A DNA stretch of 64,000 nt from the IMG/VR virus record IMGVR_UViG_3300012988_000001, positions 248,001-312,000 of that record. One strand, written 5' to 3'. The translations under genes and the position numbers were made by a program. This document shows, one piece after another, positions 1 through 64,000 of the stretch; the stretch's first letter is position 1; the number at the start of each line of letters is the position of its first letter. The notes under the pieces were generated by a model that saw only the letters and a program-made list of their open reading frames with translations, was not told the DNA's origin and searched no databases.

Positions 1-1197
1 AATACAATTGAGTACTTCTTCGAAGATATTAAGCATAAAGCTAGCCAAATGGACCTAGAAGATATGGCAACTGCTTTCCCCAAATGGTTTGAAGCTGCTA
101 AAGAGTTCTCTGGTGTTGACGACCCAAATAAGAAACTATCTTATGATTTTGATGAAGGTACTTTATTCTTTAGATTTGCTGGTGCTCGTGGTTCATGGTA
201 TATCCAAGATGCACATGATGGTAAATGTGTACTAGAAGATAACGAAACTTATGAACGTAAGGGTTATATCAAATATGACGAAGTAGAAGATGTAATGACA
301 TTGTTATTCGCCATCTATCAAATGGCTACCGACCGTCAAATCAATCGTGTAATGAAAAATATCAACGAATTGAATATTACTGTTGACTCGTTATCAAATA
401 CATGGGAATATGTACAAGAATCATCTAAAGCACCAGTTGAAGAATCTTCAATGCGTGGTATGATGGATTTAGTACAAGATGCTGAAATTGCAGATGGTAT
501 AGATCAAGCAAATAAAAGTACTGATGTTGCTAGAATGGCACAGAAGAAAAAAGATGATAGAATGAATTCATTAAATCAGCTAGGTGAAGAAGAAGAGTTT
601 GATTTACAGGGTAAGCCTGTTAAACCCGGACAAAAATCAGCAGATGTACATGCTGGTACAAGTACTGAACGTGAGGTTAAACTAGACGAAATGCCAATGC
701 GATTTGATTCATTCCAAGGCCAAAATGCTGATGAGTTCGTTGACAAAACAGCAGAAATGACAGGTAAAGCAAATCTAGTTCCATTCTCTGAACACGATAC
801 TTTCACTGTAATGCGTAACAAGAGTTACACTGGTTTTATCGCATTTGATAAACAAGGTAAACAAATTGCAGTTGTAAGTGGTCACCTTTCGGATGATGCA
901 GTACTTGGTGTTAAGAACGTATTTGAAATTGCGGCGACGGCATCTAAATCAACAGTGAAAGGTGTTATGTATCAAATCTTCATGGATATGACTAAAGCTG
1001 GGATTTCAATACTAAGTGATAAATTACATACAGATAGTGCTATAAAATTCTGGACTCGTCTAATCGGTTCGAATGAAGTATATATCGTAGGTGGTGGTGA
1101 AGTTCTTGCAAAAGCTACACCAGAGAAAATCCACAAATACTGGAGCGATGATGAAAACAGCCCAAGTGCTGAACTTCAACTGCTTCTCGTGGGCTAA
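1..1197 (+). CDS. Hypothetical protein, 5'-truncated by the window, with a GNAT-like C-terminal domain
   Basis: Frame 1 is open from base 1; C-terminal ILSDKLHTDSAIKFWTRL resembles GNAT-fold ends; a terminator follows. Confidence 0.6.
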   Translation, partial: NTIEYFFEDIKHKASQMDLEDMATAFPKWFEAAKEFSGVDDPNKKLSYDFDEGTLFFRFAGARGSWYIQDAHDGKCVLEDNETYERKGYIKYDEVEDVMTLLFAIYQMATDRQINRVMKNINELNITVDSLSNTWEYVQESSKAPVEESSMRGMMDLVQDAEIADGIDQANKSTDVARMAQKKKDDRMNSLNQLGEEEEFDLQGKPVKPGQKSADVHAGTSTEREVKLDEMPMRFDSFQGQNADEFVDKTAEMTGKANLVPFSEHDTFTVMRNKSYTGFIAFDKQGKQIAVVSGHLSDDAVLGVKNVFEIAATASKSTVKGVMYQIFMDMTKAGISILSDKLHTDSAIKFWTRLIGSNEVYIVGGGEVLAKATPEKIHKYWSDDENSPSAELQLLLVG

Positions 1198-1215
1198 AAT
1201 TGAAAAGATAAATAT

Positions 1216-1253
1216 TATCGGAAGCATCCCTGTGATGTTTCCGATATTTTTTT
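1216..1253 (+). terminator. Rho-independent terminator
   Basis: TATCGGAAGCATC/GATGTTTCCGATA stem plus T run. Confidence 0.7.
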
Positions 1254-1282
1254 GAGACAAAGAAGCAAAAATGTGATATAAT
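1254..1282 (+). promoter_or_regulatory. G(G/A)GACA-class promoter
   Basis: GAGACA-17 nt-TATAAT, TGTGA before -10. Confidence 0.65.
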
Positions 1283-1320
1283 AATATGGCAAAGAAACAA
1301 AGAGACAAAGGACTGTAACA

Positions 1321-3294
1321 ATGACCAAACAAAAGAAATCCTCATCCGTGCTTTCTGAACATGACGTTCAGCGACTAAACGACTATCAACATGCTCGCAT
1401 CCGTACTGAAATGTACTTAGGTTCACGTTCTGTTCATGAACACCAAGTAGTTCTTTTCGGAGAAGAAGGTTACAATGTTCAGAATCTAGAATGGGTTCCA
1501 GCATTGATTACTGCATTCCGTGAGATCATTGATAACTCCCTTGATGAGTTTAAAAAAGCTGGAACGAAAGATCCAGTACTAAAGATTGATTACAACGAAG
1601 AAGATTTATCATTTAGTATTAGTGATAACGGTCGTGGTATTCCAATCGATTACGTACCAGAGTTTGATGTACACTTGTGTACTATGGTACTAACAGAGAC
1701 TAAGACAGGTCGTAACTTTGACGATTCAAAACGCGAAGGTACTATCGGTCAGAACGGTCTAGGTGGTTCCATTACAATGTGCGTTAGTTCTAAAGCAGAA
1801 CTAGAGATTCACCGTGCGGGTCGCCCGTACAAAACAGTAGCATCTAACGATGGCTATGATGGTATCTATAAGTTCACACAGAAGTTTAAAGAAGGCACAA
1901 TCCTTTTCCCTGAACTAGATATTCAAGAACCTAACATTCGTAAGGTTCAAGCGGATAAAACTGGAACTTCTATTAGCTTCACGCTAAGTCCTGAAGTATT
2001 CAAAAACCGCAACCTACCAACTGCGTTAGTATTCAGTATTCTTAAAGAGATTGCTTCAGCTAACCCAGCTTACAAGATTGTCCTTAATGGCAAGAAAATT
2101 GCTGTTAAAAACACCCCAGAGAAAACTCTCTTCGGTGCAAACAAAATGATGAGCCTAAACGTCAAAGACGAAAGCATTGGTTTTGATAGTACTTTCTATA
2201 TTGTCCCAAATGCTGTCCAAGGTATGAACACCAACTTCCATATGCAAGGTATTGTAAACAATGCTCCAGCATTTGATGGTGGTACACACCTCGAAACGTT
2301 CAAGAAGTTCTTCTCCCTAGGCGTTAGTACTGCTCTTGAGAAAGAAGCAAAGAAACGCAAGATGACACCTAACCGTGCTGATATCGAAGAAGGGCTAATG
2401 ATTTATAATGTGACTACAATGAACGCACCATCGTTCAACTCACAGATTAAATCTAAGCTAACTAACGAAAATGTTATTGCTCCAGTGAAAAAAGCGATGA
2501 CTCCTGAATTCTTCGATGAACTTGTTAAAAAGAACAAAGAATGGGTTGATGAGATTTTCACTCGTACTTCAGAGCGTACCAATAAGAAAGATGCTGATGA
2601 AGATCGCCGTCTAGCTAAGAAGTTGCTAAAATCTAAAGTTGCCAAACTACTTGATGCAACTGGTACAAACCGTGAAGAATGTATTCTACTAATTGCAGAA
2701 GGTGATTCCGCTGTTAGTAACATGTCTGCTGCTCGTGATTCCAAGAAGCATGGTATTCTACCATTGCGTGGTAAAATCATGAACGTAAACGGAACGGAGA
2801 AAACTAAAGCCCTAATGGATAGTGATTCCCTAAAGGATATCATGGCATCTATCAACCTAATCCCCGGTCAGAAAGCAGTACGTTCAGAATTGAACTACGG
2901 TAAGCTATATATCTGTGCCGATGAAGATGAGGATGGTAAAAACATTGGTGCGTTAGTAGTTAACTTCCTATTCAAATTCTGGCCTGAACTATTTGAAGAC
3001 CCAGAAAACCCATTTGTATATGTTTTCAAAACACCATTTATTATCCTTGAGAAAGGAAAAGAAAGTCGTTACTATTACGGTCACAATGTGGACGAATATA
3101 ACCCAGAAGAATGGAAAGGTTGGAAAGCAACTCGTGCTAAAGGATTGGGTACTCTAGAAAAGAGTAACTTCCGTGATGCATTAACAAACGGCGTAGCAGT
3201 CGCTATTATCGATGATGGTTCACTAGGGGCAACTCTAGACCTAATCTTTAATAAAGACCGTGCAGACGACCGTAAAGAGTGGATGGAAGAATAA
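1321..3294 (+). CDS. DNA topoisomerase II large (ATPase/TOPRIM) subunit, GyrB-like, T4 gp39+gp60 equivalent
   Basis: GHKL motifs EIIDNSLDE, DNGRGIP, GQNGLG; TOPRIM motifs EGDSA, PLRGKI, DEDEDG. Confidence 0.95.
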   Translation: MTKQKKSSSVLSEHDVQRLNDYQHARIRTEMYLGSRSVHEHQVVLFGEEGYNVQNLEWVPALITAFREIIDNSLDEFKKAGTKDPVLKIDYNEEDLSFSISDNGRGIPIDYVPEFDVHLCTMVLTETKTGRNFDDSKREGTIGQNGLGGSITMCVSSKAELEIHRAGRPYKTVASNDGYDGIYKFTQKFKEGTILFPELDIQEPNIRKVQADKTGTSISFTLSPEVFKNRNLPTALVFSILKEIASANPAYKIVLNGKKIAVKNTPEKTLFGANKMMSLNVKDESIGFDSTFYIVPNAVQGMNTNFHMQGIVNNAPAFDGGTHLETFKKFFSLGVSTALEKEAKKRKMTPNRADIEEGLMIYNVTTMNAPSFNSQIKSKLTNENVIAPVKKAMTPEFFDELVKKNKEWVDEIFTRTSERTNKKDADEDRRLAKKLLKSKVAKLLDATGTNREECILLIAEGDSAVSNMSAARDSKKHGILPLRGKIMNVNGTEKTKALMDSDSLKDIMASINLIPGQKAVRSELNYGKLYICADEDEDGKNIGALVVNFLFKFWPELFEDPENPFVYVFKTPFIILEKGKESRYYYGHNVDEYNPEEWKGWKATRAKGLGTLEKSNFRDALTNGVAVAIIDDGSLGATLDLIFNKDRADDRKEWMEE

Positions 3295-3345
3295 GTACAG
3301 AAGGGGATACAGGAAGTATCCCCGAAATAACAAAGAGGCAAAGGA

Positions 3346-4767
3346 ATGGCTAAATCAACAAAGAAACAAGAAGCAGCGAACGCTATTATTAACCCAACGC
3401 TAACGCTACTACAATACAACAGTTCTGATTATATTAACCAATCATCATTGGAATATTCTATCAGTACTCTTGACCGTGCAATCCCCGGTATTGATGGATT
3501 GAAAGCATCTCAGCGTAAAGCAATCTTCACGCTAAGTAAAATCTCAGGCGAGATTAAAACTGTATCCGCAGCAGGGCGAATGATCAGTGACGGTATCTAC
3601 CTTCACGGTGACGCATCAGCAGCAGGAACACTACAGAACCTAGCATCACCAGTAGCGAATAACTATCCGCTAATTGGTAAGCGTGGCGGTTTTGGTACAC
3701 AAGTAAACTCCAATCCAGCAAGTGCACGTTATACTTATGTTAAACGTACTGCTGTGACCGAAGCCCTAGTTCTTCGTGATATGGATATTGTACCAATGCA
3801 ACCAAACTACGATGATACAACAATGGAACCAACTTACTTCCTACCTATTATCCCACTATCTTTATTTGGTAACGATAGTATGTCTGTAGGTTATAAGAGT
3901 CTCATTCTTCCTCATAAAATCGAGGATATCATTGACAACTGTATTCGTGCAGTTAATAATAAACCTCTCGAAAAAATGACTCCGTATTTTGTATCTGTTG
4001 GTGCAAGTGATCAAGTTACTGAGCTAGACGAGAACAAATATGAATTTTATGGTCAGGCAGAAGTAATTGATGCCAGTACTGTAAGAATCCTAGGTCTACC
4101 ACCTCGTGTCAAAATTGACAAATTCATTGAGAAACTAATCGCAATGGAAGAGAAAGGTGAAATTCGTGATTATGATAATGATAGTACTGATACTATTGAT
4201 ATCACGATTAAACTTCCACGTGGTACATCTGCAAAATGGAAAGAAAAAGATGTAATTGACTATTTTGGTCTAAGCAGCAAATTGACTCAAGCACTTGTAG
4301 TACTAGGTGAAAATGGTCGAGTTAAAGTGTATAATAACACTTCTGACTTGATTAAAGATTTCGTTCACTTCCGCTTCAAGTTCTATGTGCGTCGTTATGA
4401 GCATCTACTTGCCAAAGCTGAAGCTGAAGTGCGTTATAAAGCTCTAGTAGCTAAATGCTTTGAGAATGAAATGGTAACTAAAATCAAAGATTTCAAGAAC
4501 CGTCAAGAACTAGTTAACTTCGTAACTTCTCTAAATGATGACATTGAAGCAACTGATGACAATATTCAAAACATCGTGAACTATGCTTCTTATCGTTGGA
4601 CTCAAGAGAACTACGACAAGACACTAGAAGAAATTCAAGAAGCCCTAGCACTAATGGATGAATACCAATCTCTTTTGGATAACCATGAAGAGATTTGGAA
4701 GATTTACGGTCAAGAGCTAAAAGAACTTCGCAAAATGGATTGTACTCCAAAAGCAGATACTAAATAA
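3346..4767 (+). CDS. DNA topoisomerase II medium subunit, GyrA-like, T4 gp52 equivalent
   Basis: DGLKASQR, YLHGD and catalytic ASARY motifs. Confidence 0.93.
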   Translation: MAKSTKKQEAANAIINPTLTLLQYNSSDYINQSSLEYSISTLDRAIPGIDGLKASQRKAIFTLSKISGEIKTVSAAGRMISDGIYLHGDASAAGTLQNLASPVANNYPLIGKRGGFGTQVNSNPASARYTYVKRTAVTEALVLRDMDIVPMQPNYDDTTMEPTYFLPIIPLSLFGNDSMSVGYKSLILPHKIEDIIDNCIRAVNNKPLEKMTPYFVSVGASDQVTELDENKYEFYGQAEVIDASTVRILGLPPRVKIDKFIEKLIAMEEKGEIRDYDNDSTDTIDITIKLPRGTSAKWKEKDVIDYFGLSSKLTQALVVLGENGRVKVYNNTSDLIKDFVHFRFKFYVRRYEHLLAKAEAEVRYKALVAKCFENEMVTKIKDFKNRQELVNFVTSLNDDIEATDDNIQNIVNYASYRWTQENYDKTLEEIQEALALMDEYQSLLDNHEEIWKIYGQELKELRKMDCTPKADTK

Positions 4768-4772
4768 AAATC

Positions 4773-4795
4773 AAAGGACGCACTTCGCGTCCTTT
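4773..4795 (+). terminator. Terminator hairpin
   Basis: AAAGGACGC-ACTTC-GCGTCCTTT. Confidence 0.7.
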
Positions 4796-4800
4796 ACTAT

Positions 4801-4808
4801 TATAAATA
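4801..4808 (+). promoter_or_regulatory. T4-type late promoter
   Basis: Exact TATAAATA upstream of the gene at 4843. Confidence 0.6.
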
Positions 4809-4842
4809 CGTTAGCTTTTAAACATTTTGGAGAAATTTAATT

Positions 4843-7230
4843 ATGGCAAATTTTGAGCCACGCTGGGACTTGAAAGCTGATTCAACTGTAATGATCGAAG
4901 GTCAAACTACATATCTAAGAATTCAATTAAGTAAGAATGATGATAGTACTGATAATGTAATAACATTAGGTGATGACCAATATTTGGAACTATCTTTTAC
5001 GATAGATGGTAGTGGAGAAACTCTAGAAGAACGAGATTTTGAATTCTCTGTTGGTGAGAGTATGTCTACTTTAGTTCCAATTGAACAAGGAACTACTGGC
5101 AACAAACATATGCTAGGAAATCATACAGTCAAATTAGATAAAAAATCCTTTACCCTCGCGTCAAGTACTGCTAAACTAGACGTGTATCTAATGAAGTTAT
5201 ACTGTGTTGATGATGGTGTTTGGGATGGTCCTGAAAAACTTGACTTCACATTCAACACTATGGATATTATAACCGTTGTTGATGACCAGATAGCAAATCA
5301 GGAATCATTTGGTGTATTAGGTAATACTAAAGCAACTATTTCATACAATAATTCTACTGAATATTGGGTTACACCATCTGTCATTGCACGAGGTGAAAAG
5401 TACTGTATTGGGGCTATGGCGTATGGTGCTGATAGTCGTATCTTTGTTGATGCTTATGGTCAATGCAGACGTTACGATAATGCATTGGATGAAAACCTAT
5501 ACCCAGATGATTTATCTAACCGAGTATTCTATCCAACATACCAATTACAACCACTTACGTTAGCATCTACCCCAACAGATGGTATTACTGATTTACGAAC
5601 TGTTTTAGTTCCTAAAACTGGTGGGTTTAATGAAGAAGTATCGGTTGTTATCCGTGATACACTTGGTAATATGGTTGATTCTGGATTGAAATTTAATGCC
5701 AACGGACAACTATTACAAACCTTCATTTATGAATCCGAACCAACTGATGGTTATATAAAGGTACGTATCGTCCCATTATCGGCAATTTATCAAGATCCTG
5801 CTGATTCATTCCAAGTAGGTAAACGTTTCAAAGCATACCAAATGTGGATTTGCCCGAATGATACCTCTTATATAAAAGGTGCACCGAAGCCCGGTCATTT
5901 ATATCAATTGAAAGATAACGTTGTTTATCCATATGTAATAAAAAATGAGTACATAAATTCAGTTGAATATGCAGTATTTGATGAAACTGCTTGGAATGAT
6001 CTAGGTGTGTATGATGTACGTTTAGGACAAGGTATAATCAACCAAGAACGTCTATTCAGAATATTGGTTAATGCCAGTACTGGAAGTGGTATTGATTTCG
6101 AAACTGATGCTAATTTGGGAAGAATTCACGTTGGGGAATATTTTGGTCACACTGTATATCCACAAATTAAGGCCAGTGGTTCATTGGTTACATATAGAAT
6201 AGTACAATCAACCTCACCTGATGATATCAGAAAATATGGTTTAGATTTAACTGCTGATGGATTAATGGTAGGTACTGCTTATGCTAGAAGTTCGGATTTT
6301 AGTGCAAACGATGATATTAAATTAGAGTTTGACGTAATAGCCAATGACAAAAGTGGTGCAACGGTTACTAAGAGATTCAACATTACTATTATTCGTGGAT
6401 TTGGTCAAAACTATTTGGGTGCATCTATTTGTCCTAGTAAAACCTTCGAACGATCATGGTTTGCAAGCATAGCTACTGAACTATATTACAATAACAAAAC
6501 TTATTATCGTGAAAGTGATGATAGATATGGTTTACAAAAAGTACCTCGCATGTTGTTAAAAGAAAACTTTGTATCACAAAGTTATCCTTATACAACATTA
6601 AAAGATATCAAAAAAGTACTTCAGGATAAACTTGTTGATCCTAACAATGGTGCTCCAGTACCGAATGGTGTTTTCTCACTAGTGATGGGGAATTATAAAA
6701 TCGTATCGGCACTTGACAACCTAGGGAATGTGGTGTATGATTTACTTTATCGCGAATTACACCCAGCAGGTACACGTGTGAGTGTGAGTTTGAATCCACG
6801 AACATACACCGATACCGATAATGAATTGTTTGCAGAAATCTTTGGTATGCGTCAGAATGTTTTCAAGGCTGTTGGTGAAGATGTAACAAATCTTTATACT
6901 GACCCTGATGATTTGCGTAACCGTGGATTGGTTGTTCCCGCAATTTTAGGTCTATCTGATGAAATGTTAGATACCGTTCCTCGCTTTATGAATCATCCAT
7001 ACGAAGACGATGGATTGAAACCTCAATTCATGACTATTATACCAGTAGCATACTTCAAGCCCGGTCAAGCGGAAGCATTCTTTAACCGAATGGTTCAAAC
7101 TAACGAACATAGTTCATTGGTAAATACCGAGTTCGAGGTTCATGGAGTAGAATTTACATTCCATACCTCTCAATATGAATTGTATGTTCAAGATAAATTT
7201 ACAATTCCAATTATTGGAAACGCACTATAA
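4843..7230 (+). CDS. Putative virion structural protein (795 aa)
   Basis: Long beta-rich ORF with GGAG RBS and a late promoter; function inferred only. Confidence 0.5.
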   Translation: MANFEPRWDLKADSTVMIEGQTTYLRIQLSKNDDSTDNVITLGDDQYLELSFTIDGSGETLEERDFEFSVGESMSTLVPIEQGTTGNKHMLGNHTVKLDKKSFTLASSTAKLDVYLMKLYCVDDGVWDGPEKLDFTFNTMDIITVVDDQIANQESFGVLGNTKATISYNNSTEYWVTPSVIARGEKYCIGAMAYGADSRIFVDAYGQCRRYDNALDENLYPDDLSNRVFYPTYQLQPLTLASTPTDGITDLRTVLVPKTGGFNEEVSVVIRDTLGNMVDSGLKFNANGQLLQTFIYESEPTDGYIKVRIVPLSAIYQDPADSFQVGKRFKAYQMWICPNDTSYIKGAPKPGHLYQLKDNVVYPYVIKNEYINSVEYAVFDETAWNDLGVYDVRLGQGIINQERLFRILVNASTGSGIDFETDANLGRIHVGEYFGHTVYPQIKASGSLVTYRIVQSTSPDDIRKYGLDLTADGLMVGTAYARSSDFSANDDIKLEFDVIANDKSGATVTKRFNITIIRGFGQNYLGASICPSKTFERSWFASIATELYYNNKTYYRESDDRYGLQKVPRMLLKENFVSQSYPYTTLKDIKKVLQDKLVDPNNGAPVPNGVFSLVMGNYKIVSALDNLGNVVYDLLYRELHPAGTRVSVSLNPRTYTDTDNELFAEIFGMRQNVFKAVGEDVTNLYTDPDDLRNRGLVVPAILGLSDEMLDTVPRFMNHPYEDDGLKPQFMTIIPVAYFKPGQAEAFFNRMVQTNEHSSLVNTEFEVHGVEFTFHTSQYELYVQDKFTIPIIGNAL

Positions 7231-7239
7231 GGAGATAGT

Positions 7240-7548
7240 ATGTTTGATCCACTATTCAGTACTGCGGGAATGTCAGACCGTGAGTTACAACAAAAAATTT
7301 TCGATATGAGTGAACGTATCAGCCGTGCACGTGCGAGTGGTATTAATGATGATATCATTCAACGTATGTATATGGTTCTACAAGCATGTGATGATGAAGT
7401 AATGCAACGTTCTGCTAGTAAAGAGTATGAAAAATTAGAAGAAGAAGACAAATGTGTTTTTGATTCTGATGAGTACTTAAAAACCGAAGAGGATAAACAG
7501 AAAAAACATGAAGGTCCAAGGAAACAGATATATAAATCAGGATGGTGA
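7240..7548 (+). CDS. Hypothetical protein
   Basis: AGGAG RBS; helical and acidic. Confidence 0.75.
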   Translation: MFDPLFSTAGMSDRELQQKIFDMSERISRARASGINDDIIQRMYMVLQACDDEVMQRSASKEYEKLEEEDKCVFDSDEYLKTEEDKQKKHEGPRKQIYKSGW

Positions 7549-8026
7549 TGTACATTGCAATTTAAATGCAGTAGTATACGCTATGAACTGTGGTGCAGAC
7601 TTACAGTATCTTAAATTAATGGAGATGGATGAGTTTGAACGTGCCAAGTTCAATGATAATTGTAAGAAATTTGGATTAGAATATAGAATGCTCGATTATA
7701 CAATTGAGCATGATAAAAATCATGAGCTATGGGTCTATGACCCAGCTTATGATAAAATAAACCTTGAGGATTACTTTCTTAACAAATGTTCTAACGAAGA
7801 ACAAATGGATAGAGTAAAATATGAATTGGGTTTATATGAAGAATATAACATGACTAAACTACTACGCTGTATGATTTGGCTAGTAGATTACTTCGAAGAA
7901 AATAATATCTTTTGGGGTTTAGGTCGTGGTAGCTCAGTTAGCAGCTACTGTTTATATCTACTCGGTTTGCACTTAGTTGATAGCATTAAATACGATTTAG
8001 ATGTAAACGAATTTTTGAAATGGTAA
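7508..8026 (+). CDS. Stand-alone DNA polymerase III alpha (DnaE) palm-region fragment
   Basis: GLGRGSSVSSYCLYLLGLHLVDSIKYDLDVNEFL matches the DnaE motif GPGRGS..GSLVAY.L.IT..DP..Y.LLFERFL. Confidence 0.8.
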   Translation: MKVQGNRYINQDGDVHCNLNAVVYAMNCGADLQYLKLMEMDEFERAKFNDNCKKFGLEYRMLDYTIEHDKNHELWVYDPAYDKINLEDYFLNKCSNEEQMDRVKYELGLYEEYNMTKLLRCMIWLVDYFEENNIFWGLGRGSSVSSYCLYLLGLHLVDSIKYDLDVNEFLKW

Positions 8027-8042
8027 AATATAAGGATATATT

Positions 8043-8432
8043 ATGGCTAAACACACTTCCTATCGTGGTCAAAGTATTGACATTGATATGATGAAATATC
8101 AAAACCAGCATGACCGTGCTTTAGGTAATGCTAATATGAACGCACGTGGTGACAAACTAGGTGCTGGTGGTACTATTGTTAAAACTCGCGAAGAATTAAT
8201 CGCAGAGCGTGAACGACAAATGCAACTACCAGATTATCTACCAGAACATACTAGTCATTCTGTTCAAACACAAAATGCAGTAGTAGAAGATTCTGGATTT
8301 GATGATTCTATGTTTGAAATGCCTGAACAAGAACCCGTAGTGGCTCCAGTGGTTGCTCCAGTTGAAGTACAGGAAGAAGTTCAAGAGAAAGCTGCACCAC
8401 GCCGTGTACGTGCTAAGAAAGACGACGAGTAA
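8043..8432 (+). CDS. Hypothetical protein upstream of GroES
   Basis: AGGA RBS; low-complexity C-terminus. Confidence 0.75.
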   Translation: MAKHTSYRGQSIDIDMMKYQNQHDRALGNANMNARGDKLGAGGTIVKTREELIAERERQMQLPDYLPEHTSHSVQTQNAVVEDSGFDDSMFEMPEQEPVVAPVVAPVEVQEEVQEKAAPRRVRAKKDDE

Positions 8433-8442
8433 GGAGTAAGAT

Positions 8443-8766
8443 ATGGAGTCAAAAAAACTTACTGCTTGCAAAGGAAAAGTACTAGTAACTAACTTAGACA
8501 GTGGTGAACAAAAAACTGCCGCTGGTATTATCATCGGGGATGATGATGGTAAACTACGTGGTGTACGTAGCCGTTGGGCTGAAGTATATAGCGTAGGTGA
8601 AGATATTACCGATATACAAGTTGGTGAATGGATTTTGATTGAGCATGGTCGTTGGTCACGTACAATCTATATTGAAGGTACAGCACTAAATTTAGTCGAT
8701 TATCCAAAAAGTGTACTATGTGCAGCACCAGAGAAACCAAAGAATTATGTTGGTTTCGGAAAATAA
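8443..8766 (+). CDS. groES: Co-chaperonin GroES/Cpn10-like
   Basis: EQKTAAGII mobile loop, AEVYSVG and IQVGEWIL pattern; 107 aa. Confidence 0.85.
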   Translation: MESKKLTACKGKVLVTNLDSGEQKTAAGIIIGDDDGKLRGVRSRWAEVYSVGEDITDIQVGEWILIEHGRWSRTIYIEGTALNLVDYPKSVLCAAPEKPKNYVGFGK

Positions 8767-8811
8767 TTTTAATGCCCGGAGTTTTCTGGGCTTTCTTTTT
8801 GAAGGTATAAA

Positions 8812-9087
8812 ATGATTACAGATGACGGTAAAGTTGATTTTAACTTCGTTCAGTTAGAATCTAAAAATGGAAAATTTTACTTCGAACACCCAAAGAACAA
8901 AAAGATTGTTTATGAGGTTCCTCATGATCAATTTAGATTCCTTTTCGTTAAGGCAGCACAGGATACCGCTAATGGTAGTATCCTAAAAAAGAAATCTAAT
9001 TCATTTGAGTACTTACTAAGTCAACTCGAAATGAATGAAGACCTATTTCAAGCAATGTTATACCCAAATTCAGAATGGACTATTTAG
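8812..9087 (+). CDS. Hypothetical protein
   Basis: ORF with RBS in operon context. Confidence 0.65.
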   Translation: MITDDGKVDFNFVQLESKNGKFYFEHPKNKKIVYEVPHDQFRFLFVKAAQDTANGSILKKKSNSFEYLLSQLEMNEDLFQAMLYPNSEWTI

Positions 9088-9095
9088 GAGTAAGT

Positions 9096-10055
9096 ATGAG
9101 TAATAATGCACTATGGACAGAAAAGTACCGCCCACGTGACATGGAAAACTATGTCTTTAAAAACCCAGCATTTGAAGCTAAAATGATTGAGTGGATTACT
9201 ACAGGCGATATTCCACACATCGGTTTCTTCGGTCCAGCAGGAACGGGTAAAACTTCGGCTATTGGTGTCCTAATCAATGGCCTAGAAGCCAATGGTCACA
9301 TCGATCGTTTTGATGTTATGACCCTAAACATGTCCGATGAGGGTATTGACGCAGTTCGTGAAAAGATCGAACCAGCAGCCCGTCTAACGCCTAATGGAAA
9401 GTACCGTATCTTTGTACTAGAAGAGATGGAACAGATGAACCAAAAGGCACAAGCGTCCCTCAAACGTACAATGGAAGACTATGCTGATAATGCTCGTTTC
9501 ATCCTAACTTCCAATGAACCACACAAGATTCTAAAGCCTATCCTTTCTCGTGTACAAAACATTACAATCGAGAAACATGATCGTGAAGCGTATATGACTC
9601 GTGTCATTAACGTTCTATTAGCAGAAGAAGTAGATTTGAGTTCAGAAGACAGTATCAATCTAGTTGACAAGTATATCAATGCAACGTATCCTGATTTCCG
9701 CAAAACACTAAACACCTTGCAGAGCAGCATTGTAGATGGTAAACTTCTAAAACTCGAAGATAGTGTAGATAGCACTGCTAACTACCGTGCACTTATCATC
9801 GATGCACTTCAGAATGGTAGCATTCGTGAAATGCGTGAACTTATTGTTCAAAACGTTCCTGAAGATGAAATGGATGGGTTCTTTACATTCCTTTCGCAGA
9901 ATGTTAATATGTTCACTTCAGACGAAATCACTCGTATGAAGATTATCGTTAAAATTCGTGACGCAATGGTTAAACAAGCCTCTGTCTCTGACCGTGAATT
10001 GAACCTAAGTGCGTTACTATGTGAAATTGATCTAACTGTCTCAGGAGACATGTAA
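9096..10055 (+). CDS. Clamp loader AAA+ subunit (RFC/T4 gp44-like)
   Basis: LWTEKYRP, Walker A GPAGTGKT, variant Walker B VLEEME, ILSR; start moved to the ATG after AGGAG. Confidence 0.92.
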   Translation: MSNNALWTEKYRPRDMENYVFKNPAFEAKMIEWITTGDIPHIGFFGPAGTGKTSAIGVLINGLEANGHIDRFDVMTLNMSDEGIDAVREKIEPAARLTPNGKYRIFVLEEMEQMNQKAQASLKRTMEDYADNARFILTSNEPHKILKPILSRVQNITIEKHDREAYMTRVINVLLAEEVDLSSEDSINLVDKYINATYPDFRKTLNTLQSSIVDGKLLKLEDSVDSTANYRALIIDALQNGSIREMRELIVQNVPEDEMDGFFTFLSQNVNMFTSDEITRMKIIVKIRDAMVKQASVSDRELNLSALLCEIDLTVSGDM

Positions 10056-10681
10056 TGTCCAAGCGTAAAGCTATCGTATTTGATGTGGATGAAATTTTAC
10101 TTGACCACCTCGGAGGTTTCCGGGTGTGGTTGGCTAAGAAACATGGCATCATTTGTAAAAGTGATTATCCAGATCAGTACGATTTGACTGAATGGATGGG
10201 AGTAGCAGACCAGAAAGAAGTAGTGAAGTACTTGAAAGAGTTCAACGAAACTTCGTGGGAGTTTGGTGTACTAAAACCACAATCAGAAAGTGTTATATCG
10301 TTTATGTTTGCTTTACGCCACACTTTCCCAGATGCGGTATTTGCAGCACTAACCAAATCTGGCACAATGGGTCATGGTGAAGTTCTTCGCCGTGCTAACT
10401 TAGAACACGTTTACCCAGACGTACTAGATGAAGTACACATTGTTGAAATGTACGAATCTAAACGTGGAGCCTTACATAAGCTCCAAGCTAAGTACGATGT
10501 AGTTGCTCTCGTAGATGACTATATTGAGAATATTGAAACAGCAGTCGATATGGGTATTCGTGGTATTATGTTGAATTGTCCACATAATGCACAGTACTCC
10601 CAGCGTGAAGATTTTCATTACGCTGGAAATTGGCCTTCAATTATCCACGAAATCTGTACGGTAATGAATAAAGGGGAGTAA
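10055..10681 (+). CDS. HAD-family 5'(3')-deoxyribonucleotidase-like phosphatase
   Basis: IVFDVDEILLD (motif I) and ALVDDYIEN (motif IV). Confidence 0.8.
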   Translation: MSKRKAIVFDVDEILLDHLGGFRVWLAKKHGIICKSDYPDQYDLTEWMGVADQKEVVKYLKEFNETSWEFGVLKPQSESVISFMFALRHTFPDAVFAALTKSGTMGHGEVLRRANLEHVYPDVLDEVHIVEMYESKRGALHKLQAKYDVVALVDDYIENIETAVDMGIRGIMLNCPHNAQYSQREDFHYAGNWPSIIHEICTVMNKGE

Positions 10682-10746
10682 TCCCCTTTAGTTGTTTTTA
10701 TATTCAGTAAATAAGGATATAATTATGTAACATAAAGGAACATAAA

Positions 10747-11316
10747 ATGGAAGAAAATTCAGCAATTCAAAACTTGTACGATCAAGATGGTCTTCTAGAT
10801 ATCCTATTGGGTGTTGAGAAGTACTTCGATGATATGGACTTGTATGCATATAAGAACTGGATTTACGGTGAACTAGTAGAAGGTCCAATGGTTAGTAAGT
10901 ACTGGGTAGAAGTTACCTTTAAGTACGACCATGATACTTTCCCTGATCCTATGGGAACAAGGGTACTAGAACAACAAGGGACTAAAATATTCATTAAGCG
11001 TGATTTCGAAGTTACCCCTGTTGCGTTTCCTCGTAATCGAAATGATATGCAAGCAGTCGGTACACAAAGTGGGTCGGTATCCCTACCTAAAGATGAACGT
11101 ATCCCCGTCATTCTATATAAATTCCAAATCCCTCGCCGTATCATTAACCCTGAAAGTTTCGATGAGTACAAACTAATGGCAAGTACGTTCAATAAGAACG
11201 ATAACATGGATAATGAAGAACCAGATACCCAGCAGGACATGAGCATGGACAACGAAGAAGATGTTCAACAAATGGATCAGCAAATGGGTGGACAACCACC
11301 AATGGGAGGTATGTAA
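10747..11316 (+). CDS. Hypothetical protein
   Basis: AGGA RBS; TAATG coupling to the next gene. Confidence 0.75.
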   Translation: MEENSAIQNLYDQDGLLDILLGVEKYFDDMDLYAYKNWIYGELVEGPMVSKYWVEVTFKYDHDTFPDPMGTRVLEQQGTKIFIKRDFEVTPVAFPRNRNDMQAVGTQSGSVSLPKDERIPVILYKFQIPRRIINPESFDEYKLMASTFNKNDNMDNEEPDTQQDMSMDNEEDVQQMDQQMGGQPPMGGM

Positions 11317-11999
11317 TGAGTAAGCAATTAAATGAACGTGCGTTACGTCCAGACATTCTAAAAGATCTAGTTCACCCAATTATTAGTGTAGATGAATACA
11401 CTTCCAAGATTGGTGAGAACAATGTTGTTGTAGCATTTGAAGTACTAGATAACTTCGATGCTGCATATGATTTAAGTTCTTTTATTGAAAAATCACCAGT
11501 AGGTGTCATTGACACTGAAGCAAGTGAAACTCCTAACGTGGATGGTAGATATATAGTATTTTCTGAATTCGAACGTGATGGCGAATTTCCAATGCGTCTT
11601 TTACTATTAATTAAGACTATTGAAAACATTTGTCCTAATCCGGGTTGGAAAATACAACTATATGGTGTTAATGATCCAATTGATGTGGACTTTAAAACTA
11701 TTACTAAGAAAATGGTTCTTGTTAAACCAGATACTATTACCGAGTTTTTCGATCCAGCATCAGTATCAGTTGACATTCTCGAAGAAACCATACGTTTAAA
11801 CACTGCTTATGGACCATTGCACTTCCAAAAAGGAAGTGGTATAGTATCTGAAACATATGTAAAAAGTTTACTTGATGAAAAAACAGACCTTGACAATACA
11901 CGCTTAAGTGGTATTCTAGGAGAAGGGTTTGATGTTCTTCGTAGTGGAGAGCAGTACATCATTGGTAATAGAACAGGACAGTATGTTGTATTGAGATAA
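11316..11999 (+). CDS. Hypothetical protein
   Basis: GGAGG RBS; translationally coupled. Confidence 0.75.
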   Translation: MSKQLNERALRPDILKDLVHPIISVDEYTSKIGENNVVVAFEVLDNFDAAYDLSSFIEKSPVGVIDTEASETPNVDGRYIVFSEFERDGEFPMRLLLLIKTIENICPNPGWKIQLYGVNDPIDVDFKTITKKMVLVKPDTITEFFDPASVSVDILEETIRLNTAYGPLHFQKGSGIVSETYVKSLLDEKTDLDNTRLSGILGEGFDVLRSGEQYIIGNRTGQYVVLR

Positions 12000-12796
12000 T
12001 GAAAGTACTGAATTCCCTTTTAGCACTTCATGAAGTAACTAAATGCAGTACCCAAAAAAGTGGTCGCAATGGCCTAGCTAAAAGATTGTATGTTCGCACA
12101 TACGAGATTAACCGCATAGGCCGTGACTACGATGATATCAACCGAAAAGATGTTGGTACAGAGATGATTCTCAAAGCGTACTTAGCACGTAAGGTATATA
12201 TCAATGAAAAGAATCTCCGAAATAAGTTCTTCTTCTTTGAAGAGGACTATGAAAGTGAGAAGAAGTTTACTGATGGATTATGGAAGATATTTTGCATAGA
12301 AGTATTCGGTTCAGTACTACCTGAATTACCAGTACCCACTACATATGACGAATTAGAAAGATTATTCAGAAATGATGCACTGTACTTAGATTTCTCTTTA
12401 CACAAAACCGTTAAAGAGTCAGTCATCCATAACCAAATTAAAGGTGCAAATCATTTCCAAAGTATTAAAGACTTTGACTTGTATTGTTCCTTACCGGGAA
12501 TCCCCGGATGGACTGCACAGCAACATGGTGCTATGTTAGCTGATGGTCGGGTAGAAGCCCCACAGCGTCTTCTACAATGTTCAATCTCTATGTTCAAACT
12601 TGAATATGAAGGTTGTCCAGAACCGTACCAGTACTTCTGGAAGGAACGTGCTAATGCTGCGATGAACAAAGCATTGGTTATCCTACAGAAGACGTATATT
12701 ACAAAATTTAGAAATGCCACTATGTACGACAAGCCAGTACTTCCAGAGAAGTTCGAGCCTGTCAAAACATTCGTGTGGAACAATAAAAGAGCGTAA
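11999..12796 (+). CDS. Hypothetical protein
   Basis: Coupled ORF followed by a terminator. Confidence 0.7.
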   Translation: MKVLNSLLALHEVTKCSTQKSGRNGLAKRLYVRTYEINRIGRDYDDINRKDVGTEMILKAYLARKVYINEKNLRNKFFFFEEDYESEKKFTDGLWKIFCIEVFGSVLPELPVPTTYDELERLFRNDALYLDFSLHKTVKESVIHNQIKGANHFQSIKDFDLYCSLPGIPGWTAQQHGAMLADGRVEAPQRLLQCSISMFKLEYEGCPEPYQYFWKERANAAMNKALVILQKTYITKFRNATMYDKPVLPEKFEPVKTFVWNNKRA

Positions 12797-12822
12797 CATA
12801 AAAATTACGCTCTTTTTGTTTT
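12785..12822 (+). terminator. Terminator
   Basis: AAAAGAGCGTAA/TTACGCTCTTTT plus T run. Confidence 0.7.
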
Positions 12823-12828
12823 TAGGGG

Positions 12829-12857
12829 TTGACAGACTGAACCGGATGCCCTATAAT
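12829..12857 (+). promoter_or_regulatory. Sigma70 consensus (early) promoter
   Basis: TTGACA-17-TATAAT. Confidence 0.8.
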
Positions 12858-12922
12858 AACCTCACTTTATTGCAGTACACATTTTATTGAACACGATTAA
12901 AAACTAACATGAGGATTTGCCT

Positions 12923-13357
12923 ATGACAGCTAAAATTGAATTTTTCTACACCCACGGTCATTCTTACACTGCCACTAACGTAATTGAAGAATCGATCTGC
13001 ACTGATAACGACAAGGTTCTATATGTTCATGAAACTGTGAAAGAAGATCTAGACATTCATTCAACTAACGCAGTAACTGTTCAGAAACATGACCTAAAAT
13101 TTGCAATTATCACCTTCAGTGCAGATTCCGAACATTCCGGGTACACTGAAATCATCCACGGCCTAGTTGAGAAATTCGACATTATGGCAACCTTCGCTGA
13201 AGCTGAAAAAATTCGTAAGCTAGAAGCTGAAGATCGTGCCACCGAAGAACGTATTGCCTACAAACGCCAACGTGAAGCAGAAAAATATGTTGAGCGTCGT
13301 CGTAAGCGTTCCGCTGAACGTAAATCGGAAGGTCGCGGCAACCAACAATCAAACTAA
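12923..13357 (+). CDS. Hypothetical protein with a basic C-terminal helix
   Basis: ATG after GAGGA, downstream of an early promoter. Confidence 0.7.
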   Translation: MTAKIEFFYTHGHSYTATNVIEESICTDNDKVLYVHETVKEDLDIHSTNAVTVQKHDLKFAIITFSADSEHSGYTEIIHGLVEKFDIMATFAEAEKIRKLEAEDRATEERIAYKRQREAEKYVERRRKRSAERKSEGRGNQQSN

Positions 13358-13360
13358 GTG

Positions 13361-13388
13361 TTGACAGTACAAAATAAGTCTGTATAAT
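13361..13388 (+). promoter_or_regulatory. Sigma70 promoter
   Basis: TTGACA-16-TATAAT. Confidence 0.7.
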
Positions 13389-13441
13389 GTTTGACATGAA
13401 GGGGAGCAATCCGCTCCCTTATTAATTAAACGAGGACCGAT

Positions 13442-14575
13442 ATGAAAGGCAAATACTTCTTTATTGAAAATGGCAAAGAAATCGAAATCAAAGAATTTGA
13501 CTACAAATACGTTCGTAATGCCTTTCTAAAGGAGTATGATCGTAAAGCTAACCGTCAATACTGCTTCACTGTAATCGTGGACCGTACATATGACCCAGTT
13601 GGTGAGCCTGTCTTTGATGTTCGTGTACTGGATTTAAACGATATCTACTTTGATAACACACGTTTACGTATGCTCGAAGTAATGATTGACGAGATTAGCT
13701 GGGATAACAAAGCTACTACTCGTATTCAAAATCTTCCAGTTCCACCACTCCAGAAAGAGTATCAGGATTTCTTGGAAGGTAAAAAACGTAAAGCAGTGGT
13801 TACAACGGATTCATCTCCGCAGTTGATTGAGATTCCACCGCCACCACCATTAGAGCGTGTTCCAGTACTTGAGGATGATGCACGTATTCAGAGCGTTGAA
13901 CTTATGTTTGATGGTTCTGATATTGAAGTAAAACCAATGGTAGTACTGGATTGGGTTGATAACTTCCAAGTTGCTAACCACGAAGTATCTACACAAATGC
14001 GGGCTATGACCGAAAAGCAGATTAAGATGGTTGCTAACATCAATACGCACAGTCAGTACCTTCAAGGTGTAATGAAAAATGTGTCTAACGTGCTTGAAGA
14101 CATTTTCCCTGTGAATCCGGGGTTATTCAAGCGTATGTTTGGGAACACTGATTTCAAGATTAGTGCAGAAGATTTGCAGCCAAGCATTGAACGTTTACAA
14201 GCAGCAGTGAAGATTGATCCACGCCGTTTTGCTGGTATCAAAGAGACTTTTGATGAAATCAATACCTTAAGTACTGAAATCAAAGATTGTCTTGATCAGG
14301 GTGTGTTAGGTTGTAAGTTTGCAGTGGCAACGATTGAAGAATCTTTTGAATTTGACATTCGCGAAGAACGTCTAATGAAAATGGGTATCGTCGCCAACCA
14401 GACTCGTCTTTCTATGAAAGATGCTGAAATGAACTTCAATATCAGTATGGATAGCTTCAACGAAATCCAGACAGTATTGATTCCAGTTATCGTTATGCGT
14501 ATGCAAGCTAGCGTGAATAACAAGCTAGACGACGACACTGTAAACATGATCCGCAAGATTGCGAAAAAAGACTAA
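13442..14575 (+). CDS. Hypothetical protein with a coiled-coil C-terminus reminiscent of TelA/KlaA partners
   Basis: GAGG RBS; PGLFKRMFG segment resembles the TelA-type GFFGKLF; adjacent to TelA. Confidence 0.55.
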   Translation: MKGKYFFIENGKEIEIKEFDYKYVRNAFLKEYDRKANRQYCFTVIVDRTYDPVGEPVFDVRVLDLNDIYFDNTRLRMLEVMIDEISWDNKATTRIQNLPVPPLQKEYQDFLEGKKRKAVVTTDSSPQLIEIPPPPPLERVPVLEDDARIQSVELMFDGSDIEVKPMVVLDWVDNFQVANHEVSTQMRAMTEKQIKMVANINTHSQYLQGVMKNVSNVLEDIFPVNPGLFKRMFGNTDFKISAEDLQPSIERLQAAVKIDPRRFAGIKETFDEINTLSTEIKDCLDQGVLGCKFAVATIEESFEFDIREERLMKMGIVANQTRLSMKDAEMNFNISMDSFNEIQTVLIPVIVMRMQASVNNKLDDDTVNMIRKIAKKD

Positions 14576-14584
14576 AATAAACTG

Positions 14585-14612
14585 TTGACACAATCTGGTA
14601 GTGCTGTATAAT
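14585..14612 (+). promoter_or_regulatory. Sigma70 promoter
   Basis: TTGACA-16-TATAAT. Confidence 0.7.
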
Positions 14613-14665
14613 GTTCACATCAAGACGAGACAGCACTACATATTAACTTAAAAGAGGAATTAAAC

Positions 14666-15808
14666 ATGTCCGAGAAAGATATCACTCCAGCAACTAAAGC
14701 ACCACGTACTCGTAAAGCTGCACCGAAAGCAACTGCTACCAAGACCAAAGCGAAAGTTAAAGCTGAAAGTGAAGTTTTCGAACAGTCTGAAAAGCAGCTA
14801 CCGACATTGACCTCTGCAAAGGGTCAGACTATGGAACTGACTGTTTCTAACATTCACAACTTTGGTATGGAAGCTGGTCAAAGCATCTCTGTACTGAACG
14901 ACCAGATCCTTAACCGTGTTAAGGTTGCTGACAGCGGTGAATTTGGTGAAAGCGTAAACAACATTCTTGCTCTCACCCGTAGTGTTGACATTGAATCTTT
15001 GGGTAATAAAAACCAAGGCATCGTAGGTAAATTCTTAGGTTTGTTCCGTGACGCAAAACGTCAAGTAACCGACCAGTTGAACACCAGCTATGACCAGATT
15101 CAAGAAATCGTTACTACCCTTGATGGCGGCGTTGCACGTATGACCGATGAAGCACGTTGGTTGGAAAAAGTTTATACTGCTAACATCGAACATTTGAACG
15201 AACTAAAATCAGCACTAGTTTGCATTGAAGATGTGAAAGCACCACAAGAAGCTATTCTCGATGGTATGCGTTTGGACGACACTGTAGAAGTTGAGAAGTT
15301 CGAAGAACAGAAACTTATCGTAGAAGCACTCGATAAGCAAGCGGATAAAGTACGTCGTTTGATTACTCTATCCCAGCTAATGGCTCCACAGATTATGTCC
15401 ATGCGTAAGGTTAACACCAATACTCATGAGAAGTACCAGACTCTAATCACGACTACCATCCCAGCATGGAAGACGCAGATGAGCCTCGGTCTAATCAGTG
15501 ATGCACAACGTAAAGATAACGAGCTTTCAGCTAAGATCGATGATCAGACTAACCTACTACTATCCAATAACGCGGATACCGTAGCGAAGAACATGGTTGA
15601 CTCTGCTAAAGCTAACCAACGTGGGGTTGTAGATTTGGATACACTACGCAAAGTACAGAACACTATGCTCCGTGGTATCAACGATACCATCCTAGTAGAG
15701 CAGAGCGGTAAAGCAGAGCGTGAAAAAGCAAAACTTGAAATGGAAAAAATGGATCAAGATTTGAAAAACGCACTACTTGAGATTGCCGACAAAACTCACA
15801 AGAAATAA
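14666..15808 (+). CDS. telA: Toxic anion resistance protein TelA/KlaB family
   Basis: NFG.EA N-terminus, GIVGKFLG, SQLMAPQI, TTTIPAWK, TNLLL.NNA, RGVVDLDTL. Confidence 0.85.
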   Translation: MSEKDITPATKAPRTRKAAPKATATKTKAKVKAESEVFEQSEKQLPTLTSAKGQTMELTVSNIHNFGMEAGQSISVLNDQILNRVKVADSGEFGESVNNILALTRSVDIESLGNKNQGIVGKFLGLFRDAKRQVTDQLNTSYDQIQEIVTTLDGGVARMTDEARWLEKVYTANIEHLNELKSALVCIEDVKAPQEAILDGMRLDDTVEVEKFEEQKLIVEALDKQADKVRRLITLSQLMAPQIMSMRKVNTNTHEKYQTLITTTIPAWKTQMSLGLISDAQRKDNELSAKIDDQTNLLLSNNADTVAKNMVDSAKANQRGVVDLDTLRKVQNTMLRGINDTILVEQSGKAEREKAKLEMEKMDQDLKNALLEIADKTHKK

Positions 15809-15814
15809 TAAAAC

Positions 15815-15838
15815 AAAGGAGGCGAAAGCCTCCTTTTT
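15815..15838 (+). terminator. Terminator
   Basis: AAAGGAGGC-GAAA-GCCTCCTTTTT. Confidence 0.85.
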
Positions 15839-15852
15839 CATAGGAGAATTTT

Positions 15853-16068
15853 ATGAGTAAACCAGTTGTTGTTGAGTACTTTGAAGACCGATATGGGTTC
15901 GAAGAGAACCGTTTCTTTGGCCTCTTTACGTCTAAAGCATCATGGGAAAATTATTGCCAACATAACGGTATTACTATTCGCCGCCCGGATGGTGTATTCA
16001 GCCTACGTGACCACTATAACGATGGTACTTACACATATAATGCAAACGAAGTTGACTTTATTCAATAG
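15853..16068 (+). CDS. Hypothetical protein
   Basis: AGGAG RBS. Confidence 0.7.
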   Translation: MSKPVVVEYFEDRYGFEENRFFGLFTSKASWENYCQHNGITIRRPDGVFSLRDHYNDGTYTYNANEVDFIQ

Positions 16069-16076
16069 GAGGAATA

Positions 16077-16784
16077 ATGGCAGAATTAAAACGCCGTGAT
16101 GTAACTATCGATATCGAATCTTGGGGTACTCCTGAGAATAGCGGTTACGATATTATCATCCCTAACTACGCACTAGTTGTAGTACCGGATGAACCAGAAA
16201 CATATGATCTAGAATGGCTATACGTACAGCTACCAATCCAACAACAGATTGAGAGTGGTCTAAAGATGGATGCTAGTGCTCTATCTTTCTGGTTTGATAT
16301 GTGTGCACAAGATTACCCTCATGCACTAGAAGAAATGAAGAAGTCTCTTACCCTCTCTGCTCCACGTATCCGTACTCGTAATTATGAACCTTTGCGATTG
16401 AACTCATATCAGGATCTTGTTGTTCCAGATCCTAGTACTATCGTGGAGAACTTCATTAGCAATTTCTATCGCAATGAAGGTAAGATTTGGGGTAATGGTT
16501 GTCACTTTGACTGTAGCATTTTACAAGCGAACCATCGCCTACTCTTTGGCAACAGCACAATGTGGAAATATAATGCACCACAGAACGCTAGGAGCCTCAA
16601 AGACCTTCTAAGTGAGAAACAACGTGAAGAGATGGATGCCATCGTTAAAGACTATCTAGGACGCTTTGAAACGACTATGCGTGTGGAATGTGGGATCACC
16701 AATCTTCAGCTACACCACCCGTTGTATGATGCAGCACGTGAAGCCCTTCAGGTTTCTTATTGCCGTAAAGTTAAAAACGGTTGA
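16077..16784 (+). CDS. DEDDh 3'-5' exonuclease (ExoVIII C-terminal/RNase AS-like)
   Basis: TIDIES, WGNGCHFDCSIL and HHPLYDA motifs. Confidence 0.8.
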   Translation: MAELKRRDVTIDIESWGTPENSGYDIIIPNYALVVVPDEPETYDLEWLYVQLPIQQQIESGLKMDASALSFWFDMCAQDYPHALEEMKKSLTLSAPRIRTRNYEPLRLNSYQDLVVPDPSTIVENFISNFYRNEGKIWGNGCHFDCSILQANHRLLFGNSTMWKYNAPQNARSLKDLLSEKQREEMDAIVKDYLGRFETTMRVECGITNLQLHHPLYDAAREALQVSYCRKVKNG

Positions 16785-16808
16785 CAGGCGTTATGGGTGT
16801 GCTATAAT
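16781..16808 (+). promoter_or_regulatory. Sigma70 promoter
   Basis: TTGACA-16-TATAAT. Confidence 0.65.
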
Positions 16809-16838
16809 CTCTGCACACCCAAATTAAGAGGATAAATC

Positions 16839-17933
16839 ATGTTAGATTTTGCTATTCTCTTCATACCAGCATTCTTAGTAATGATTGCCATGAAGATGAT
16901 GTATGACCACAAGATTACTGCTAAAGAATTAGGTATTCACCTTGCAGCAGTAATTATTGGTGCAGCAGTAATCTTAGGTATTAACTACGCTTTCCTGTAT
17001 AGCAATTTACAAGATGTTGAAGTACTGAATGGTGAAGTCACTGGTAAGTACAAGCATACTGAAATATGTACGCAGTCAAGTTCTTGTAAGCGTTATACAT
17101 TAAAAGAAAAATGTCACACATATCGCAGTGATGGTAAAACTAAAAAGTCATGTAAGACTTACAAGAAGTTCCATTACTATTCAGAGTTTGACTGGTACAT
17201 TACCAGTACTGTTGGTAAAGTTGAAGTTGAGCGTGTTAACAGTCGTGGTGATGTAATGCCTCCACGTTACGACATTGCTAAGATTGGTGAACCAGCTAGT
17301 GCTGAACACACATATACAAACTATTTGTGGGCCGATGAGCATTCTCTCTTTGCTCCAGAGAACTTCGAAGAGAAGTATCCTGAAGATTATAAGAAGAATA
17401 TTCCAAGCTATCCTTTGGTTTACGATTTATATCGTACAAACCATATTGTCAACTTGACAAGCGTACCGAGTACAGGCTATAATGAATTCATATCGGATGT
17501 GCTACGCACCGAAGGTGAAAAGAAGCAGTTAAACATTACTGTGGTTATGTACAATAGCAACGATCCACAATTCGTAGATGCTACCTTGACCAAATGGCGT
17601 GGTGGCAAGAAGAATGATGTACTCATGTTCTTCGGAATCAACTCCGAGGGGAATGTGGATAAATTCTTTAGTACATCGTTTGCTGGTGGTATGAAAAACG
17701 AAATGCTTCATGCCAACATGCGTATTGATGCGTTGAGCGAGAAAATGTCGCTTGATTTGTTGAAGAAACAGGTATATACTACTGTTCAGAAATACGAGAG
17801 GTTACCAAACGAAGAGTTCAAGTACATGAAATATCGTCTTGAACCTAAGAAGGAAATCATCGTAGTGTGTAGCGTAGTGCTACTAATTATCTCAATGTTT
17901 ATTGGCTTCTATATGAGGGACAACGATTTATGA
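16839..17933 (+). CDS. Membrane protein (3 TM segments, Cys-rich extracytoplasmic domain, TPM-like WRGGKKND segment)
   Basis: Hydrophobic N- and C-terminal segments. Confidence 0.7.
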   Translation: MLDFAILFIPAFLVMIAMKMMYDHKITAKELGIHLAAVIIGAAVILGINYAFLYSNLQDVEVLNGEVTGKYKHTEICTQSSSCKRYTLKEKCHTYRSDGKTKKSCKTYKKFHYYSEFDWYITSTVGKVEVERVNSRGDVMPPRYDIAKIGEPASAEHTYTNYLWADEHSLFAPENFEEKYPEDYKKNIPSYPLVYDLYRTNHIVNLTSVPSTGYNEFISDVLRTEGEKKQLNITVVMYNSNDPQFVDATLTKWRGGKKNDVLMFFGINSEGNVDKFFSTSFAGGMKNEMLHANMRIDALSEKMSLDLLKKQVYTTVQKYERLPNEEFKYMKYRLEPKKEIIVVCSVVLLIISMFIGFYMRDNDL

Positions 17934-18490
17934 AAAACGCAATTTTAGCAGTAGTTGCACTGTTGGTAGTTATTGTACTTGGTGTAGCTGGTGTGGTTGG
18001 TATGTACAGTTCCACACATGACACTGCGGTTGAATTCGAAAGTAATATCAAGCGTTTTTATGATGCATCCGAAAACGACTTGAGCAAATATACATTGTCG
18101 ATTCAAGATAAAACACAAATCTCTGAACTATATGTTGGTGACTTGCGTTCAGTAATCGGTGAGTACTTCAATGGTAAGCAAGGCGTTTCTGAGAAACAAG
18201 TAATGTCCTTCATCCAACAGCACATCCCGAATTTGGATAGCAAGATTTATCAAGAACTATTAGCAACAATCGAAGCTGGACGTACTCAATTCGCGAACAC
18301 CCAGAAGATGAAGATTGATCAGTGTGCTTCTTATGACAAATTCCTAAATGGTTTCTGGAATAAGAAGATTATTGATTCAGCAGTCTTCCCATCTAAAGAG
18401 AAAGCACACTACTGTGTGGTAGTATCTGACAAGCAGACACGCACTGCAATGGAAACTGGCATTCAAGAGCCAATTAAACTAAAGCGTTAA
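17930..18490 (+). CDS. Membrane-anchored LemA-like protein
   Basis: N-terminal TM; IPNLDSKIYQELLATIEAGRTQF resembles LemA. Confidence 0.55.
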   Translation: MKNAILAVVALLVVIVLGVAGVVGMYSSTHDTAVEFESNIKRFYDASENDLSKYTLSIQDKTQISELYVGDLRSVIGEYFNGKQGVSEKQVMSFIQQHIPNLDSKIYQELLATIEAGRTQFANTQKMKIDQCASYDKFLNGFWNKKIIDSAVFPSKEKAHYCVVVSDKQTRTAMETGIQEPIKLKR

Positions 18491-18499
18491 TGATACAAT

Positions 18500-18525
18500 G
18501 AGAGTGCTGAGGCACTCTCTTTTTT
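18500..18525 (+). terminator. Terminator
   Basis: GAGAGTGC-TGAG-GCACTCTC plus T run. Confidence 0.75.
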
Positions 18526-18537
18526 ATAGGTACAAAT

Positions 18538-19209
18538 ATGACACAAGCAGGAACATTCGATGAATGGATGGCTGATACAGCAGCCTTAATAAACTTAATT
18601 CAGGAATTAGGCGATAGACGATGGAGTATCAAATCATACAACTCCCCTCACTTCTCTTATTCTTATGATGGTAATAATTGGACTTTCAAGTACAGTAGAG
18701 TACTAGAACCGATTGAAGACCTTCGTGGTGCACAAGCTGCATTACAACAAGCCCAACAAGCAGCCTCATTAGCTTCACAATCTATAGCTGGTCCAATTGG
18801 TGCACCCGGTGGCCTACCCCAAATGTATGGCAGTTATATCGCTGCTCAACCCGGTATTCATACTCATGGTATGAGTAACATGACGAAAACTACTCCCGGA
18901 ATCAATCATATAATCATCGTACTCGGTGGTGTGAACAGCAATTGTATTCAAAGTGTGCAATGGATTCGTAAACCAAATAGTGGTTTGTCTATAGTGAGTA
19001 ATTTAGATTCAACTTTCGGTAATATGGAAGGTGGAACCGCACGTGGTTCTTTCCTATTCTTACCGAACATGAAAATTCTTGTTAATGACAAAATCTACTC
19101 CAATGACACCCCGGATGCATTCACCCAAGATATTGGTGGTGATGATCAACCTTTCCGGTACTTAGACCTTCTCGCATTTAGGGAGAAATATGATGGGCCA
19201 ATTTATTGA
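18538..19209 (+). CDS. Hypothetical protein
   Basis: ORF with RBS; weak match to the shared motif (PDAFTQDIG). Confidence 0.65.
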   Translation: MTQAGTFDEWMADTAALINLIQELGDRRWSIKSYNSPHFSYSYDGNNWTFKYSRVLEPIEDLRGAQAALQQAQQAASLASQSIAGPIGAPGGLPQMYGSYIAAQPGIHTHGMSNMTKTTPGINHIIIVLGGVNSNCIQSVQWIRKPNSGLSIVSNLDSTFGNMEGGTARGSFLFLPNMKILVNDKIYSNDTPDAFTQDIGGDDQPFRYLDLLAFREKYDGPIY

Positions 19210-19669
19210 GAAACTAGAAAGAATTTCCCCACTAATCGGGAAGCACAATTTTTATGAAACAGTACAAAGAACTAGATGCTATTGGAAATCAATGCAAGAA
19301 TACAATTTACATGAGAACTTAGCAATTCTAGGTGAGGGTGATAAAATTGATATCATAGTACCATCGTACACTAATGACAAATTCACACAACTATCACTCA
19401 CCAAAGCAGGTGAGTGTGCTTGTGTAACCTATTGTCCAACATACGGTGGTATAACCCTAAAGATCTTCGTTGATGAAAACAATAAGATAAAATCTATCTT
19501 AGCTACAGATAACGACATGGACGGTAGACCAGTACTTGATGTGTTTTACGGGAATGGATTTGTACGTTTATTCCACATCGTGATACCACGTGAAGAACTA
19601 TCAGAAACCCTATTTCAATTTAACACAATCGATAGTTCAGATCTATCGTTCTTAGAGGATTTTGCATGA
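19190..19669 (+). CDS. Hypothetical protein, FQ-motif family
   Basis: C-terminal SETLFQFNTID. Confidence 0.7.
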   Translation: MMGQFIEKLERISPLIGKHNFYETVQRTRCYWKSMQEYNLHENLAILGEGDKIDIIVPSYTNDKFTQLSLTKAGECACVTYCPTYGGITLKIFVDENNKIKSILATDNDMDGRPVLDVFYGNGFVRLFHIVIPREELSETLFQFNTIDSSDLSFLEDFA

Positions 19670-20199
19670 ATTACTTACGTACACATTTGGATAAGAAAAC
19701 TGTCCAGACTATTTGTGATAAAATTAGAGAAGAGATTCTTGACAAGGTTCAGACTTTCGACTATACTGTGTTTGAACATTTCAAACCAGAAGATCAAACC
19801 ACAATCCAGCGTATTAACGTGGATGTGAAGAATAATGTACTAACACTTAGTCGAATGCTTAAATTTGATTACGTAGATATTAATAATAATTACGATCCTT
19901 ACCGTTATTCACCAAACCAGTACTCAATGAGACAAATCTATGTTGATTTCAAAATTCGAGTACTTCCAAAATCGGGAAAAGTAACTTCGGTTACTATCGA
20001 ATTGGGAATGGATGGTCAAAGCAGAAATGAGGGAGTGGCATTCGGTCTATATGTTGGTGATGAGAAGTTCTTGATCAATAACGATTTCTATGATCGGGAA
20101 TCCTTCGAAGGTCATGTTTTTCAACAATCAACGGTTGACAAGGCAGAGCCTTTTGGGTTAGACTATGTACTCGAAATCATTCAAAAACTAAAGGTGTGA
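19666..20199 (+). CDS. Hypothetical protein, FQ-motif family
   Basis: EGHVFQQSTVD. Confidence 0.75.
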   Translation: MNYLRTHLDKKTVQTICDKIREEILDKVQTFDYTVFEHFKPEDQTTIQRINVDVKNNVLTLSRMLKFDYVDINNNYDPYRYSPNQYSMRQIYVDFKIRVLPKSGKVTSVTIELGMDGQSRNEGVAFGLYVGDEKFLINNDFYDRESFEGHVFQQSTVDKAEPFGLDYVLEIIQKLKV

Positions 20200-20202
20200 A
20201 TT

Positions 20203-20391
20203 ATGATGCAATTTCTCTTGTTGGTTAGCGTTCTACATTATGGTCAAACCCAGCAGTTGCAACCTCTAAATGTAGAGACATTGCAGATTCAAACACGCTC
20301 CTGTGAAAACGCAGAAGCAAAAATTCGTGAGTACTATGCAAATGAACGGTACTCACGTATCATTAACCTAAAATGCATGAGGATGGATTAA
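20203..20391 (+). CDS. Small exported hypothetical protein
   Basis: Signal-like N-terminus; two Cys. Confidence 0.55.
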   Translation: MMQFLLLVSVLHYGQTQQLQPLNVETLQIQTRSCENAEAKIREYYANERYSRIINLKCMRMD

Positions 20392-20392
20392 T

Positions 20393-20761
20393 ATGATCTG
20401 GATTGCCCTTATTACGGTAGTAACTCTTTATGTGCTGTACTTCATGTTTCGCTTTGCAGCAACAATTCAGGGTGTTATTTTAAAGACTGATACTAAATCA
20501 GCATTTGGCTTCATCGCTGACTATCCAAAGTCTTGCATTATTGCAGCTTTAGTGGTTATGGGTTTGAGCCTTAGCCAGTACTACAATCATATCTACGCAA
20601 TGTATGATTGCACAGTACAGCAGAAAATCCATAAGGCCGCTAATAGTGAGTACTCATGGTATAATGCAGAATGTAACTTCCAAGATAAGAACGGTGTATT
20701 CATTAACATGAAACGCGTCCGGGGTCTACCCGAAGGTGCAAACGAACAAGTAGAGGAATAA
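20393..20761 (+). CDS. Membrane protein
   Basis: Two TM segments; GGA RBS. Confidence 0.7.
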   Translation: MIWIALITVVTLYVLYFMFRFAATIQGVILKTDTKSAFGFIADYPKSCIIAALVVMGLSLSQYYNHIYAMYDCTVQQKIHKAANSEYSWYNAECNFQDKNGVFINMKRVRGLPEGANEQVEE

Positions 20762-21264
20762 TGATGTTTGAGTGGGATCAAGAGAAGCATGAGTACTTCG
20801 ATCCTACTGAAGACGGATTTACCCATATCAATACCTATAGTAAAGGTCGTACCGAATTGGGGAGGATGCTATCAAATTTCGCATTCTCCCCTTTTGTGTA
20901 TGAAGAATATGGTAAGTTCAATTCAGTAGAGGCTTTTTGGTACTGGTACTTAACCGGACAAAAGCATGATGACTTACGTACCCTAAGTGGTTCTTATGCT
21001 AAAGTAAAAGGTCAGAGTTATCATGCTGACCGTACTGAGCATTCACTTACAGAAGAAACCATAGAAGTGATGCAAGGTGCTATTATATGTAAAATTGCAC
21101 AGAATGAAAAACTACAGGAGATGCTAATTTCTAGTACTCTTCCATTCTGTCATTATTACTATATGCATGGTCGGGTTATCAATCCATTTGATGGTCATGA
21201 TTGGTTCTCTGAAACATTGGAGGATATCAGGACTGCGTTAAAATCTGGGACAACTGACCATTAA
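20761..21264 (+). CDS. NADAR-like protein
   Basis: LSNFAFSPF, FNSVEAFW and KIAQNEKLQEMLIS resemble NADAR/YbiA motifs LSNF, F.T.EHY.Q and KF.QN..L...LL.T. Confidence 0.6.
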   Translation: MMFEWDQEKHEYFDPTEDGFTHINTYSKGRTELGRMLSNFAFSPFVYEEYGKFNSVEAFWYWYLTGQKHDDLRTLSGSYAKVKGQSYHADRTEHSLTEETIEVMQGAIICKIAQNEKLQEMLISSTLPFCHYYYMHGRVINPFDGHDWFSETLEDIRTALKSGTTDH

Positions 21265-21275
21265 TGTGATATAAT
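21247..21275 (+). promoter_or_regulatory. GGGACA-class promoter
   Basis: GGGACA-17-TATAAT. Confidence 0.7.
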
Positions 21276-21290
21276 AAATGTAGATGTAAC

Positions 21291-21648
21291 AATTGTGGCT
21301 GCAATGCAGACGTATTAAACCGAACCCCTTGAAAACGTAAAGGGACGATGAGCATGACCACACATGCGAAGTGCAGATGAAACCCGTTCGCGGCAATGCG
21401 GCACTATAAAGAGCGACGTAAGGCACGTAAACGCTCCAAGATAGACATATGAGGTCACTCACCAATATGCTAAGGGAGATGCTTAGGCATCACGTATAGA
21501 GCTTGTTCGAATAGGTTCTATACGAGTGTAGTAAGACTACGACCGTTGCACATGACTGTGATAGAGAGAAACAGAGCAACCCGCTTTCGTTCTTTGACCA
21601 ATTTTAGTACGCTATAGTTACGTCTAAAATTCAGAGAAATTCACAATT
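21291..21648 (+). ncRNA. Candidate large structured non-coding RNA (family unidentified)
   Basis: No credible ORF; own promoter; closing AATTGTG/CACAATT and about 9 internal hairpins, e.g. CGTATAGAGCTTGTT/AATAGGTTCTATACG. Confidence 0.55.
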
Positions 21649-21863
21649 CGAAAATTCCGATGCCACCAGCGTCAGAACTTAACTCAGTACTTTAATTAGT
21701 ACTTTTTTATTGTCTTCATTCCCCCAGTGGGGGATGAAATTGCCTCAACAAACCTCGTCAGTAATAAAAGTACAAAATGAATTGAGTTACGATAGTAACG
21801 AAAATTCTTTGACAATCGTAAGATTGGCAAATATGAACCTTGACAACAATACAGGAATAAAGT

Positions 21864-22100
21864 ATGATAACAGCAATTTGTGAAATGGCTGACCAAGCCA
21901 CTGGTATTGAAGATGCCAGATTGATCGAATCTCATGCTGAATCAGTAAAAGAGTACGAAGATGAAATGGATGAGATGATGGGTATGTATGGCTATCGTCT
22001 ATACTTCTATGACATTGAGTGTACTGGCATTGAGGATTGGACTGAATCAGAAATATATGAGTTTATGCGTGTAAACGCACATTTGGAGATTGATGCATGA
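21864..22100 (+). CDS. Hypothetical acidic protein
   Basis: AGGA RBS. Confidence 0.65.
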   Translation: MITAICEMADQATGIEDARLIESHAESVKEYEDEMDEMMGMYGYRLYFYDIECTGIEDWTESEIYEFMRVNAHLEIDA

Positions 22101-22276
22101 AAGTTAGATTAGAAGAAGATTACCCAGAGTACGAATACGGCCCTCGTGGTGGTGATATCCTTGAAGTAGTTTCACAGGATGAAGAAGAAGGTGTATTCTA
22201 TTGCAAATTTGGTGATGAAACAGATTTTGCCATTTATGAATACGAAGTGGAAGAGGTTATCGAAGATGACCAATAA
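22097..22276 (+). CDS. Small acidic protein (59 aa, not in the ORF track)
   Basis: ATGA overlap and GGAG RBS; MKVRLEEDYPEYEYGPRGGD...; overlaps the true start of the next gene. Confidence 0.65.
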   Translation: MKVRLEEDYPEYEYGPRGGDILEVVSQDEEEGVFYCKFGDETDFAIYEYEVEEVIEDDQ

Positions 22277-23228
22277 ACTAAATCGTTCCATTGGCTGCTT
22301 AATGGGACTAGCAGTAGGTGATGCTGTCGGAACCACATTAGAGTTTAAAGAACGTGATTATGAGAACATTACTGATATGGTAGGTGGTGGTCCGTTTGAT
22401 TTAGATCCGGGACAATGGACTGATGATACCAGTATGGCACTATGCCTAGGTTACGCACTACTTGAAGGTCACGACATCAATAGCATAACAGAAAGTATAA
22501 AGTGGTCAGAAGCCCAATTAGTGAATTATGTTGATTGGTACAGAAACGGTTACTGTAGTTCTAATGGTCACTGTTTTGATATTGGTGGTACTACCCGCAA
22601 CGCATTACTAAATTACATTCGTGATGGTGTTTTGCGTAACAATGATCATTTCCTAGATTCAGGTAATGGTAGCCTTATGCGTCTTGCTCCTATTCCAATC
22701 TATTACAATACGAATAACGCAGAAGAGTTGTTCACTCTTGTGTATGCTGCTGATCTAAGTAGTAGTACTACACACGCTAGCGAATTATGTCGTCAATCTT
22801 GTATTGCTTTCTCAGTACTTTTGAATCGTGCTATCAATGGCAGTACTAGTGAAGGTTCTCCGAATAAAGCGAATCTCTTAGACTTCCCAGCACAAGTTTG
22901 GAGAACATTTGGCGTTTCAAGTAATTTAGTACTTGACATAATGAACGGATCGTATCAAAATAAGACTCGTGATGAAATCAGTTCGAGTGGTTATGTGATT
23001 GATAGCCTAGAAGCCGCTCTATGGGCGTTCTGGAACACTGATAACTTCCGTGACGCAATCCTATTAGCTGCTAACTTAGGTGACGATGCAGACACCGTAG
23101 CGGCGATTACAGGACAGATTGCAGGTGCATTCTATGGCCTAGATGGTATCCCTGATGATTGGGTACAGAAGATTGCGAAGAAAGATAAGATTTTGAAATT
23201 AGCAGAGGACTTGTATAATGCAGGTTGA
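22266..23228 (+). CDS. ADP-ribosylglycohydrolase (DraG/ARH family)
   Basis: GLAVGDAVG, GQWTDDT, GNGSLMR, TTH and GDDADTVAAITG. Confidence 0.92.
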   Translation: MTNKLNRSIGCLMGLAVGDAVGTTLEFKERDYENITDMVGGGPFDLDPGQWTDDTSMALCLGYALLEGHDINSITESIKWSEAQLVNYVDWYRNGYCSSNGHCFDIGGTTRNALLNYIRDGVLRNNDHFLDSGNGSLMRLAPIPIYYNTNNAEELFTLVYAADLSSSTTHASELCRQSCIAFSVLLNRAINGSTSEGSPNKANLLDFPAQVWRTFGVSSNLVLDIMNGSYQNKTRDEISSSGYVIDSLEAALWAFWNTDNFRDAILLAANLGDDADTVAAITGQIAGAFYGLDGIPDDWVQKIAKKDKILKLAEDLYNAG

Positions 23229-23661
23229 TAAGATTGTCAACGTAAAACTCTCTGTTGGTGATGTTGTTCAAATCGAACATACTTCGGTTGATGAACGTAA
23301 AAAGATAAAAGCCACGGTAGCGTGTGCTAATATCAATCAAGGGAAAGGTATTGCTATATTCTGTGATGAAGATGGTAAGACCTATTCATGGAAACCATAT
23401 CCTTCTCCACACGGAGAAGTAACACGTATTGATTGTGCTCGTGAAGATGTACTAATCAATCCATATGTTATGGCTTTCAGTAAAGAGGTGCAAAAGTTTC
23501 GTCCTGTTGACGCATATTCTGGTGAGTACTACTATACTGAAAAAGTATGTGAAACTCACGAATGGAGCATTGCACTACCACCACACGGTGACCATATATG
23601 CAGAAACTGCAAAATGGTCGTCAATGATAACTTTCAAGAAGTAGGGTATTATGGGAATTAA
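23218..23661 (+). CDS. Hypothetical protein with C-terminal Cys/His
   Basis: GAGG RBS; CRNC. Confidence 0.65.
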   Translation: MQVDKIVNVKLSVGDVVQIEHTSVDERKKIKATVACANINQGKGIAIFCDEDGKTYSWKPYPSPHGEVTRIDCAREDVLINPYVMAFSKEVQKFRPVDAYSGEYYYTEKVCETHEWSIALPPHGDHICRNCKMVVNDNFQEVGYYGN

Positions 23662-23914
23662 TATGTCTTACTGTATGTTTGAAAATACAGTAAAAGCAAT
23701 GGAAGAAATTAAAGAAAGAATGTGGGACGAAGATTTCGACCCAGATGAACTTTCTAAGTACGAACGTAGAGCGTATGATGCTCTATATGATTTAGTTGAT
23801 AGTATCAAAGATGCTTTAGACGAAATTGAAGAACGTAAAGAAATGGAAGAAGCTGAACGCGAATTCCAAGAAGAATGTGACGACCAATACGCAGAGGAAG
23901 ATGATGACAAATAA
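23651..23914 (+). CDS. Hypothetical acidic protein
   Basis: MSYCMFENT N-terminus; coupled ORF. Confidence 0.7.
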   Translation: MGINMSYCMFENTVKAMEEIKERMWDEDFDPDELSKYERRAYDALYDLVDSIKDALDEIEERKEMEEAEREFQEECDDQYAEEDDDK

Positions 23915-24107
23915 AGATCAACTCCCTTACATCATCACTGAACGTATTGTGCTTGACATGGCCTACAATCCAGAGTATGGTGATAACCGTATGTGTACTT
24001 GTGGTCATGCTTACATTCGTCATTTCGATCCATATGAAGAAATGGAGCCAACAGGTTGTAAGTACTGCGGCTGTTTTGAATTTGTAGAGAAACTACATTT
24101 TGACTAA
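23901..24107 (+). CDS. Small zinc-finger-like protein
   Basis: CTCGH..RH and CKYCGC; start after GAGG. Confidence 0.7.
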   Translation: MMTNKDQLPYIITERIVLDMAYNPEYGDNRMCTCGHAYIRHFDPYEEMEPTGCKYCGCFEFVEKLHFD

Positions 24108-24116
24108 GAGGTATAT

Positions 24117-24302
24117 ATGCGTCTATTAGTAAAGGTGATTCTAGCGGTAGCGTGTCTCAATTTTGTATTAGGCGTATGTAATGTATTTTTCACGCCATCA
24201 GAATACAAATGGTTTGGTAACATTGCTATCTTTTGTGTTCTAGGTGTGCAATTAATTTTGTGCAGTGTTATCTTCCACTCTCCAGATAAGGATTCAAAAT
24301 GA
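24117..24302 (+). CDS. Small membrane protein
   Basis: Two TM segments; GAGG RBS. Confidence 0.65.
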   Translation: MRLLVKVILAVACLNFVLGVCNVFFTPSEYKWFGNIAIFCVLGVQLILCSVIFHSPDKDSK

Positions 24303-24790
24303 AATATTATATGGTAAATCTAGTAGATAGTTCCGGTATTGGTCACACCAATTATACTTACTTTCCTCTCTCTGATGAAAGTACTATCGAAGTAGCAGAA
24401 GAACTTTATTACGAAGCATTCCCATATTTACGTTATGATAATCCGGGTGTACTCACTGTTAAAGAAATTGATGAAGAAACCTATCGTGCTGGCCTAGCAT
24501 TTAATCGCTATGTTGAAGTATGTCGTCAAAACGATATCGATAACAAAGTACCGATTGATCGCCAGAGCTATCATCTATGGGAAACACATAATATGTTCCC
24601 TACCCGCAAGTGGGCTGAAATGTTCGCACGTACAAGTAAACCAGTACTAATTGGTTATCCTAAAATGCACTCAGTGAACAAGATGGATGATAATCGTAAT
24701 ATCCACTTCGTATACCATTACAGTACTGGTATGGATTTCCGTGATGATAAACGTTTACATAAAGTCATCACGTACAAGTGGGAAAAATGA
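24299..24790 (+). CDS. Hypothetical protein
   Basis: Coupled ORF with AGGA RBS. Confidence 0.7.
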   Translation: MKYYMVNLVDSSGIGHTNYTYFPLSDESTIEVAEELYYEAFPYLRYDNPGVLTVKEIDEETYRAGLAFNRYVEVCRQNDIDNKVPIDRQSYHLWETHNMFPTRKWAEMFARTSKPVLIGYPKMHSVNKMDDNRNIHFVYHYSTGMDFRDDKRLHKVITYKWEK

Positions 24791-24993
24791 TTACTAACAA
24801 AGAACCTGTATATACAGAAAAATCCTACTGCAATAAGTGTAAACACGCATATGAGATTCGCACTATGGAATGTCAAGTATGCGGTTATAATCTACCAGCA
24901 GTATTCAAGGTCGATGAACGTTATTCAGACCTAACACAATTCCGGGCGTTACGCTCAATGAAACGCTATAATGAAAAAATGGGGAACGTATGA
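24787..24993 (+). CDS. Small Zn-ribbon protein
   Basis: CNKC...CQVCG. Confidence 0.6.
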   Translation: MITNKEPVYTEKSYCNKCKHAYEIRTMECQVCGYNLPAVFKVDERYSDLTQFRALRSMKRYNEKMGNV

Positions 24994-25403
24994 CTTTATC
25001 TGAAAAAATAAAACAAATTCCTTTCTTTAAAAATCGTACCATTATCGATGCTTCTGATCGTGATAAAATTGGTCTAGTTGGCTTTAAAGAAAGTGCTGAT
25101 GATGTGTATAGCTCACTGGTAGTATCTCCTGCTAGTGATAGTGGTGTAATTCCAAACATCGTCATGATTAGTACTAAAGGTTGTCTAGTACGTCTAGATG
25201 AAGGTGAGCAAACTATCCTAATCTCTATGTGTAAAGAAGATGATAAGGATGGATTCACTGAAGTATTCCCTGCGTCCATCGATAATGGTGAATTCTTTCA
25301 AAGTACTTTAGTCAATGACTTCCGTCATATTGATTATGAATACATCGAAGCACTTCATCAGGCGGTGGCTATTCTTCATGACGAACTCCCAGAAGATAAC
25401 TAA
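24990..25403 (+). CDS. Hypothetical protein, FQ-motif family
   Basis: DNGEFFQSTLVND. Confidence 0.75.
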   Translation: MTLSEKIKQIPFFKNRTIIDASDRDKIGLVGFKESADDVYSSLVVSPASDSGVIPNIVMISTKGCLVRLDEGEQTILISMCKEDDKDGFTEVFPASIDNGEFFQSTLVNDFRHIDYEYIEALHQAVAILHDELPEDN

Positions 25404-25797
25404 TGCTTTGAGGGTCTTTCAACGCGAGACAGCGAGTATTCCGCTTCTCGTGTATGAGGGATTAAGAAAGTATGTAAGGGTTGAAAATGACTCTTTCGAT
25501 ACGCAATACTACTTTGCGGATTTCTACTTAAGTTTTACTTATTATCGAAAAGAGTTCAGTTCAATGTCATTGTATACGAGTAGGTTCAGTTCTGAATGTC
25601 CTATGATCTGTTTTGAGCGTACTGGTGATATTATCATCGGTAAGGCTTTGGATAGGATTAACATCTATAATGGGTGTTCTCCTACTGCACAGGATATGAA
25701 GAACATAGACCTTGAATTGGAAGCGTTTGAGTACTTAGAAGATATACTAAGGAACATCGAACCGATGTTAGAAGATATTGCCCGGAAATTTCTTTGA
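25378..25797 (+). CDS. Hypothetical protein
   Basis: ORF; start uncertain. Confidence 0.55.
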   Translation: MTNSQKITNALRVFQRETASIPLLVYEGLRKYVRVENDSFDTQYYFADFYLSFTYYRKEFSSMSLYTSRFSSECPMICFERTGDIIIGKALDRINIYNGCSPTAQDMKNIDLELEAFEYLEDILRNIEPMLEDIARKFL

Positions 25798-25804
25798 GAT
25801 TTCT

Positions 25805-25833
25805 GGGACAAACTAGTGAAAATGTGATATAAT
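25805..25833 (+). promoter_or_regulatory. GGGACA-class promoter
   Basis: GGGACA-17-TATAAT directly upstream of a tRNA. Confidence 0.7.
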
Positions 25834-25841
25834 ATAATTAC

Positions 25842-25931
<90 letters not shown>

Positions 25932-25946
25932 CATTTATTTGAAAAT

Positions 25947-26495
25947 ATGAAACGCGAAATATATGAACTAAATCCTACAAGTTGTAAACATTGTGGGAAC
26001 ATAATACCATACAAGAAAGGTGTACAAGATAAAGTATTTTGTAATCTTTCATGTTCGGCTCAATACAATAATAATCAAAAATACCAAACTACCAAGATAG
26101 ATAATATTTGCTTGGGATGTGGTGTATCTTTTACTACGAATAACAGACCTAGAAAATTCTGTTCGCATCTATGCTCAACTGAGTCAAAGAAGAACGAAAA
26201 TATCAACCAGTGGAAATCTGGCGAACTCCAAGGATATAGCGGGAAAGCAAAACAGTTGAAACCGTGGATACGGAAGTATCTATTTGAAGTTCGAGGAACA
26301 GCTTGTTCGGAATGTGGTTGGGATAAACGCCACCCAATGGATGGGGCAGTACTTACAGAAATCGATCATATCGATGGAAACGCCGAAAATTGTCATGAAG
26401 ATAATTTGAGGATTCTATGTCCAAACTGTCATAGTATGACAGAAACACACCGTGCTCGTAACAAGAATGGTACGAGAAATACACGATATAACTGA
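25947..26495 (+). CDS. HNH homing endonuclease with Zn-finger repeats
   Basis: EIDHIDGN..N....NLRILCPNCHS; C..C and FC...CS repeats. Confidence 0.9.
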   Translation: MKREIYELNPTSCKHCGNIIPYKKGVQDKVFCNLSCSAQYNNNQKYQTTKIDNICLGCGVSFTTNNRPRKFCSHLCSTESKKNENINQWKSGELQGYSGKAKQLKPWIRKYLFEVRGTACSECGWDKRHPMDGAVLTEIDHIDGNAENCHEDNLRILCPNCHSMTETHRARNKNGTRNTRYN

Positions 26496-26505
26496 GGATT
26501 TAAAT

Positions 26506-27813
26506 ATGGGTAGCTTTAACGCATCATGTGCAGTAAGTCATTGTAGTATTAATCCGGGTGATCCAGTAAAATTGATCCCTATTGTAAGTAACACACCGAT
26601 TCACGGTGAATATAACGCAGACATGCATAAAGGCTTTTCATGTTATTGCCATGATCAGTTCAGTATGATTGGCTATCCTATGGATGCCACATATGAAGAT
26701 TATGGTGATTTTGATGTTAAAGAGGATATGTTCTCTGAATATAACCTAAGCATTATTCGAGACAAGTTCACGAAGAATGTCCCACCTGAAGATGAGAAAG
26801 ATGATTACAGTTCAATTGCTGATAGCCGCAATGGTTACAGTCTTGAACCAGAAGATTTGGATTGGAGTAAAATAGGTGAAATGATCCATTTCGGTAATAT
26901 GTATCTCGATAGTAATAAAGACCGCACTAAGCGTCGTTATATGGGATTCTTCCCAGTACACAAATGTGTATACGATCTATTGATGCAACGTAACCCAGAA
27001 ATGCACTTTGATGATTCATATGATAACGTTAATTTCCAACGTTTTCTAGAGAAAGCACTCAAAGACAATCCACCATCAACTACCAATAATCCGGTATTCG
27101 AAGAAGCTATTGTACAATACATGGAACTCTTCGGTCCACTAATTGGTACTGAACTAAAAGACGGAACTATCATGACACCGGAAATGGCTCATGAGAAAGC
27201 TGTTGGTATGGCAGACCTAAAAGTGGAAATGGCTGAACTACGTGATAGTCATCGTCGTGAGTACTCATACGATAACACATCAAGTATCAAACGTTTCCTA
27301 CGCTATCGTAAAGAAAACAAACTACCAGTACTCACTGATGAAGAACATATTGCACTAGTAACCCTAGACGCTGAATGTACTTATCTAATCCGTGGTTTGA
27401 ATGATCTTCAAATCCAACTTATCCCACCAATGACAGCGAGGCAAGAGTATGATAAGACTGATCACGCAACGTTCCTAGTAGCTTGTGGTAAAGCACTACT
27501 CGCTATGCAAGCAGTAAGTGATGAAGAACATTATGGTGATGATGAAGACGATGTAGAAAGCACTAAGGTAGTGGTTGAAGCAGAAATTCATGTATCACTA
27601 AATAACCTACGCGAATCGGCTCAACACGACTGGAAGCCAGAACGTGGAAAAGTAAAAGTTGACGCGATTGATCGTTTTGCGGTACAATACCCAGACGGCG
27701 TTACTCTAAGTGCTGGTGAAGTAATTTCACAGGGCTATGGAGTAATGCTAGTAAGTATGCCAAGTACTATCCTACCAATCGTGTTTAAAAACGATATCAA
27801 GGTAGAAGAATGA
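26506..27813 (+). CDS. Hypothetical protein (435 aa)
   Basis: MGSFNASCAVSH start after GAGGA. Confidence 0.75.
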   Translation: MGSFNASCAVSHCSINPGDPVKLIPIVSNTPIHGEYNADMHKGFSCYCHDQFSMIGYPMDATYEDYGDFDVKEDMFSEYNLSIIRDKFTKNVPPEDEKDDYSSIADSRNGYSLEPEDLDWSKIGEMIHFGNMYLDSNKDRTKRRYMGFFPVHKCVYDLLMQRNPEMHFDDSYDNVNFQRFLEKALKDNPPSTTNNPVFEEAIVQYMELFGPLIGTELKDGTIMTPEMAHEKAVGMADLKVEMAELRDSHRREYSYDNTSSIKRFLRYRKENKLPVLTDEEHIALVTLDAECTYLIRGLNDLQIQLIPPMTARQEYDKTDHATFLVACGKALLAMQAVSDEEHYGDDEDDVESTKVVVEAEIHVSLNNLRESAQHDWKPERGKVKVDAIDRFAVQYPDGVTLSAGEVISQGYGVMLVSMPSTILPIVFKNDIKVEE

Positions 27814-28175
27814 CAGCACAAGAGCTAATCGAACGCTTACAACGCATGAAACCGGAAACGGAGATTGTAGTTGCAGTAAACGTACCATATGACTCAATTG
27901 GACCATCGCCTAGTGCGATGGTTACACAAGCCTTTAGTGGCTTTGATTGGGACAATGGAACACTACGTTTGAGTACTGAAGGAAACTTAGTGAAGTTCAA
28001 TGATGAACAATTCGCAGCTTTCCAACAGATGAAAAAAGAAGCACGTAAAACTCGCAGTGATGCGTGGTACAAATTAGGCGGTCGAAACCTATCTTGGGAA
28101 GACTGCAAAGCATTAGAAGAACAAATGGACAAAGATGTTCACCCTTTATTCAAGGGAAGTTATAACAAGGACTAA
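27810..28175 (+). CDS. Hypothetical protein
   Basis: Coupled ORF; MTAQELIERL N-terminus. Confidence 0.7.
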   Translation: MTAQELIERLQRMKPETEIVVAVNVPYDSIGPSPSAMVTQAFSGFDWDNGTLRLSTEGNLVKFNDEQFAAFQQMKKEARKTRSDAWYKLGGRNLSWEDCKALEEQMDKDVHPLFKGSYNKD

Positions 28176-28177
28176 CG

Positions 28178-28735
28178 ATGATTCAAGATATTCAAGCACT
28201 AATGAGTCAAATCTCTGATTATCTTTCTGATAAAGAAGGGTTTACAACAGAGTTATCAAATAACGGTTGTGTACTAAAAGTTATCAACAATAATGTTGAC
28301 CCTGTGCAGGAAACGCAGTATGATGGTTATGAACTATTACTTTATACTCTAGGTACTCGTAAATTAGGACATGACATTGATCTAAACATTCACGAAACCG
28401 AAGCAGGTAAAGTGTTTGCTATTAATACCGAAGCACAACTTGATATCCGGGCTTATATGTCAGATATCAACTCACTAATGGCTACTACTGATGATGCTGA
28501 TGTACAATCCATCATTCTATGTGACCAAACTGGTGACAGTGCTCAACCAATTTGTCTAATGACACTATACAAAAATGGTAACTGGCTACGTCAAGACTTG
28601 ACAATGGCTGAAGTACTATATGCTGCTACTCACGAACTTGTGATTGAGAAGCAAGACGGTGCATATGTTTATGGAAAACTCCGTGAACTAGCAAACCGTG
28701 TTATTTCTGAAGCTAAAGAAGCTGAAGTAAAATAA
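28178..28735 (+). CDS. Hypothetical protein
   Basis: AGGA RBS. Confidence 0.7.
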   Translation: MIQDIQALMSQISDYLSDKEGFTTELSNNGCVLKVINNNVDPVQETQYDGYELLLYTLGTRKLGHDIDLNIHETEAGKVFAINTEAQLDIRAYMSDINSLMATTDDADVQSIILCDQTGDSAQPICLMTLYKNGNWLRQDLTMAEVLYAATHELVIEKQDGAYVYGKLRELANRVISEAKEAEVK

Positions 28736-28747
28736 TTGAAAAAAGTT

Positions 28748-28776
28748 GGGACAAAACGTGAATTTTGTCCTATAAT
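28748..28776 (+). promoter_or_regulatory. GGGACA-class promoter with internal inverted repeat
   Basis: GGGACAAAA-CGTGAA-TTTTGTCC-TATAAT. Confidence 0.75.
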
Positions 28777-28924
28777 ATAAGTATGAAGAGGTTACACCCC
28801 GTGTGTTTAAGTAACGTAGCCTCTTCGAACATATAAAATGTTATTTCCATTTTATGGTTCATCCTTTTTTTGATATAATTAATGAAACAAGTGTTCTCCG
28901 CTTTATGCGTCTTGTTTCATTTCT

Positions 28925-29003
28925 GCTGATGTGGCTCAATTGGTACAGCACCGTACTTGTAATACGGCATTTTTTGTGGGTTCAAGTCCTACCATCAGCA
29001 CCA
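28925..29003 (+). tRNA. tRNA-Thr(TGT)
   Basis: GCTGATG/CATCAGC acceptor; CCGTA-CTTGTAA-TACGG; CCA. Confidence 0.9.
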
Positions 29004-29061
29004 CGTAAGTTCGAATAATATTCTCTGCACCATAAATAAAGATATTACGAAAGGATATCTT

Positions 29062-29739
29062 ATGGAAGAAATATTATTTGAATTATACCGTCACAAAGGT
29101 TCGTCATTGAATAAAACTGATATTGATGAATGTGACAAATTACCATCGTACAATACACTATGTCGTAAAGGCTATAGATTGACCGGACCGAAAGGTTTGA
29201 ATGAGCAATTTAAACAAAGACTTTATGCAGAAAATTCTAAAAAATGCCTTGTGTGTTCAAACGAATTAGAGTATAGTACTGACATTGAGATTAAGAAGTT
29301 TTGCTCACATTCATGTTCTGCTACGTATTCTAATACGCGTAGAATACGAGAGAAGAAACCAGATAATCAATGTCTAAATTGTGACAAAACTGTTTCGTCA
29401 AGGAATGTTTACTGTGATAGTAATTGTTCAATTGAACACAAAAATAAAGTGTGGTTAACGGAATGGTTAAATGGCGAACGCCCCGGTTATAGTGGTAAAA
29501 CATATCAACTATCACCAACTGTTCGCAGATACTTACACGAAACACGAGGAACCGCATGTTCCGAATGTGGATGGGACAAGAAGCACCCAGTTGATGGTTC
29601 AGTACTCACAGAGGTTGATCACATTGATGGAAATGCATCTAATTGCCGTCCAGAGAATTTACGGATATTGTGTCCGAACTGTCATTCTATGACACCAACT
29701 TTCAGAGCAAGGAATCCTGATTCAGTGCGAAGAAGATAA
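29062..29739 (+). CDS. HNH homing endonuclease, paralog of 25947
   Basis: EVDHIDGNASN...NLRILCPNCHS; C-terminal domain nearly identical to 25947. Confidence 0.9.
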   Translation: MEEILFELYRHKGSSLNKTDIDECDKLPSYNTLCRKGYRLTGPKGLNEQFKQRLYAENSKKCLVCSNELEYSTDIEIKKFCSHSCSATYSNTRRIREKKPDNQCLNCDKTVSSRNVYCDSNCSIEHKNKVWLTEWLNGERPGYSGKTYQLSPTVRRYLHETRGTACSECGWDKKHPVDGSVLTEVDHIDGNASNCRPENLRILCPNCHSMTPTFRARNPDSVRRR

Positions 29740-29853
29740 CCCCCGAAAATTGAATCGTTCTCCATTTGATTTAATTTTTATTTTCCCTTAAATTGTTATT
29801 GACAACAAGCCAGTTTATTGTTATGATATTCTGGCTTTCTTTTGGAGAAGAAA

Positions 29854-30036
29854 ATGTCAAATATTATGAAGAAGTGGCTAGTTGGATTTGGTATTGCACT
29901 TTATATCCTACTAGTGATGTTTAACGTAGTACCGCAGATGGTATCAGCCCCTGATACATTCTCAAACGTGCTAGGTGCAGGAATCTTTGTGTTCAGCATC
30001 CCAGCAATTATCGCAATTTACAAAAAGGTATTCTAA
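29854..30036 (+). CDS. Small membrane protein
   Basis: Two TM segments; precedes the SPFH gene. Confidence 0.65.
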   Translation: MSNIMKKWLVGFGIALYILLVMFNVVPQMVSAPDTFSNVLGAGIFVFSIPAIIAIYKKVF

Positions 30037-30038
30037 TA

Positions 30039-30875
30039 ATGTTGAAGAAAATTCTACTAGCAGTTGGTATTTGTTTTGGTGCACTAGCTCTAACAGGCTG
30101 TGATCGTGTTGAACCGGGTTTTGTTGGGATTAAAGTCAACAAACTAGGTGATGACAAAGGTGTTGGTGAAGTAGTTGGTGTAGGTCGTGTATGGACTGGT
30201 ATTAACACTGATCTATATGTATTCCCTATGTTCAAACAAATGAAGTCATATGACGAAGAATTTGTATTCCAAATGCGTGATGGTACTACCATCGGTTACA
30301 AAATTGGTGTGTCATATAAAGTAGACGCTGGTAAGGTTAAAACTGTATTCCAGACTTACCGTAAAGGCGTAGACGATATTACTGATACTGATCTACGTCA
30401 AAAGATTAGTGACTCACTAACCCGTCTTGGTAGTAAGATGAGTACTGATCAGTTTATCGATGGTGGTAAAGCACAACTACTTGATGATGCACTAAAAGAT
30501 ATTCAAGGTGAAATGGGTCCAGTTGGTATTCAGATTCTAAGTCTATCTTGGATGGGGAAACCTTCATATCCTCCATCAGTTGACGCTTCTATCAACGCAA
30601 AAGTAACTGCGAACCAGAAGACTCTACAACGTCAGCAAGAAGTGCTACAGAAGAACGCAGAAGCTGATATGGCTCGTTCTGAAGCAAAAGGCCAAGCAGA
30701 TGCTAAACTACTCCTAGCTGAAGCTGAAGCAAAAAGTATCGAAATTCTAGGTGACGCACTACGTAAAAACGCAGACGTTAAAGACCTAAAAGCAATCGAA
30801 AAATGGGATGGTAAACTACCAACTATGATGGGTACTCAAGCAGTTCCATTTGTTGATGTTCCAAACACTAAGTAA
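30039..30875 (+). CDS. SPFH/Band-7 (prohibitin-like) lipoprotein
   Basis: Lipobox LTGC, VEPGFVGIKV, AEA-rich coiled coil, EKWDGKLP. Confidence 0.88.
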   Translation: MLKKILLAVGICFGALALTGCDRVEPGFVGIKVNKLGDDKGVGEVVGVGRVWTGINTDLYVFPMFKQMKSYDEEFVFQMRDGTTIGYKIGVSYKVDAGKVKTVFQTYRKGVDDITDTDLRQKISDSLTRLGSKMSTDQFIDGGKAQLLDDALKDIQGEMGPVGIQILSLSWMGKPSYPPSVDASINAKVTANQKTLQRQQEVLQKNAEADMARSEAKGQADAKLLLAEAEAKSIEILGDALRKNADVKDLKAIEKWDGKLPTMMGTQAVPFVDVPNTK

Positions 30876-30881
30876 TACCTT

Positions 30882-30910
30882 AAGCTCCGAGAAATCGGGG
30901 CTTTTCTTTT
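30882..30910 (+). terminator. Terminator
   Basis: AAGCTCCGA-GAAA-TCGGGGCTT plus T run. Confidence 0.8.
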
Positions 30911-30931
30911 AAGCGTACAAAAGAGGTTACT

Positions 30932-31321
30932 ATGTTTACAGTACAAGATTTTATCAATGTATTCAGTAAAGAATTAGTTATGGGTGCTAGTATGGTTACA
31001 CACTGTACTCGTAATTATGAGAATAGTAATATTCACTATACTGTGTATAATGAAAAATTAGAAATTACAATAGTTTCGTTCAATGATCCTAAGTACAGCC
31101 ACTATACCCTAATCTATGACGAATGTATGGATTGGGTTGTAATGTTAAAGCGTGGTGTGCATGGAATAAAAGATTCTCGTGTGCATTATAAACGTGTATC
31201 TCAAGGTCACAATCAAGTAACCCCTGAACAATTACAACAAATAAAACTAATAAAAGAGAATATGGCATTTGATCATGCTCACGATATGGTTCGGAGTAAC
31301 ATGAAGAGTGGAAAAGTTTAA
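30932..31321 (+). CDS. Hypothetical protein
   Basis: GAGG RBS. Confidence 0.65.
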   Translation: MFTVQDFINVFSKELVMGASMVTHCTRNYENSNIHYTVYNEKLEITIVSFNDPKYSHYTLIYDECMDWVVMLKRGVHGIKDSRVHYKRVSQGHNQVTPEQLQQIKLIKENMAFDHAHDMVRSNMKSGKV

Positions 31322-31733
31322 AATAAACACGGAACAGTTGTATAATAGCTGTACTGAACTCATTGACTGTGTATCAAATACGCGTCAGGGGTTTACAAAA
31401 ATTTATGAATCGTCAAATAGGGTAATGTTTGAAAATTCCAAAAAGATGGTAGTGCAACTTACTTCAACGGAGCTAGCTCTACGATATAAAAAAATATCAT
31501 TGTACTACAGGGATAATATAGTCCAATTTTGTACTAATGGTATTTCATACATGAACGATGTAGTATATATACCTATATTCCATGATTTTTCGTTCTATCG
31601 TATCAGTACTGAAGATGAATTATTTCAACTTAGTACCGTAATTGACATTAAGCACATTACCCTTTCTGATATACAGAAATTGAATAGGTTGAGGGAATAC
31701 TTCGACTATCTGCACCTAAAAAATAACATTTAA
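31308..31733 (+). CDS. Hypothetical protein, FQ-motif family
   Basis: STEDELFQLSTVID. Confidence 0.75.
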   Translation: MEKFKINTEQLYNSCTELIDCVSNTRQGFTKIYESSNRVMFENSKKMVVQLTSTELALRYKKISLYYRDNIVQFCTNGISYMNDVVYIPIFHDFSFYRISTEDELFQLSTVIDIKHITLSDIQKLNRLREYFDYLHLKNNI

Positions 31734-31743
31734 AGGGAAAATC

Positions 31744-32172
31744 ATGAAAATCAAAGAAGTAATTGAAGAATTCGCTACAGAAGATTTCTCCGAATGGGAG
31801 ATGGTACGAAACCGCAATAATCAAGCTCTATGGTTGCGTCGAAACAATAGTTGCCTTAAGGTGCACGTTCGCCGTGATTCCGATGATCAATACATTGTGA
31901 AATTATATCGTTTCCAAGATCTAGGTGATTTTAGTGGTATGAACTACCGAATTACTATTATTCCTGAAGGTATCGAGTTGTGTACATTGGAGATGAACAA
32001 AGACCAACCAGATGAGGTAATCACAATCAATGATTATCGTTCCCTAGAATCTGAAGATAGTTTCTTCCAGCAGTCTCTAGTACAGGATATGGGAGATCTA
32101 GAATGTTCTCATATTGAAACACTAATTTATTTGAACCACTTGGTAATTGAACGTACTAAAGGACACATCTAA
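31744..32172 (+). CDS. Hypothetical protein, FQ-motif family
   Basis: ESEDSFFQQSLVQD. Confidence 0.75.
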   Translation: MKIKEVIEEFATEDFSEWEMVRNRNNQALWLRRNNSCLKVHVRRDSDDQYIVKLYRFQDLGDFSGMNYRITIIPEGIELCTLEMNKDQPDEVITINDYRSLESEDSFFQQSLVQDMGDLECSHIETLIYLNHLVIERTKGHI

Positions 32173-32744
32173 TGAAAACCAATTCGATTCATGATGTGAT
32201 CAAGATGAAGCCCTGCTTCGCTAGTACCATCATGCGTAATATCACTTTCAAGAAGATGAAACGTACTTCACGTATGAAGTCCAAGCATTATTACCGTGGA
32301 CGGCAACATGATTCGTTACGTGTCATCTACGATTATGCTGAAAAGACGATCCAATTCATCCGGGAATTGAACTGTTCCTATGGTTTACGTCATGAGTCCT
32401 TGACATACCATTACAGTAAGGGTATAGTAGTCAAAGAATTTCATGAGCGTAGTTCTTATGAACCTAAATGGCGTAAAGTTGAATATCCCTTCATCATTGA
32501 CGAAGCAGAACATTTTACACAGAGTTTAATACTAGATCAGTACTTCCCAGAGTTGGAAGATTTTGTTAAAATGAAAGAAATGCTTGCTGAGTTCAAACAG
32601 GACTCGTATGATTGGGATAATGAGATGTACGCCAATAAATGCAAACGCCGTAAGGAGAGTGCTTTAAAATGGAAACAAAAAACAGGTCGCAGTTTGACAC
32701 AACATTGGGGTCGGAAATCAAAGGCAAAGCCTTCATCCTCTTAA
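32172..32744 (+). CDS. Hypothetical protein, FQ-motif family (variant)
   Basis: IDEAEHFTQSLILD. Confidence 0.7.
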   Translation: MKTNSIHDVIKMKPCFASTIMRNITFKKMKRTSRMKSKHYYRGRQHDSLRVIYDYAEKTIQFIRELNCSYGLRHESLTYHYSKGIVVKEFHERSSYEPKWRKVEYPFIIDEAEHFTQSLILDQYFPELEDFVKMKEMLAEFKQDSYDWDNEMYANKCKRRKESALKWKQKTGRSLTQHWGRKSKAKPSSS

Positions 32745-33079
32745 GGAAAGACCTTGAGATGCCTGAAGGTAAGCTAGCAGTACAGGTTGGTCATGCCATT
32801 GACCAAGTTTGGGCTTACGCACATTCTGGTAACTGTAGCAGTACTGAAGAATCTGATTTTCAAGAGTGGGTTAATCACGGTCGTCGTAAAATCCTCTTGC
32901 GTCTGAAGGACGAAAGTGATATGATTAAGGTCAAGTCAAAATTGGAAGCCGAAGGGGTTTCAGTCTTTGATGTTTACGACTTCGGGATCAACTTCTTCGA
33001 CGGCTTAACATATACGGGTCTGGTGGTATTCCCAACAGACAATGAAATCAAAGCATTAAAACGTGTGAGGGTTTACTAA
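32669..33079 (+). CDS. pth2: Peptidyl-tRNA hydrolase type 2 (Pth2)
   Basis: LLRKDLEMPEGKLAVQVGHA, W...G..KILL, V.D.G. Confidence 0.8.
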   Translation: METKNRSQFDTTLGSEIKGKAFILLRKDLEMPEGKLAVQVGHAIDQVWAYAHSGNCSSTEESDFQEWVNHGRRKILLRLKDESDMIKVKSKLEAEGVSVFDVYDFGINFFDGLTYTGLVVFPTDNEIKALKRVRVY

Positions 33080-33474
33080 TGTTATTACAACGTCATAACG
33101 GTTTGTTCTTAGGTATTCTTCTGGGTGTTTGGCTTGCTGGTAACTTTGTACATTGGGTTATCGATGTTGAAGCACCAAACCAAGAACTTGTAGAGAAAGC
33201 TCGCCGTGAAAATGAAGCTGCACAACCACCTAAGCCACCTGAGCCTAAACGCAACGATACTGGCTTGTATGCTGAAGTACTAGACATGTTACCTTCATGC
33301 CGTGGTAATGAAGAGAAGAGTACTGGCGACAAGTTCTATCTATGCCCTAATGGGTCTAAAATTACACAAATTAACTGGAGCCGTTTAGGTGGCGACCGTA
33401 AAGGGGTGGTAACTCGTTACTTTAACCCAGAAGGGCAATTAATCCTAATCTACGGTCATCCTGACGACGAATAA
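33079..33474 (+). CDS. Membrane-anchored hypothetical protein
   Basis: N-terminal TM. Confidence 0.65.
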   Translation: MLLQRHNGLFLGILLGVWLAGNFVHWVIDVEAPNQELVEKARRENEAAQPPKPPEPKRNDTGLYAEVLDMLPSCRGNEEKSTGDKFYLCPNGSKITQINWSRLGGDRKGVVTRYFNPEGQLILIYGHPDDE

Positions 33475-33483
33475 GGATTAACG

Positions 33484-33792
33484 ATGTTCACAGCAATACC
33501 ACATAAAGATAAAGAACAACCAATGTCTAAATTTGGTTTGGAAATTGTAACTGATCATGCACAAGTGATGGTAAAAACATCATCTGGACACAAAGTACTA
33601 GACCTCTATGTGCGTAATAGTAATGGTCAGCTTTATGCAAAGAATGGTCAGTACTTCATTTGTCTAATGCGTTCTGGTGTAACCAGTAATTCCAAGATTA
33701 CATGGGTTGAACTAGATGGAATAGATGAAGTATATGACAAATGTTACCTAACGTACTTTCAACCGATGGATGGCATGAATGAAAAAAATTAA
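33484..33792 (+). CDS. Hypothetical protein
   Basis: AGGA RBS. Confidence 0.65.
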   Translation: MFTAIPHKDKEQPMSKFGLEIVTDHAQVMVKTSSGHKVLDLYVRNSNGQLYAKNGQYFICLMRSGVTSNSKITWVELDGIDEVYDKCYLTYFQPMDGMNEKN

Positions 33793-33967
33793 TAGCACCA
33801 CTGAATATGAAATCAATGTGGCAGATCTCGAACAGTTAATTCGTGAAAAACACTTGACTGATTTACCAGAAAACGCTAAGATCTCTATCACCCCGCAATA
33901 CCAGAGCTACTATGATGAGCAGGTATGGCGTGGAATGAAAATTACGGTAGAGATCAAGGGAGAATAA
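33779..33967 (+). CDS. Hypothetical protein
   Basis: Coupled ORF. Confidence 0.55.
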   Translation: MKKINSTTEYEINVADLEQLIREKHLTDLPENAKISITPQYQSYYDEQVWRGMKITVEIKGE

Positions 33968-33968
33968 A

Positions 33969-34226
33969 GTGGCTAATGTTGTTAAAGCACGTAAAATGAT
34001 TAGTGGTGACGATCTTCGTTATTTGAATAACTATCGCCACCTCTTTCAGAAACTATGTGCTGGTGTACACATGACTGTGATTACTGACACTGTTCAGGAA
34101 CCAGAAGATGTGTTTGGAAATTATGCTAAAGTTTTCAAGCTGTATATGAAAAAAGGGCTATTGGATCTTAAAACCATCACTGAAGTTGATGATGACGAAG
34201 AGATGGAAAACTTTTTATTCTTGTAA
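33969..34226 (+). CDS. Hypothetical protein
   Basis: GGAG RBS; GTG start. Confidence 0.6.
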   Translation: MANVVKARKMISGDDLRYLNNYRHLFQKLCAGVHMTVITDTVQEPEDVFGNYAKVFKLYMKKGLLDLKTITEVDDDEEMENFLFL

Positions 34227-34293
34227 GGGGGATTTATGTCTGAACCACTAGATCGTGATGATGATTTCCTAGATGAGCGTTATGGTGATAGCG

Positions 34294-34788
34294 ATGACTA
34301 AACTCAAATTAGTTACGTTAGCCGAACTCGTGAAACTCATGAATGAGTTCTTCGACACTAACCCGGAGTTTCACAAGACTCCATCATGTGAAGTCAACCT
34401 GAAGGTGTCAAACCCTGATTTTGACCGTGATAATGGTGGTTATGATGACCTGATCACTATTTTTGCATGTGAGCGTTATATTCGTTTCAAATTGCGTGAT
34501 AGTAAGAACTTAATCGAGTATGATCTATCTTGTCTACCGTGGCGTGGCGGGTTTAACCTCAATATCTGGTACGATGGTAAAACAAGCCACATTGACCGTA
34601 GTTCTCATCAAGCGATTAAAGCTCAGTACTTAAGTACTGAAGAAGAATATTTCCAAGCGAGTACGGTTTTAGATTATCGTGGTGTAACGTTGGAAACGAT
34701 CAAAGAGATTGCCAAATTACAAGATCGCATGTATAATTACTTCGGTCTTGTACCTGTGCCTTATGAAACGGATGGAGGTTTTGTATGA
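34294..34788 (+). CDS. Hypothetical protein, FQ-motif family
   Basis: STEEEYFQASTVLD. Confidence 0.75.
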   Translation: MTKLKLVTLAELVKLMNEFFDTNPEFHKTPSCEVNLKVSNPDFDRDNGGYDDLITIFACERYIRFKLRDSKNLIEYDLSCLPWRGGFNLNIWYDGKTSHIDRSSHQAIKAQYLSTEEEYFQASTVLDYRGVTLETIKEIAKLQDRMYNYFGLVPVPYETDGGFV

Positions 34789-35159
34789 AACAAGAAACAT
34801 TAGACAAAATTCTGGAAGCGATCAAAGCTACTCCACCAGATGAACTGTACAAACAATTGTTTGGTTTCTATGAGAAGGATTACATTGCTTATCTTGATGA
34901 CAAGCAGTATGAATTCGAAGCACAGTACATCATTGATGCCATGACCAAATCTGACATTACAGAAGTGAACGTGTACGAGGGTGAGATTCAGCCTCCTTCT
35001 AAGATGTTCTTCCATTACTTGCATAACAATGCCACACAAGGCACTGATGGCGAGTTCTGGGATGGTTGGGGAGCCTCTACGCTTGATGTACCAAACTTCC
35101 CATTGCGTTATTTGTGGGTGAACGGTCAAGGCACTGAACACTTCTTCCAGTTGGTGTAG
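34785..35159 (+). CDS. Hypothetical protein
   Basis: GGAGG RBS. Confidence 0.7.
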   Translation: MKQETLDKILEAIKATPPDELYKQLFGFYEKDYIAYLDDKQYEFEAQYIIDAMTKSDITEVNVYEGEIQPPSKMFFHYLHNNATQGTDGEFWDGWGASTLDVPNFPLRYLWVNGQGTEHFFQLV

Positions 35160-35161
35160 AT

Positions 35162-35596
35162 ATGACTAACCCAATTTTTCGTAAGGTGTATGATGGTAAT
35201 TTAACGGCAGAGGATTTGAAAATGCTTAACAGTACTGAAAAGTTTGTAGAATTCCATGACGCTCATTATCATACTTATGTTTCTTATAACATTAATAAGA
35301 TAACGGGCGGTAAGAGTCTTTATCAGATTAAAAAGGATCATATTGATCAGCAGCACAAAATTGAACGTGAATGGTATCAAGCATATCCACAGATTGGAGA
35401 ACGGGTTGTTTTCCGTAGTGTAGATGCACAAGATAATATTCATGATGGGTTTGGGATTGTTGAGAAGGTTCACGCTCACGATTTCCGTACTGGGTATGCT
35501 TTGTATACCGTGAAATTAGAGGAAGGTGATGATACATATCAATTGTATTGTAACCGTCCGGGACAAGAAGATAAGGAATGGATTAGGCGTGCTTAA
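35162..35596 (+). CDS. Hypothetical protein
   Basis: ORF in a dense run. Confidence 0.65.
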   Translation: MTNPIFRKVYDGNLTAEDLKMLNSTEKFVEFHDAHYHTYVSYNINKITGGKSLYQIKKDHIDQQHKIEREWYQAYPQIGERVVFRSVDAQDNIHDGFGIVEKVHAHDFRTGYALYTVKLEEGDDTYQLYCNRPGQEDKEWIRRA

Positions 35597-35763
35597 ACCA
35601 AATGTATTTTACGCAGGGCATAATACCCTAACCAATGAAGTATTCACTGAATCTATGTATCGCCATCGTATTGATACATATGATTATATGGTAATGTCCT
35701 TTGGTGAAGATTGGGAAGAATCCCGTCCATATCTTACAATTAAACTATGTGAGGTAGTGTTCG

Positions 35764-36102
35764 TTGGAACAGAAAATCAAAGTGAAGGGAACGGTAACTG
35801 AAGTTAAGGTTGTCGAAGTTGAATTGTATCCTGATGAATTAGTTAAAAAGGCTATGCCACATTTAACAGTCGATGATACAATTCAAGCTATCAAGAATCA
35901 TATGGAACGTAGGTTTCGTGAAAACGATCCTGACCTTCCCAGTGGTGCAGAAATCAACTGGTATAGAAAGGTATGGGAGAAATACTCCTTTACTGATTAC
36001 CACAAAAATGCTGACGTGTATGAGGATATTCGTAAATTCAATTCTGAAGAGTTACAATACATTCTAGCAATTGAATCTATCTATCATGTACTAAACAACT
36101 AA
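35764..36102 (+). CDS. Hypothetical protein
   Basis: TTG start after GAGG. Confidence 0.6.
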   Translation: MEQKIKVKGTVTEVKVVEVELYPDELVKKAMPHLTVDDTIQAIKNHMERRFRENDPDLPSGAEINWYRKVWEKYSFTDYHKNADVYEDIRKFNSEELQYILAIESIYHVLNN

Positions 36103-36134
36103 TGCCGCTCTGCGGCATTTTTCGTAGGAAAATT

Positions 36135-36605
36135 ATGAAAACTAAACCACTTACGCAGATGAAAAAATTCTACGCAGTAAAAGATGAAGTAGTGGATAGA
36201 ATGATTGAGATTCGTAGCCGCCCTCTTTCACCGGAAACAAGATATACATACATTAGACCACACAAATCAAGTTTAATCTATTTTGGATGCCCCGGACTTA
36301 TTGAAGAAATGTCATTTTGCATTGAAATGGAATATAACGGTGTTCTAATGATATTCTTCTATGATCCTATTTCAGACGATAGGGTTGAGTATACTTTTGC
36401 ATTCAATTGGTCTGAAGACGAAATTGAAGATGGGACTGACGAATTCTTTATTGATGTGGACATTGATGATGCGGGTCTATTCCAAGAGAGTACCATAAAC
36501 GATATTCAATTCTTAACAGTAGAACTACACCAAGCATTGGTTAAGTACTGTCTAGATGTGCGAGAAGCACTAAGGATTAAACTTGAACATGATGAAAGCG
36601 TTTGA
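36135..36605 (+). CDS. Hypothetical protein, FQ-motif family
   Basis: IDDAGLFQESTIND. Confidence 0.72.
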   Translation: MKTKPLTQMKKFYAVKDEVVDRMIEIRSRPLSPETRYTYIRPHKSSLIYFGCPGLIEEMSFCIEMEYNGVLMIFFYDPISDDRVEYTFAFNWSEDEIEDGTDEFFIDVDIDDAGLFQESTINDIQFLTVELHQALVKYCLDVREALRIKLEHDESV

Positions 36606-36969
36606 AGAGATTAGAATTCTCTTGAAACAAGATGTGTATGACAAAGTAACCCCAGACCGCCACGCTGAATTTATTGCTGATTATCCGATAACAGATCACA
36701 TTGATGCTATGTGTACAAAAGATGTTGTTGAGTACTCATGGCATGAGAGGAATGGTTCATATGCATACTTGAATGTAATGATATTTCGTGATGGTAGAAT
36801 TTGGGTGCTATATAATCCAGAAGGGAAGATTGGTGCTGGTATTCACCTGAAGTTTAAAATTCACAGTACTGAAGAAGATTTATTCATGCTCAGTACTGTA
36901 CAAGATGATTTGGGACTTGGCTTAGAACAGCTTAAAGTCTGTAACTGGATATGGGAGATGTATTTTTGA
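36589..36969 (+). CDS. Hypothetical protein, FQ-motif family
   Basis: STEEDLFMLSTVQD. Confidence 0.72.
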   Translation: MMKAFEEIRILLKQDVYDKVTPDRHAEFIADYPITDHIDAMCTKDVVEYSWHERNGSYAYLNVMIFRDGRIWVLYNPEGKIGAGIHLKFKIHSTEEDLFMLSTVQDDLGLGLEQLKVCNWIWEMYF

Positions 36970-37574
36970 ATTTATTATCTGATAAGATTGCAATGACTTA
37001 TGGTAGTTTAAATGATGAACCACGTTTTGATGCAGGATGGAATAGATACACTACAGTAAATGATTTTGCTTTCATTGACGACGACCAAGTTTTGTGTATT
37101 AATATCGCACCTAATCTTTACATTAATTATAAAGATATTGTGTTCATTGATCCCGAAACTGGGGAAGATCTTGAAGTACTACCATATATGGATATGTCTG
37201 AAGAGGAATTCTTTCAGTACACAACTGTATATGATTTTGGTGCATGTGACTTTGATGATATTACATTCACCAAGAAACATATTTGTGCACTACAGGGCTT
37301 AACTGGTAATTTTCAGAAAAAAGTTAACGAACACATGAATAGATGGCAATCTGAATTACAAGCCACTCTATCACGAGAAATTAGTCATGAAATTGACAAA
37401 GAACTAATGCAAAATCTATCCAATCTAAGTTGGAGTGCTAAAGAAGTTGCACTACCAATTCCACCAACACCAACCAAGATAGCTTCCATGCCACTGCTAG
37501 CAGATGCATTGAAGATTCAAATGATTGGTGATAGTTGTGTATCATTTAAAGCTATGAATCAGGGGAATCCATGA
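36951..37574 (+). CDS. Hypothetical protein, FQ-motif family with C-terminal extension
   Basis: MSEEEFFQYTTVYD. Confidence 0.7.
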   Translation: MGDVFLNLLSDKIAMTYGSLNDEPRFDAGWNRYTTVNDFAFIDDDQVLCINIAPNLYINYKDIVFIDPETGEDLEVLPYMDMSEEEFFQYTTVYDFGACDFDDITFTKKHICALQGLTGNFQKKVNEHMNRWQSELQATLSREISHEIDKELMQNLSNLSWSAKEVALPIPPTPTKIASMPLLADALKIQMIGDSCVSFKAMNQGNP

Positions 37575-38005
37575 GTAACAAATATGATTTGAAAATGCTT
37601 AAACGTGGTATGATGGAGTTTAAAAACATCATTGGTGCGTACCAGTACTTAATGGATGTTGGGGCTATCTCTGAAGTTGATTTGTACAACGAATACTGCA
37701 CTAAAGATGATGCAGGTAATCCACAAGATTTCTCCGCTACTATCGGTTCTGAACACATTGAGATAACCTTTATGGATAGTATGCTATCCGTAATGCATAA
37801 TCGCCTTGTGTATGAAATTGCTAACGATGATGGGTACTTGTTAGTACTGGATATTAAAAACCCAAATGAAATAAACAACGATGAATCTTTCTTCCAAGCA
37901 AGTACGTTATATGACCTAACAGATATAGAAGGTTATGAGTGGTTTACCACAATTATGGATTGTTTTGCTTCGGTAATGGATTTCATGGAGAGTGATGATG
38001 TATAG
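37571..38005 (+). CDS. Hypothetical protein, FQ-motif family
   Basis: NNDESFFQASTLYD. Confidence 0.75.
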   Translation: MSNKYDLKMLKRGMMEFKNIIGAYQYLMDVGAISEVDLYNEYCTKDDAGNPQDFSATIGSEHIEITFMDSMLSVMHNRLVYEIANDDGYLLVLDIKNPNEINNDESFFQASTLYDLTDIEGYEWFTTIMDCFASVMDFMESDDV

Positions 38006-38390
38006 AATTGAAATTGAATATAGTACTGGTAACACCTTCGGTACTCATATTGAAACAACTGTTATTGATGATGTAGTATTCGCAGATCTAGAGAGTGCTA
38101 AACAAGCTCTAAAGATTATTGCTAAACACAAAGAAATGTGTGAAGCAGCAAACGTCGTTTGGCGTACAACTGACGCTGAACGTAAAGCAAAACTAGCTGA
38201 AATTGCTGCACAACCGTGGGCGGTAAAATCCGAATTCAGCAGTGATTATGAGTACCAAGTAAAAGTCCCTACCTCTAAGGATTGTCAAGAGTGGGAGAAC
38301 ATTTACTGCTTCTGGATGGGGTACTTTGAAACCCTACACGAAGCCCGTATCGTGTCCGACGAAGATGATGGAATGTCGATCTCTTTCTGA
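37995..38390 (+). CDS. Hypothetical protein
   Basis: GGAG RBS; YSTGNTF...FWMGYFE. Confidence 0.7.
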   Translation: MMYRIEIEYSTGNTFGTHIETTVIDDVVFADLESAKQALKIIAKHKEMCEAANVVWRTTDAERKAKLAEIAAQPWAVKSEFSSDYEYQVKVPTSKDCQEWENIYCFWMGYFETLHEARIVSDEDDGMSISF

Positions 38391-38419
38391 TTGACAGGTA
38401 CAATTTGATTTAGTATAAT
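38391..38419 (+). promoter_or_regulatory. Sigma70 promoter
   Basis: TTGACA-17-TATAAT. Confidence 0.75.
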
Positions 38420-38458
38420 GGCCTCCTTAATTGGGGGCTTTTTCATTTGGAGGAAATC

Positions 38459-38899
38459 ATGGGAAACACAGTCCTGACTTTGTTGCGTAAAATTAAACAT
38501 CCTGTTATCCAACGTCGCGTCCATTCGGAGAACGAGAGTCGTTATTATAATCATTGGACAAGTAGTGCTGGTGGTTTTGCAGTACTCCGCACAAACACGC
38601 ACTATGAAATTGCTCTTGAGTTTAAACACAACCAAGAGAACTATCGTATTAAGTTATACCGTGATTCATTTTCTATGGTGCGTAAGCGTGTTGCAAAATT
38701 CTACGCCCACACTGGTTATCACATGCAGAAACCAGAAATAGTTGCAGAACTCGAAAACATAGCGTATAATGATTTTGAAGCAACAATATTCCAACACTCA
38801 CTACTTGGTGAACTGGGAATGTTCGGAACACAAGAGGCAGAAATGCTATTACAACTACGTAACATCTATTTTGGAGAATGCGATGAATCCACGTCCTAA
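38459..38899 (+). CDS. Hypothetical protein, FQ-motif family
   Basis: DFEATIFQHSLLGE; GGAGG RBS. Confidence 0.7.
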   Translation: MGNTVLTLLRKIKHPVIQRRVHSENESRYYNHWTSSAGGFAVLRTNTHYEIALEFKHNQENYRIKLYRDSFSMVRKRVAKFYAHTGYHMQKPEIVAELENIAYNDFEATIFQHSLLGELGMFGTQEAEMLLQLRNIYFGECDESTS

Positions 38900-38998
38900 T
38901 AGTGGTACTAAAATGAGTCCTGAGCAGAAAGCACGTTTGCTGGCTATGATCAACAAAGACAGTAACGTATTATTCGTAGATTTTAAGAAGGGAAAATA

Positions 38999-39763
38999 AT
39001 GAAACAGTTTGCAATCTTCCATAAACCGAACATGACACCAATCTCATTCTTCTGTACTAAAGAAGCTGGTATGGAACGTTTATTGTTCATTACAGATTGT
39101 AACGTATTCGGCCTATTTGAAGTTGATGTAACTATTATTGGTAATATTGATGCTATGTACGATGCTTCTCAGCATACGATGGCAACGGTCTGTACTATCA
39201 ATAATTGTGTACTGTCAGTACACCCAACTCGAAAAACTGCGTTCCAACATACGCAAGCTATTTGCCAAGGTCTGATTAGTGTATGTGCAATCGAATACAC
39301 TACGGGTAAAGAAATCAAACGTCCTAAGAAGGAGACAGAAGATGATCTTAACGATTTTTCTTAGTGGTATGGTTGTAAGTATTCTTCTGGATTGGTTCTA
39401 TCTACATTGTGTTAAGAGTGGTGTAGAGATTGAATCTTATCCTAAGCAGTACTTGAAGTACACCAAGTATCAGCTATTCCGTTCATGGGTTTTATGGGCG
39501 ACGATGTGGCCTGTAGTACTGTCTATGGTTATTGCCACGAACGTGGCTAAGTGGGTGAAATCATGAAAGCCGTATCTGTAATAAATTCACCGGGTGGTAT
39601 ATCTCGCTGTGATGAAGAAACTCGCATTGTTGGATTTCGTGTAGAAGTATCTGAAATACAAAATACTAAAGGTGAACATCAGGTGACCAATCCTGATATC
39701 ATTGAAGATATTGCTATTCAGTACTTGAAGGACAAAGGCTATACTGTAGAAAAGATTGATTAA
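38999..39763 (+). other. Run of three small coupled hypothetical genes (38999-39364, about 39342-39566 membrane protein, about 39563-39763)
   Basis: Overlapping start/stop codons with RBSs. Confidence 0.55.
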
Positions 39764-39768
39764 AAGTA

Positions 39769-39797
39769 TTGACATGGGGAGGAAACTCCCCTATAAT
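39769..39797 (+). promoter_or_regulatory. Sigma70 promoter
   Basis: TTGACA-17-TATAAT with GGGGAG/CTCCCC inverted repeat in the spacer. Confidence 0.75.
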
Positions 39798-40015
39798 ACA
39801 CACATCAACAAAGAAGAGGAAAATGAAATGTCTGAAGTCGCTCCTACTCATCTGTATGTTATTAAGTTTAAAAAGAATGGTATTCCAAAGGAATATCAAA
39901 TCCCAGCAACTACGGAATTCAATGCGATAGTACGTTTAGGTCAAATCCACGGTGATGACCGTAACTACCGTGAAGATCTGAAAATTGAAATCATCTCCAT
40001 TACAAAGGTGCGTTA

Positions 40016-40348
40016 ATGAATCCACACAATCTGGTTTATACTGATCCAGCACTGCGTACTGCTATTAGCATGGCAACTACTCCAAGTATTGTCGAACCAA
40101 AACCACATCATCATGCACGTTTCACTAATGATGAAGTCATTACAATGAAACTGTATTACCACTGGGATCATAAAACTTACCGTGAACTTGCTGAAATGTT
40201 TGACACGGATTACAATATGGTATATAATATCATCAACAAGAAAAAGTACAAAAACGTTCCTCTGAACTTCATGACGAAGATTCCAGAAGATTTCCATATC
40301 CAGACGAATAACAAGTATCGTTCATTCAAAGTAAAGGGGCACAAATAA
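40016..40348 (+). CDS. Helix-turn-helix DNA-binding protein
   Basis: TYRELAEMFDTDYNMVYNIIN. Confidence 0.65.
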   Translation: MNPHNLVYTDPALRTAISMATTPSIVEPKPHHHARFTNDEVITMKLYYHWDHKTYRELAEMFDTDYNMVYNIINKKKYKNVPLNFMTKIPEDFHIQTNNKYRSFKVKGHK

Positions 40349-40500
40349 TGAAAAAGATCAATAACGCATTTTTGACTAAAGAAGAAATCGAAGAAATCCT
40401 AAACGCACTGAATCTTGCTATCAGTGAATCTATGGAAATCGATGAGGTTACTAACCTCGAATTGCAGGGTAAATTATCAGCCCTTCTCGAAGAATAAGTG

Positions 40501-40529
40501 TTGACAGGGGATGAACAATCCCCTATAAT
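40501..40529 (+). promoter_or_regulatory. Sigma70 promoter
   Basis: TTGACA-17-TATAAT with GGGGAT/ATCCCC inverted repeat in the spacer. Confidence 0.75.
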
Positions 40530-40568
40530 AGTCTCATCAACTGATGATTAACTGATTAAGGAAACACA

Positions 40569-41000
40569 ATGAAAACTACTATTCAAATGCGTCGTGCGAA
40601 ACATATGATCGCTATCTGGCTGAAGCCGGGTGATGAGGAATCCCTTGCTGATGCTCTGGATACCGCTCGTCGTTGCTGGAACCGTTCTTCACAGCGTACT
40701 CTGCGTGTATGGGCTAAGACCCTGTTCCGCAATCCAGAACGTTATGAGTTCACTGGTATGGCTCACAAAGAATTAGTTCTGGAAGACCATTTCAATGACG
40801 AAGAACTCATGCAAGTTGATGAAGCAATTCGCAGCCGTACTTTAGTAGTGGATTATGATTATGTAGTCCGTAGCATTATCCAGCACAAGTGGGTATACCG
40901 TTTGAGTACTGAAGAAGCTATCGATTGCGGCATTAAAGCATTCTATGGCGAAGGTCTGAAACATCGTCCAGCTAAACCGGTACTGAAGCCATGCAAATAG
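40569..41000 (+). CDS. Hypothetical early protein
   Basis: AGGA RBS; CTG-rich Leu codons. Confidence 0.7.
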   Translation: MKTTIQMRRAKHMIAIWLKPGDEESLADALDTARRCWNRSSQRTLRVWAKTLFRNPERYEFTGMAHKELVLEDHFNDEELMQVDEAIRSRTLVVDYDYVVRSIIQHKWVYRLSTEEAIDCGIKAFYGEGLKHRPAKPVLKPCK

Positions 41001-42991
41001 AACGCACAGCAGACGGTCCTGATAATGACCGTTTCACTCTAGTGAAAATAAAATTATCTCACGCTGATGAGGGAGATGTCCTTGACAGGCGGGGTATGTG
41101 TGCTACAATGTACCCACAGTATGAGGAACGCATTAACCTCAAATTGAATTCGGCAGGATTGGGCTTCACTCTTGATTTAGAAGAAGCTGAAAAACTCGCA
41201 AATCTACTAACACTCGCACTAAGCGAATTTAAGGAGTAAACTATGTTCAAACGTCTATACACCTCTTTCGTAACTCCGTTCAGTGAAGCTCTGAAAGCAT
41301 GGGAATCCCGTACTGAACAGTCCATCAAAGCTGGTGGTACTACTCCAGTGTATGATCGTTATGACCCTTCACGTGGTCTTCATGCGGAGCCTAAACATGA
41401 CTAAAGCTGAACTTATTGCACAATTGGAAGGTTATCCAGATGATGCAGTAATGGAAGTTGTTCAATATGGCGAACACTATGACATTACGTGTGTAGTACC
41501 ATATGATGATCATGGTGTCCCAATTCTTGAATTGGGTATCTATAAACCAAAAACCGTACCGGAATCGGTGAAGAGGTCAAATGGCTAAGGCTAAAGTAAT
41601 TTTTACTAAAGACGATGTTCTAGGACAAGAGAGTACGGTTATGGTTAATCTAAGGAATCATACAGCACGTAAAAACTCTACCCTAGAAGAGATCGCCAAA
41701 TGCTTTAAAACGAAGCTCCCGCGTGGTAAAACGTACTGGAAGCTACACATGACTCAACTTTCGCATGGAGATTGGTAATGTCTATCAAAATCGATCCAGA
41801 AACACAGAAAGCAGTAGACCCTGAAAGTATCGGTAAAGACATGAAAACACGTGCTATTCTTGCAGTACTCAGCGTGTGCGTCTTTGTCGCTACATGGAAA
41901 ATTGGGGCAGCACTTTTTTCATAAAAGATTTGACTCCCATACAAATTAATAGTATTATACTCTCATCAACTGGTGAGAGTTTTTAAGAGGAACTAAAATG
42001 AAAATTTATACCTTAGATCACGGTGTATATGGTTCAGCGGTAGTAGTTGCTAACAGCAAAGCTGAAGCGTACATTAAAATCAAAGCTGAACACCCACGTA
42101 CTACCGAGTTTGACATTGATCGTGTTCGTGAACACGAAATCAACGAAAACTTTTCATTTTCTAACTGGGGAGATATGTAATGTACAAATATCGTTATGAA
42201 AAAGATGGTCGTGTAACTGACTGCTACCCGGTTGACGAAGATGATACAATGTGGGTACAAAGTGGTAAAACCATCAAAGACCTTATGGAACTGGCTAAAG
42301 AGAAATGGCCTGATGTTGAGTTCGAAGATATCTCAATCGAAGCCGTTCATCACCACCAGTACAGCATCTATTACGATTTGCATGATAGCTCAGATTATGT
42401 GGACTATCTTGTGCTCTCGGTGGAGGTATAAGATGATCAAACGTTATGAACCTAAACAGTGGGAAAGTGCTACTGGTGAGCCATTCGTAAAAATGGTAGA
42501 AGATGTTCATGGTTCCTTCGTAAGCATTCATGATCATCAAATGGAAGTGACCCGTCTTCAAGAACGGATTGCGGAACTTCAAACCGACCGTGACGGTCGT
42601 TGGTATGGGGATGTATAATGTCTAAACTTGCTAAACATTTTCCAATTGTAACTTTATCTGGGTACTCAGCATCATGTTTTTCTGATCTGTTTCAAACAGC
42701 GAAAGAATTCCTTGCAATCCACCCTGATTGTGTAGTACAATTTGAATTCAACGGGCAGCTTATTGGCGTCAATGATTATACCCACGATGACGCATGGGCT
42801 AAGTACATCAAAAGCGAATTTCCAAAGGTGCAATAAATGCCAGTAATCTATTTCAATGTTCAGTACAGTGTTGATGGTGAAATGCGTGAAGAACGTATCT
42901 CTGGCTTAAATAAATACCAAGTAGCTGCTGAACTAGGTTCGAAGTACTTCAAAGGTCACGAACTGTATATTTTCAATATTCAGCTAGCATA
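40991..42991 (+). other. Run of about 10 very small coupled hypothetical genes (e.g. 40991-41239, 41581-41778, 41998-42180, 42180-42431)
   Basis: RBS-preceded, overlapping ORFs of about 48-85 aa. Confidence 0.55.
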
Positions 42992-43001
42992 AATATATTA
43001 T

Positions 43002-43079
43002 GTCTTCATAGCTCAACAGGATAGTAGCAACGACCTTCTAAGTCGTAGGTTGTAGGTTCGAATCCTACTGGAGACACCA
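43002..43079 (+). tRNA. tRNA-Arg(TCT)
   Basis: GTCTTCA/TGGAGAC acceptor; ACGAC-CTTCTAA-GTCGT; CCA. Confidence 0.92.
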
Positions 43080-43083
43080 CATT

Positions 43084-43221
43084 GTTCCGAAAAACTTGAG
43101 TACTAAGATTCGTTTATCTTGTCTTCGTATAAGATGTGTATTTTCAGGAAACGTTCGAGTATAATGATTCTAATATTGTCATTATATGAGTACTAACCAC
43201 AATGAAGTACTAGGAACACCA
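43084..43221 (+). ncRNA. CCA-ended tRNA-like stable RNA, about 138 nt
   Basis: GTTCCGA/TAGGAAC-A-CCA; internal hairpins ATCTTGT/ATAAGAT and TATAATGA/TCATTATA. Confidence 0.5.
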
Positions 43222-43227
43222 TATTAA

Positions 43228-43319
43228 TTGCCGGTAGGCTAGAGTCCGATGCCACCCACCTCATAAGTGGATACAGTTAACCAGACACACCGAGGGTTAG
43301 AATCCCTCCCGGCGAACCA
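43228..43319 (+). tRNA. Atypical tRNA, anticodon CAT (Met/Ile2-like), long variable region
   Basis: TTGCCGG/CCGGCGA-A-CCA; CCAC-CTCATAA-GTGG; T-arm GAGGG-TTAGAAT-CCCTC. Confidence 0.65.
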
Positions 43320-43322
43320 TAT

Positions 43323-43350
43323 AAATGCCAGTACTTAAGTACTGGCATTT
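43323..43350. terminator. Perfect 28-bp palindrome, probable bidirectional terminator
   Basis: AAATGCCAGTACTTAAGTACTGGCATTT between a convergent tRNA and HNH gene. Confidence 0.7.
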
Positions 43351-44177
43351 TTTATAGAATCATAGGAATCTACCATAGAAACCAATTCATCATATGTAAT
43401 ACTTGATTGTGTACCTTTTGATTGATTCTCAGAATGTAACATGAGTTCACAATTTAACGGGTGCTTTATATAATAGGGATCATAATTGAATTTTATAGCA
43501 TCTCTAATTGAAACTTTGTGATCTCGTGAAACACCATTTATATTAATATCATTTCCCTTAGTTTTTCTCCACCCATGCTTGTTGAGAAATTCAATATCAA
43601 ACAAATCGGGGTAATGATAAACATTAAAAGTGAATATAAATTTAGCTCTCCCATTTTCGGTGTAACAGTGTTTACAATTATTACAGTATCCAGTTTGCTT
43701 TCTGTATGAACCAACAAAAGAACAATTCTTACATTTACATATAAAGATCTTTTCAAACTCACCAACTTCATCTTTTATTTTTTTAGGATTAGTAGTAGAT
43801 TTATTATATAATCTTTTCGTGGGTGATTTCTTTTTATTTCTTGGTATTTTTGAAACAGATATCGAAATTTTTTGTTTAGTTTCCTCGGTCATTTCCCTGT
43901 TGAAATTACTACAACTTTTACTACAATATTTTTGTGTTGGGAAGTTATAGGTAAAATCTTCCCCACAGTACTCACACTTTTTAAGTTTATTAATTTTTAA
44001 TTTTTTACCTTGACATTTATTAGAACAAAAAGCAGTAGTGCTTCCATTTTTAATACACCTGCGAATTTCTTTCACTTCTCGTGAAATTTCGACTTGACAG
44101 CCATCACATTCTAGTGTTATTCTAGAACGACTTTTTAATGACGAAATATCGTTTAATGTTATATTTGTTAATTTCAT
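43335..44177 (-). CDS. HNH-type homing endonuclease with Zn fingers (only clear minus-strand gene)
   Basis: CDGC, FCSNKC, CEYC, YCSKSC; SRDHKVS...HPLNCELMLHSENQSK; GAGG RBS on the minus strand. Confidence 0.75.
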   Translation of the reverse strand: MKLTNITLNDISSLKSRSRITLECDGCQVEISREVKEIRRCIKNGSTTAFCSNKCQGKKLKINKLKKCEYCGEDFTYNFPTQKYCSKSCSNFNREMTEETKQKISISVSKIPRNKKKSPTKRLYNKSTTNPKKIKDEVGEFEKIFICKCKNCSFVGSYRKQTGYCNNCKHCYTENGRAKFIFTFNVYHYPDLFDIEFLNKHGWRKTKGNDININGVSRDHKVSIRDAIKFNYDPYYIKHPLNCELMLHSENQSKGTQSSITYDELVSMVDSYDSIKNAST

Positions 44178-44205
44178 AATTTATCCTCTGCTAAATCTTT
44201 ATTTA

Positions 44206-44230
44206 GGTTCAAACCGCATGGGGTACACCA
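44206..44230 (+). pseudogene. 3' remnant of a tRNA gene
   Basis: TTCAAAC-CGCAT-GGGGTAC-A-CCA has canonical T-loop/T-stem/acceptor spacing; 5' half absent. Confidence 0.55.
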
Positions 44231-44243
44231 AAACGGAGAAAAA

Positions 44244-44645
44244 ATGAGAAAAAATGATCTAATCAAAATGTTACAAGAGATTGAGGGAAATCCACAGATT
44301 GTGATATGGAATGGTTATGTTGATGACTACATGGACATTGACAAAGGTACTGAGAAGATTACTCTTGTTAAAGAAACTGAAGAATTTCTCTTCAATGCTT
44401 TAAAAGGCCAATGGTGTCAGATGAATAATACTTGGGATATTCCAGAAGAGGAACTTACTAAGCTCGCTGCACATGCCAAAGAGTTACATAAAAACAAAGA
44501 ATATGATTTTGCTAACCCATACGTGACTCCAGAAGAATTCGAGAGTTGGTATGGCAAAAGATCCTTGACAAAGTACGTTCTATCCCCTAAACTACGTGGT
44601 AAAACATCATTAGGCATATATCACAACGCAGATATCAATTACTAG
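44244..44645 (+). CDS. Hypothetical protein
   Basis: GGAG RBS. Confidence 0.7.
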   Translation: MRKNDLIKMLQEIEGNPQIVIWNGYVDDYMDIDKGTEKITLVKETEEFLFNALKGQWCQMNNTWDIPEEELTKLAAHAKELHKNKEYDFANPYVTPEEFESWYGKRSLTKYVLSPKLRGKTSLGIYHNADINY

Positions 44646-44652
44646 GAGATTT

Positions 44653-45288
44653 ATGAACCGTCATAGCTTTACATCCTTTAACATCAAACGTATCGTTGGT
44701 GAAGTGTCCCAAATCCTCGGCTGTCAAGAAGAATTTATTACTTCATCTTTTGACTTCCGTAAGAGTACTGACACTCGTGTTGTAACGCCTGAAGGTACAG
44801 TGTGTACTCGTGTTCGCTACTTCGAGCACTATCAGCAAGACCATGCTACTATTACTCAGCAGCGTACAGAACTTCCTATGTCTGAAGTACTGAAAGAGTG
44901 GATGCAAAATGTCAAGAAGTATCCACCATCCGAAATCTTCTTCCAGCAAACGGGACCGAAGTCAGAGAAAGCTGAGAAACGCTGTAAACTCATCTGTGAG
45001 GACTTATATCTCTTCTCCTTCCCAGAGGGTCAAGAGAATCTTCTAAACGAGCTAGGAGCCGCGTATCGCGAATTTGAGGTACTTACAACTCTGGGCTATG
45101 ATGACTTGAAAGATGGGCGTCTTTTAGAAGTGTCTACTAAACTTCAGTACTACATGCGTGAAGTATGTAATGCTTTGGAAGCAATGCACAAGAAAGACCA
45201 ACTTCTAAACGATTATTACAAGTCTTGGAAAGTTAAGTATCAAGACTTGAGCCGTGAAGTATCTAAACTAACAATGGAGTTTATCTAA
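44653..45288 (+). CDS. Hypothetical protein
   Basis: AGGAG RBS. Confidence 0.7.
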   Translation: MNRHSFTSFNIKRIVGEVSQILGCQEEFITSSFDFRKSTDTRVVTPEGTVCTRVRYFEHYQQDHATITQQRTELPMSEVLKEWMQNVKKYPPSEIFFQQTGPKSEKAEKRCKLICEDLYLFSFPEGQENLLNELGAAYREFEVLTTLGYDDLKDGRLLEVSTKLQYYMREVCNALEAMHKKDQLLNDYYKSWKVKYQDLSREVSKLTMEFI

Positions 45289-45839
45289 TGTCAAATCTAT
45301 TTCGTCCGGGAGCAGTAATCCCTAAAGGTTATACAATTGCAATCACTTCATGGGAAAATGATGGTGATGATTACGATACTATCTATATTAAAGGACTACC
45401 AACCACTGATATTGTGAACGAAGTACTTCATGTACTCAAGTGGTTTGGTCATTGTTCTGATGACATGGGTAATGAAGATATTCAACATGAAGAGATCCTT
45501 GATCGCTTGTGGAATGGTATCGAAGATGGTATTATTACCAAAGATTTTTTCGACCGCTTTATGGGTGATATTGAATTCCCAGTAATCGGTGATGATGAAG
45601 CTCACGATGATTGGCTTGATCGTGTAGCACAAAATGGTGGCTATGAAGACGTGGAAGATATGGTTCGTGGATTCTTGAGCTATCCAATGCAGTACGAATC
45701 TAACTTTGCTCGTATGCTAGAGAGTGTTGTAATCCACCACTTCGAACAAGAGTTCAAAGTACCGGCGATGCCACCAGCACTAACCAAGTTCGATGCTAGT
45801 TGGTCTGAACGTGGTAGTAATACCGTATGGAAAATCTAA
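45288..45839 (+). CDS. Hypothetical protein
   Basis: Coupled ORF; ITSWENDGD. Confidence 0.7.
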   Translation: MSNLFRPGAVIPKGYTIAITSWENDGDDYDTIYIKGLPTTDIVNEVLHVLKWFGHCSDDMGNEDIQHEEILDRLWNGIEDGIITKDFFDRFMGDIEFPVIGDDEAHDDWLDRVAQNGGYEDVEDMVRGFLSYPMQYESNFARMLESVVIHHFEQEFKVPAMPPALTKFDASWSERGSNTVWKI

Positions 45840-46036
45840 CACGTGATGATGTAGAAGAAATCCCGCTTGGATTCTATCTAATCTTTTGGGAAGGTGGTGG
45901 AATGAGTAAAGCTATGATTTCTGTAAACAGAAGGGGTGTTCGTATTATAAATTGTTTAAATTGGCCCGCTAATTCTTACAATGCCCCATTAGTTGATTAC
46001 GTTGACGATATTGAAAAAATGATTTTCATCATGTAA
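45827..46036 (+). CDS. Hypothetical protein
   Basis: Coupled ORF. Confidence 0.55.
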   Translation: MENLTRDDVEEIPLGFYLIFWEGGGMSKAMISVNRRGVRIINCLNWPANSYNAPLVDYVDDIEKMIFIM

Positions 46037-46049
46037 TAGGAGAGTACTC

Positions 46050-46736
46050 ATGAAGTTTATAAAAGAAAATGCTTATATCTTTGTGGGTGCTCTATTAGTA
46101 CTTGCACTTGCAACAATAATTATTAATAGTATCTATGCTGGTTACCAGCAGTACAAGTTAGAAGAGGAACCAAAAATGTATGGTTTGATGTATGTTAGTC
46201 CTGAAGGTGAGAAAGAGTATTACAGAAACACTGACGGGTCCACAACTAAAAATATCGATGACATTGCTATTCTAGCACAGAAGAAAACTGCTGTAGCTAA
46301 AGCAAAAGCATTGCTAAAGTCTGGACACTTAGAAGAAGCTGGTGGGGATATCTACGTTGTTGAGGTAGTTAAGTTAGTACTTAACCCTGAGAAAGTAACT
46401 ATTCCTAAGAAGAAAGAAGGTTACATGATTGAATCAATGGATGCACATAAGTTGACTCCATGTTACTATACTGGTCCAATGAATATGGATTATTACAGTT
46501 CTTACAAATTCAGCGATTGTAAAACTCCCGGCACTGTATTTAAAACTGAAAAGAAAGCACTCGAAGTGATTGAGAGATTTTCAAAATATCTACGTGATAA
46601 GGAACAGCAAGATTTGGCTGATCACCATCGTTATCATCCTAATCGCGTGTATAGTAATCATTTCCCTACCATTGTTGAACGCAATGATTATCTCATTGAA
46701 AACTTCAAGGTGATTAAAACTGATGAGAATGATTGA
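46050..46736 (+). CDS. Membrane-anchored hypothetical protein
   Basis: N-terminal TM; AGGAG RBS. Confidence 0.65.
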   Translation: MKFIKENAYIFVGALLVLALATIIINSIYAGYQQYKLEEEPKMYGLMYVSPEGEKEYYRNTDGSTTKNIDDIAILAQKKTAVAKAKALLKSGHLEEAGGDIYVVEVVKLVLNPEKVTIPKKKEGYMIESMDAHKLTPCYYTGPMNMDYYSSYKFSDCKTPGTVFKTEKKALEVIERFSKYLRDKEQQDLADHHRYHPNRVYSNHFPTIVERNDYLIENFKVIKTDEND

Positions 46737-46944
46737 AGCTATTGCTACCCTATTGACTGCGGTATTCATGGTGTGTATAATGTTGTTCGTGTGCTTCATA
46801 CCACTTATGGTAGTATATGCAAGTGGACTACCCGAATTGGACATGTTCGCACGAATTATGGGTTGTCTTATCTCAATTCCTATGTTAAGATTAACTCTCG
46901 ACGTAATCGACTGGATTTCAGACCTCAAGTACTGGAGAAATTAA
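46723..46944 (+). CDS. Small membrane protein
   Basis: Two TM segments. Confidence 0.55.
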   Translation: MRMIEAIATLLTAVFMVCIMLFVCFIPLMVVYASGLPELDMFARIMGCLISIPMLRLTLDVIDWISDLKYWRN

Positions 46945-46945
46945 A

Positions 46946-47377
46946 ATGCAGAAAGGTGTATCGATTTTCTTTGAAATGCACGAACAGGGTATGCCACATG
47001 TAATTGCTGGCATCTATAGTCCTTCTATGAAAACCGAAGAAGAGATGAAAGCACAGATGGTTGGCTTGATGGGTTATGATCCATTCAATGAACGCTATAA
47101 ACCTGTGTTCATCAACCACACACATTTGTACGCTCATTCCCTACTCGGTAATGAGATTGATAAAGATACTCGTTATACTTTGTCTCGCTTCTTCCCAGTG
47201 GCTTTAGAGCCGCAGAAGCTACCAGTTGACCCGTTCAAGTTCGAACACCGTGACGTGGGTGCGTATGAGTTCATCTCAAATAATCGCTACAGCAAACAAC
47301 TTCGTGAGCATCGTGTTGCTTTACAGAAAGAAGGTGTTGAACGTTATAAAGAAGAACGTGCTCGCAGTAAGGGGTAA
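46946..47377 (+). CDS. Hypothetical protein
   Basis: GGAG RBS. Confidence 0.7.
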   Translation: MQKGVSIFFEMHEQGMPHVIAGIYSPSMKTEEEMKAQMVGLMGYDPFNERYKPVFINHTHLYAHSLLGNEIDKDTRYTLSRFFPVALEPQKLPVDPFKFEHRDVGAYEFISNNRYSKQLREHRVALQKEGVERYKEERARSKG

Positions 47378-47379
47378 GA

Positions 47380-48183
47380 ATGAAACTTGATGAAATGATA
47401 ATTCGGGCGTTGGAGCTAGAATTAGAACATCATACCCGCGAAGAAAGGCGGGGTTTTAATAAAGCACTTGCTGAAGCTAAATGGTTGGTTGCTTATCCAA
47501 TAAGTAGTAATACTACACCACTACCAAGTGAATGGGTATTTGATCGTATAACATTTGTATTCAGTAATAATATACCTACATTTAGGCCACGGGGATTCAT
47601 TGATGGTATTAGTGAATTTTCTATATGTGATGATACTTATTGGGCTAGTTGGAAAGAAATTGCAGTACACATGAGTGGTACAATCTGGATTGAAACATCT
47701 AAGATTAAACCATCACATATTGAACCAATTCCTTTTAAACATCTTGATACACTCCCAGTACTAGGATATCATGCTGTTACAGAGTTCCACGAAGCCATAA
47801 CTTCTTATATGGGAGTGGGTGAAGATTATGAACTGGACGCTGTACTTGAGAAGTACTTGGAATCTTTAAAACCAGAAGAACTAAGTCTTCCAATAGTATT
47901 TGATGATGTAGAACAACGTAACTGGTATGAGTACGGAAAACGTACTGTACGCATTGAGTACTTCAACGAAATCATTGGCTATGCTGAGTTTAGTGGTCGT
48001 GAACTCTTAGGTAAGAAGTTTTTCACCACTGATATCAAAAAATATCAGGCCGCACTAAAAGATATGGTTGACAAGAGCGGTGTTTATGATAAAATGGCGT
48101 TCAATGGAGTAACAGTTATCACTGATGAAGATGCTGATGCTCATGTTGGGGTTCCCGATATTACCCCATTAAAATTTACGTAA
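47380..48183 (+). CDS. Hypothetical protein
   Basis: 267-aa ORF with RBS. Confidence 0.7.
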   Translation: MKLDEMIIRALELELEHHTREERRGFNKALAEAKWLVAYPISSNTTPLPSEWVFDRITFVFSNNIPTFRPRGFIDGISEFSICDDTYWASWKEIAVHMSGTIWIETSKIKPSHIEPIPFKHLDTLPVLGYHAVTEFHEAITSYMGVGEDYELDAVLEKYLESLKPEELSLPIVFDDVEQRNWYEYGKRTVRIEYFNEIIGYAEFSGRELLGKKFFTTDIKKYQAALKDMVDKSGVYDKMAFNGVTVITDEDADAHVGVPDITPLKFT

Positions 48184-48195
48184 ATGGGGGTTGAC

Positions 48196-48438
48196 ATGCC
48201 AAAGATTTTAGTACTAAAATGTGTGTCTGATTCGGGCTTCGGTTATGACCGTATCTTTGTAGGAAATGAGTTCTCTCGTGATCCTGCTGATATTGTACAG
48301 CTAGCCTCTCAGCAATTTAAAAAATTCGATTGGGGTGATGGTAAACTTCACCTCGTTGATGATGTACAAGATGAGGTCATTCTTTTCTTAAAGAAAAATG
48401 GCTATGAAGAATTCGATGCAGAATGCATCCACGTTTAG
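48196..48438 (+). CDS. Hypothetical protein
   Basis: ATG after GGGGG. Confidence 0.6.
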   Translation: MPKILVLKCVSDSGFGYDRIFVGNEFSRDPADIVQLASQQFKKFDWGDGKLHLVDDVQDEVILFLKKNGYEEFDAECIHV

Positions 48439-48449
48439 AGGAAAATAAC

Positions 48450-48605
48450 ATGCAAGCAGTTCTAATTCTAGCAATCCTACTCATTCTTGCAGTACTTGGT
48501 CAGATTCCACTACTAATCTGGTTTGTGATGGGTGTAGCAGTTGTTCTAATCTTCCGTAATGGTGTTAAGTCATACGAAGAAAATAAAAAGAAACACAAAG
48601 TGTAA
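48450..48605 (+). CDS. Small membrane protein
   Basis: GAGG RBS; hydrophobic. Confidence 0.6.
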   Translation: MQAVLILAILLILAVLGQIPLLIWFVMGVAVVLIFRNGVKSYEENKKKHKV

Positions 48606-48647
48606 AACAAATTGGGAGTACTAAAAACTCCCAATATTAATTAAATG

Positions 48648-48740
48648 AGCGTTGTTTCCAGACGATTAAGTAAACCGGGATGGTACATAACTGGAATCTG
48701 AATAGCTACAGCGGGGGTTCGATTCCCTCCTTCGCTCCCA
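48648..48740 (+). ncRNA. CCA-ended tRNA-like RNA without canonical D or anticodon arms
   Basis: AGCG/CGCT-C-CCA; T-arm GGGGG-TTCGATT-CCCTC; TTCCAG/CTGGAA stem with a large loop. Confidence 0.55.
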
Positions 48741-48758
48741 AATTCTTTTCACAAAGTT

Positions 48759-48787
48759 GGGACAAAACAAATACTTTGTGATATAAT
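48759..48787 (+). promoter_or_regulatory. GGGACA-class promoter
   Basis: GGGACA-17-TATAAT. Confidence 0.7.
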
Positions 48788-48870
48788 AAACCATCGACGG
48801 ATGTAAAGCGTAACTTACCGCTCTCGTGTTGAGAGCATCTTGAAAAACGTAAAATAAGGATTTTACAAAT

Positions 48871-49086
48871 ATGTCTAAAGTAACTACCACCGAAACCCGC
48901 CTAGCTGATATCACTGACGTTGAGCGTACTGTGAACTACATCAAGTTCCAACTATCCCAAGTTGAAGCGATGCTAGACCAGCACAGCGGCGACGACCGGA
49001 AGATTGTCTTTGTGCATCTTCTAGAGTGGAAGAACAACTTGAAGAGTGAGCTACACGATCTAACTCGCAAAAACAAGCGTAAGTAA
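48871..49086 (+). CDS. Small coiled-coil protein
   Basis: AGGA RBS. Confidence 0.65.
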   Translation: MSKVTTTETRLADITDVERTVNYIKFQLSQVEAMLDQHSGDDRKIVFVHLLEWKNNLKSELHDLTRKNKRK

Positions 49087-49142
49087 GACACAAGCCGTCA
49101 CTTAAGTGACGGCATATTAATCTAATACAAAGGGATGCAAAC

Positions 49143-49385
49143 ATGATTACTCAAGAAGAATTACGTAGTACTTTCCACCGTATTGAAGATTTAAAAACAG
49201 TACGCAAAGAAACTTGGGAAGCGTGGCATAAGCTAAACAACCAAGAACAACGTAGCAAAGAAGAAGGTAAAGAGCTATCTCGCCTCTCCAGCCTAAACTC
49301 TTCTTTGAACTACGAAATCCGTGGGCTTCAGATTAAATTCAAAGAACAATCCGAAGCATTCATTCAACAAGTCGTAAGGGGTTAA
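49143..49385 (+). CDS. Small coiled-coil protein
   Basis: GGGA RBS. Confidence 0.65.
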   Translation: MITQEELRSTFHRIEDLKTVRKETWEAWHKLNNQEQRSKEEGKELSRLSSLNSSLNYEIRGLQIKFKEQSEAFIQQVVRG

Positions 49386-49387
49386 AA

Positions 49388-49870
49388 ATGATACTCTTTA
49401 TTACAATCTGTGCTAGTATCGTGGGCATCTTTGCTTTTCTACTAATTGTAAGTACTATCTGTATGGGTAAACCAGTTCTCATGAGTTTACAAGTACTGAT
49501 GGGATCACTAAAGTACAGCAAAGAGGTTAACGACAAAATCGATCTAGAACTGGGTAAAGTAGATGCAGGTTTCTATCATGTAGTGGTAGAAGAACATACA
49601 ATCTGTTTGTACTCTAAAGAGAAGTATCCAGACCGTGATGCAATCGCACGATACAGTGATAAACCAGAACTAGAAATCTGGATTGAAAACAAATTCTACT
49701 CATACGGTAATATCTACCGTTTGAATGGTCAATCACCACGCGACCTACAGAATAAGCGTCCGTCTATCAAGCTAATGAAACAGATTTATCAGCTAGAGAA
49801 GACTAAAGGCGAAAGCACTTCTAAAGTGAAGAAAGACAAATCTAAAACAGAAACAGTTGTTTTAGGATAA
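49388..49870 (+). CDS. Membrane-anchored hypothetical protein
   Basis: N-terminal TM. Confidence 0.65.
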   Translation: MILFITICASIVGIFAFLLIVSTICMGKPVLMSLQVLMGSLKYSKEVNDKIDLELGKVDAGFYHVVVEEHTICLYSKEKYPDRDAIARYSDKPELEIWIENKFYSYGNIYRLNGQSPRDLQNKRPSIKLMKQIYQLEKTKGESTSKVKKDKSKTETVVLG

Positions 49871-49872
49871 TG

Positions 49873-49898
49873 AAAGGGACTTCGGTCCCTTTTCTTTT
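49873..49898 (+). terminator. Terminator
   Basis: AAAGGGAC-TTCG-GTCCCTTT plus T run. Confidence 0.85.
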
Positions 49899-49918
49899 AA
49901 TTAAAGTAAGAGGTAATT

Positions 49919-50440
49919 ATGACTAATCAAGATTACATGGATTTACTGAAGAGATTTGCATGTGGTGAAAGTACTACAGAAATGAAGATTGAGTACTTCG
50001 GTCAGAATAATCCAAGAGAACTGATGATTCGGTATTTTGTTAATACAGATGTGTATAACGTTGAAACTGGTGATCTATATCAAAGGGGAGTCACTGGGTG
50101 TAATGTGATTGAGATTATGAACAATGAGTTGATAATGCTCATGCCTAATGTTATGGATGCCTATCTCACCAAGACTTATACGAATAGTCAGTTGATTCGT
50201 TTGTATCAGGATAATGCACGTTTAATGCAAGCAGGAACGATTCTAGCGAACCAACACTCTGGATCACAACTGCGTATCCCTTATTATGAGGACGCCGCCG
50301 AACGCTTCCAGCGTGAGCTAACGGGTGAAATCGTACTGTATGAGTCACACCTTCAGTACGTCCATAAAATCGTTCAGAATGCTCATGACGCATACGAAAC
50401 AAAGATGCGAGAAACTTGGGACAATGCAGTGATTTTGTGA
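49919..50440 (+). CDS. Hypothetical protein, possible FQ-motif variant
   Basis: EDAAERFQRELTGE; GAGG RBS. Confidence 0.7.
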   Translation: MTNQDYMDLLKRFACGESTTEMKIEYFGQNNPRELMIRYFVNTDVYNVETGDLYQRGVTGCNVIEIMNNELIMLMPNVMDAYLTKTYTNSQLIRLYQDNARLMQAGTILANQHSGSQLRIPYYEDAAERFQRELTGEIVLYESHLQYVHKIVQNAHDAYETKMRETWDNAVIL

Positions 50441-50446
50441 TATAAT
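50418..50446 (+). promoter_or_regulatory. GGGACA-class promoter
   Basis: GGGACA-17-TATAAT. Confidence 0.65.
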
Positions 50447-50477
50447 AAAAGAGTCAATTGGACATGGAGAAAATATA

Positions 50478-50774
50478 ATGGAATATCTAAACGAAGACGA
50501 ATTCAAAGACCTCGATAATTTCATCGAAGGTTGTACCGATACAGAAGCAGCTATTGGCGATCTTAAAGCAGTAACCGATTCAATCGACGGTATGTTTATG
50601 ATCCCAGTACGTGCTAGTACTGTATACGTTGGGGAGCTACATACCGATGGTAATGCCACCCTTAAAGATTATGAAGACATGATTTCAATGGGTCTTGACC
50701 TAAACGAAGATGAAGTCAGTCATTACCATGAATTACTTGCAGCTTACGAAGAGATGCAAAATAATTCAAAATAA
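50478..50774 (+). CDS. Small acidic protein
   Basis: GGAG RBS. Confidence 0.7.
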   Translation: MEYLNEDEFKDLDNFIEGCTDTEAAIGDLKAVTDSIDGMFMIPVRASTVYVGELHTDGNATLKDYEDMISMGLDLNEDEVSHYHELLAAYEEMQNNSK

Positions 50775-50787
50775 TTTGCAAATTCTT

Positions 50788-50816
50788 GGGACAAAAACAA
50801 GAAAATGTGATATAAT
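50788..50816 (+). promoter_or_regulatory. GGGACA-class promoter driving the tRNA/ncRNA cluster
   Basis: GGGACA-17-TATAAT. Confidence 0.7.
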
Positions 50817-50886
50817 ATAAGTATCTTAGAGAGTTGAGTTACCTATTCCTTTTGGTGCTCTCTAAGATACAAAACGCTGGCAAAAC

Positions 50887-51039
50887 GGATTCAAACAGCA
50901 AACATCTGAAAAAATTATAGATGAAGTTACGACGATGTGCCTTAATCGGCCTAGTGAGTAACAGGCGGGTAGCGAGCTTAGAGCTATATTCATAGGTGAA
51001 AAATGTCGAGGCGGCCTATGTCTTATTCAAATTGAATCC
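50887..51039 (+). repeat. AACAGCAA stem-loop element, copy 1 (long)
   Basis: GGATTCAA-ACAGCAA...TTGAATCC. Confidence 0.6.
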
Positions 51040-51044
51040 AGTAT

Positions 51045-51136
51045 GGAAGGTTGGTCGAGTTGGTTTATGGCTCCAGTCTTGAAAACTGGCGACGGTTAAT
51101 AGCCGTCCGTGGGTTCGAATCCCACATCTTCCTCCA
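51045..51136 (+). tRNA. tRNA-Ser(TGA)
   Basis: GGAAGGT/ATCTTCC; CCAGT-CTTGAAA-ACTGG; long variable arm; CCA. Confidence 0.92.
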
Positions 51137-51137
51137 C

Positions 51138-51190
51138 GGAATCTAACAGCAATTTACTTTTTTCGATTATAAAAAAACCCAAAGGATTCC
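51138..51190 (+). repeat. AACAGCAA stem-loop element, copy 2
   Basis: GGAATCT-AACAGCAA...GGATTCC. Confidence 0.65.
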
Positions 51191-51194
51191 CGTT

Positions 51195-51572
51195 ATGACA
51201 TTTGATGATTTTGAAGTATACGTAAGACGTGAAATTGAGAATTATCTAAACCGCCCTGAGAGTAAAAGTATTTCACAGTGTTTTCACTTTGACAGTACTC
51301 AATACTTAGTGCTAAAATGGCGTAATACACCAAATACAGCAGATGTACGTTTCTCAATCAATTATGATTATGAAGATATGTATATTGAATTCACACTCAT
51401 TGTTGAGTATGATACTGGTGAAGACGAAGATGATCATCACAGTCAAGGTACTGTACATGATATACCAACATCTGAAGAAGAATACTTTCAAAAGAGTACA
51501 GTACAAGATTTAGGTTTCCGTTGGGAATTCTACCAGTACTTGTATGACTTCTTTGAAAAGCAAAGAACCTAA
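51195..51572 (+). CDS. Hypothetical protein, FQ-motif family
   Basis: TSEEEYFQKSTVQD. Confidence 0.75.
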   Translation: MTFDDFEVYVRREIENYLNRPESKSISQCFHFDSTQYLVLKWRNTPNTADVRFSINYDYEDMYIEFTLIVEYDTGEDEDDHHSQGTVHDIPTSEEEYFQKSTVQDLGFRWEFYQYLYDFFEKQRT

Positions 51573-51577
51573 ATTAT

Positions 51578-51659
51578 TGGGGAGTGGCAGAGCGGTCGAT
51601 TGCACCAGACTGTAAATCTGGCATACCACGCGTTGGTTCGAATCCAACCTCCCCAACCA
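51578..51659 (+). tRNA. tRNA-Tyr(GTA)
   Basis: TGGGGAG/CTCCCCA; CCAGA-CTGTAAA-TCTGG; CCA. Confidence 0.9.
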
Positions 51660-51677
51660 TTAAGAAAAGAATTGACA

Positions 51678-51929
51678 ATGAACACAAATTTTGAGACAAT
51701 ATGTGCACTTGCTCAAGGTATTATCGACGCAACGATTGATATGCCAGAGCAGTACGCACAGAAGATTGAAGAACTAGCAGCGACTATCGTTACAGTAGCT
51801 TCAATGGCTGAAGGTATCCCAACTGCTAAAACGATTGATAGTCGTGATCTTGTTGAGGGTCGTAATGATCTTGGTGATGGGATTGTTGCTTATCGCGAAG
51901 GTAATGAAATTCGCCTAGCTCGTGATTAA
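51678..51929 (+). CDS. Hypothetical protein, paralog of 52280
   Basis: MPEQYAQKIEELAATIVTVASM; start moved out of the tRNA. Confidence 0.65.
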   Translation: MNTNFETICALAQGIIDATIDMPEQYAQKIEELAATIVTVASMAEGIPTAKTIDSRDLVEGRNDLGDGIVAYREGNEIRLARD

Positions 51930-52034
51930 GTAATATACTGGTTAAGCTCATAGACGTTCCTTGTAACGGGAATAAGGGTTAACAGTACCGAACGTTATCG
52001 AGTAACCCCGAAAGACCCAAAGGTATATTACTTA
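51927..52034 (+). ncRNA. Candidate structured ncRNA
   Basis: 12-bp closing stem TAAGTAATATAC/GTATATTACTTA; internal GGGTT/AACCC and TTCC/GGAA. Confidence 0.45.
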
Positions 52035-52050
52035 CCTAACTGGAGAGCAT

Positions 52051-52278
52051 ATGTCAGTACTAAACAATAACTATTTCAGATTAAAAACTGAATTTGAAGT
52101 TCAAGTTGATATAAAATATATTGGTAATAATACATTTTCATATACTATTGATTCTAGTAATGTTGCAACTCCAGCACTTAAAGAATTGAAAACATTATTG
52201 TACTTTGAACCAAAAAGTGGAATACTACATGGGGTTGTAAAATTCTATGGTAAAGTTCCAGATGAGTTTGGAGATTGA
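52051..52278 (+). CDS. Hypothetical protein
   Basis: GGAG RBS. Confidence 0.6.
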   Translation: MSVLNNNYFRLKTEFEVQVDIKYIGNNTFSYTIDSSNVATPALKELKTLLYFEPKSGILHGVVKFYGKVPDEFGD

Positions 52279-52279
52279 A

Positions 52280-52597
52280 ATGTCAGTACATAAAGAAGTA
52301 GTAAATAAATTAGAAGAACTTCTTGAGATAGTCAAAGTACTTCCTCAAGGATATCAATATAAAGTACGTGAATTAAGTGCTTGTATTGAAACAGTAGTAT
52401 CTATGTATGATGACGTACAACGGGGTATCATTCCTGAAGTACTGATCAAAATGCGTAACGGTGAACCAATGGATGAGATTCCAGAGGAACACCACAAAGA
52501 ACAAGATGTAGAAAGTGTCCCAGTACTGGAGTCTGAAACAGATATCTCTAAGCCTGTAAAGACTAAGTTAGTACTAGGTAAAAACACTTCTCTATAA
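52280..52597 (+). CDS. Hypothetical protein, paralog of 51678
   Basis: LPQGYQYKVRELSACIETVVSM; GGAG RBS. Confidence 0.65.
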   Translation: MSVHKEVVNKLEELLEIVKVLPQGYQYKVRELSACIETVVSMYDDVQRGIIPEVLIKMRNGEPMDEIPEEHHKEQDVESVPVLESETDISKPVKTKLVLGKNTSL

Positions 52598-52604
52598 CCT
52601 GTTT

Positions 52605-52663
52605 TGGAATCTAACAGCAAATTATATAAAATACATTTGGCGTAATTAAAAAGACAGATTCCA
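52605..52663 (+). repeat. AACAGCAA stem-loop element, copy 3
   Basis: TGGAATCT-AACAGCAA...AGATTCCA. Confidence 0.65.
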
Positions 52664-52671
52664 GTTAAAAC

Positions 52672-52722
52672 GAAATCCAACAGCAATTTAATTTTTCGGT
52701 ATAAAAAACAAAAATGGATTTC
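52672..52722 (+). repeat. AACAGCAA stem-loop element, copy 4
   Basis: GAAATCCA-ACAGCAA...TGGATTTC. Confidence 0.65.
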
Positions 52723-52727
52723 AGTAT

Positions 52728-52808
52728 CGGTGTGTAGCTCAGTCTGGTCAGAGCACTCCGTTTGGGACGGAGGGGTTTTCAGAGGTTCGAATCCTCTCAC
52801 ACCGACCA
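52728..52808 (+). tRNA. tRNA-Pro(TGG)
   Basis: CGGTGTG/CACACCG; CTCCG-TTTGGGA-CGGAG; CCA. Confidence 0.92.
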
Positions 52809-52847
52809 CGTAGTTACGATAAATACTCTAAACAATGGAGTATTATC

Positions 52848-53417
52848 GTGAAACAATTTACAAAAGAAGAATTAATCAACGCAACAAGAAATGCGACTCG
52901 TAAGACACATGTCTATACTAATTTGGGAATTAATAAGCCAAATGGTAATATGATAAAAAAAGTACAAAACCAATATGACCATCATCAACTAGATTTGAAT
53001 GAAATGCTATATTGGAATATGTATACAGTTAAAACGTGTCCAGTTTGTGATGAAGAGTTTGTTGTATCTCAAAAGGTAGAACAAGCTAGACCTAAAATGA
53101 CTTGCTCGTATGCATGTTCTAATACCCATTTTAGAAGTGGTATTAATAATGGTTCTCATCAGAAATCACTTAACGGTGGGTTGAATAGTTCAAGTCATTA
53201 TCGTACTATATGTTTCCATCATCATGAGAAGAAATGTATTATTTGCGGTGAAGACAAAATAGTTGCTGTACATCATTATGATGAAAATCATTATAATAAT
53301 GCAGCAGAGAATTTAATCCCAATGTGTCCTACGCATCATCAATATATGCATAGCTCATACAAAGATTTAATTCAAAAACAAGTTGACGATTATGTGAAAA
53401 CATGGTCTAATACTTAA
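52848..53417 (+). CDS. HNH homing endonuclease
   Basis: CIICG...VAVHHYDENHYNNAAENLIPMCPTHH. Confidence 0.85.
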   Translation: MKQFTKEELINATRNATRKTHVYTNLGINKPNGNMIKKVQNQYDHHQLDLNEMLYWNMYTVKTCPVCDEEFVVSQKVEQARPKMTCSYACSNTHFRSGINNGSHQKSLNGGLNSSSHYRTICFHHHEKKCIICGEDKIVAVHHYDENHYNNAAENLIPMCPTHHQYMHSSYKDLIQKQVDDYVKTWSNT

Positions 53418-53423
53418 ATCGGA

Positions 53424-53499
53424 GGTCGGTTAGCTCAGTCGGTAGAGCGAAACACTGTTAATGTTGAGGTCGCGTGTTCGAGCCACGCACCGACCGCCA
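53424..53499 (+). tRNA. tRNA-Asn(GTT)
   Basis: GGTCGGT/ACCGACC; loop CTGTTAA; CCA. Confidence 0.9.
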
Positions 53500-53505
53500 C
53501 AATTT

Positions 53506-53581
53506 GGTCCTATAGTTTCAGCGGTAAAAATACTCGCCTGTCACGCGAATGTCGCGGGTTCGAATCCCGCTAGGACCGCCA
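53506..53581 (+). tRNA. tRNA-Asp(GTC)
   Basis: GGTCCTA/TAGGACC; loop CTGTCAC; CCA. Confidence 0.92.
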
Positions 53582-53592
53582 CTTTATGAGGA

Positions 53593-53790
53593 ATGTTTAT
53601 GACAAACGTTCGAGTACTGCTAGTGTTCACGCCAGCAGAAAATGAATCATCACTTGATACCTTTTCGGTAAAACTTGATGAGAATGAAAATTTGACAGAA
53701 GATATCAAAGCTGATATACTTCGATCATATTTTCAAAATTCCAAACGCACCACTGCGGAATTGGAAAGAATTCAATTTAGTATTGAATAA
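53593..53790 (+). CDS. Hypothetical protein
   Basis: GAGG RBS; lies between tRNAs. Confidence 0.55.
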   Translation: MFMTNVRVLLVFTPAENESSLDTFSVKLDENENLTEDIKADILRSYFQNSKRTTAELERIQFSIE

Positions 53791-53791
53791 T

Positions 53792-53868
53792 GCGTTGTTA
53801 GCTCAGTTGGTAGAGCAGGGAACTTTTAATTCTCATGTCGCAAGGTTCGATTCCTGCACGACGCACCA
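53792..53868 (+). tRNA. tRNA-Lys(TTT)
   Basis: GCGTTGT/ACGACGC; GGGAA-CTTTTAA-TTCTC; CCA. Confidence 0.88.
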
Positions 53869-53870
53869 CT

Positions 53871-53945
53871 ACTCTATTCGTCTATCGGTTAGGACGTTGG
53901 CCTTTCACGCCAGAAAGAACAGTTCGATTCTGTTATAGAGTACCA
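53871..53945 (+). tRNA. tRNA-Glu(TTC)
   Basis: ACTCTAT/ATAGAGT; loop CTTTCAC; CCA. Confidence 0.9.
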
Positions 53946-53948
53946 CAT

Positions 53949-54034
53949 TTACTGTTAGCTCAGATGGTAGAGCGGTTGTACTGGTGAGACTCCAGACAAA
54001 AGGGACACTGGTTCGATGCCAGTACAGTAAACCA
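53949..54034 (+). tRNA. Non-canonical tRNA with an extended anticodon arm (identity undetermined)
   Basis: Perfect acceptor TTACTGT/ACAGTAA, D-arm, T-arm and CCA; anticodon arm TTGT-A-CTGG-TGAGACT-CCAG-ACAA. Confidence 0.65.
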
Positions 54035-54038
54035 CAAT

Positions 54039-54114
54039 GCGTGATGATAGTTCAGTGTCAGAATATTTCCCTTTAGGATTCGGCAACGGTTAGATTCCGT
54101 TGATTCACGCTCCA
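54039..54114 (+). ncRNA. tRNA-like RNA with a reduced anticodon arm
   Basis: GCGTGA/TCACGC-T-CCA; T-arm AACGG-TTAGATT-CCGTT; TCC-CTTTA-GGA. Confidence 0.55.
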
Positions 54115-54120
54115 AACATG

Positions 54121-54304
54121 TTGGTGTAGATTAATCTGCATGGCAACGGGGAGAAATCCCACTCAGCAGGAGAGCAATGTAACAACTATGGTCGTGGCCG
54201 ATTCCTGCCGACCCGCTTAGTACTCGTAAGGTACTAAACGATTATAAGTACAGAAGTATAAGGGCAGCGGTGTATACCAAATTGACGATACTATTTCTGT
54301 ACTT
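54121..54304 (+). ncRNA. Candidate structured ncRNA
   Basis: TTGGTGTA/TATACCAA, GCAGGA/TCCTGC, TTAGTAC/GTACTAA, AAGTACAGAAGTA/TATTTCTGTACTT. Confidence 0.45.
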
Positions 54305-54313
54305 TCTTTTTAT

Positions 54314-54403
54314 GGTAACAGATAACCAATTCTTGCAGTAATCCAGAGGGAGTGTATGCTGGGAGGGGGATATCTTGGAGTGAAAATCTTCATGTTACCT
54401 GCA
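54314..54403 (+). ncRNA. tRNA-like RNA (acceptor and T-arm only)
   Basis: GGTAACA/TGTTACC stacked on TGGAG-TGAAAAT-CTTCA; ends in TGCA. Confidence 0.45.
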
Positions 54404-54405
54404 TT

Positions 54406-54540
54406 GCGTGACGTTACGTAGAGCACCGAACAGATATCCTAAGTCAGTCTAGAAATACTTAGGAAGGAGTTAGTGTTATCTAGGGTATCATACGAGGTTG
54501 ATCGCTCGTTGGTGTGGTTCGAGTCCACGGTTACGTACCA
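54406..54540 (+). ncRNA. CCA-ended tRNA-like stable RNA, about 135 nt
   Basis: GCGTGAC/GTTACGT-A-CCA; T-arm TGTGG-TTCGAGT-CCACG; TCCTAAGT/ACTTAGGA and ACGAG/CTCGT. Confidence 0.65.
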
Positions 54541-54542
54541 CT

Positions 54543-54690
54543 TAAATCATTTACCTTTAGACTGTAGTTCGAAATGCAGAATATTGGGGTACATAACATC
54601 GCTTAAGGACTTCGTTTAGCGGCGAAGGGGATACGTGCAAGGGTTATGAAGAAAATACCGGGAACGACTGGCTATGCCTTAGATGATTTA
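54543..54690 (+). ncRNA. Candidate structured ncRNA with a T-loop-like hairpin
   Basis: TAAATCATTTA/TAGATGATTTA closing stem; CTGTA-GTTCGAAA-TGCAG; CATAAC/GTTATG. Confidence 0.5.
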
Positions 54691-54713
54691 TTTTTAATTA
54701 AAGGAGTACTGAA

Positions 54714-55106
54714 ATGCTTCATGACTTAATAGAGTTGTATTATTATATTAAGAATCTCGATAAGATTGATAACGCAATATATAGTTGGCGTTTTGAAACA
54801 TGTGGCATATTACATTATCTGGATTTGAAACAGGTAATGAATCCTCACACTGGTGAGATATATCTTGCCATCAAATTATATGTAACATCACAGGATTCAA
54901 ATTTTAAGAGTTCTAGTATTCGAGTTGATCCTAATCGAGTTGTATATAGAGATTCATATGCTCAATTATACACTACCAACCACGAAGGTGCTTTGACTGA
55001 TGAGAATGCAGATTATCTGTTAACTTGTCTCAGTACTGAAGAGGTTAACGCTATTGGTTGCATCTATGATGAAATCAATGCTTTATATAAACGGAGTCGT
55101 GTATGA
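54714..55106 (+). CDS. Hypothetical protein, tandem paralog of 55103
   Basis: MLHDLIELYYYIK...LTDENADYLL..LSTEEV. Confidence 0.7.
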   Translation: MLHDLIELYYYIKNLDKIDNAIYSWRFETCGILHYLDLKQVMNPHTGEIYLAIKLYVTSQDSNFKSSSIRVDPNRVVYRDSYAQLYTTNHEGALTDENADYLLTCLSTEEVNAIGCIYDEINALYKRSRV

Positions 55107-55501
55107 TCCAAGACTTAATTGATGTTTATTATTACATTAAAAGCGTTGATGACCTTCAAGACCTTGAGGGTTGGGCATTTACTGCCGCCACGTCATCCCA
55201 TGCGATAACAATTGTCCCAACGTGGAATGCAACGTATACTGATCGTAAATGGGAAATTAAAATAACCACTGGTAACATAAATGATTATCGGTGGATTTTT
55301 TTGACCAAAAATCAGGTAGAAGTATTCCATTACTGGAAATATCGTTACGCAATATCAATTCCCGGATTAATCACCGAGAATGAATCTGATATGTTGATGA
55401 AATTCATCAGTACTAATGAGATTTCTATTATAAATCAGATCTTACTTGAAATGCGTAAATTAGAGAACAGGAGCGTTCCTTATGAACGAACTAAATCGTA
55501 A
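55103..55501 (+). CDS. Hypothetical protein, tandem paralog of 54714
   Basis: MIQDLIDVYYYIK...ITENESDMLM..ISTNEI. Confidence 0.7.
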   Translation: MIQDLIDVYYYIKSVDDLQDLEGWAFTAATSSHAITIVPTWNATYTDRKWEIKITTGNINDYRWIFLTKNQVEVFHYWKYRYAISIPGLITENESDMLMKFISTNEISIINQILLEMRKLENRSVPYERTKS

Positions 55502-55997
55502 TAGAGATTACTTCAAACTATTGGCTGAAGAGTTTAGCCATGATATGATTGATGTTCTTTCTGATGAACCGTGTTTTACTGTTGACTTTTGGAATGGGGA
55601 AGAGTATGATTTTAACATCATAGACAACCAAAGTTATCTCCGTGACTATTGTCCGAATTTCACAGGTGACGTTCATCTCTTTACAAACAAGATCCATGTA
55701 TGTTATACTCCTGATAACGGCGACATTGAATTGCGTGAGATGTTCCACTTCAATACGTCCGAGTACGGTGTACCGTCCGAGTACTGCAAAGATGAGATTC
55801 ATGATAGTGATGCAAATATTATCATTATCAAGAAAGATACTTTCTGGTACAATGACGAAGAGTACAGAATGGGAAGTACAGAAGAAGAACGTTTCCAACT
55901 TTCCTGTACTGATTTGGGGTACTTCATTGAAGTACTAAATGAAGTGAAACGTTTTATCCTAGAGGATATTGAAGATCATGGAAAACCAGAAGTATAA
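55482..55997 (+). CDS. Hypothetical protein, FQ-motif family
   Basis: STEEERFQLSCTD. Confidence 0.72.
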   Translation: MNELNRNRDYFKLLAEEFSHDMIDVLSDEPCFTVDFWNGEEYDFNIIDNQSYLRDYCPNFTGDVHLFTNKIHVCYTPDNGDIELREMFHFNTSEYGVPSEYCKDEIHDSDANIIIIKKDTFWYNDEEYRMGSTEEERFQLSCTDLGYFIEVLNEVKRFILEDIEDHGKPEV

Positions 55998-56397
55998 AGA
56001 AATGTTTCAAAATATGCTATTTGATGCAGACTTCGAATTCGGCTTTGTAAGCGGTTCTAATTATAAGTTCTTCATCAAGGCGGCTGGCTATCGCATCACT
56101 TGGGATCGTTTGGCACATACTATCGAATTGCCATCCCTTGATGAAGCAGGTTCAGTACGAACGAATGCTAAATCTTCGCATGGCATGACTCCTGCACAAA
56201 TGGTCAACCTATTAAAAGGTCAGTCAACTAAGCAGGAGTACTACATCCCTACTTCACAAGAAGACGAGTTCCAAGCTAGTACTGCTAGGGTTGGTAACAT
56301 ATTACCATTTGTGTTAGTAGAACATCTTGAACGCTTACTTAGTGTTGCACAGGAATGTATTTCTCGGTACTCAATTGATGAGAGGAAGTATAAATGA
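55978..56397 (+). CDS. Hypothetical protein, FQ-motif family
   Basis: TSQEDEFQASTA. Confidence 0.7.
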   Translation: MENQKYKEMFQNMLFDADFEFGFVSGSNYKFFIKAAGYRITWDRLAHTIELPSLDEAGSVRTNAKSSHGMTPAQMVNLLKGQSTKQEYYIPTSQEDEFQASTARVGNILPFVLVEHLERLLSVAQECISRYSIDERKYK

Positions 56398-56654
56398 AAG
56401 ATGCACACGGCATTGAGATTACAGAAGGTTGTACTCTCATGTTCGCACAGCGTGAACCAGACAAATGGAATCCACGTGATATGATTTTCCGTAAAGTAGA
56501 GAAGATTGATCCCGCCTTTGGTGGTCGTATCATCTTTGAAGACAAAAACCAAAATAGCATTGCTTACAAGCAAAACATCACAACTCTCCGTGTAGTATCG
56601 GAAAGTTTTGTAAAGGCTTGGGAAAGTGGTGAATTGTTTATGAGGGAATTCTAA
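56394..56654 (+). CDS. Hypothetical protein
   Basis: GAGG RBS; coupled. Confidence 0.65.
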   Translation: MKDAHGIEITEGCTLMFAQREPDKWNPRDMIFRKVEKIDPAFGGRIIFEDKNQNSIAYKQNITTLRVVSESFVKAWESGELFMREF

Positions 56655-56896
56655 TGAGTAATAAGTACTTTGTACGTTATAGTTACAATGTAACCAACAA
56701 GGTTCCACGTGGTGATGGTCTTGGTTGGGGTTATGAAACTGAACAAGTGACCGATTCTTGTGTATGTGAAATCGATCCAGAGCATATTGATATATCTGAA
56801 GTACGTCATACTGTACTTCGTTATGAACTCAATTATTTGGGTGAACGTAAACCAGATGCATATGATATTGATATTTTAGTACTGAATAAACTATGA
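56654..56896 (+). CDS. Hypothetical protein
   Basis: Coupled ORF. Confidence 0.65.
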   Translation: MSNKYFVRYSYNVTNKVPRGDGLGWGYETEQVTDSCVCEIDPEHIDISEVRHTVLRYELNYLGERKPDAYDIDILVLNKL

Positions 56897-57065
56897 TTAA
56901 CTATATCTTTCGTGTAAGGGGTAAAGGTATTGTTCCCGGATTGACAGTTGTTCGTGCGTACACTGCAACTGATGCTCGTGAAATGCTACTAGCTGAATTC
57001 AGCAAGCCCGAAGACGTTACGATCACTTTGGTTGAATGTAGTCAAGAATTATCGTTTTTAAACTA

Positions 57066-57167
57066 GGACATATTGCGTGATCTGGTTTTATCGTGTAGAA
57101 TGAGGCTAAAATCATTTGTAAATGCGTTAGAAGCGGAGTCGGGGTTGAATTCCCCGAATGTCCACCA
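57066..57167 (+). ncRNA. CCA-ended tRNA-like RNA, about 102 nt
   Basis: GGACAT/ATGTCC-A-CCA; T-arm CGGGG-TTGAATT-CCCCG; no canonical anticodon arm. Confidence 0.6.
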
Positions 57168-57169
57168 CC

Positions 57170-57257
57170 GGGAGAGTGATGGAAAGGCATACATAGGCAT
57201 CTCCAGTGTCTTAGTCTTGATGACAATGCAAGGTTCGAGTCCTTGTCTCTCCCACCA
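57170..57257 (+). tRNA. tRNA with a Leu-type body and an aberrant anticodon loop
   Basis: GGGAGAG/CTCTCCC-A-CCA; Leu-type D-loop and variable arm; GGCAT-CTCCA-GTGTC (5-nt loop). Confidence 0.6.
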
Positions 57258-57264
57258 AACAATA

Positions 57265-57388
57265 ATACCTATCATCTAATATCAGTACTGGTGGCGTGTC
57301 GTCGAGGACGATGGACAGTACTGACAGGATACCTCGTTCGCCAGCAGTGGGTTCGGGGGATGTACGTAAAGTCGTGCTGGGTATGCCA
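57265..57388 (+). ncRNA. CCA-ended tRNA-like stable RNA, about 124 nt
   Basis: ATACCTA/TGGGTAT-G-CCA; GTACG-TAAAGT-CGTGC; TCAGTACTG/CAGTACTGA stem. Confidence 0.55.
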
Positions 57389-57405
57389 AATTATTTAAAA
57401 AACTT

Positions 57406-57434
57406 GGGACAAAACATGAATTTTGTCCTATAAT
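57406..57434 (+). promoter_or_regulatory. GGGACA-class promoter with internal inverted repeat
   Basis: GGGACAAAA-CATGAA-TTTTGTCC-TATAAT. Confidence 0.75.
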
Positions 57435-57455
57435 ATACGTACAAGAGGAAATGAT

Positions 57456-57671
57456 ATGAAAGCTAAAAACCTGCTGGCGATGTTACAAAACAACCCAGAA
57501 GCTGAAATTATTATGCGTGAGCAAGGCTACGAAGTTGATGCGTTCAACGAAGTGTCCACCGCTCATTTGTACCGCCAAGGTGATGTTGTTTTTGAACGTG
57601 GTGAAAACTTCACTGATTTCATCGATGATGAAACCGCAGAGGCTTTAGTCGATATCATCGTCCTATCATAA
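57456..57671 (+). CDS. Hypothetical protein
   Basis: ATG after GAGGA. Confidence 0.65.
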   Translation: MKAKNLLAMLQNNPEAEIIMREQGYEVDAFNEVSTAHLYRQGDVVFERGENFTDFIDDETAEALVDIIVLS

Positions 57672-57705
57672 ATTGTAAATTTGCTAATTGGAGAATCCAA
57701 AGAAT

Positions 57706-58287
57706 ATGAAATTAACCCTACGTAAAGCTCATCGTTTAGTTAAAGACCTACAGAACAAGTTAGGTGTTCGTAATGTTTCCAAGAACATTCACCACAGTGC
57801 TGACCTTGCTGAAGTAACAGCAACCATTGCACTTGTCGAAGGTCTAAACCGTGCTAGTGTTGAACAAACCCTAGACGTAGCAACAGCGATTAGTGAAATC
57901 CGTGCAGCAGTACAAGTACTAAACGCTCGTGACGTAGATGGTGATACCATCGATTCTCTACTAAACGCTAAGGTTCTAGTAGAAACCAAGATGAAAGTAC
58001 TTTCATCATTCGCGTATCCTACACAGCAGGATCAAGAAGGCCGTGAACTAGCGATTCGTCGCCAAGTTTCTGACGTTGCGAAACACGCTGGCTCAGGCAT
58101 GTACCACAACGAAGTAACTGTTAGTGGTCACAGTGTTGATTCACATACCCTATTCAATGAACAGTACGTTGCATTGAAACAGGAACAAGAACGCATTAGC
58201 GATAAGCTAGCGTACATCAATAACGCTCTACACGTAGAGATTGATGACAAGTATCTTGAACTATTCAAGACACTACAAGTTTTATAA
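57706..58287 (+). CDS. Long coiled-coil protein (loosely DIP1984-like architecture)
   Basis: MKLTLRKAHRLVKDLQ N-terminus, ISEIRAAVQVLN, C-terminal ISDKLAYIN..LHVEID. Confidence 0.7.
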   Translation: MKLTLRKAHRLVKDLQNKLGVRNVSKNIHHSADLAEVTATIALVEGLNRASVEQTLDVATAISEIRAAVQVLNARDVDGDTIDSLLNAKVLVETKMKVLSSFAYPTQQDQEGRELAIRRQVSDVAKHAGSGMYHNEVTVSGHSVDSHTLFNEQYVALKQEQERISDKLAYINNALHVEIDDKYLELFKTLQVL

Positions 58288-58302
58288 GGTAGCTTAACCG
58301 CT

Positions 58303-58547
58303 GACCTCCCTTTACCGAAAGGGCATATAGATGTTAAATCTATACTTTACATGGTATGAAAGATTGTCTGAGGACACTTTTTCGAATAAAGAGTTTGCTG
58401 CCATCTACACTATTTTACAGATTATTTCTTGCTTGTTTGTGAAATGGCTTAACTCGATTGTCCGGTTGCTATGTTGCATGTTTGCATTGTTGCTTCGCTC
58501 TTTCGGTAACGTATCTTGGTCCCGTTCTGATGTAAATAGAATGGGAC
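58303..58547 (+). ncRNA. Structured TTG-rich 3' RNA element
   Basis: 13-bp stem TTACCGAAAGGGC(58312)/GCTCTTTCGGTAA(58497) enclosing a TTG-repeat tract; downstream GTCCCGTTCT/AGAATGGGAC hairpin. Confidence 0.5.
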
Positions 58548-58575
58548 ACCCTATTAATTTAAACACGAGGTGCTT

Positions 58576-59145
58576 ATGAATCTTGAGAAGTTTAATCCAA
58601 AGAAAGTAAAAGACCTACCATTGCGAAAGTATAATCTAATGCTTCTGGATGGACGATATATGCAGTGTATGGAATTGGAATATGTTGAAGACGGTCCAAT
58701 GACACAAACTGTTTATTACTTTGTTAGTACTGACAGGCAAACGAAAGTAACACCGAAAGAGGTTGAATCGTTTTGTCGCTATATTCATTTTGATTATGTA
58801 GCAGTTGGTAATGGATTTGCTCTCACTAAAAACGGTTCAAAGATATTTCGTGAAAACGTGTATGGTGTAATTGAAAACGAACAATATGCACAGCACTTCA
58901 TTATTAATATGAACAATAACGCAAACACTTACACTCCTGATACAATTCATCGTAATGATATCGTTGAATGTATTGACGGTCATTTCTACAATGGTGATAA
59001 AGCCATTGTTACTGAAGTACGCAAACCGTATGATGTAGAAGACCACGGAACCGTTGAAGTGTATATGCTTGATAAGAAGTTTTTTGAGCACTTCACTTAC
59101 ACCGGATGGAATCAATTCTTGAAGGTGGTGGAAAAATACGACTAA
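58576..59145 (+). CDS. Hypothetical protein
   Basis: GAGG RBS. Confidence 0.7.
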   Translation: MNLEKFNPKKVKDLPLRKYNLMLLDGRYMQCMELEYVEDGPMTQTVYYFVSTDRQTKVTPKEVESFCRYIHFDYVAVGNGFALTKNGSKIFRENVYGVIENEQYAQHFIINMNNNANTYTPDTIHRNDIVECIDGHFYNGDKAIVTEVRKPYDVEDHGTVEVYMLDKKFFEHFTYTGWNQFLKVVEKYD

Positions 59146-59177
59146 TGTACTAAATACTCCTTTAAGTAGGAGTAAAT

Positions 59178-59528
59178 ATGTTCAGTACACATCTTAAAGT
59201 TGAACTAATAAACAACAAAGGTAAGAAATGGAAAGTACTAGAGGACTTGACATACCATAGCGATTACGGTATGATCACTGTGCCAAAAGACTTCCAGACT
59301 GACTTTGCTAGCGTCCCTCGTATCCCTGTGGTTTTCGAACTTGTAGGTGACAGAGGCCACGCAGCAGCAACCGTACACGATTGGTTATACCAACATGGTG
59401 ACCTATCGAGGAAGCAAGCCGATTTAGTACTTCGTCAAGCATTACGCGATACGAATGTAGGAAAGGCTAGATCGTATGTAATGTACTATGGAGTACGTGC
59501 ATTCGGATGGTTGTTCTTCAAAAAATAA
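59178..59528 (+). CDS. DUF1353-family protein
   Basis: TVPKDFQTDFASVPR, AAATVHDWLY, RKQADL, YYGVRAFGW. Confidence 0.8.
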   Translation: MFSTHLKVELINNKGKKWKVLEDLTYHSDYGMITVPKDFQTDFASVPRIPVVFELVGDRGHAAATVHDWLYQHGDLSRKQADLVLRQALRDTNVGKARSYVMYYGVRAFGWLFFKK

Positions 59529-59542
59529 AGTTAGAGCGGTTG

Positions 59543-59692
59543 TAGCCAGTACAGGGCAGTACGTAGGAGTAGTGACCTATTAGTATCCTGTGGTCTTAAT
59601 AGACTTTCACGAGGTCAGTACATACGTTAGTCACTTTTCGTATGTAGGAATAAAGCTGATAAAAAATGAGTAAGTATACCATTCACTGGTTA
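59543..59692 (+). ncRNA. Candidate structured ncRNA
   Basis: TAGCCAGT/ACTGGTTA closing stem; TGACCT/AGGTCA, CTATTA/TAATAG, TACATACG/CGTATGTA. Confidence 0.45.
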
Positions 59693-59709
59693 GGGTGGGC
59701 TTACGTCTT

Positions 59710-59785
59710 GCGGTAGTAGCTCAGATGGTAGAGCGGGAGTTTTCCAAACTTCAGGTCTTCGGTTCGAAACCGAATTATCGCTCCA
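59710..59785 (+). tRNA. tRNA-Gly(TCC)
   Basis: GCGGTAG/TTATCGC, U73; GGAGT-TTTCCAA-ACTTC; CCA. Confidence 0.88.
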
Positions 59786-59796
59786 CGAGGTAAAAT

Positions 59797-60345
59797 ATGT
59801 ATAATAAGAAGATAGAAATATCTGGCATTAACAATGGTTACCAATATTTTATTGATTATGAACATCCATTAGCAACCGGAAATTCAGGAAGGGTGTATTT
59901 ACACCGTCACATCGCATCAATTAAAATTAGTCGATGGGTTACTGGTAATGAACATGTTCACCATATTGATGAAAACAAACTTAATAATGATGAAGTTAAT
60001 TTGGAAGTACTATCAGATCTTGAACATCGTCGTTTACATTGGAAAGAAAGAAATAATTTGCCAGATGATTACGAATGGTTTGATTCTGAAATTATTCCAT
60101 GTAATTGGTGCTCAGAATTATTTCAAACGAAATATAAAGATCACATGTATTGTTCTATTAGTTGCGGATCATTAGCACAACCACAAAAATTCCCAATTGA
60201 TAAAGATATATTATCCGAATTGATTTGGAAAATGCCAGCCACTGAGATAGCCAAAATATATGGTTGCTCTGATAAAACCATCGGTAAAAAATGTAACCGA
60301 TATAATATAACCAAACCACCACGCGGTTATTGGTTGCGTAAATAA
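59797..60345 (+). CDS. HNH homing endonuclease with Zn finger and HTH
   Basis: YLHRHIA...HVHHIDENKLNN...NLEVL; CNWC/YCSISC; KPPRGYW. Confidence 0.85.
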   Translation: MYNKKIEISGINNGYQYFIDYEHPLATGNSGRVYLHRHIASIKISRWVTGNEHVHHIDENKLNNDEVNLEVLSDLEHRRLHWKERNNLPDDYEWFDSEIIPCNWCSELFQTKYKDHMYCSISCGSLAQPQKFPIDKDILSELIWKMPATEIAKIYGCSDKTIGKKCNRYNITKPPRGYWLRK

Positions 60346-60358
60346 CAGGAGAATACAA

Positions 60359-60616
60359 ATGAAGTTTTCCAAGATTTTAGAAGAATTACAAGCGTCATGG
60401 AAAAATGGCGTATACGTTGACCTTCCAGAGTACCGCAGTAATGAACGCATTTATGTTCATCGCAGTGGTAAACTCTTCCACGTTAAATCACAATACGGAG
60501 GTCCATTGTGGTGTATTCCAACTGAATTAACCAGCTACGAGAAGGAAGACAGCCGTTGGCAAGTCAACCCACTTCAAAGCAACAAACTACCAGAGAAATT
60601 CTCTGAAGGTTGGTAA
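60359..60616 (+). CDS. Hypothetical protein
   Basis: AGGAG RBS. Confidence 0.65.
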   Translation: MKFSKILEELQASWKNGVYVDLPEYRSNERIYVHRSGKLFHVKSQYGGPLWCIPTELTSYEKEDSRWQVNPLQSNKLPEKFSEGW

Positions 60617-60682
60617 CAGATCTCTCCCGGCAGTGATGATATATTACAAAAGCTGCCATCCCCATAACGTAAGTTATGTTTT

Positions 60683-60716
60683 GCCGATAGTATGATCATC
60701 TACTATCGGCTTTTTT
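60683..60716 (+). terminator. Terminator, preceded by two small hairpins
   Basis: GCCGATAGTA/TACTATCGGC plus T run. Confidence 0.75.
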
Positions 60717-60734
60717 CTTATCTGGAGAAAGAAA

Positions 60735-61223
60735 ATGAACACTAAGAATCTAGCAAAGTACGTAATGCGTAGATGTAAACTATTAAGTACTTTTAATGCT
60801 GACATGTGGAGTAATAAGGTAGATAATAAATTCCATGCTGGACGTGTATTCAACACAGCTAAAATACCAGCAGGAACGGTGCGTCAATCCCTTTATATGA
60901 GTACTGACGGTACTATCTATATGGGAATCCTTGATTGTGATCCGGGATTTGGGAATGATGAAATTGAACTAGATATTGAGTACAATTTCGATACTCGTGT
61001 TATTACCTTAAATTATAATAACATTACTCTTCAAGAAGCATATGAAGACATGGAAGATGATGAAGAAGATTGCTTTACTGTTTCTTATGAACTTACTGAT
61101 TCCGAAGCAGAGTACTTCCAAACTAGCTTAGTTGAAGATCCTATGTTTGAATTTGAAGATGAATTAATGATGATTACATTCTTTGAAACAATTCGTGAAC
61201 GTTTCTATAAGGTTAAATCATGA
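60735..61223 (+). CDS. Hypothetical protein, FQ-motif family
   Basis: DSEAEYFQTSLVED. Confidence 0.75.
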   Translation: MNTKNLAKYVMRRCKLLSTFNADMWSNKVDNKFHAGRVFNTAKIPAGTVRQSLYMSTDGTIYMGILDCDPGFGNDEIELDIEYNFDTRVITLNYNNITLQEAYEDMEDDEEDCFTVSYELTDSEAEYFQTSLVEDPMFEFEDELMMITFFETIRERFYKVKS

Positions 61224-61729
61224 AGAATATTACAACACCAGATCGCAAGGCATTTGATTTGATTATGGGATTTATCGAAGATTACGATTGCTGTAATATG
61301 GCAACGTATGATTCAGTAATACACCACAATAACGCTCTAAACAATGAACAGTACTACAATTCTGAACGTACTGATATGCATTGTTTTAAATCTAGTCTTG
61401 GTAATCATCCATTAGAAGTAACACTAAAATTTGGAACACAGGAAGATATGAGTTTCCTCATCTATCCAAAGAATGAGAATGGTATACGTCTTATCAACTT
61501 CATGTACAATTTTGATGATGCTAATGGTGATGAAGAATGGTATGAGAAGTCAAACCATTGGTGGGCTGATTTTTGTATTGAATTGTATGATACAGAGGAA
61601 GAATACTTCCAAGCTAGTACGGTTGATGATCTACTTCTAACTCCAGAGGAAAACCAAATGTTTATTGATTTCAATAATGCATTTACCCAACATTTGATCA
61701 AACGCATAGGAGAAAAACACTATGGATAA
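61220..61729 (+). CDS. Hypothetical protein, FQ-motif family
   Basis: DTEEEYFQASTVDD. Confidence 0.75.
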   Translation: MKNITTPDRKAFDLIMGFIEDYDCCNMATYDSVIHHNNALNNEQYYNSERTDMHCFKSSLGNHPLEVTLKFGTQEDMSFLIYPKNENGIRLINFMYNFDDANGDEEWYEKSNHWWADFCIELYDTEEEYFQASTVDDLLLTPEENQMFIDFNNAFTQHLIKRIGEKHYG

Positions 61730-61946
61730 TCAACACCGTAAAATTACAGGCTATCGTGAACTAAGTGCAGAAGAGATTGCACTCATGAATGAAGTCAAAG
61801 AAATGAGTGCTCAAGTAGGGCAGTTAATTGAGAAACTACACTCAACCCCAGACGTTGACAAACGCTGGCTAAATATTGCCAAGACAGATTTACAGAAAGG
61901 CTTCATGAGTGCTGTACGCAGCGTTGCAAAGCCTGATTCATTCTAA
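61722..61946 (+). CDS. acb2: Anti-CBASS protein Acb2 (cyclic oligonucleotide sponge)
   Basis: MDNQHRKITGYRELSAEEIALMNEVKE...RWLNIAKTDLQKGFMSAVRSVAKPDSF closely follows the Acb2 sequence pattern (from recall). Confidence 0.85.
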   Translation: MDNQHRKITGYRELSAEEIALMNEVKEMSAQVGQLIEKLHSTPDVDKRWLNIAKTDLQKGFMSAVRSVAKPDSF

Positions 61947-61955
61947 GGATAGAAT

Positions 61956-62636
61956 ATGGACAATTACGAACACACCCCCGGTGGTAAACCTTTTGACGAT
62001 TTAGATGCGTATTTCGATGATGACCATCTATCAGAAGAAGATAAAAAACTACTTGCTGAACTAGATGCGATCGATGTTAATACAGCAGAACTAGCAGTAG
62101 AGTTTACCGACCGTGACCTAGTACATAATAGTATGCTAATGGGTCGTATGGCTAAACTAAAAGGCCACGCTAATAACGTAGACTGTTGCTCTTACACTTA
62201 CGTAATCAACGTATATCAGAAAGACCCCGCCGCAAGTACTTTTAAGTACACTCGTGTATATGAATTCGCTGATAATGTATCCATCTCTCTAATGGAACTA
62301 TTCAGTACTCAAGGTTGTAACTTCATCAAGCGTAGTACCACACAGTGCTTTGGTGCTGATGAACTACATAACCCACACATTGAACTTGAACAACGTGCAG
62401 TTTATGTGTATGATTTAATTGTTCCAGAAGGTTTTGATATTGATGCAACGCATTATCATTACTTCTCTCACATCATTTCGTTTGAACCGTGGGAACAAAT
62501 TGAGGAACATTGGAATTCTGAACTCGAAGATGGTTGGGTTGACAGTCTCCCTGACCACCGCCACCTAGTTCTTCACAGCACGTCACCGCACCAGCTTGAC
62601 ACACGCAGTGCTATCTACATCCGTGACATAAAATAG
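61956..62636 (+). CDS. Hypothetical acidic protein
   Basis: AGGA RBS. Confidence 0.7.
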   Translation: MDNYEHTPGGKPFDDLDAYFDDDHLSEEDKKLLAELDAIDVNTAELAVEFTDRDLVHNSMLMGRMAKLKGHANNVDCCSYTYVINVYQKDPAASTFKYTRVYEFADNVSISLMELFSTQGCNFIKRSTTQCFGADELHNPHIELEQRAVYVYDLIVPEGFDIDATHYHYFSHIISFEPWEQIEEHWNSELEDGWVDSLPDHRHLVLHSTSPHQLDTRSAIYIRDIK

Positions 62637-62695
62637 TTGACACCGAGCCTGTACTGATGTAAAATTGGTACAGGCTTTTTAATTGGAGGATTCCT

Positions 62696-63178
62696 ATGTT
62701 TGTCGAAGCAGCCTTTATGGAGCAACTTGATATGCTCCCAATTCCCACGGACAAGGCACAGGTACGCTTTGATCCACCGGACAGCACTCACTACCGTGAC
62801 GGTCCCGGACACCCTAGCATGTATATCCTGAATGCACCACTGAAGACGTACTTCTATAGTACTGAAACGATGTGCTTCCTATCTCTAGATCTCAATGAAG
62901 AAATATCTTATAACTTCACTTGGTGGTTTGCGGATAATAAATTTGCAGCGAGCCTTGTTGATCTAAATGAATTGTACTGTGAGGACACCGTACCAATTCG
63001 CGATACTATCAAGTTTGGTATATTCCACGATACCGAGGAAGAACATTTCCAAAAGGATTGCCATAAAGGTACTCCACTATCCTGGGATGCTGAACAGTTA
63101 GTACAGAAGAAGTTAACGGCACTAGCTGATTTCTATCTTAACCAGTACTATAACAATTTCCTAGTAAGGAGTGAATGA
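62696..63178 (+). CDS. Hypothetical protein, FQ-motif family
   Basis: DTEEEHFQKDC; GGAGG RBS. Confidence 0.7.
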   Translation: MFVEAAFMEQLDMLPIPTDKAQVRFDPPDSTHYRDGPGHPSMYILNAPLKTYFYSTETMCFLSLDLNEEISYNFTWWFADNKFAASLVDLNELYCEDTVPIRDTIKFGIFHDTEEEHFQKDCHKGTPLSWDAEQLVQKKLTALADFYLNQYYNNFLVRSE

Positions 63179-63600
63179 TGTTTGATTTGCTATCACCTAA
63201 AGTACTTGAGATTACACGCCAGCGTTTATTAGGTCTTTCAAAAACTGAGATCTTTGCAGCACAACCAGAGCTACGTGAAGAACGCAATGAGTTCTTAATG
63301 AACTACGGCGATCAAGGCCGTGCTTATTACTTTGACTTCAACATTGATCTCGAAGATGGTTCGCGTGGTATTGAAGGATGTATCTCTGAAGATACTTTCA
63401 AGTTCACAGAGTACACCAGTAAAGATGAAAAGATCTTCAAGTTGGATATTCGTAAGCTACCATCTAAGATGGGTGAAGATGAATTCTTCCAGTACTCTCT
63501 AGTTACAGACATTGGGGATTTGACAGTAGAGCAGCTTCATGCTATTCTTGTAATCCGTGATATCATCCGTGAAGAAAAAATTGATTGGGGTGTAAAATGA
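63175..63600 (+). CDS. Hypothetical protein, FQ-motif family
   Basis: MGEDEFFQYSLVTD. Confidence 0.75.
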   Translation: MMFDLLSPKVLEITRQRLLGLSKTEIFAAQPELREERNEFLMNYGDQGRAYYFDFNIDLEDGSRGIEGCISEDTFKFTEYTSKDEKIFKLDIRKLPSKMGEDEFFQYSLVTDIGDLTVEQLHAILVIRDIIREEKIDWGVK

Positions 63601-63750
63601 AAGATAAACTAGAGAGCTATTTGTTTGTACTCGTGTTCATTTGGATGTGTCTGAAAGAAACAGTACTTAATACTCCTTGGATGCTTTTTGTACTGGGTAT
63701 CATCGTAGCAACCGGTTTCGCATATTTTGTCGGAATTATTTAAAAAACTT

Positions 63751-63779
63751 GGGACAAAATGAACTTTTTGTCCTATAAT
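63751..63779 (+). promoter_or_regulatory. GGGACA-class promoter with internal inverted repeat
   Basis: GGGACAAAA-TGAACT-TTTTGTCC-TATAAT. Confidence 0.75.
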
Positions 63780-63785
63780 ATAAGT

Positions 63786-63881
63786 ACAGGAAGGGATGGG
63801 TCATCGGGACCGTAGAAAGCGAAGGGTGCAATGAGCGACGGCAATAGATGCATATAGTAGTGGCTTTAGGAACCTTCCTGT
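63786..63881 (+). ncRNA. Promoter-proximal structured RNA candidate
   Basis: ACAGGAAGG/CCTTCCTGT closing stem; no ORF. Confidence 0.45.
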
Positions 63882-63888
63882 GAAATTT

Positions 63889-63971
63889 CGTTGAGTAGCT
63901 TAAGGGAGAGCCGCAGGTAATAACGATAAGGTCACCTGTCAGCGTGGATTAAAACACCACCTCAACAACAC
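63889..63971 (+). ncRNA. Degenerate tRNA-like RNA with an enlarged anticodon loop
   Basis: GTTGAG/CTCAAC; D-arm GCTT/GAGC; GCAGGT-15 nt-ACCTGT; GTGG/CCAC; no CCA. Confidence 0.5.
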
Positions 63972-63976
63972 AATTT

Positions 63977-64000
63977 GGAATCCAACAGCAATTTAATCAT
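63977..64000 (+). repeat. AACAGCAA stem-loop element, copy 5 (truncated by the window)
   Basis: GGAATCC-AACAGCAA-TTTAA matches copies 2-4. Confidence 0.55.

What the first reader, a model, noticed from the sequence alone, without database searches (positions are those of the whole stretch)
21276..21822. Promoter-driven non-coding region of about 360-500 nt packed with hairpins, between NADAR-like and ARH genes
A gap of about 600 bp with no credible ORF in an otherwise gene-dense genome, starting right after a GGGACA-class promoter. AATTGTG(21291)/CACAATT(21642) closes a domain containing CCCT/AGGG, GCATG/CATGC, GAGCG/CGCTC, CATAT/ATATG, GATGC-TTAG-GCATC, a long CGTATAGAGCTTGTT/AATAGGTTCTATACG stem, GTAGT/ACTAC and AATTTTAG/CTAAAATT. 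A second nested inverted-repeat block follows at about 21680-21820. Best reading is a large structured ncRNA in the size class of phage ncRNAs such as ROOL or GOLLD; no match is claimed. Alternative: a transcription-primed replication origin.
Basis: partly seen in the sequence, partly recalled or inferred. Interest (0 to 1): 0.65.

Follow-up and report, generated by a model that had tools for sequence, protein, structure and literature searches.

The report
New large structured RNA of jumbo phages
The 600-base gap holds a gene for a roughly 550-nucleotide, pseudoknotted non-coding RNA that matches no Rfam family, is kept in three to five spaced copies in every RaK2-like jumbo phage examined, and also turns up in a few bacterial genomic islands.

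Summary
Window 21265-21863 has no credible ORF and starts at a GGGACA-N17-TATAAT promoter.

The region is one of five diverged copies in this 366-kb jumbo phage, at 41, 108, 188, 269 and 333 kb. All five lie on the + strand and each sits behind the same promoter class.

Homologues occur in 3-5 copies, always on one strand, in all eight RaK2-like jumbo phage genomes searched. Single copies lie in rare Enterobacterales islands, next to an integrase and a CI-like repressor.

Among about 50 non-redundant homologues, invariant sequence blocks alternate with helices full of compensatory changes. Three of these helices are pseudoknots. On 22 pairs, 97.5% pair against 78.6% in shuffles. G-U pairs outnumber A-C pairs 98 to 22, so the + strand RNA is the selected molecule.

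No Rfam 15 family matches (ROOL, GOLLD and group I introns are among its families), and the papers searched do not describe it.

Its proposed closing helix AATTGTG/CACAATT is not conserved. The element runs from about 21284 to 21831.

Function is unknown. My best guess is a stable trans-acting RNA that works alone or with a host factor. The even spacing keeps an RNA-primed replication origin alive as a rival.

The parts
21247..21275 (+). Promoter GGGACA-N17-TATAAT with a TG extended -10. The inferred start of the RNA is near 21282-21285.
   Evidence: 8 sites in the window against 0.05 expected; 28 in the genome, all on the + strand, and five of them lie directly upstream of the five copies. 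The same class sits 9 nt before tRNA-Ser at 25842.
21299..21309 (+). 5' hairpin CUGC-AAU-GCAG. It is present in phage copies. Island copies start downstream of it.
   Evidence: Alignment: the stem sequence varies but stays complementary, often with a GNRA or UUCG loop. In island copies the TATAAT lies just before the core.
21321..21347 (+). Helix H1. Outer pairs 21321-22/21346-47, inner pairs 21326-30/21340-44, with a conserved loop GAAAAYGUA.
   Evidence: Compensatory variants include CCCUU/AAGGG, CCGUU/AACGG and CCGAU/AUUGG. The outer pair varies CU/AG, CG/CG and CC/GG.
21352..21367 (+). Helix H2, flanked by the conserved GAUGAG and CGAAG (tandem G-A type internal loop).
   Evidence: pairs 41/55 and 42/54 change on both sides in 14 and 8 of 40 sequences. 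One search shows the variants.
21370..21405 (+). Helix H3 (21370-74/21401-05) enclosing H4 (21384-86/21391-93; a UUCG loop here, a large variable insert in other copies). It also holds the invariant AGAUGAAACCCG and GGCAAUGCGGC.
   Evidence: H3 is 100% paired with 5 variants (AGUGC/GCACU, ACAGC/GCUGU, UGAGC/GCUCA and others). One search agrees.
21411..21436 (+). Helix H5, GAGCG/CGCUC.
   Evidence: 22 different stem sequences, 97% paired; all five pairs change on both sides.
21440..21478 (+). Conserved GAUAGACAUAU, helix H6 (21450-53/21458-61) and the invariant UAAGGGAG.
   Evidence: (UGAG/CUCA, UAGG/CCUA, UAAG/CUUA) and the alignment.
21478..21524 (+). Variable hairpin H7 (21478-82/21487-91) and long hairpin H8 (21493-21503/21514-21524). 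The H8 loop 21506-21512 forms pseudoknot H14.
   Evidence: Alignment. The stems differ in sequence between paralogues but stay complementary.
21528..21540 (+). Helix H9, GUAG-UAAGA-CUAC, followed by the invariant GACCGUUG.
   Evidence: helix 1: 99.3% paired, and all 3 pairs change on both sides.
21545..21588 (+). Pseudoknot core. H10 (21545-49/21576-80) is interleaved with H12 (21564-68/21584-88). Invariant GAAAC and CAACCCGC lie here.
   Evidence: helices 3 and 5: 100% paired. H12 has 4 of 5 pairs changed on both sides, with 12 variants. There are many G-U pairs and no A-C pairs.
21557..21645 (+). Long-range helix H11, 21557-61 with 21641-45.
   Evidence: helix 4: 99.6% paired, with 4 of 5 pairs changed on both sides. 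One search shows 13 variants.
21506..21652 (+). Pseudoknot H14. The loop of H8 (21506-12) pairs with 21646-52, stacked next to H11.
   Evidence: 11 different 7-bp variants, 96.6% paired, and all 7 pairs change on both sides.
21591..21637 (+). Helix H13 (21591-96/21632-37) carrying a hairpin module (21600-07/21624-31). In other copies this module sits in H7 instead.
   Evidence: helix 6 (94.5% paired, 3 of 3 pairs changed on both sides). The alignments show the module at two alternative places.
21655..21676 (+). Conserved stretch ending in CCAGCGUCAG. Its pairing is not resolved.
   Evidence: Alignment A1 (ACYAYCAnCGUCA is nearly invariant). No register tried by eye fitted all copies.
21686..21709 (+). 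Intrinsic-terminator-like hairpin AGUACU-UUAAUU-AGUACU followed by six U. It is present in three of the five paralogue types.
   Evidence: Alignments: the stems covary (AGAUCC/GGGUCU, GGCACU/AGUGCU, GUACAC/GUGUAC) and are always followed by a U run. It is absent from the 41k and 332k types. The consensus scanner missed it because it has only 2 G-C pairs.
21712..21762 (+). 3' domain, part 1. A pyrimidine-run/G-run hairpin (21716-25/21729-38), then the invariant AUGAAAUUGCCUCAACAAACCUCGUCA.
   Evidence: The G run is invariant. The 5' strand varies only between C and U, which keeps G-C or G-U pairs on the + strand.
21779..21831 (+). 3' domain, part 2. Hairpin B (GAAUU 21779-83/AAUUC 21803-07, with inner stem 21786-90/21795-99) and hairpin C (21808-11/21828-31 around CAAUC-GUAA-GAUUG 21813-26).
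   Evidence: the same architecture appears in the single-sequence folds of nearly all of the 50 homologues, island copies included; stem variants include CAAUC/GAUUG, CAUUC/GAAUG, CUAAC/GUUAG and CUCGCUU/AGCGGG.

Best explanation
Window 21247-21831 is a free-standing gene for a large non-coding RNA of a family not described before, as far as I could find. The RNA is about 430 nt to the internal terminator and about 550 nt with the 3' domain.

Shown:
- It has its own phage-type promoter, the class that also drives a phage tRNA.
- It has no coding capacity.
- It folds on the + strand into a core of about ten helices locked by three pseudoknots (H12, H11, H14). Between the helices lie invariant single-stranded blocks.
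- A 3' domain of three hairpins is equally conserved.
- The genome keeps five diverged copies, and relatives keep three to five.

Inferred:
- The RNA is a stable molecule that acts in trans through its folded shape, as ROOL and GOLLD are thought to do.
- It acts on its own or with a host component common to Enterobacterales, not with a phage protein. The reason is that unrelated small chromosomal islands carry the same RNA without any protein neighbour shared with the jumbo phages.
- The variable peripheral hairpins are structural spacers.
- The invariant loops and junctions are the working surface, serving for binding, assembly or catalysis.

The biochemical activity is not known.
For: Own transcription unit:
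- Promoter.
- The 188-kb copy lies on the + strand between - strand genes.
- In island copies a TGnTATAAT promoter sits just before the core, and the RNA runs towards the 3' end of the repressor gene.

RNA structure under selection:
- 22 pairs, 97.5% paired against 78.6 +/- 0.7 in shuffles (0 of 500 reach it); slid partners give 40-46%; 16 pairs change on both sides.
- 55 pairs, 93.3% paired against 74.5% shuffled; 39 pairs change on both sides; G-U 98 against A-C 22.
- RNAalifold recovers H2-H5.
- the 3' domain folds alike in the homologues.
- fold z-score -3.1 on the + strand, -0.8 on the - strand.

Not coding.

Family:
- (five copies in this genome).
- (homologues elsewhere).
- (3-5 copies on one strand in eight jumbo phage genomes).
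- (copies at positions 1 and 2 are orthologous across genera).

Not a known family: Rfam 15; ARAGORN.

No shared protein partner.

Analogy: the RaK2-related phage PA5oct makes abundant 'putative lncRNAs', shown by RNA-seq (PMC7318152).
Against: - No direct proof of the transcript or its ends. Only contigs could be laid. Short metatranscriptome contigs hit parts of the element, but DNA carry-over cannot be excluded.
- A trans-acting RNA does not obviously need three to five diverged copies held at conserved, roughly even positions on one strand. That pattern suggests a role that depends on position.
- An intrinsic terminator lies between the core and the 3' domain in three paralogue types, so core and 3' domain may not be one molecule.
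- No partner, target or activity was identified.
Confidence: 0.6

Rival explanations
1. The elements are RNA-primed replication origins. The promoter makes a structured primer RNA, comparable to ColE1 RNA II or the T4 oriF/oriG transcripts. This RNA forms a persistent hybrid near the invariant G run and primes leading-strand synthesis. Five co-oriented, spaced origins would serve a 366-kb genome. The bacterial islands would carry one copy so as to be replicated by an infecting jumbo phage.
For: - Copies are roughly evenly spaced and all on one strand. In this genome the gaps are 67, 80, 81, 63 and 75 kb. The chance of a smallest gap of at least 63 kb for five random points on the circle is about 4e-4, by my calculation.
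- GAP32, BF and fHe-Yen9-04 show similar spacing.
- Positions are conserved across genera.
- Each copy has a strong promoter.
- The length of about 430-550 nt resembles ColE1 RNA II (my own knowledge).
- An invariant GGGGGG sits beside a pyrimidine run.
- One island has two ParB-like genes next to the element.
Against: - Three covarying pseudoknots and long invariant single-stranded blocks go far beyond what known primer RNAs need.
- Cumulative GC skew shows no switch at the copies; it follows gene orientation.
- There is no match in 72,556 plasmids.
- The genomes are collinear, so similar spacing in relatives is one observation, not several. Spacing is less even in XaC1 and K64-1.
- In the islands the element lies between the integrase and the repressor, not in a replication module.
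Confidence: 0.15
2. It is a cis-acting leader. The nascent RNA would change the transcribing polymerase (processive antitermination, like HK022 put or EAR) or otherwise control the genes downstream of each copy.
For: - Each copy sits behind a promoter.
- Three paralogue types carry an intrinsic terminator right after the core, as in attenuators.
- All copies share the strand of most genes.
Against: - The 188-kb copy is followed only by - strand genes.
- Island copies run head-on into the repressor gene, with no downstream gene.
- Known antitermination RNAs are 70-120 nt (my own knowledge).
- Downstream genes differ between copies.
Confidence: 0.1
3. It is a repeated selfish or mobile DNA element (intron-like, MITE-like), or a DNA-level binding or recombination site, and the RNA folds are incidental.
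For: It is multi-copy and also occurs in mobile islands next to recombinases.
Against: - Copies within a genome are only 70-89% alike over their matching blocks, while copies at positions 1 and 2 are orthologous across genera.
- It interrupts no gene.
- Compensatory changes keep pairing, and G-U far outnumbers A-C (98 to 22), which only makes sense for the + strand RNA.
- No Rfam family matches, and Rfam includes group I and group II introns.
Confidence: 0.03
4. It encodes one or more small proteins.
For: Mechanical ORFs of 26-79 aa overlap the region. An AUG follows the G run at 21734.
Against: - Each + frame carries 9-16 stops.
- The longest ORFs differ in place and strand among homologues.
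- Insertions and deletions are not in threes in the conserved 3' stretch.
- The ORFs have no Pfam hit.
Confidence: 0.02

Closest known systems
ROOL and GOLLD RNAs (Rfam families; large ornate RNAs of phages and prophages; cryo-EM in PMC12286853)
   Same: - Size class of about 500-800 nt.
- Many helices and pseudoknots, with invariant junctions.
- Carried by phages and integrated elements.
- Independently transcribed.
- No known function.
- No obligatory protein neighbour.
   Different: - No detectable sequence or structure homology: no Rfam hit even at E up to 10.
- Found in Enterobacterales jumbo phages rather than Firmicutes, rumen or lake sequences.
- Present as 3-5 diverged copies per genome at spaced positions.
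- Not adjacent to tRNA genes, except loosely for one copy.
- Multimer formation was not tested.
PA5oct 'putative lncRNAs' ncRNA001-004 (PMC7318152)
   Same: - The host phage belongs to the clade related to RaK2, 121Q and GAP32.
- They are ORF-free + strand regions of 236-619 nt.
- RNA-seq shows they are transcribed; ncRNA002 gives about 5% of phage reads.
   Different: - The covariance model R1 finds nothing in the PA5oct genome.
- The ncRNA002 sequence lacks the family's invariant blocks.
- No structure or covariation was reported for them.
ColE1 RNA II primer / T4 oriF-oriG origin transcripts
   Same: - Promoter-driven RNA of several hundred nucleotides.
- A G run near the 3' part.
- Several copies per large phage genome, as with the T4 origins.
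   Different: - Known primer RNAs are simple stem-loops. Here there are three covarying pseudoknots and long invariant single strands.
- No plasmid carries the element.
- There is no skew signal.
- No antisense regulator was seen.
Group I introns
   Same: Size, pseudoknotted core, and occurrence in T4-like phages.
   Different: - No Rfam family matched, and Rfam includes group I introns.
- The element has its own promoter.
- It lies between genes, and no exon is interrupted.

Membership tests
ROOL (Rfam) | Match to the family covariance model | tested here: not met
   No hit at gathering score. No hit at E up to 10 on the region or E up to 1 on 16 homologous loci.
GOLLD (Rfam) | Match to the family covariance model | tested here: not met
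   Same searches.
Large ornate phage-borne ncRNA (descriptive kind, not a homology family) | More than 400 nt, non-coding, many conserved helices with covariation and pseudoknots | tested here: met
Large ornate phage-borne ncRNA (descriptive kind, not a homology family) | Made as a discrete stable RNA | tested here: inconclusive
   A promoter and an optional terminator are present. The available runs are contigs only. Metatranscriptome contigs cover parts of the element.
Large ornate phage-borne ncRNA (descriptive kind, not a homology family) | Homo-oligomeric RNA-only assembly (as for ROOL and GOLLD) | not testable with these tools
   Needs cryo-EM or native gels.
Group I intron | Match to the Rfam model, and insertion in a host gene with flanking exons | tested here: not met
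   No hit. The element is intergenic with its own promoter.
tRNA / tmRNA | ARAGORN or Rfam detection | tested here: not met
   No tRNA or tmRNA in 21247-21831. The T-loop-like GUUCGAAU in the H8 loop is not conserved and pairs in H14.
ColE1-type RNA II origin | Occurs as the replicon of plasmids | tested here: not met
   No match in 72,556 plasmids.
ColE1-type RNA II origin | Primer RNA of about 550 nt from its own promoter, with a G run needed for the persistent hybrid | tested here: inconclusive
   The promoter, the length and an invariant GGGGGG are present. Hybrid formation is not testable here.
ColE1-type RNA II origin | Antisense RNA I control | not tested
   Only weak consensus promoter-like sites on the - strand in this copy. 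Their conservation was not examined.
T4-type R-loop origin (oriF/oriG) | Phage-specific promoter followed by a DNA unwinding element; initiation mapped there | not testable with these tools
   The promoter class is met. GC skew is uninformative. Needs replication mapping.

The most novel reading that the evidence does not exclude
The five copies are cis-acting replicators. Each would be an ornate, pseudoknotted primer RNA that fires one of five evenly spaced, co-oriented origins of the 366-kb genome. The small Enterobacterales islands carrying a single copy would be satellites that borrow this replicator so that an infecting jumbo phage amplifies them. This would be a new type of origin and the first satellite system of RaK2-like jumbo phages.
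Probability: 0.12. Interest if true: 0.92.

Novelty: new member of a known kind. Interest (0 to 1): 0.8.

Why it matters
Large, intricately folded bacterial and phage RNAs with no known function (OLE, GOLLD, ROOL, raiA) are few, and each has opened a line of structural and functional work.

This family has several advantages as a study object:
- It lives in culturable coliphages such as 121Q, PBECO4, phAPEC6 and GAP32, whose hosts are E. coli and its relatives.
- It is well suited to covariation-based modelling: about 50 diverse sequences and three pseudoknots.
- It comes with a natural puzzle, the several diverged copies at spaced positions, which can be tested by deletion.
- It links virulent jumbo phages with small chromosomal islands.

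If it is a trans-acting particle, it adds a new ornate RNA fold. If it is a replicator, it explains how 350-kb phage genomes start replication.

For annotation, the 3-5 gaps of about 600 bp in every RaK2-like genome, now left blank or filled with spurious 'hypothetical proteins', can be labelled as RNA genes.

Tried and rejected
- **Rfam.** Gathering threshold on the whole window. E-value mode on the region, on 10 phage loci and on 6 bacterial loci. Only tRNAs and chance hits appeared.
- **ARAGORN.** Nothing in the region.
- **Hammerhead idea.** CAGAUGAG...CGAA resembles the hammerhead core, but positions U4 and A6 are not kept (CAGUUGAG in some copies). Rejected by eye.
- **rRNA mimicry or antisense.** I recalled similarities to 16S rRNA, then tested against real 16S and 23S from Serratia. 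nhmmer found nothing at E up to 100, and BLAST found only 9-11 nt words at E 0.5-10. Rejected.
- **Shared flanking proteins among the five copies.** None.
- **Proteins shared between the islands and the jumbo phage.** None, apart from one ARH-like gene in one MAG.
- **The 286-aa island protein.** No Pfam, PHROG or Atlas lead.
- **GC skew as an origin signal.** Uninformative.
- **Plasmid search.** Empty.
- **PA5oct ncRNAs as homologues.** No.
- **Reads.** The high-depth contigs in run X14 probably reflect an abundant related phage together with copies collapsed into one contig. I did not use them as evidence of expression.
- **Literature.** Nine searches found no description of this RNA.
- **The stretch 21655-21676.** I could not find one pairing register that fits all copies.

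Full report
**1. The observation**

The window is bases 248001-312000 of a 366,160-bp virus record with terminal repeats. Its relatives are the RaK2/121Q/GAP32-like jumbo phages.

Between the ORF ending at 21264 and the one starting at 21864 there is no credible ORF. The three + frames of 21284-21835 hold 9, 12 and 16 stops.

GGGACA-N17-TATAAT with a TG extended -10 lies at 21247-21275. The class is real. There are 8 sites in the window against 0.05 expected and 28 in the genome, all on the + strand. One of them ends 9 nt before tRNA-Ser at 25842, so the class drives stable RNA genes.

The + strand folds better than shuffles (z = -3.1). The - strand does not (z = -0.8).

The downstream gene at 22179-23228 is an ADP-ribosylglycohydrolase. 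The upstream 'NADAR-like' gene has no Pfam hit.

**2. It is a family**

The genome holds five copies, all on the + strand, near 41.2, 108.0, 188.2, 269.5 (this one) and 332.7 kb. Each lies directly behind a GGGACA-class promoter, at 40819, 107615, 187835, 269247 and 332397.

The copies share near-invariant blocks separated by hairpins of different sequence. They share no flanking protein genes. The 188-kb copy lies between - strand genes, so it is a transcription unit of its own and not a leader.

A conserved-motif scan found the element in several collections:
- 23 stretches of IMG/VR, all but a few on contigs of more than 100 kb.
- About 95 metagenome stretches, confirmed with an nhmmer profile.
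- Nine bacterial assemblies, confirmed the same way.

A covariance model of the 3' core (R1) finds these copy numbers, always on one strand:
- 5 copies in GAP32, Serratia phage BF, Yersinia phage fHe-Yen9-04 and Xanthomonas phage XaC1.
- 4 copies in 121Q and in one IMG/VR genome.
- 3 copies in Klebsiella phage K64-1.

In a tree of 39 copies, those at positions 1 and 2 group by position across genera, with support 97/92 and 100/100. Positions 3-5 group by position within GAP32, BF and Yen9-04. XaC1 and K64-1 copies partly group within their own genome. The island copies are scattered among the phage copies.

**3. Bacterial copies**

Full-length copies lie in Serratia, Citrobacter, Enterobacter, Silvania and Buttiauxella, in two unclassified Enterobacteriaceae assemblies, and on one short contig binned as Clostridium.

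They are rare:
- 1 of 401 sampled genomes of the order.
- 2 of 5,426 complete E. coli genomes, in an unannotated 1.4-kb gap of an island beside ffs.

The usual layout is: integrase (a large serine recombinase, or a shorter integrase-sized ORF that I did not annotate), then the RNA, which runs towards the 3' end of a CI-like repressor. After that come a Cro-like gene, two unknown genes of 286 and 138 aa, and a DNA invertase.

In one Serratia chromosome the element lies at the island edge, next to two ParB-like genes and a serine recombinase.

In these copies a TGnTATAAT sits immediately before the conserved core.

No protein near the island copies has a relative in the jumbo phage, except an ARH-like gene in one MAG.

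**4. Structure**

I kept 50 homologues that are less than 97% identical to each other.

My own counts on 12 helices (55 pairs) give the following:
- 93.3% standard pairs, against 74.5 +/- 0.4% when the 3' letters are shuffled, and 36-45% when partners are slid.
- 39 pairs with changes on both sides.
- 98 G-U pairs against 22 A-C pairs.

The G-U excess means the + strand RNA is what selection sees.

The session's own tool gives a similar answer on an independent MAFFT alignment of the 3' core, A1:
- 97.5% paired, against 78.6 +/- 0.7% in shuffles (0 of 500 reach the observed value).
- 40-46% with slid partners.
- Covariation score 0.586 against 0.204.

RNAalifold on the 5' half recovers H2-H5, and 11 of 17 pairs show double changes.

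The most telling helices are the pseudoknots:

| Helix | Pairing | Support |
|---|---|---|
| H12 | 21564-68 with 21584-88, interleaved with H10 (21545-49/21576-80) | 12 variants, 100% paired |
| H11 | 21557-61 with 21641-45 | 13 variants |
| H14 | Loop of the long hairpin, 21506-12, with 21646-52 | 11 different 7-bp variants |

The 3' domain (21712-31) folds into the same three hairpins in nearly all of the homologues, island copies included.

Three paralogue types carry a covarying hairpin plus a U run between the core and the 3' domain (21686-21709 here). The other two types lack it.

A hairpin module sits in H13 in this copy and in H7 in others.

**5. What it is not**

- No Rfam 15 family matches, at any threshold tried.
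- It is not a tRNA or tmRNA.
- It is not coding.
- It shows no significant likeness or complementarity to 16S or 23S rRNA.
- It is not on plasmids.
- The RNA-seq-defined lncRNAs of the related phage PA5oct (PMC7318152) are not detectably homologous.
- Nine literature searches found no description of it.

**6. Expression**

Only contigs could be laid. Two true metatranscriptomes hold short contigs that match parts of the element. In one of them nothing else in the 2.5-kb stretch is covered. This is weak support, because DNA carry-over and selection of the runs by this very sequence cannot be excluded.

**7. How it may work**

Shown: the element is promoter-driven, non-coding and strand-specific, and an intricate fold is under long-term purifying selection.

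Inferred: it is a stable RNA acting through its shape. Because jumbo phages and unrelated islands share the RNA but no protein, it probably acts alone or on a host component.

Against a simple trans role stands the copy pattern. Three to five diverged copies sit on one strand, 63-86 kb apart in the four genera with five copies. In this genome the smallest gap is 63 kb. The chance for five random points on the circle is about 4e-4 by my calculation. The collinear relatives are not independent observations.

However, the ornate fold, the lack of any skew signal and the absence from plasmids speak against it.

A cis-acting antitermination leader is unlikely because of the 188-kb copy and the island layout.

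**8. Verdict**

This is a real and well-supported RNA family of the 'large ornate phage RNA' kind, and neither Rfam nor the papers searched describe it. I put confidence that it is a structured RNA gene at about 0.9, and confidence in a trans-acting mode of action at about 0.5-0.6. The biochemical function is unknown.

Noticed in passing
window 21247, 25805, 28748, 48759, 50418, 50788, 57406, 63751 (28 sites genome-wide): A phage promoter class GGGACAAAA-N-(A/T)TGT(GA/CC)TATAAT, found only on the + strand. One site ends 9 nt before tRNA-Ser. Others are followed by 149-254 nt without an ORF (after 28776, 50816 and 57434), which may hold further small RNAs or tRNA leaders.
   Followed up: partly
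window 53949-54034: ARAGORN calls a tRNA with a four-base anticodon (ctgg) at the end of a run of tRNA genes. Rfam did not list it at gathering score. It could be a frameshift-suppressor-like tRNA or a degenerate tRNA.
   Followed up: no
genome 41.2, 108.0, 188.2, 269.5, 332.7 kb (window copy = 21.5 kb): The five copies are spaced 67, 80, 81, 63 and 75 kb apart, all on the + strand. GAP32, BF and fHe-Yen9-04 show a similar pattern.
   Followed up: partly
window 21600-21631; own genome about 188100-188130 and 41140-41180: A hairpin module (AAUUUUAG..UAYNNUAUAGNUNCGUC..CUAAAAUU) sits in helix H13 in some copies and in helix H7 in others, as if a peripheral domain had moved within the RNA.
   Followed up: partly
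L045, L139, L162, L150, L157, L164 (bacterial loci): Small Enterobacterales islands carry the RNA with this layout: integrase, RNA, CI-like repressor, Cro-like gene, unknown 286-aa and 138-aa proteins, DNA invertase. In Serratia fonticola (L157) the neighbouring rof gene is present twice and two ParB-like genes flank the element. What kind of island this is (satellite, defective prophage or defence island) was not settled.
   Followed up: partly
L140 1035-2039: In one Enterobacteriaceae MAG, an ARH-like gene (29% identical to the window's ADP-ribosylglycohydrolase at 22179-23228) lies 4.4 kb from the island copy of the RNA. This echoes the window's RNA-ARH neighbourhood but may be coincidence.
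   Followed up: no
window 21391-21454, 21540-21651 and 22359-22451 in run X14: Contigs of a related sequence have depth 145-750, against about 9 for this phage's own contigs. Probably a more abundant related phage, with copies collapsed into one contig. I did not use this as evidence of expression.
   Followed up: no
phage records H1-H40: In many GenBank records the homologous gaps are annotated with one to four short 'hypothetical proteins'. Given the RNA evidence, these are likely spurious.
   Followed up: no
window 21840-21868: A near-consensus sigma-70 promoter (TTGACA-17-TATGAT) overlaps the ATG at 21864 of the next ORF. Either the ORF start or the promoter call is doubtful.
   Followed up: no

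What the first reader, a model, noticed from the sequence alone, without database searches (positions are those of the whole stretch)
43084..63971. About 11 non-canonical tRNA-like RNAs that keep an acceptor stem and T-arm but rebuild the middle
Besides about 11 normal tRNAs there are elements at 43084, 43228, 48648, 53949, 54039, 54314, 54406, 57066, 57170, 57265 and 63889. Each has a paired acceptor-like stem stacked on a T-arm-like hairpin, and nine end in encoded CCA. Their D and anticodon arms are extended, shrunken or replaced by different structured domains. Keeping the processing determinants while the middles differ argues against simple decay. Established precedent: T4 encodes two CCA-ended stable RNAs of unknown function (RNA C and D) in its tRNA cluster. 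Inference: a tRNA scaffold used to express and stabilise functional RNAs, such as decoys for anticodon nucleases or tRNA-modifying toxins, or aptamer carriers.
Basis: partly seen in the sequence, partly recalled or inferred. Interest (0 to 1): 0.75.

Follow-up and report, generated by a model that had tools for sequence, protein, structure and literature searches.

The report
Conserved tRNA-shaped RNAs in phage tRNA array
A 366-kb jumbo phage carries, among its ordinary tRNA genes, about ten strongly conserved RNAs that keep the tRNA acceptor/T-arm end but have rebuilt middles. They resemble the two unexplained stable RNAs of phage T4, and their function is still unknown.

Summary
The observation largely holds. 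All 11 loci have a terminal stem stacked on a hairpin, and nine carry CCA in register.

- **Conservation:** ten recur in related jumbo phages. They are at least as conserved as the real tRNAs and more conserved than the flanking ORFs (82-100% against about 77% nucleotide identity). One strain shows 3 substitutions in 680 nt of RNA region against 113 in 2,080 nt of ORFs.
- **Compensatory changes:** these are abundant. The e54406 family has 36 of 40 pairs with double changes, and e57265 has 8 such pairs. So these are selected structured RNAs, not decaying pseudogenes.
- **Corrections:**
  - e43228 is a variant tRNA(CAU) that passes Rfam and sits where sister phages have tRNA-Met.
  - e53949 also passes Rfam but has a hairpin in place of its anticodon loop.
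  - e43084 really ends at 43221.
  - e54314 has no support from homologous sequences.
  - e63889 has no CCA.
- **Function:** I found no direct evidence of transcription or processing. The best reading is that the tRNA-maturation machinery releases them as stable tRNA mimics that act in trans. Acting as decoys against tRNA-targeting defences is the leading but untested idea.
- **Closest precedent:** T4 rnaC/rnaD share the layout, but I detected no homology.

The same region also holds three other conserved structured RNAs that are not tRNA-like.

The parts
43084..43221 (+). e43084: 138-nt element between tRNA-Arg and e43228. It has a terminal stem GUUCC/GGAAC, then A, then CCA, and its last hairpin is AGUACU-11 nt-AGUACU. 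This is among the weakest tRNA likenesses.
   Evidence: It is 99% and 91% identical in L024 and L026, and absent from sister phages L023 and L027. The outer ACCA is kept in 3 of 3 copies, while the inner ACCA is lost in L026. Only one compensatory pair is seen.
43228..43319 (+). e43228: a variant tRNA(CAU). It has a normal anticodon loop CUCAUAA, an unusual D-arm, and a conserved unpaired A/C-rich 20-nt variable loop. A terminator follows at 43323-43352.
   Evidence: Rfam tRNA 39.8 bits; ARAGORN calls tRNA-Met. L024 and L026 copies are about 71% identical, with 7 predicted pairs spread over all four stems changed compensatorily, while the D loop and variable loop are conserved. L023, L027 and Munch carry a canonical tRNA-Met at the same site.
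48648..48740 (+). e48648: tRNA-like RNA with a 7-position acceptor stem (two U.U in this phage), a branched single arm in place of the D and anticodon arms, a small variable hairpin, a canonical T-arm (loop UUCGAUU), C73 and CCA.
   Evidence: Five homologs at 77-96% identity, with 9 compensatory pairs. L012 has a perfect 7-bp acceptor stem. CCA is present in 4 of 5. It lies at the end of a transcription unit, just before a TTGGGACA-N17-TATAAT promoter.
53949..54034 (+). e53949: a tRNA body with a Lys-like D-arm and anticodon stem. The 7-nt anticodon loop is replaced by A plus a CUGG-UGAGACU-CCAG hairpin. It starts 3 nt after tRNA-Glu.
   Evidence: Rfam 40.0 bits; ARAGORN gives an undetermined 4-base anticodon. 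It is 96% identical in L012, L006 and L013. Pair 3:70 is A-U, G.U, U-A and U.G in the four phages, and one stem pair changes U-A to G-C. CCA is present only here.
54039..54114 (+). e54039: a small cloverleaf-like tRNA mimic with a shrunken anticodon arm, T-loop UUAGAUU, U73 and CCA.
   Evidence: Rfam tRNA 26.7 bits, below the gathering score. It is 99-100% identical in L013 and L006. The divergent L012 copy keeps the acceptor and T stems through compensatory changes while the middle differs.
54115..54313 (+). mid54114: a conserved structured RNA that is not tRNA-like. It has hairpins plus a candidate pseudoknot (CAGGAG with UUCCUG) and ends in a terminator-like hairpin.
   Evidence: It is 96-99% identical in L013 and L006. 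Homologs with compensatory hairpin changes occur right after tRNA-Met in Pseudomonas phage 15b and in IMG/VR contig L147. There is no Rfam match.
54314..54403 (+). e54314: 7-bp terminal stem GGUAACA/UGUUACC, an adjacent 5-bp hairpin with loop UGAAAAU, and no CCA. It is strain-specific and is the least supported element.
   Evidence: z = -1.66. Absent from L006 (alignment) and not matched in L013 or L012. No match in the phage database or its own genome. Present unchanged in strain X12.
54406..54540 (+). e54406: a 135-nt tRNA-shaped RNA. It has a 7-bp acceptor stem, no D-arm, a long irregular arm with conserved loop UAGUCUAGAAA, an invariant hairpin AG-GUUGAUCG-CU in the variable-arm position, a T-arm, A73 and CCA.
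   Evidence: Covariance model R1 finds members in 7t3, Munch, L018/L044, L014, L015 and L144. Five distinct fully paired acceptor stems were seen. 36 of 40 pairs have compensatory changes, and 92% of cells are paired against 31-46% for shifted controls. NCCA is kept in all 10 loci extracted (L015 not examined).
54545..54695 (+). post54543: a conserved structured RNA in the 5' UTR of ORF 54714-55106. It is not tRNA-like.
   Evidence: Six homologs with 12 compensatory pairs and two invariant blocks. It always follows the e54406-type RNA and precedes the same ORF.
57066..57167 (+). e57066: a two-armed tRNA mimic. It has acceptor GGACAU/AUGUCC, one long central hairpin with a variable tip, a T-arm (loop UUGAAUU), A73 and CCA. 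It starts at the stop codon of the upstream ORF.
   Evidence: Six homologs including RaK2. The AUGUCC-A-CCA end is invariant, 6 pairs are compensatory (mainly in the T stem), and the central hairpin is truncated in L018.
57170..57257 (+). e57170: a cloverleaf with acceptor GGGAGAG/CUCUCCC, a canonical T-arm, a long variable hairpin, and an anticodon-like loop with C at position 33. It carries A73 and CCA.
   Evidence: ARAGORN calls tRNA-Gly(UCC) with an offset anticodon; Rfam gives only tRNA-Sec at 21 bits. It is 99% identical in L013 and 94% in L018, whose neighbouring protein is 60% identical. All 5 changes are neutral or keep pairing.
57265..57388 (+). e57265: a four-way junction RNA. It has acceptor AUACCUA/UGGGUAU, a long arm with a variable tip, a second arm with an internal loop, and a 5-bp hairpin with loop UAAAGU stacked on the acceptor. 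It ends in N73 and CCA.
   Evidence: Found in L012-L014, K64-1, RaK2 and EJP2 at 81-86% identity. 97.7% of cells are paired against 29-42% for shifted controls, with 8 compensatory pairs. The discriminator is G, U or A while CCA is kept in 6 of 6.
63783..63886 (+). pre63770: a structured leader directly downstream of the promoter at 63751-63779. It is not tRNA-like.
   Evidence: Homologs at 78-93% identity, including 7t3 and two copies upstream of tRNA-Leu in K64-1. The closing stem covaries. In L015 it occurs without e63889.
63890..63966 (+). e63889: a cloverleaf with acceptor GUUGAG/CUCAAC, a D-arm-like hairpin, a 6-bp stem with a 15-nt loop, and a 4-bp stem with a 9-nt loop. It has no CCA. 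It lies 67 nt upstream of tRNA-Leu at 64034.
   Evidence: It is 100% identical in L013 and L018, and 93-95% in Munch, 7t3 and L012. One compensatory change (U-A to C-G) occurs in the T-like stem.

Best explanation
**Shown.** The phage tRNA array holds a set of distinct tRNA-derived structured RNAs with no detectable sequence similarity to one another, all under purifying selection. Each keeps the coaxial acceptor/T-arm minihelix, and most keep N-CCA. The D and anticodon region is replaced by family-specific arms whose loops are invariant in sequence.

**Inferred: how they are made.** The minihelix plus CCA is what RNase P, the 3'-trimming exonucleases and the CCA-adding enzyme recognise. The elements sit head-to-tail with tRNAs, separated by spacers of 1-7 nt. 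They are therefore most likely cut out of the polycistronic tRNA-array transcripts by the tRNA-maturation machinery. They would then accumulate as stable small RNAs, as T4 RNA C and RNA D do.

**Inferred, weaker: what they do.** The rebuilt arms are the functional payload. The RNAs act in trans as tRNA mimics that bind or titrate proteins that recognise tRNA. The leading candidates are host defence effectors directed at tRNA, such as nucleases that cut the anticodon or variable loop, or toxins that modify the acceptor end.

**Exception.** e43228 is a variant tRNA(CAU) that probably still decodes. Its altered D-arm and variable loop may serve to escape such effectors.
For: **Purifying selection**
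- Nucleotide identity to relative L013 is 82-100% for the RNAs, about 77% (median) for ORFs, and 77-96% for canonical tRNAs.
- e63889 is 100% identical and e57170 is 94% identical in L018, whose neighbouring protein is only 60% identical.
- Strain X12 has 3 substitutions in 54034-54714 against 113 in 54714-56793.

**Structure kept by covariation**
- e54406 family: 36 of 40 pairs have double changes, 92.3% of cells are paired against 31-46% for shifted controls, and 0 of 500 shuffles reach this. Five distinct fully paired acceptor stems were seen.
- e57265: 97.7% paired, 8 compensatory pairs.
- e48648 has 9 compensatory pairs, e57066 has 6, and e43228 has 7 predicted pairs changed compensatorily, spread over all four stems.
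- e53949: pair 3:70 occurs in four different states.

**Processing determinants kept**
- N-CCA is invariant in e54406 (all 10 loci extracted), e57066 (6/6), e57265 (6/6, with G, U or A as discriminator), e57170 (3/3) and e43228 (3/3).
- Spacing to neighbours is tRNA-like.
- The elements lie inside transcription units bounded by a repeated promoter and by terminators.

**Context**
- The phage has an ORF for a CCA-adding-type nucleotidyltransferase and one for an Rnl2-type RNA ligase.
- Its tRNA-Tyr has a short unpaired variable region. T5 tRNA-Tyr resists variable-loop cleavage for the same kind of reason (PMC13096335, PMC11555353).
- An Acb2/Tad1-like gene lies at 61722-61946.

**Precedent**
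Against: - There is no direct evidence of transcription, 5'/3' ends, CCA status or stability. The public runs are contigs without strand or end information.
- CCA is not conserved for e53949 and e54039, and is absent from e63889 and e54314.
- The T-loop of e54406 is AUCAUGA or AUCAUAA in three relatives. The e57265, e63889 and e43084 hairpins are not T-loops, so recognition by tRNA enzymes is not assured.
- Nothing ties any element to a defence system, and no binding partner is known.
- All neighbouring ORFs examined lack family assignments, apart from an HNH endonuclease near tRNA-Gly, an Acb2/Tad1-like gene and a DUF1353 gene.
- Several families rest on only 3-6 sequences, some nearly identical.
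- The alignment used for the strongest statistic was fitted to the model, and it includes three ordinary tRNA matches as rows (two distinct sequences).
Confidence: 0.5

Rival explanations
1. The elements act in cis as processing punctuation, like the t-elements of plant mitochondria. They would exist only to direct RNase P and 3'-end cleavage, so defining the ends of flanking mRNAs and tRNAs, and the excised RNA would have no function of its own.
For: - e57066 starts at the stop codon of ORF 56893-57066.
- e54406 is always followed by the structured 5' UTR post54543 and the same ORF.
- e48648 and the e57066-e57265 trio sit at the ends of transcription units.
- tRNA-like t-elements are known to shape mRNA ends (PMC1920247).
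Against: - Punctuation needs only the minihelix. Here the loops and unpaired segments of the rebuilt arms are invariant, for example GUUGAUCG in e54406, the 20-nt variable loop of e43228 and the whole of e63889.
- Several elements stand in tandem (53949/54039, 57066/57170/57265), which is redundant for punctuation.
Confidence: 0.2
2. The elements are non-canonical but chargeable tRNAs. They would be used either in translation or as aminoacyl donors outside the ribosome, as the non-proteinogenic tRNA-Gly of staphylococci are.
For: - e43228 has a canonical CAU anticodon loop, scores 39.8 bits, and sits at the site where sister phages carry tRNA-Met.
- Conserved N-CCA ends fit aminoacylation.
- e57170 is called tRNA-Gly by ARAGORN.
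Against: - Apart from e43228, none has a 7-nt anticodon loop with U33 and a purine at position 37.
- G3:U70 (the alanine identity pair) occurs only in the L012 copy of e53949.
- The discriminator varies within families, which argues against a fixed amino-acid identity.
- Most lack a D-arm.
Confidence: 0.12
3. The elements are decaying tRNA pseudogenes left by turnover of the tRNA array.
For: - The elements come and go between related phages: e54314 is strain-specific, and e57170 and e43084 are present in only some relatives.
- CCA is lost in some copies of e53949 and e54039.
Against: - They are more conserved than ORFs and as conserved as the working tRNAs.
- Changes in stems are overwhelmingly compensatory.
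- Identical rebuilt arms persist across phages whose proteins are 60-87% identical.
Confidence: 0.03

Closest known systems
Phage T4 rnaC (species 1 RNA) and rnaD (species 2 RNA)
   Same: - They are encoded inside a phage tRNA cluster, next to a tRNA.
- rnaC has an imperfect acceptor-like stem (two U.U, as e48648 has), a long arm, a hairpin in the variable-arm position and a canonical T-arm.
- Their function is unknown (PMC3014915, PMC9697503).
   Different: - No sequence or profile homology: model R1 gives no hit on the T4 locus at E <= 1.
- T4 has two such RNAs, while this phage has about ten from distinct families.
- The annotated T4 rnaC gene is not followed by an encoded CCA, whereas most elements here do encode it.
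Engineered tRNA scaffold for expressing recombinant RNA in E. coli (the approach behind PMC3753655)
   Same: In e53949 the anticodon loop of an otherwise complete tRNA body is replaced by an inserted hairpin. This is the design used to make foreign RNAs stable and correctly processed. That description of the engineered design rests on my own knowledge of the method.
   Different: These elements are natural and conserved. In most of them the D-arm is also lost or rebuilt, and what the inserted arms do is unknown.
Variant phage tRNAs that escape or compensate for tRNA-cleaving defences (T5 and T6 tRNA-Tyr against Retron-Eco7 and Septu; PMC11555353, PMC13096335)
   Same: e43228 is a phage tRNA whose non-anticodon parts (D-arm and variable loop) differ from the canonical allele found in sister phages. 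The phage's tRNA-Tyr also has an atypical short variable region.
   Different: No defence system has been linked to it. The other ten elements cannot decode, so they could only act as decoys, not as replacements.
Bacterial Y RNA-like YrlA and the tRNA-like domain of tmRNA
   Same: These are non-decoding RNAs that mimic the acceptor/T-arm part of a tRNA.
   Different: - There is no Rfam match to Y RNA-like families, and only a 13.6-bit, 18-nt match to the tmRNA 3' end at e48648.
- ARAGORN finds no tmRNA.
- The phage has no Ro60/TROVE gene.
- The elements are 75-140 nt long. No tag reading frame was looked for.
t-elements of plant mitochondria (PMC1920247)
   Same: These are tRNA-like structures in polycistronic transcripts that recruit tRNA-processing enzymes.
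   Different: t-elements are conserved in shape only. Here the loops and rebuilt arms are conserved in sequence as well.

Membership tests
Canonical tRNA (Rfam RF00005) | Covariance-model score at or above the gathering score of 29 bits | tested here: inconclusive
   Met by e43228 (39.8 bits) and e53949 (40.0 bits) once laxer filters were used. Not met by e54039 (26.7 bits) or e57170 (tRNA-Sec model, 21 bits). No tRNA match for the other seven.
Canonical tRNA (Rfam RF00005) | A 5-bp anticodon stem closing a 7-nt loop with U33 and a purine at position 37 | tested here: not met
   Met only by e43228 (CUCAUAA). e53949 has a 4+4-bp stem with loop UGAGACU. e57170 has C33. e63889 has a 15-nt loop. 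e54406, e57066, e48648, e57265, e43084 and e54314 have no such arm.
T4 rnaC/rnaD-type stable RNAs of phage tRNA clusters | Encoded within a phage tRNA gene cluster and carrying a tRNA-like acceptor/T-arm end | tested here: met
   This is a likeness of kind, because the group has no formal definition.
T4 rnaC/rnaD-type stable RNAs of phage tRNA clusters | Sequence or profile homology to T4 rnaC or rnaD | tested here: not met
   Model R1 (e54406 family) has no match in the T4 locus L022 at E <= 1. The blastn searches of several elements (53940-54560, 57060-57400, 54300-54410) and a megablast of 43000-64000 against the phage database returned no T4-like record. The other families were not modelled.
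T4 rnaC/rnaD-type stable RNAs of phage tRNA clusters | Accumulates as a discrete stable RNA in infected cells | not testable with these tools
   Only assembled contigs of public runs were available, with no read ends or strand.
tmRNA | A tRNA-like domain together with a tag reading frame and pseudoknots, detectable by ARAGORN or Rfam | tested here: not met
   ARAGORN finds none. Rfam gives only a 13.6-bit match to model positions 346-363 at 48712-48729.
Y RNA-like (YrlA) with Ro60 | An Rfam Y RNA-like match together with a Ro60/TROVE partner gene | tested here: not met
   No Rfam match at E <= 5. There is no TROVE gene in the phage genome. A Ro60 supplied by the host cannot be excluded.

The most novel reading that the evidence does not exclude
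Jumbo phages of this clade use the tRNA minihelix as a natural, modular expression scaffold. Each rebuilt arm would be an aptamer-like module that captures a particular effector of host immunity that binds tRNA. The array would then be an RNA-based anti-defence battery, evolving by cassette gain and loss alongside the real tRNAs.
Probability: 0.18. Interest if true: 0.85.

Novelty: new variant of a known kind. Interest (0 to 1): 0.62.

Why it matters
T4 RNA C and RNA D have been unexplained for about fifty years. This clade offers roughly ten such RNAs per genome, from distinct families, with clear covariation, invariant loops, and natural gain-and-loss variants among close relatives. That makes the old question testable by genetics, through deletions and swaps between sister phages.

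None of these families is in Rfam, so they are missed or mis-annotated as tiny ORFs, as in K64-1. If they turn out to be tRNA mimics that blunt tRNA-targeting immunity, they would form a new RNA-based class of counter-defence. If they are only processing signals, they still explain how these phages punctuate long early transcripts.

Tried and rejected
- **Protein-anchored search in IMG/VR:** The search for related loci with ORF 55482-55997 found nothing.
- **Motif scan for e54406:** the 14-mer GAGGTTGATCGCTC gave 118 hits in IMG/VR, almost all chance. Only L044 and L144 are real members.
- **Motif scan for mid54114:** a 16-mer gave 17 hits, of which one is real (L147).
- **Scans for more relatives of e57170 and e53949:** nothing new was found. 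One of these patterns was mistakenly written from the L012 variant.
- **Read laying on four public runs:** these gave strain variants but no read ends or strand, so nothing on transcription or processing.
- **Model R1:** it did not reach T4, K64-1, RaK2 or GAP32-like loci.
- **Y RNA/Ro60 idea:** dropped, because there is no TROVE gene and no Rfam hit.
- **tmRNA idea for e48648:** dropped.
- **PA5oct ncRNAs:** the highly expressed ncRNA001 and ncRNA002 of this related jumbo phage (PMC7318152) are not tRNA-like.
- **Neighbouring ORFs:** Pfam scans gave no functional lead.
- **Amber-suppressor reading:** the CUA inside the e54406 loop was considered and rejected. The loop has 12 nt, and the ORFs in the region read as open frames under the standard bacterial code.
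- **16S rRNA likeness:** a resemblance of the e54406 loop to the 3' end of 16S rRNA, recalled from memory, was judged too short to mean anything.

Full report
**Source and setting**

The window is bases 248001-312000 of a 366,160-bp phage genome with direct terminal repeats, recovered from a soil metagenome. Its nearest named relatives are only distantly alike at the DNA level. They are Salmonella phages Munch and 7t3, Klebsiella phage fENko-Kae01 and, further off, the RaK2/K64-1 group. Gene order around the tRNA array is shared with Munch and 7t3.

**Checking the observation**

Rfam at gathering score gives 11 canonical tRNAs in the window, and a twelfth lies just beyond its end. ARAGORN adds three odd calls:
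- 43228: Met, 92 nt
- 53949: a four-base "anticodon"
- 57172: Gly, with the anticodon out of place

With laxer filters Rfam scores e53949 at 40.0 bits and e43228 at 39.8 bits, both above the gathering score of 29. It scores e54039 at 26.7 bits, and e57170 only at 21 bits on the tRNA-Sec model.

Folding shows a terminal stem stacked on a hairpin in all 11 loci. My strict scan required 7/7 acceptor pairs, an adjacent 5-bp stem and NCCA. It recovers e43228, e53949, e54406, e57170 and e57265 together with 12 canonical tRNAs. Elsewhere in the 366 kb it gives only 2 AT-rich hits on the + strand and 5 on the - strand.

**Relatives and conservation**

Neighbouring proteins led to a graded series of related contigs: L006, L012-L015, L018, L023, L024, L026 and L027. 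Ten of the 11 elements recur in them.

| Feature compared with L013 | Nucleotide identity |
|---|---|
| ORFs | 61-97%, median about 77% |
| Canonical tRNAs | 77-96% |
| The RNA elements | 82-100% |

Two further comparisons point the same way:
- In L018 the adjacent protein is 60% identical, yet e63889 is 100% and e57170 is 94% identical.
- One natural strain (run X12) has 3 substitutions in 54034-54714 against 113 in 54714-56793.

This excludes neutral decay.

**Structure, family by family**

- **e54406.** Four close copies already give 40 pairs, 13 of them with compensatory changes.
  - A covariance model built from these copies finds full-length members in 7t3, Munch, L018/L044, L014, L015 and L144. 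It finds none in T4, K64-1 or GAP32-like loci.
  - On the resulting alignment 92.3% of cells pair, against 31-46% when partners are slid. 36 of 40 pairs show double changes, and no shuffle out of 500 reaches this. The caveats are that the alignment is fitted to the model and contains three ordinary tRNA matches as rows (two distinct sequences).
  - Five distinct, fully paired 7-bp acceptor stems were seen.
  - The hairpin AG-GUUGAUCG-CU before the T-arm, and the N-CCA end, are kept in all 10 loci extracted.
- **e57265** is a four-way junction. 97.7% of cells pair against 29-42% for slid controls, with 8 compensatory pairs. The discriminator is G, U or A while CCA never changes.
- **e57066** keeps GGACAU/AUGUCC-A-CCA in six phages including RaK2. 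Its T stem takes four forms, and its central hairpin has a variable tip.
- **e48648** has a 7-position acceptor stem that is perfect in L012, a canonical T-arm, and 9 compensatory pairs.
- **e53949** is a tRNA whose anticodon loop is replaced by a hairpin. Pair 3:70 occurs as A-U, G.U, U-A and U.G, and one stem pair switches from U-A to G-C.
- **e54039** keeps its acceptor and T stems in the divergent L012 copy, while the middle differs.
- **e57170** has only three near-identical copies, and none of their changes is disruptive.
- **e63889** is a cloverleaf with a 15-nt loop and no CCA.

- **e43084** ends at 43221 (GUUCC/GGAAC + A + CCA). The inner ACCA is not conserved.
- **e43084 and e43228 travel together as a cassette.** L024 and L026 have it, while L023 (which carries the identical neighbouring protein), L027 and Munch have a plain tRNA-Met instead.
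- **e43228 is therefore a variant tRNA(CAU).** Seven predicted pairs, spread over all four stems, differ compensatorily from the L024 copy. The anticodon loop CUCAUAA, the D loop and an unpaired A/C-rich 20-nt variable loop are conserved.
- **e54314** has no homolog beyond one near-identical strain and a weak folding score. It remains a candidate only.

**How it probably works**

Three things are shown: these are selected, structured, tRNA-derived RNAs; the minihelix and usually N-CCA are the conserved common denominator; and the rebuilt arms carry invariant loops.

The next step is inferred. Tight head-to-tail spacing with tRNAs and placement inside units bounded by a repeated TTGGGACA-N17-TATAAT promoter and terminators suggest excision by RNase P and 3' trimming. 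The RNAs would then accumulate as stable species, as T4 RNA C and D do (PMC3014915, PMC9697503).

The function in trans is inference only. The supporting context is:
- a CCA-adding-type enzyme and an Rnl2-type RNA ligase in the phage;
- a tRNA-Tyr with a short unpaired variable loop, set against published defences that cleave the variable loop (PMC13096335, PMC11555353);
- an Acb2/Tad1-like gene nearby.

I could obtain no transcription or processing evidence.

**Comparison with known systems**

T4 rnaC has the same layout but no detectable homology. tmRNA, Y RNA/Ro60 and ordinary tRNA membership each fail on a defining feature for most elements. None of the families is in Rfam.

I rate this a new variant of a known kind. 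The known kind is the tRNA-like stable RNA of a phage tRNA cluster. What is new is the number, diversity and comparative support.

**Other conserved RNAs found in the same region**

- **mid54114** is a pseudoknot candidate. It is shared with Pseudomonas phage 15b, where it follows tRNA-Met, and with one IMG/VR contig.
- **post54543** is a structured 5' UTR with 12 compensatory pairs.
- **pre63770** is a structured leader upstream of e63889 and tRNA-Leu.

Noticed in passing
window 54115-54313; L011 2461-2573; L147: A conserved RNA that is not tRNA-like follows e54039 directly. Homologs lie right after tRNA-Met in Pseudomonas phage 15b and in a 46-kb IMG/VR contig. Three hairpins change compensatorily, and the invariant CAGGAG could pair with the invariant UUCCUG of a hairpin loop to form a pseudoknot. 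In this phage it ends in a terminator-like hairpin. No Rfam match.
   Followed up: partly
window 54545-54695: The 5' UTR of ORF 54714-55106 is a conserved structured RNA with 12 compensatory pairs and two invariant blocks. In six phages it always follows the e54406-type RNA. It may be a riboswitch or regulatory leader.
   Followed up: partly
window 63783-63886; L001 6893-6965 and 7572-7664: A structured leader lies directly downstream of a promoter and upstream of e63889 and tRNA-Leu. It is conserved in 7t3 and L015, and occurs in two copies upstream of tRNA-Leu in K64-1.
   Followed up: partly
L006 9310-9419; L013 6862-6971; run X12 at window 54027/54034: Some relatives carry an extra structured insert of about 108 nt between e53949 and e54039. 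It removes the CCA of e53949. This may be yet another RNA cassette.
   Followed up: no
whole genome G000: The palindrome AGTACT occurs 910 times against 121 expected from base composition, and CAGTACTG occurs 91 times against 4.4. Both are spread evenly along the genome. The motif appears in many hairpin stems of these RNAs and just after ribosome-binding sites.
   Followed up: partly
window 48759, 50418, 50788, 57406, 63751: A repeated promoter-like motif, (AAAAAC)TTGGGACA-N17-TATAAT, marks the starts of transcription units. It is conserved in relatives at the 63751 site.
   Followed up: partly
window 51578-51659: The phage tRNA-Tyr has a short unpaired variable region (CAUACCACGC) instead of the long variable arm typical of bacterial tRNA-Tyr. 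This recalls T5 tRNA-Tyr, which resists defences that cleave the variable loop.
   Followed up: no
window 61722-61946: A 74-aa ORF carries a precomputed Pfam hit to the Acb2/Tad1 hairpin (anti-CBASS/Thoeris sponge family). It is conserved in L012, L013, L015 and L018.
   Followed up: no
window 43335-44177 (- strand): A 280-aa ORF on the opposite strand lies between the e43228 terminator and ORF 44244. It is absent from relatives L023, L024, L026 and L027 and has no Pfam match. It may be a recent insertion.
   Followed up: partly
window 59797-60345: An HNH endonuclease gene (HNH_3, 29 bits) lies directly after tRNA-Gly. This recalls the homing endonucleases associated with phage tRNA clusters, such as SegB.
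   Followed up: no
L001 11150-11280 and 12159-12232 (K64-1): The K64-1 tRNA region is annotated with many ORFs of 20-30 codons, but it contains further tRNA-like pieces. Examples are a GGAAGG...CCUUCC-A-CCA element and a 23-bit tRNA-like match next to the e57265 homolog.
   Followed up: no
L019 11629-11750: A GAP32-like jumbo phage contig has a 122-nt element with a perfect 7-bp acceptor stem, a canonical T-arm and ACCA. tRNA-shaped RNAs with enlarged middles may therefore be widespread in this supergroup.
   Followed up: no
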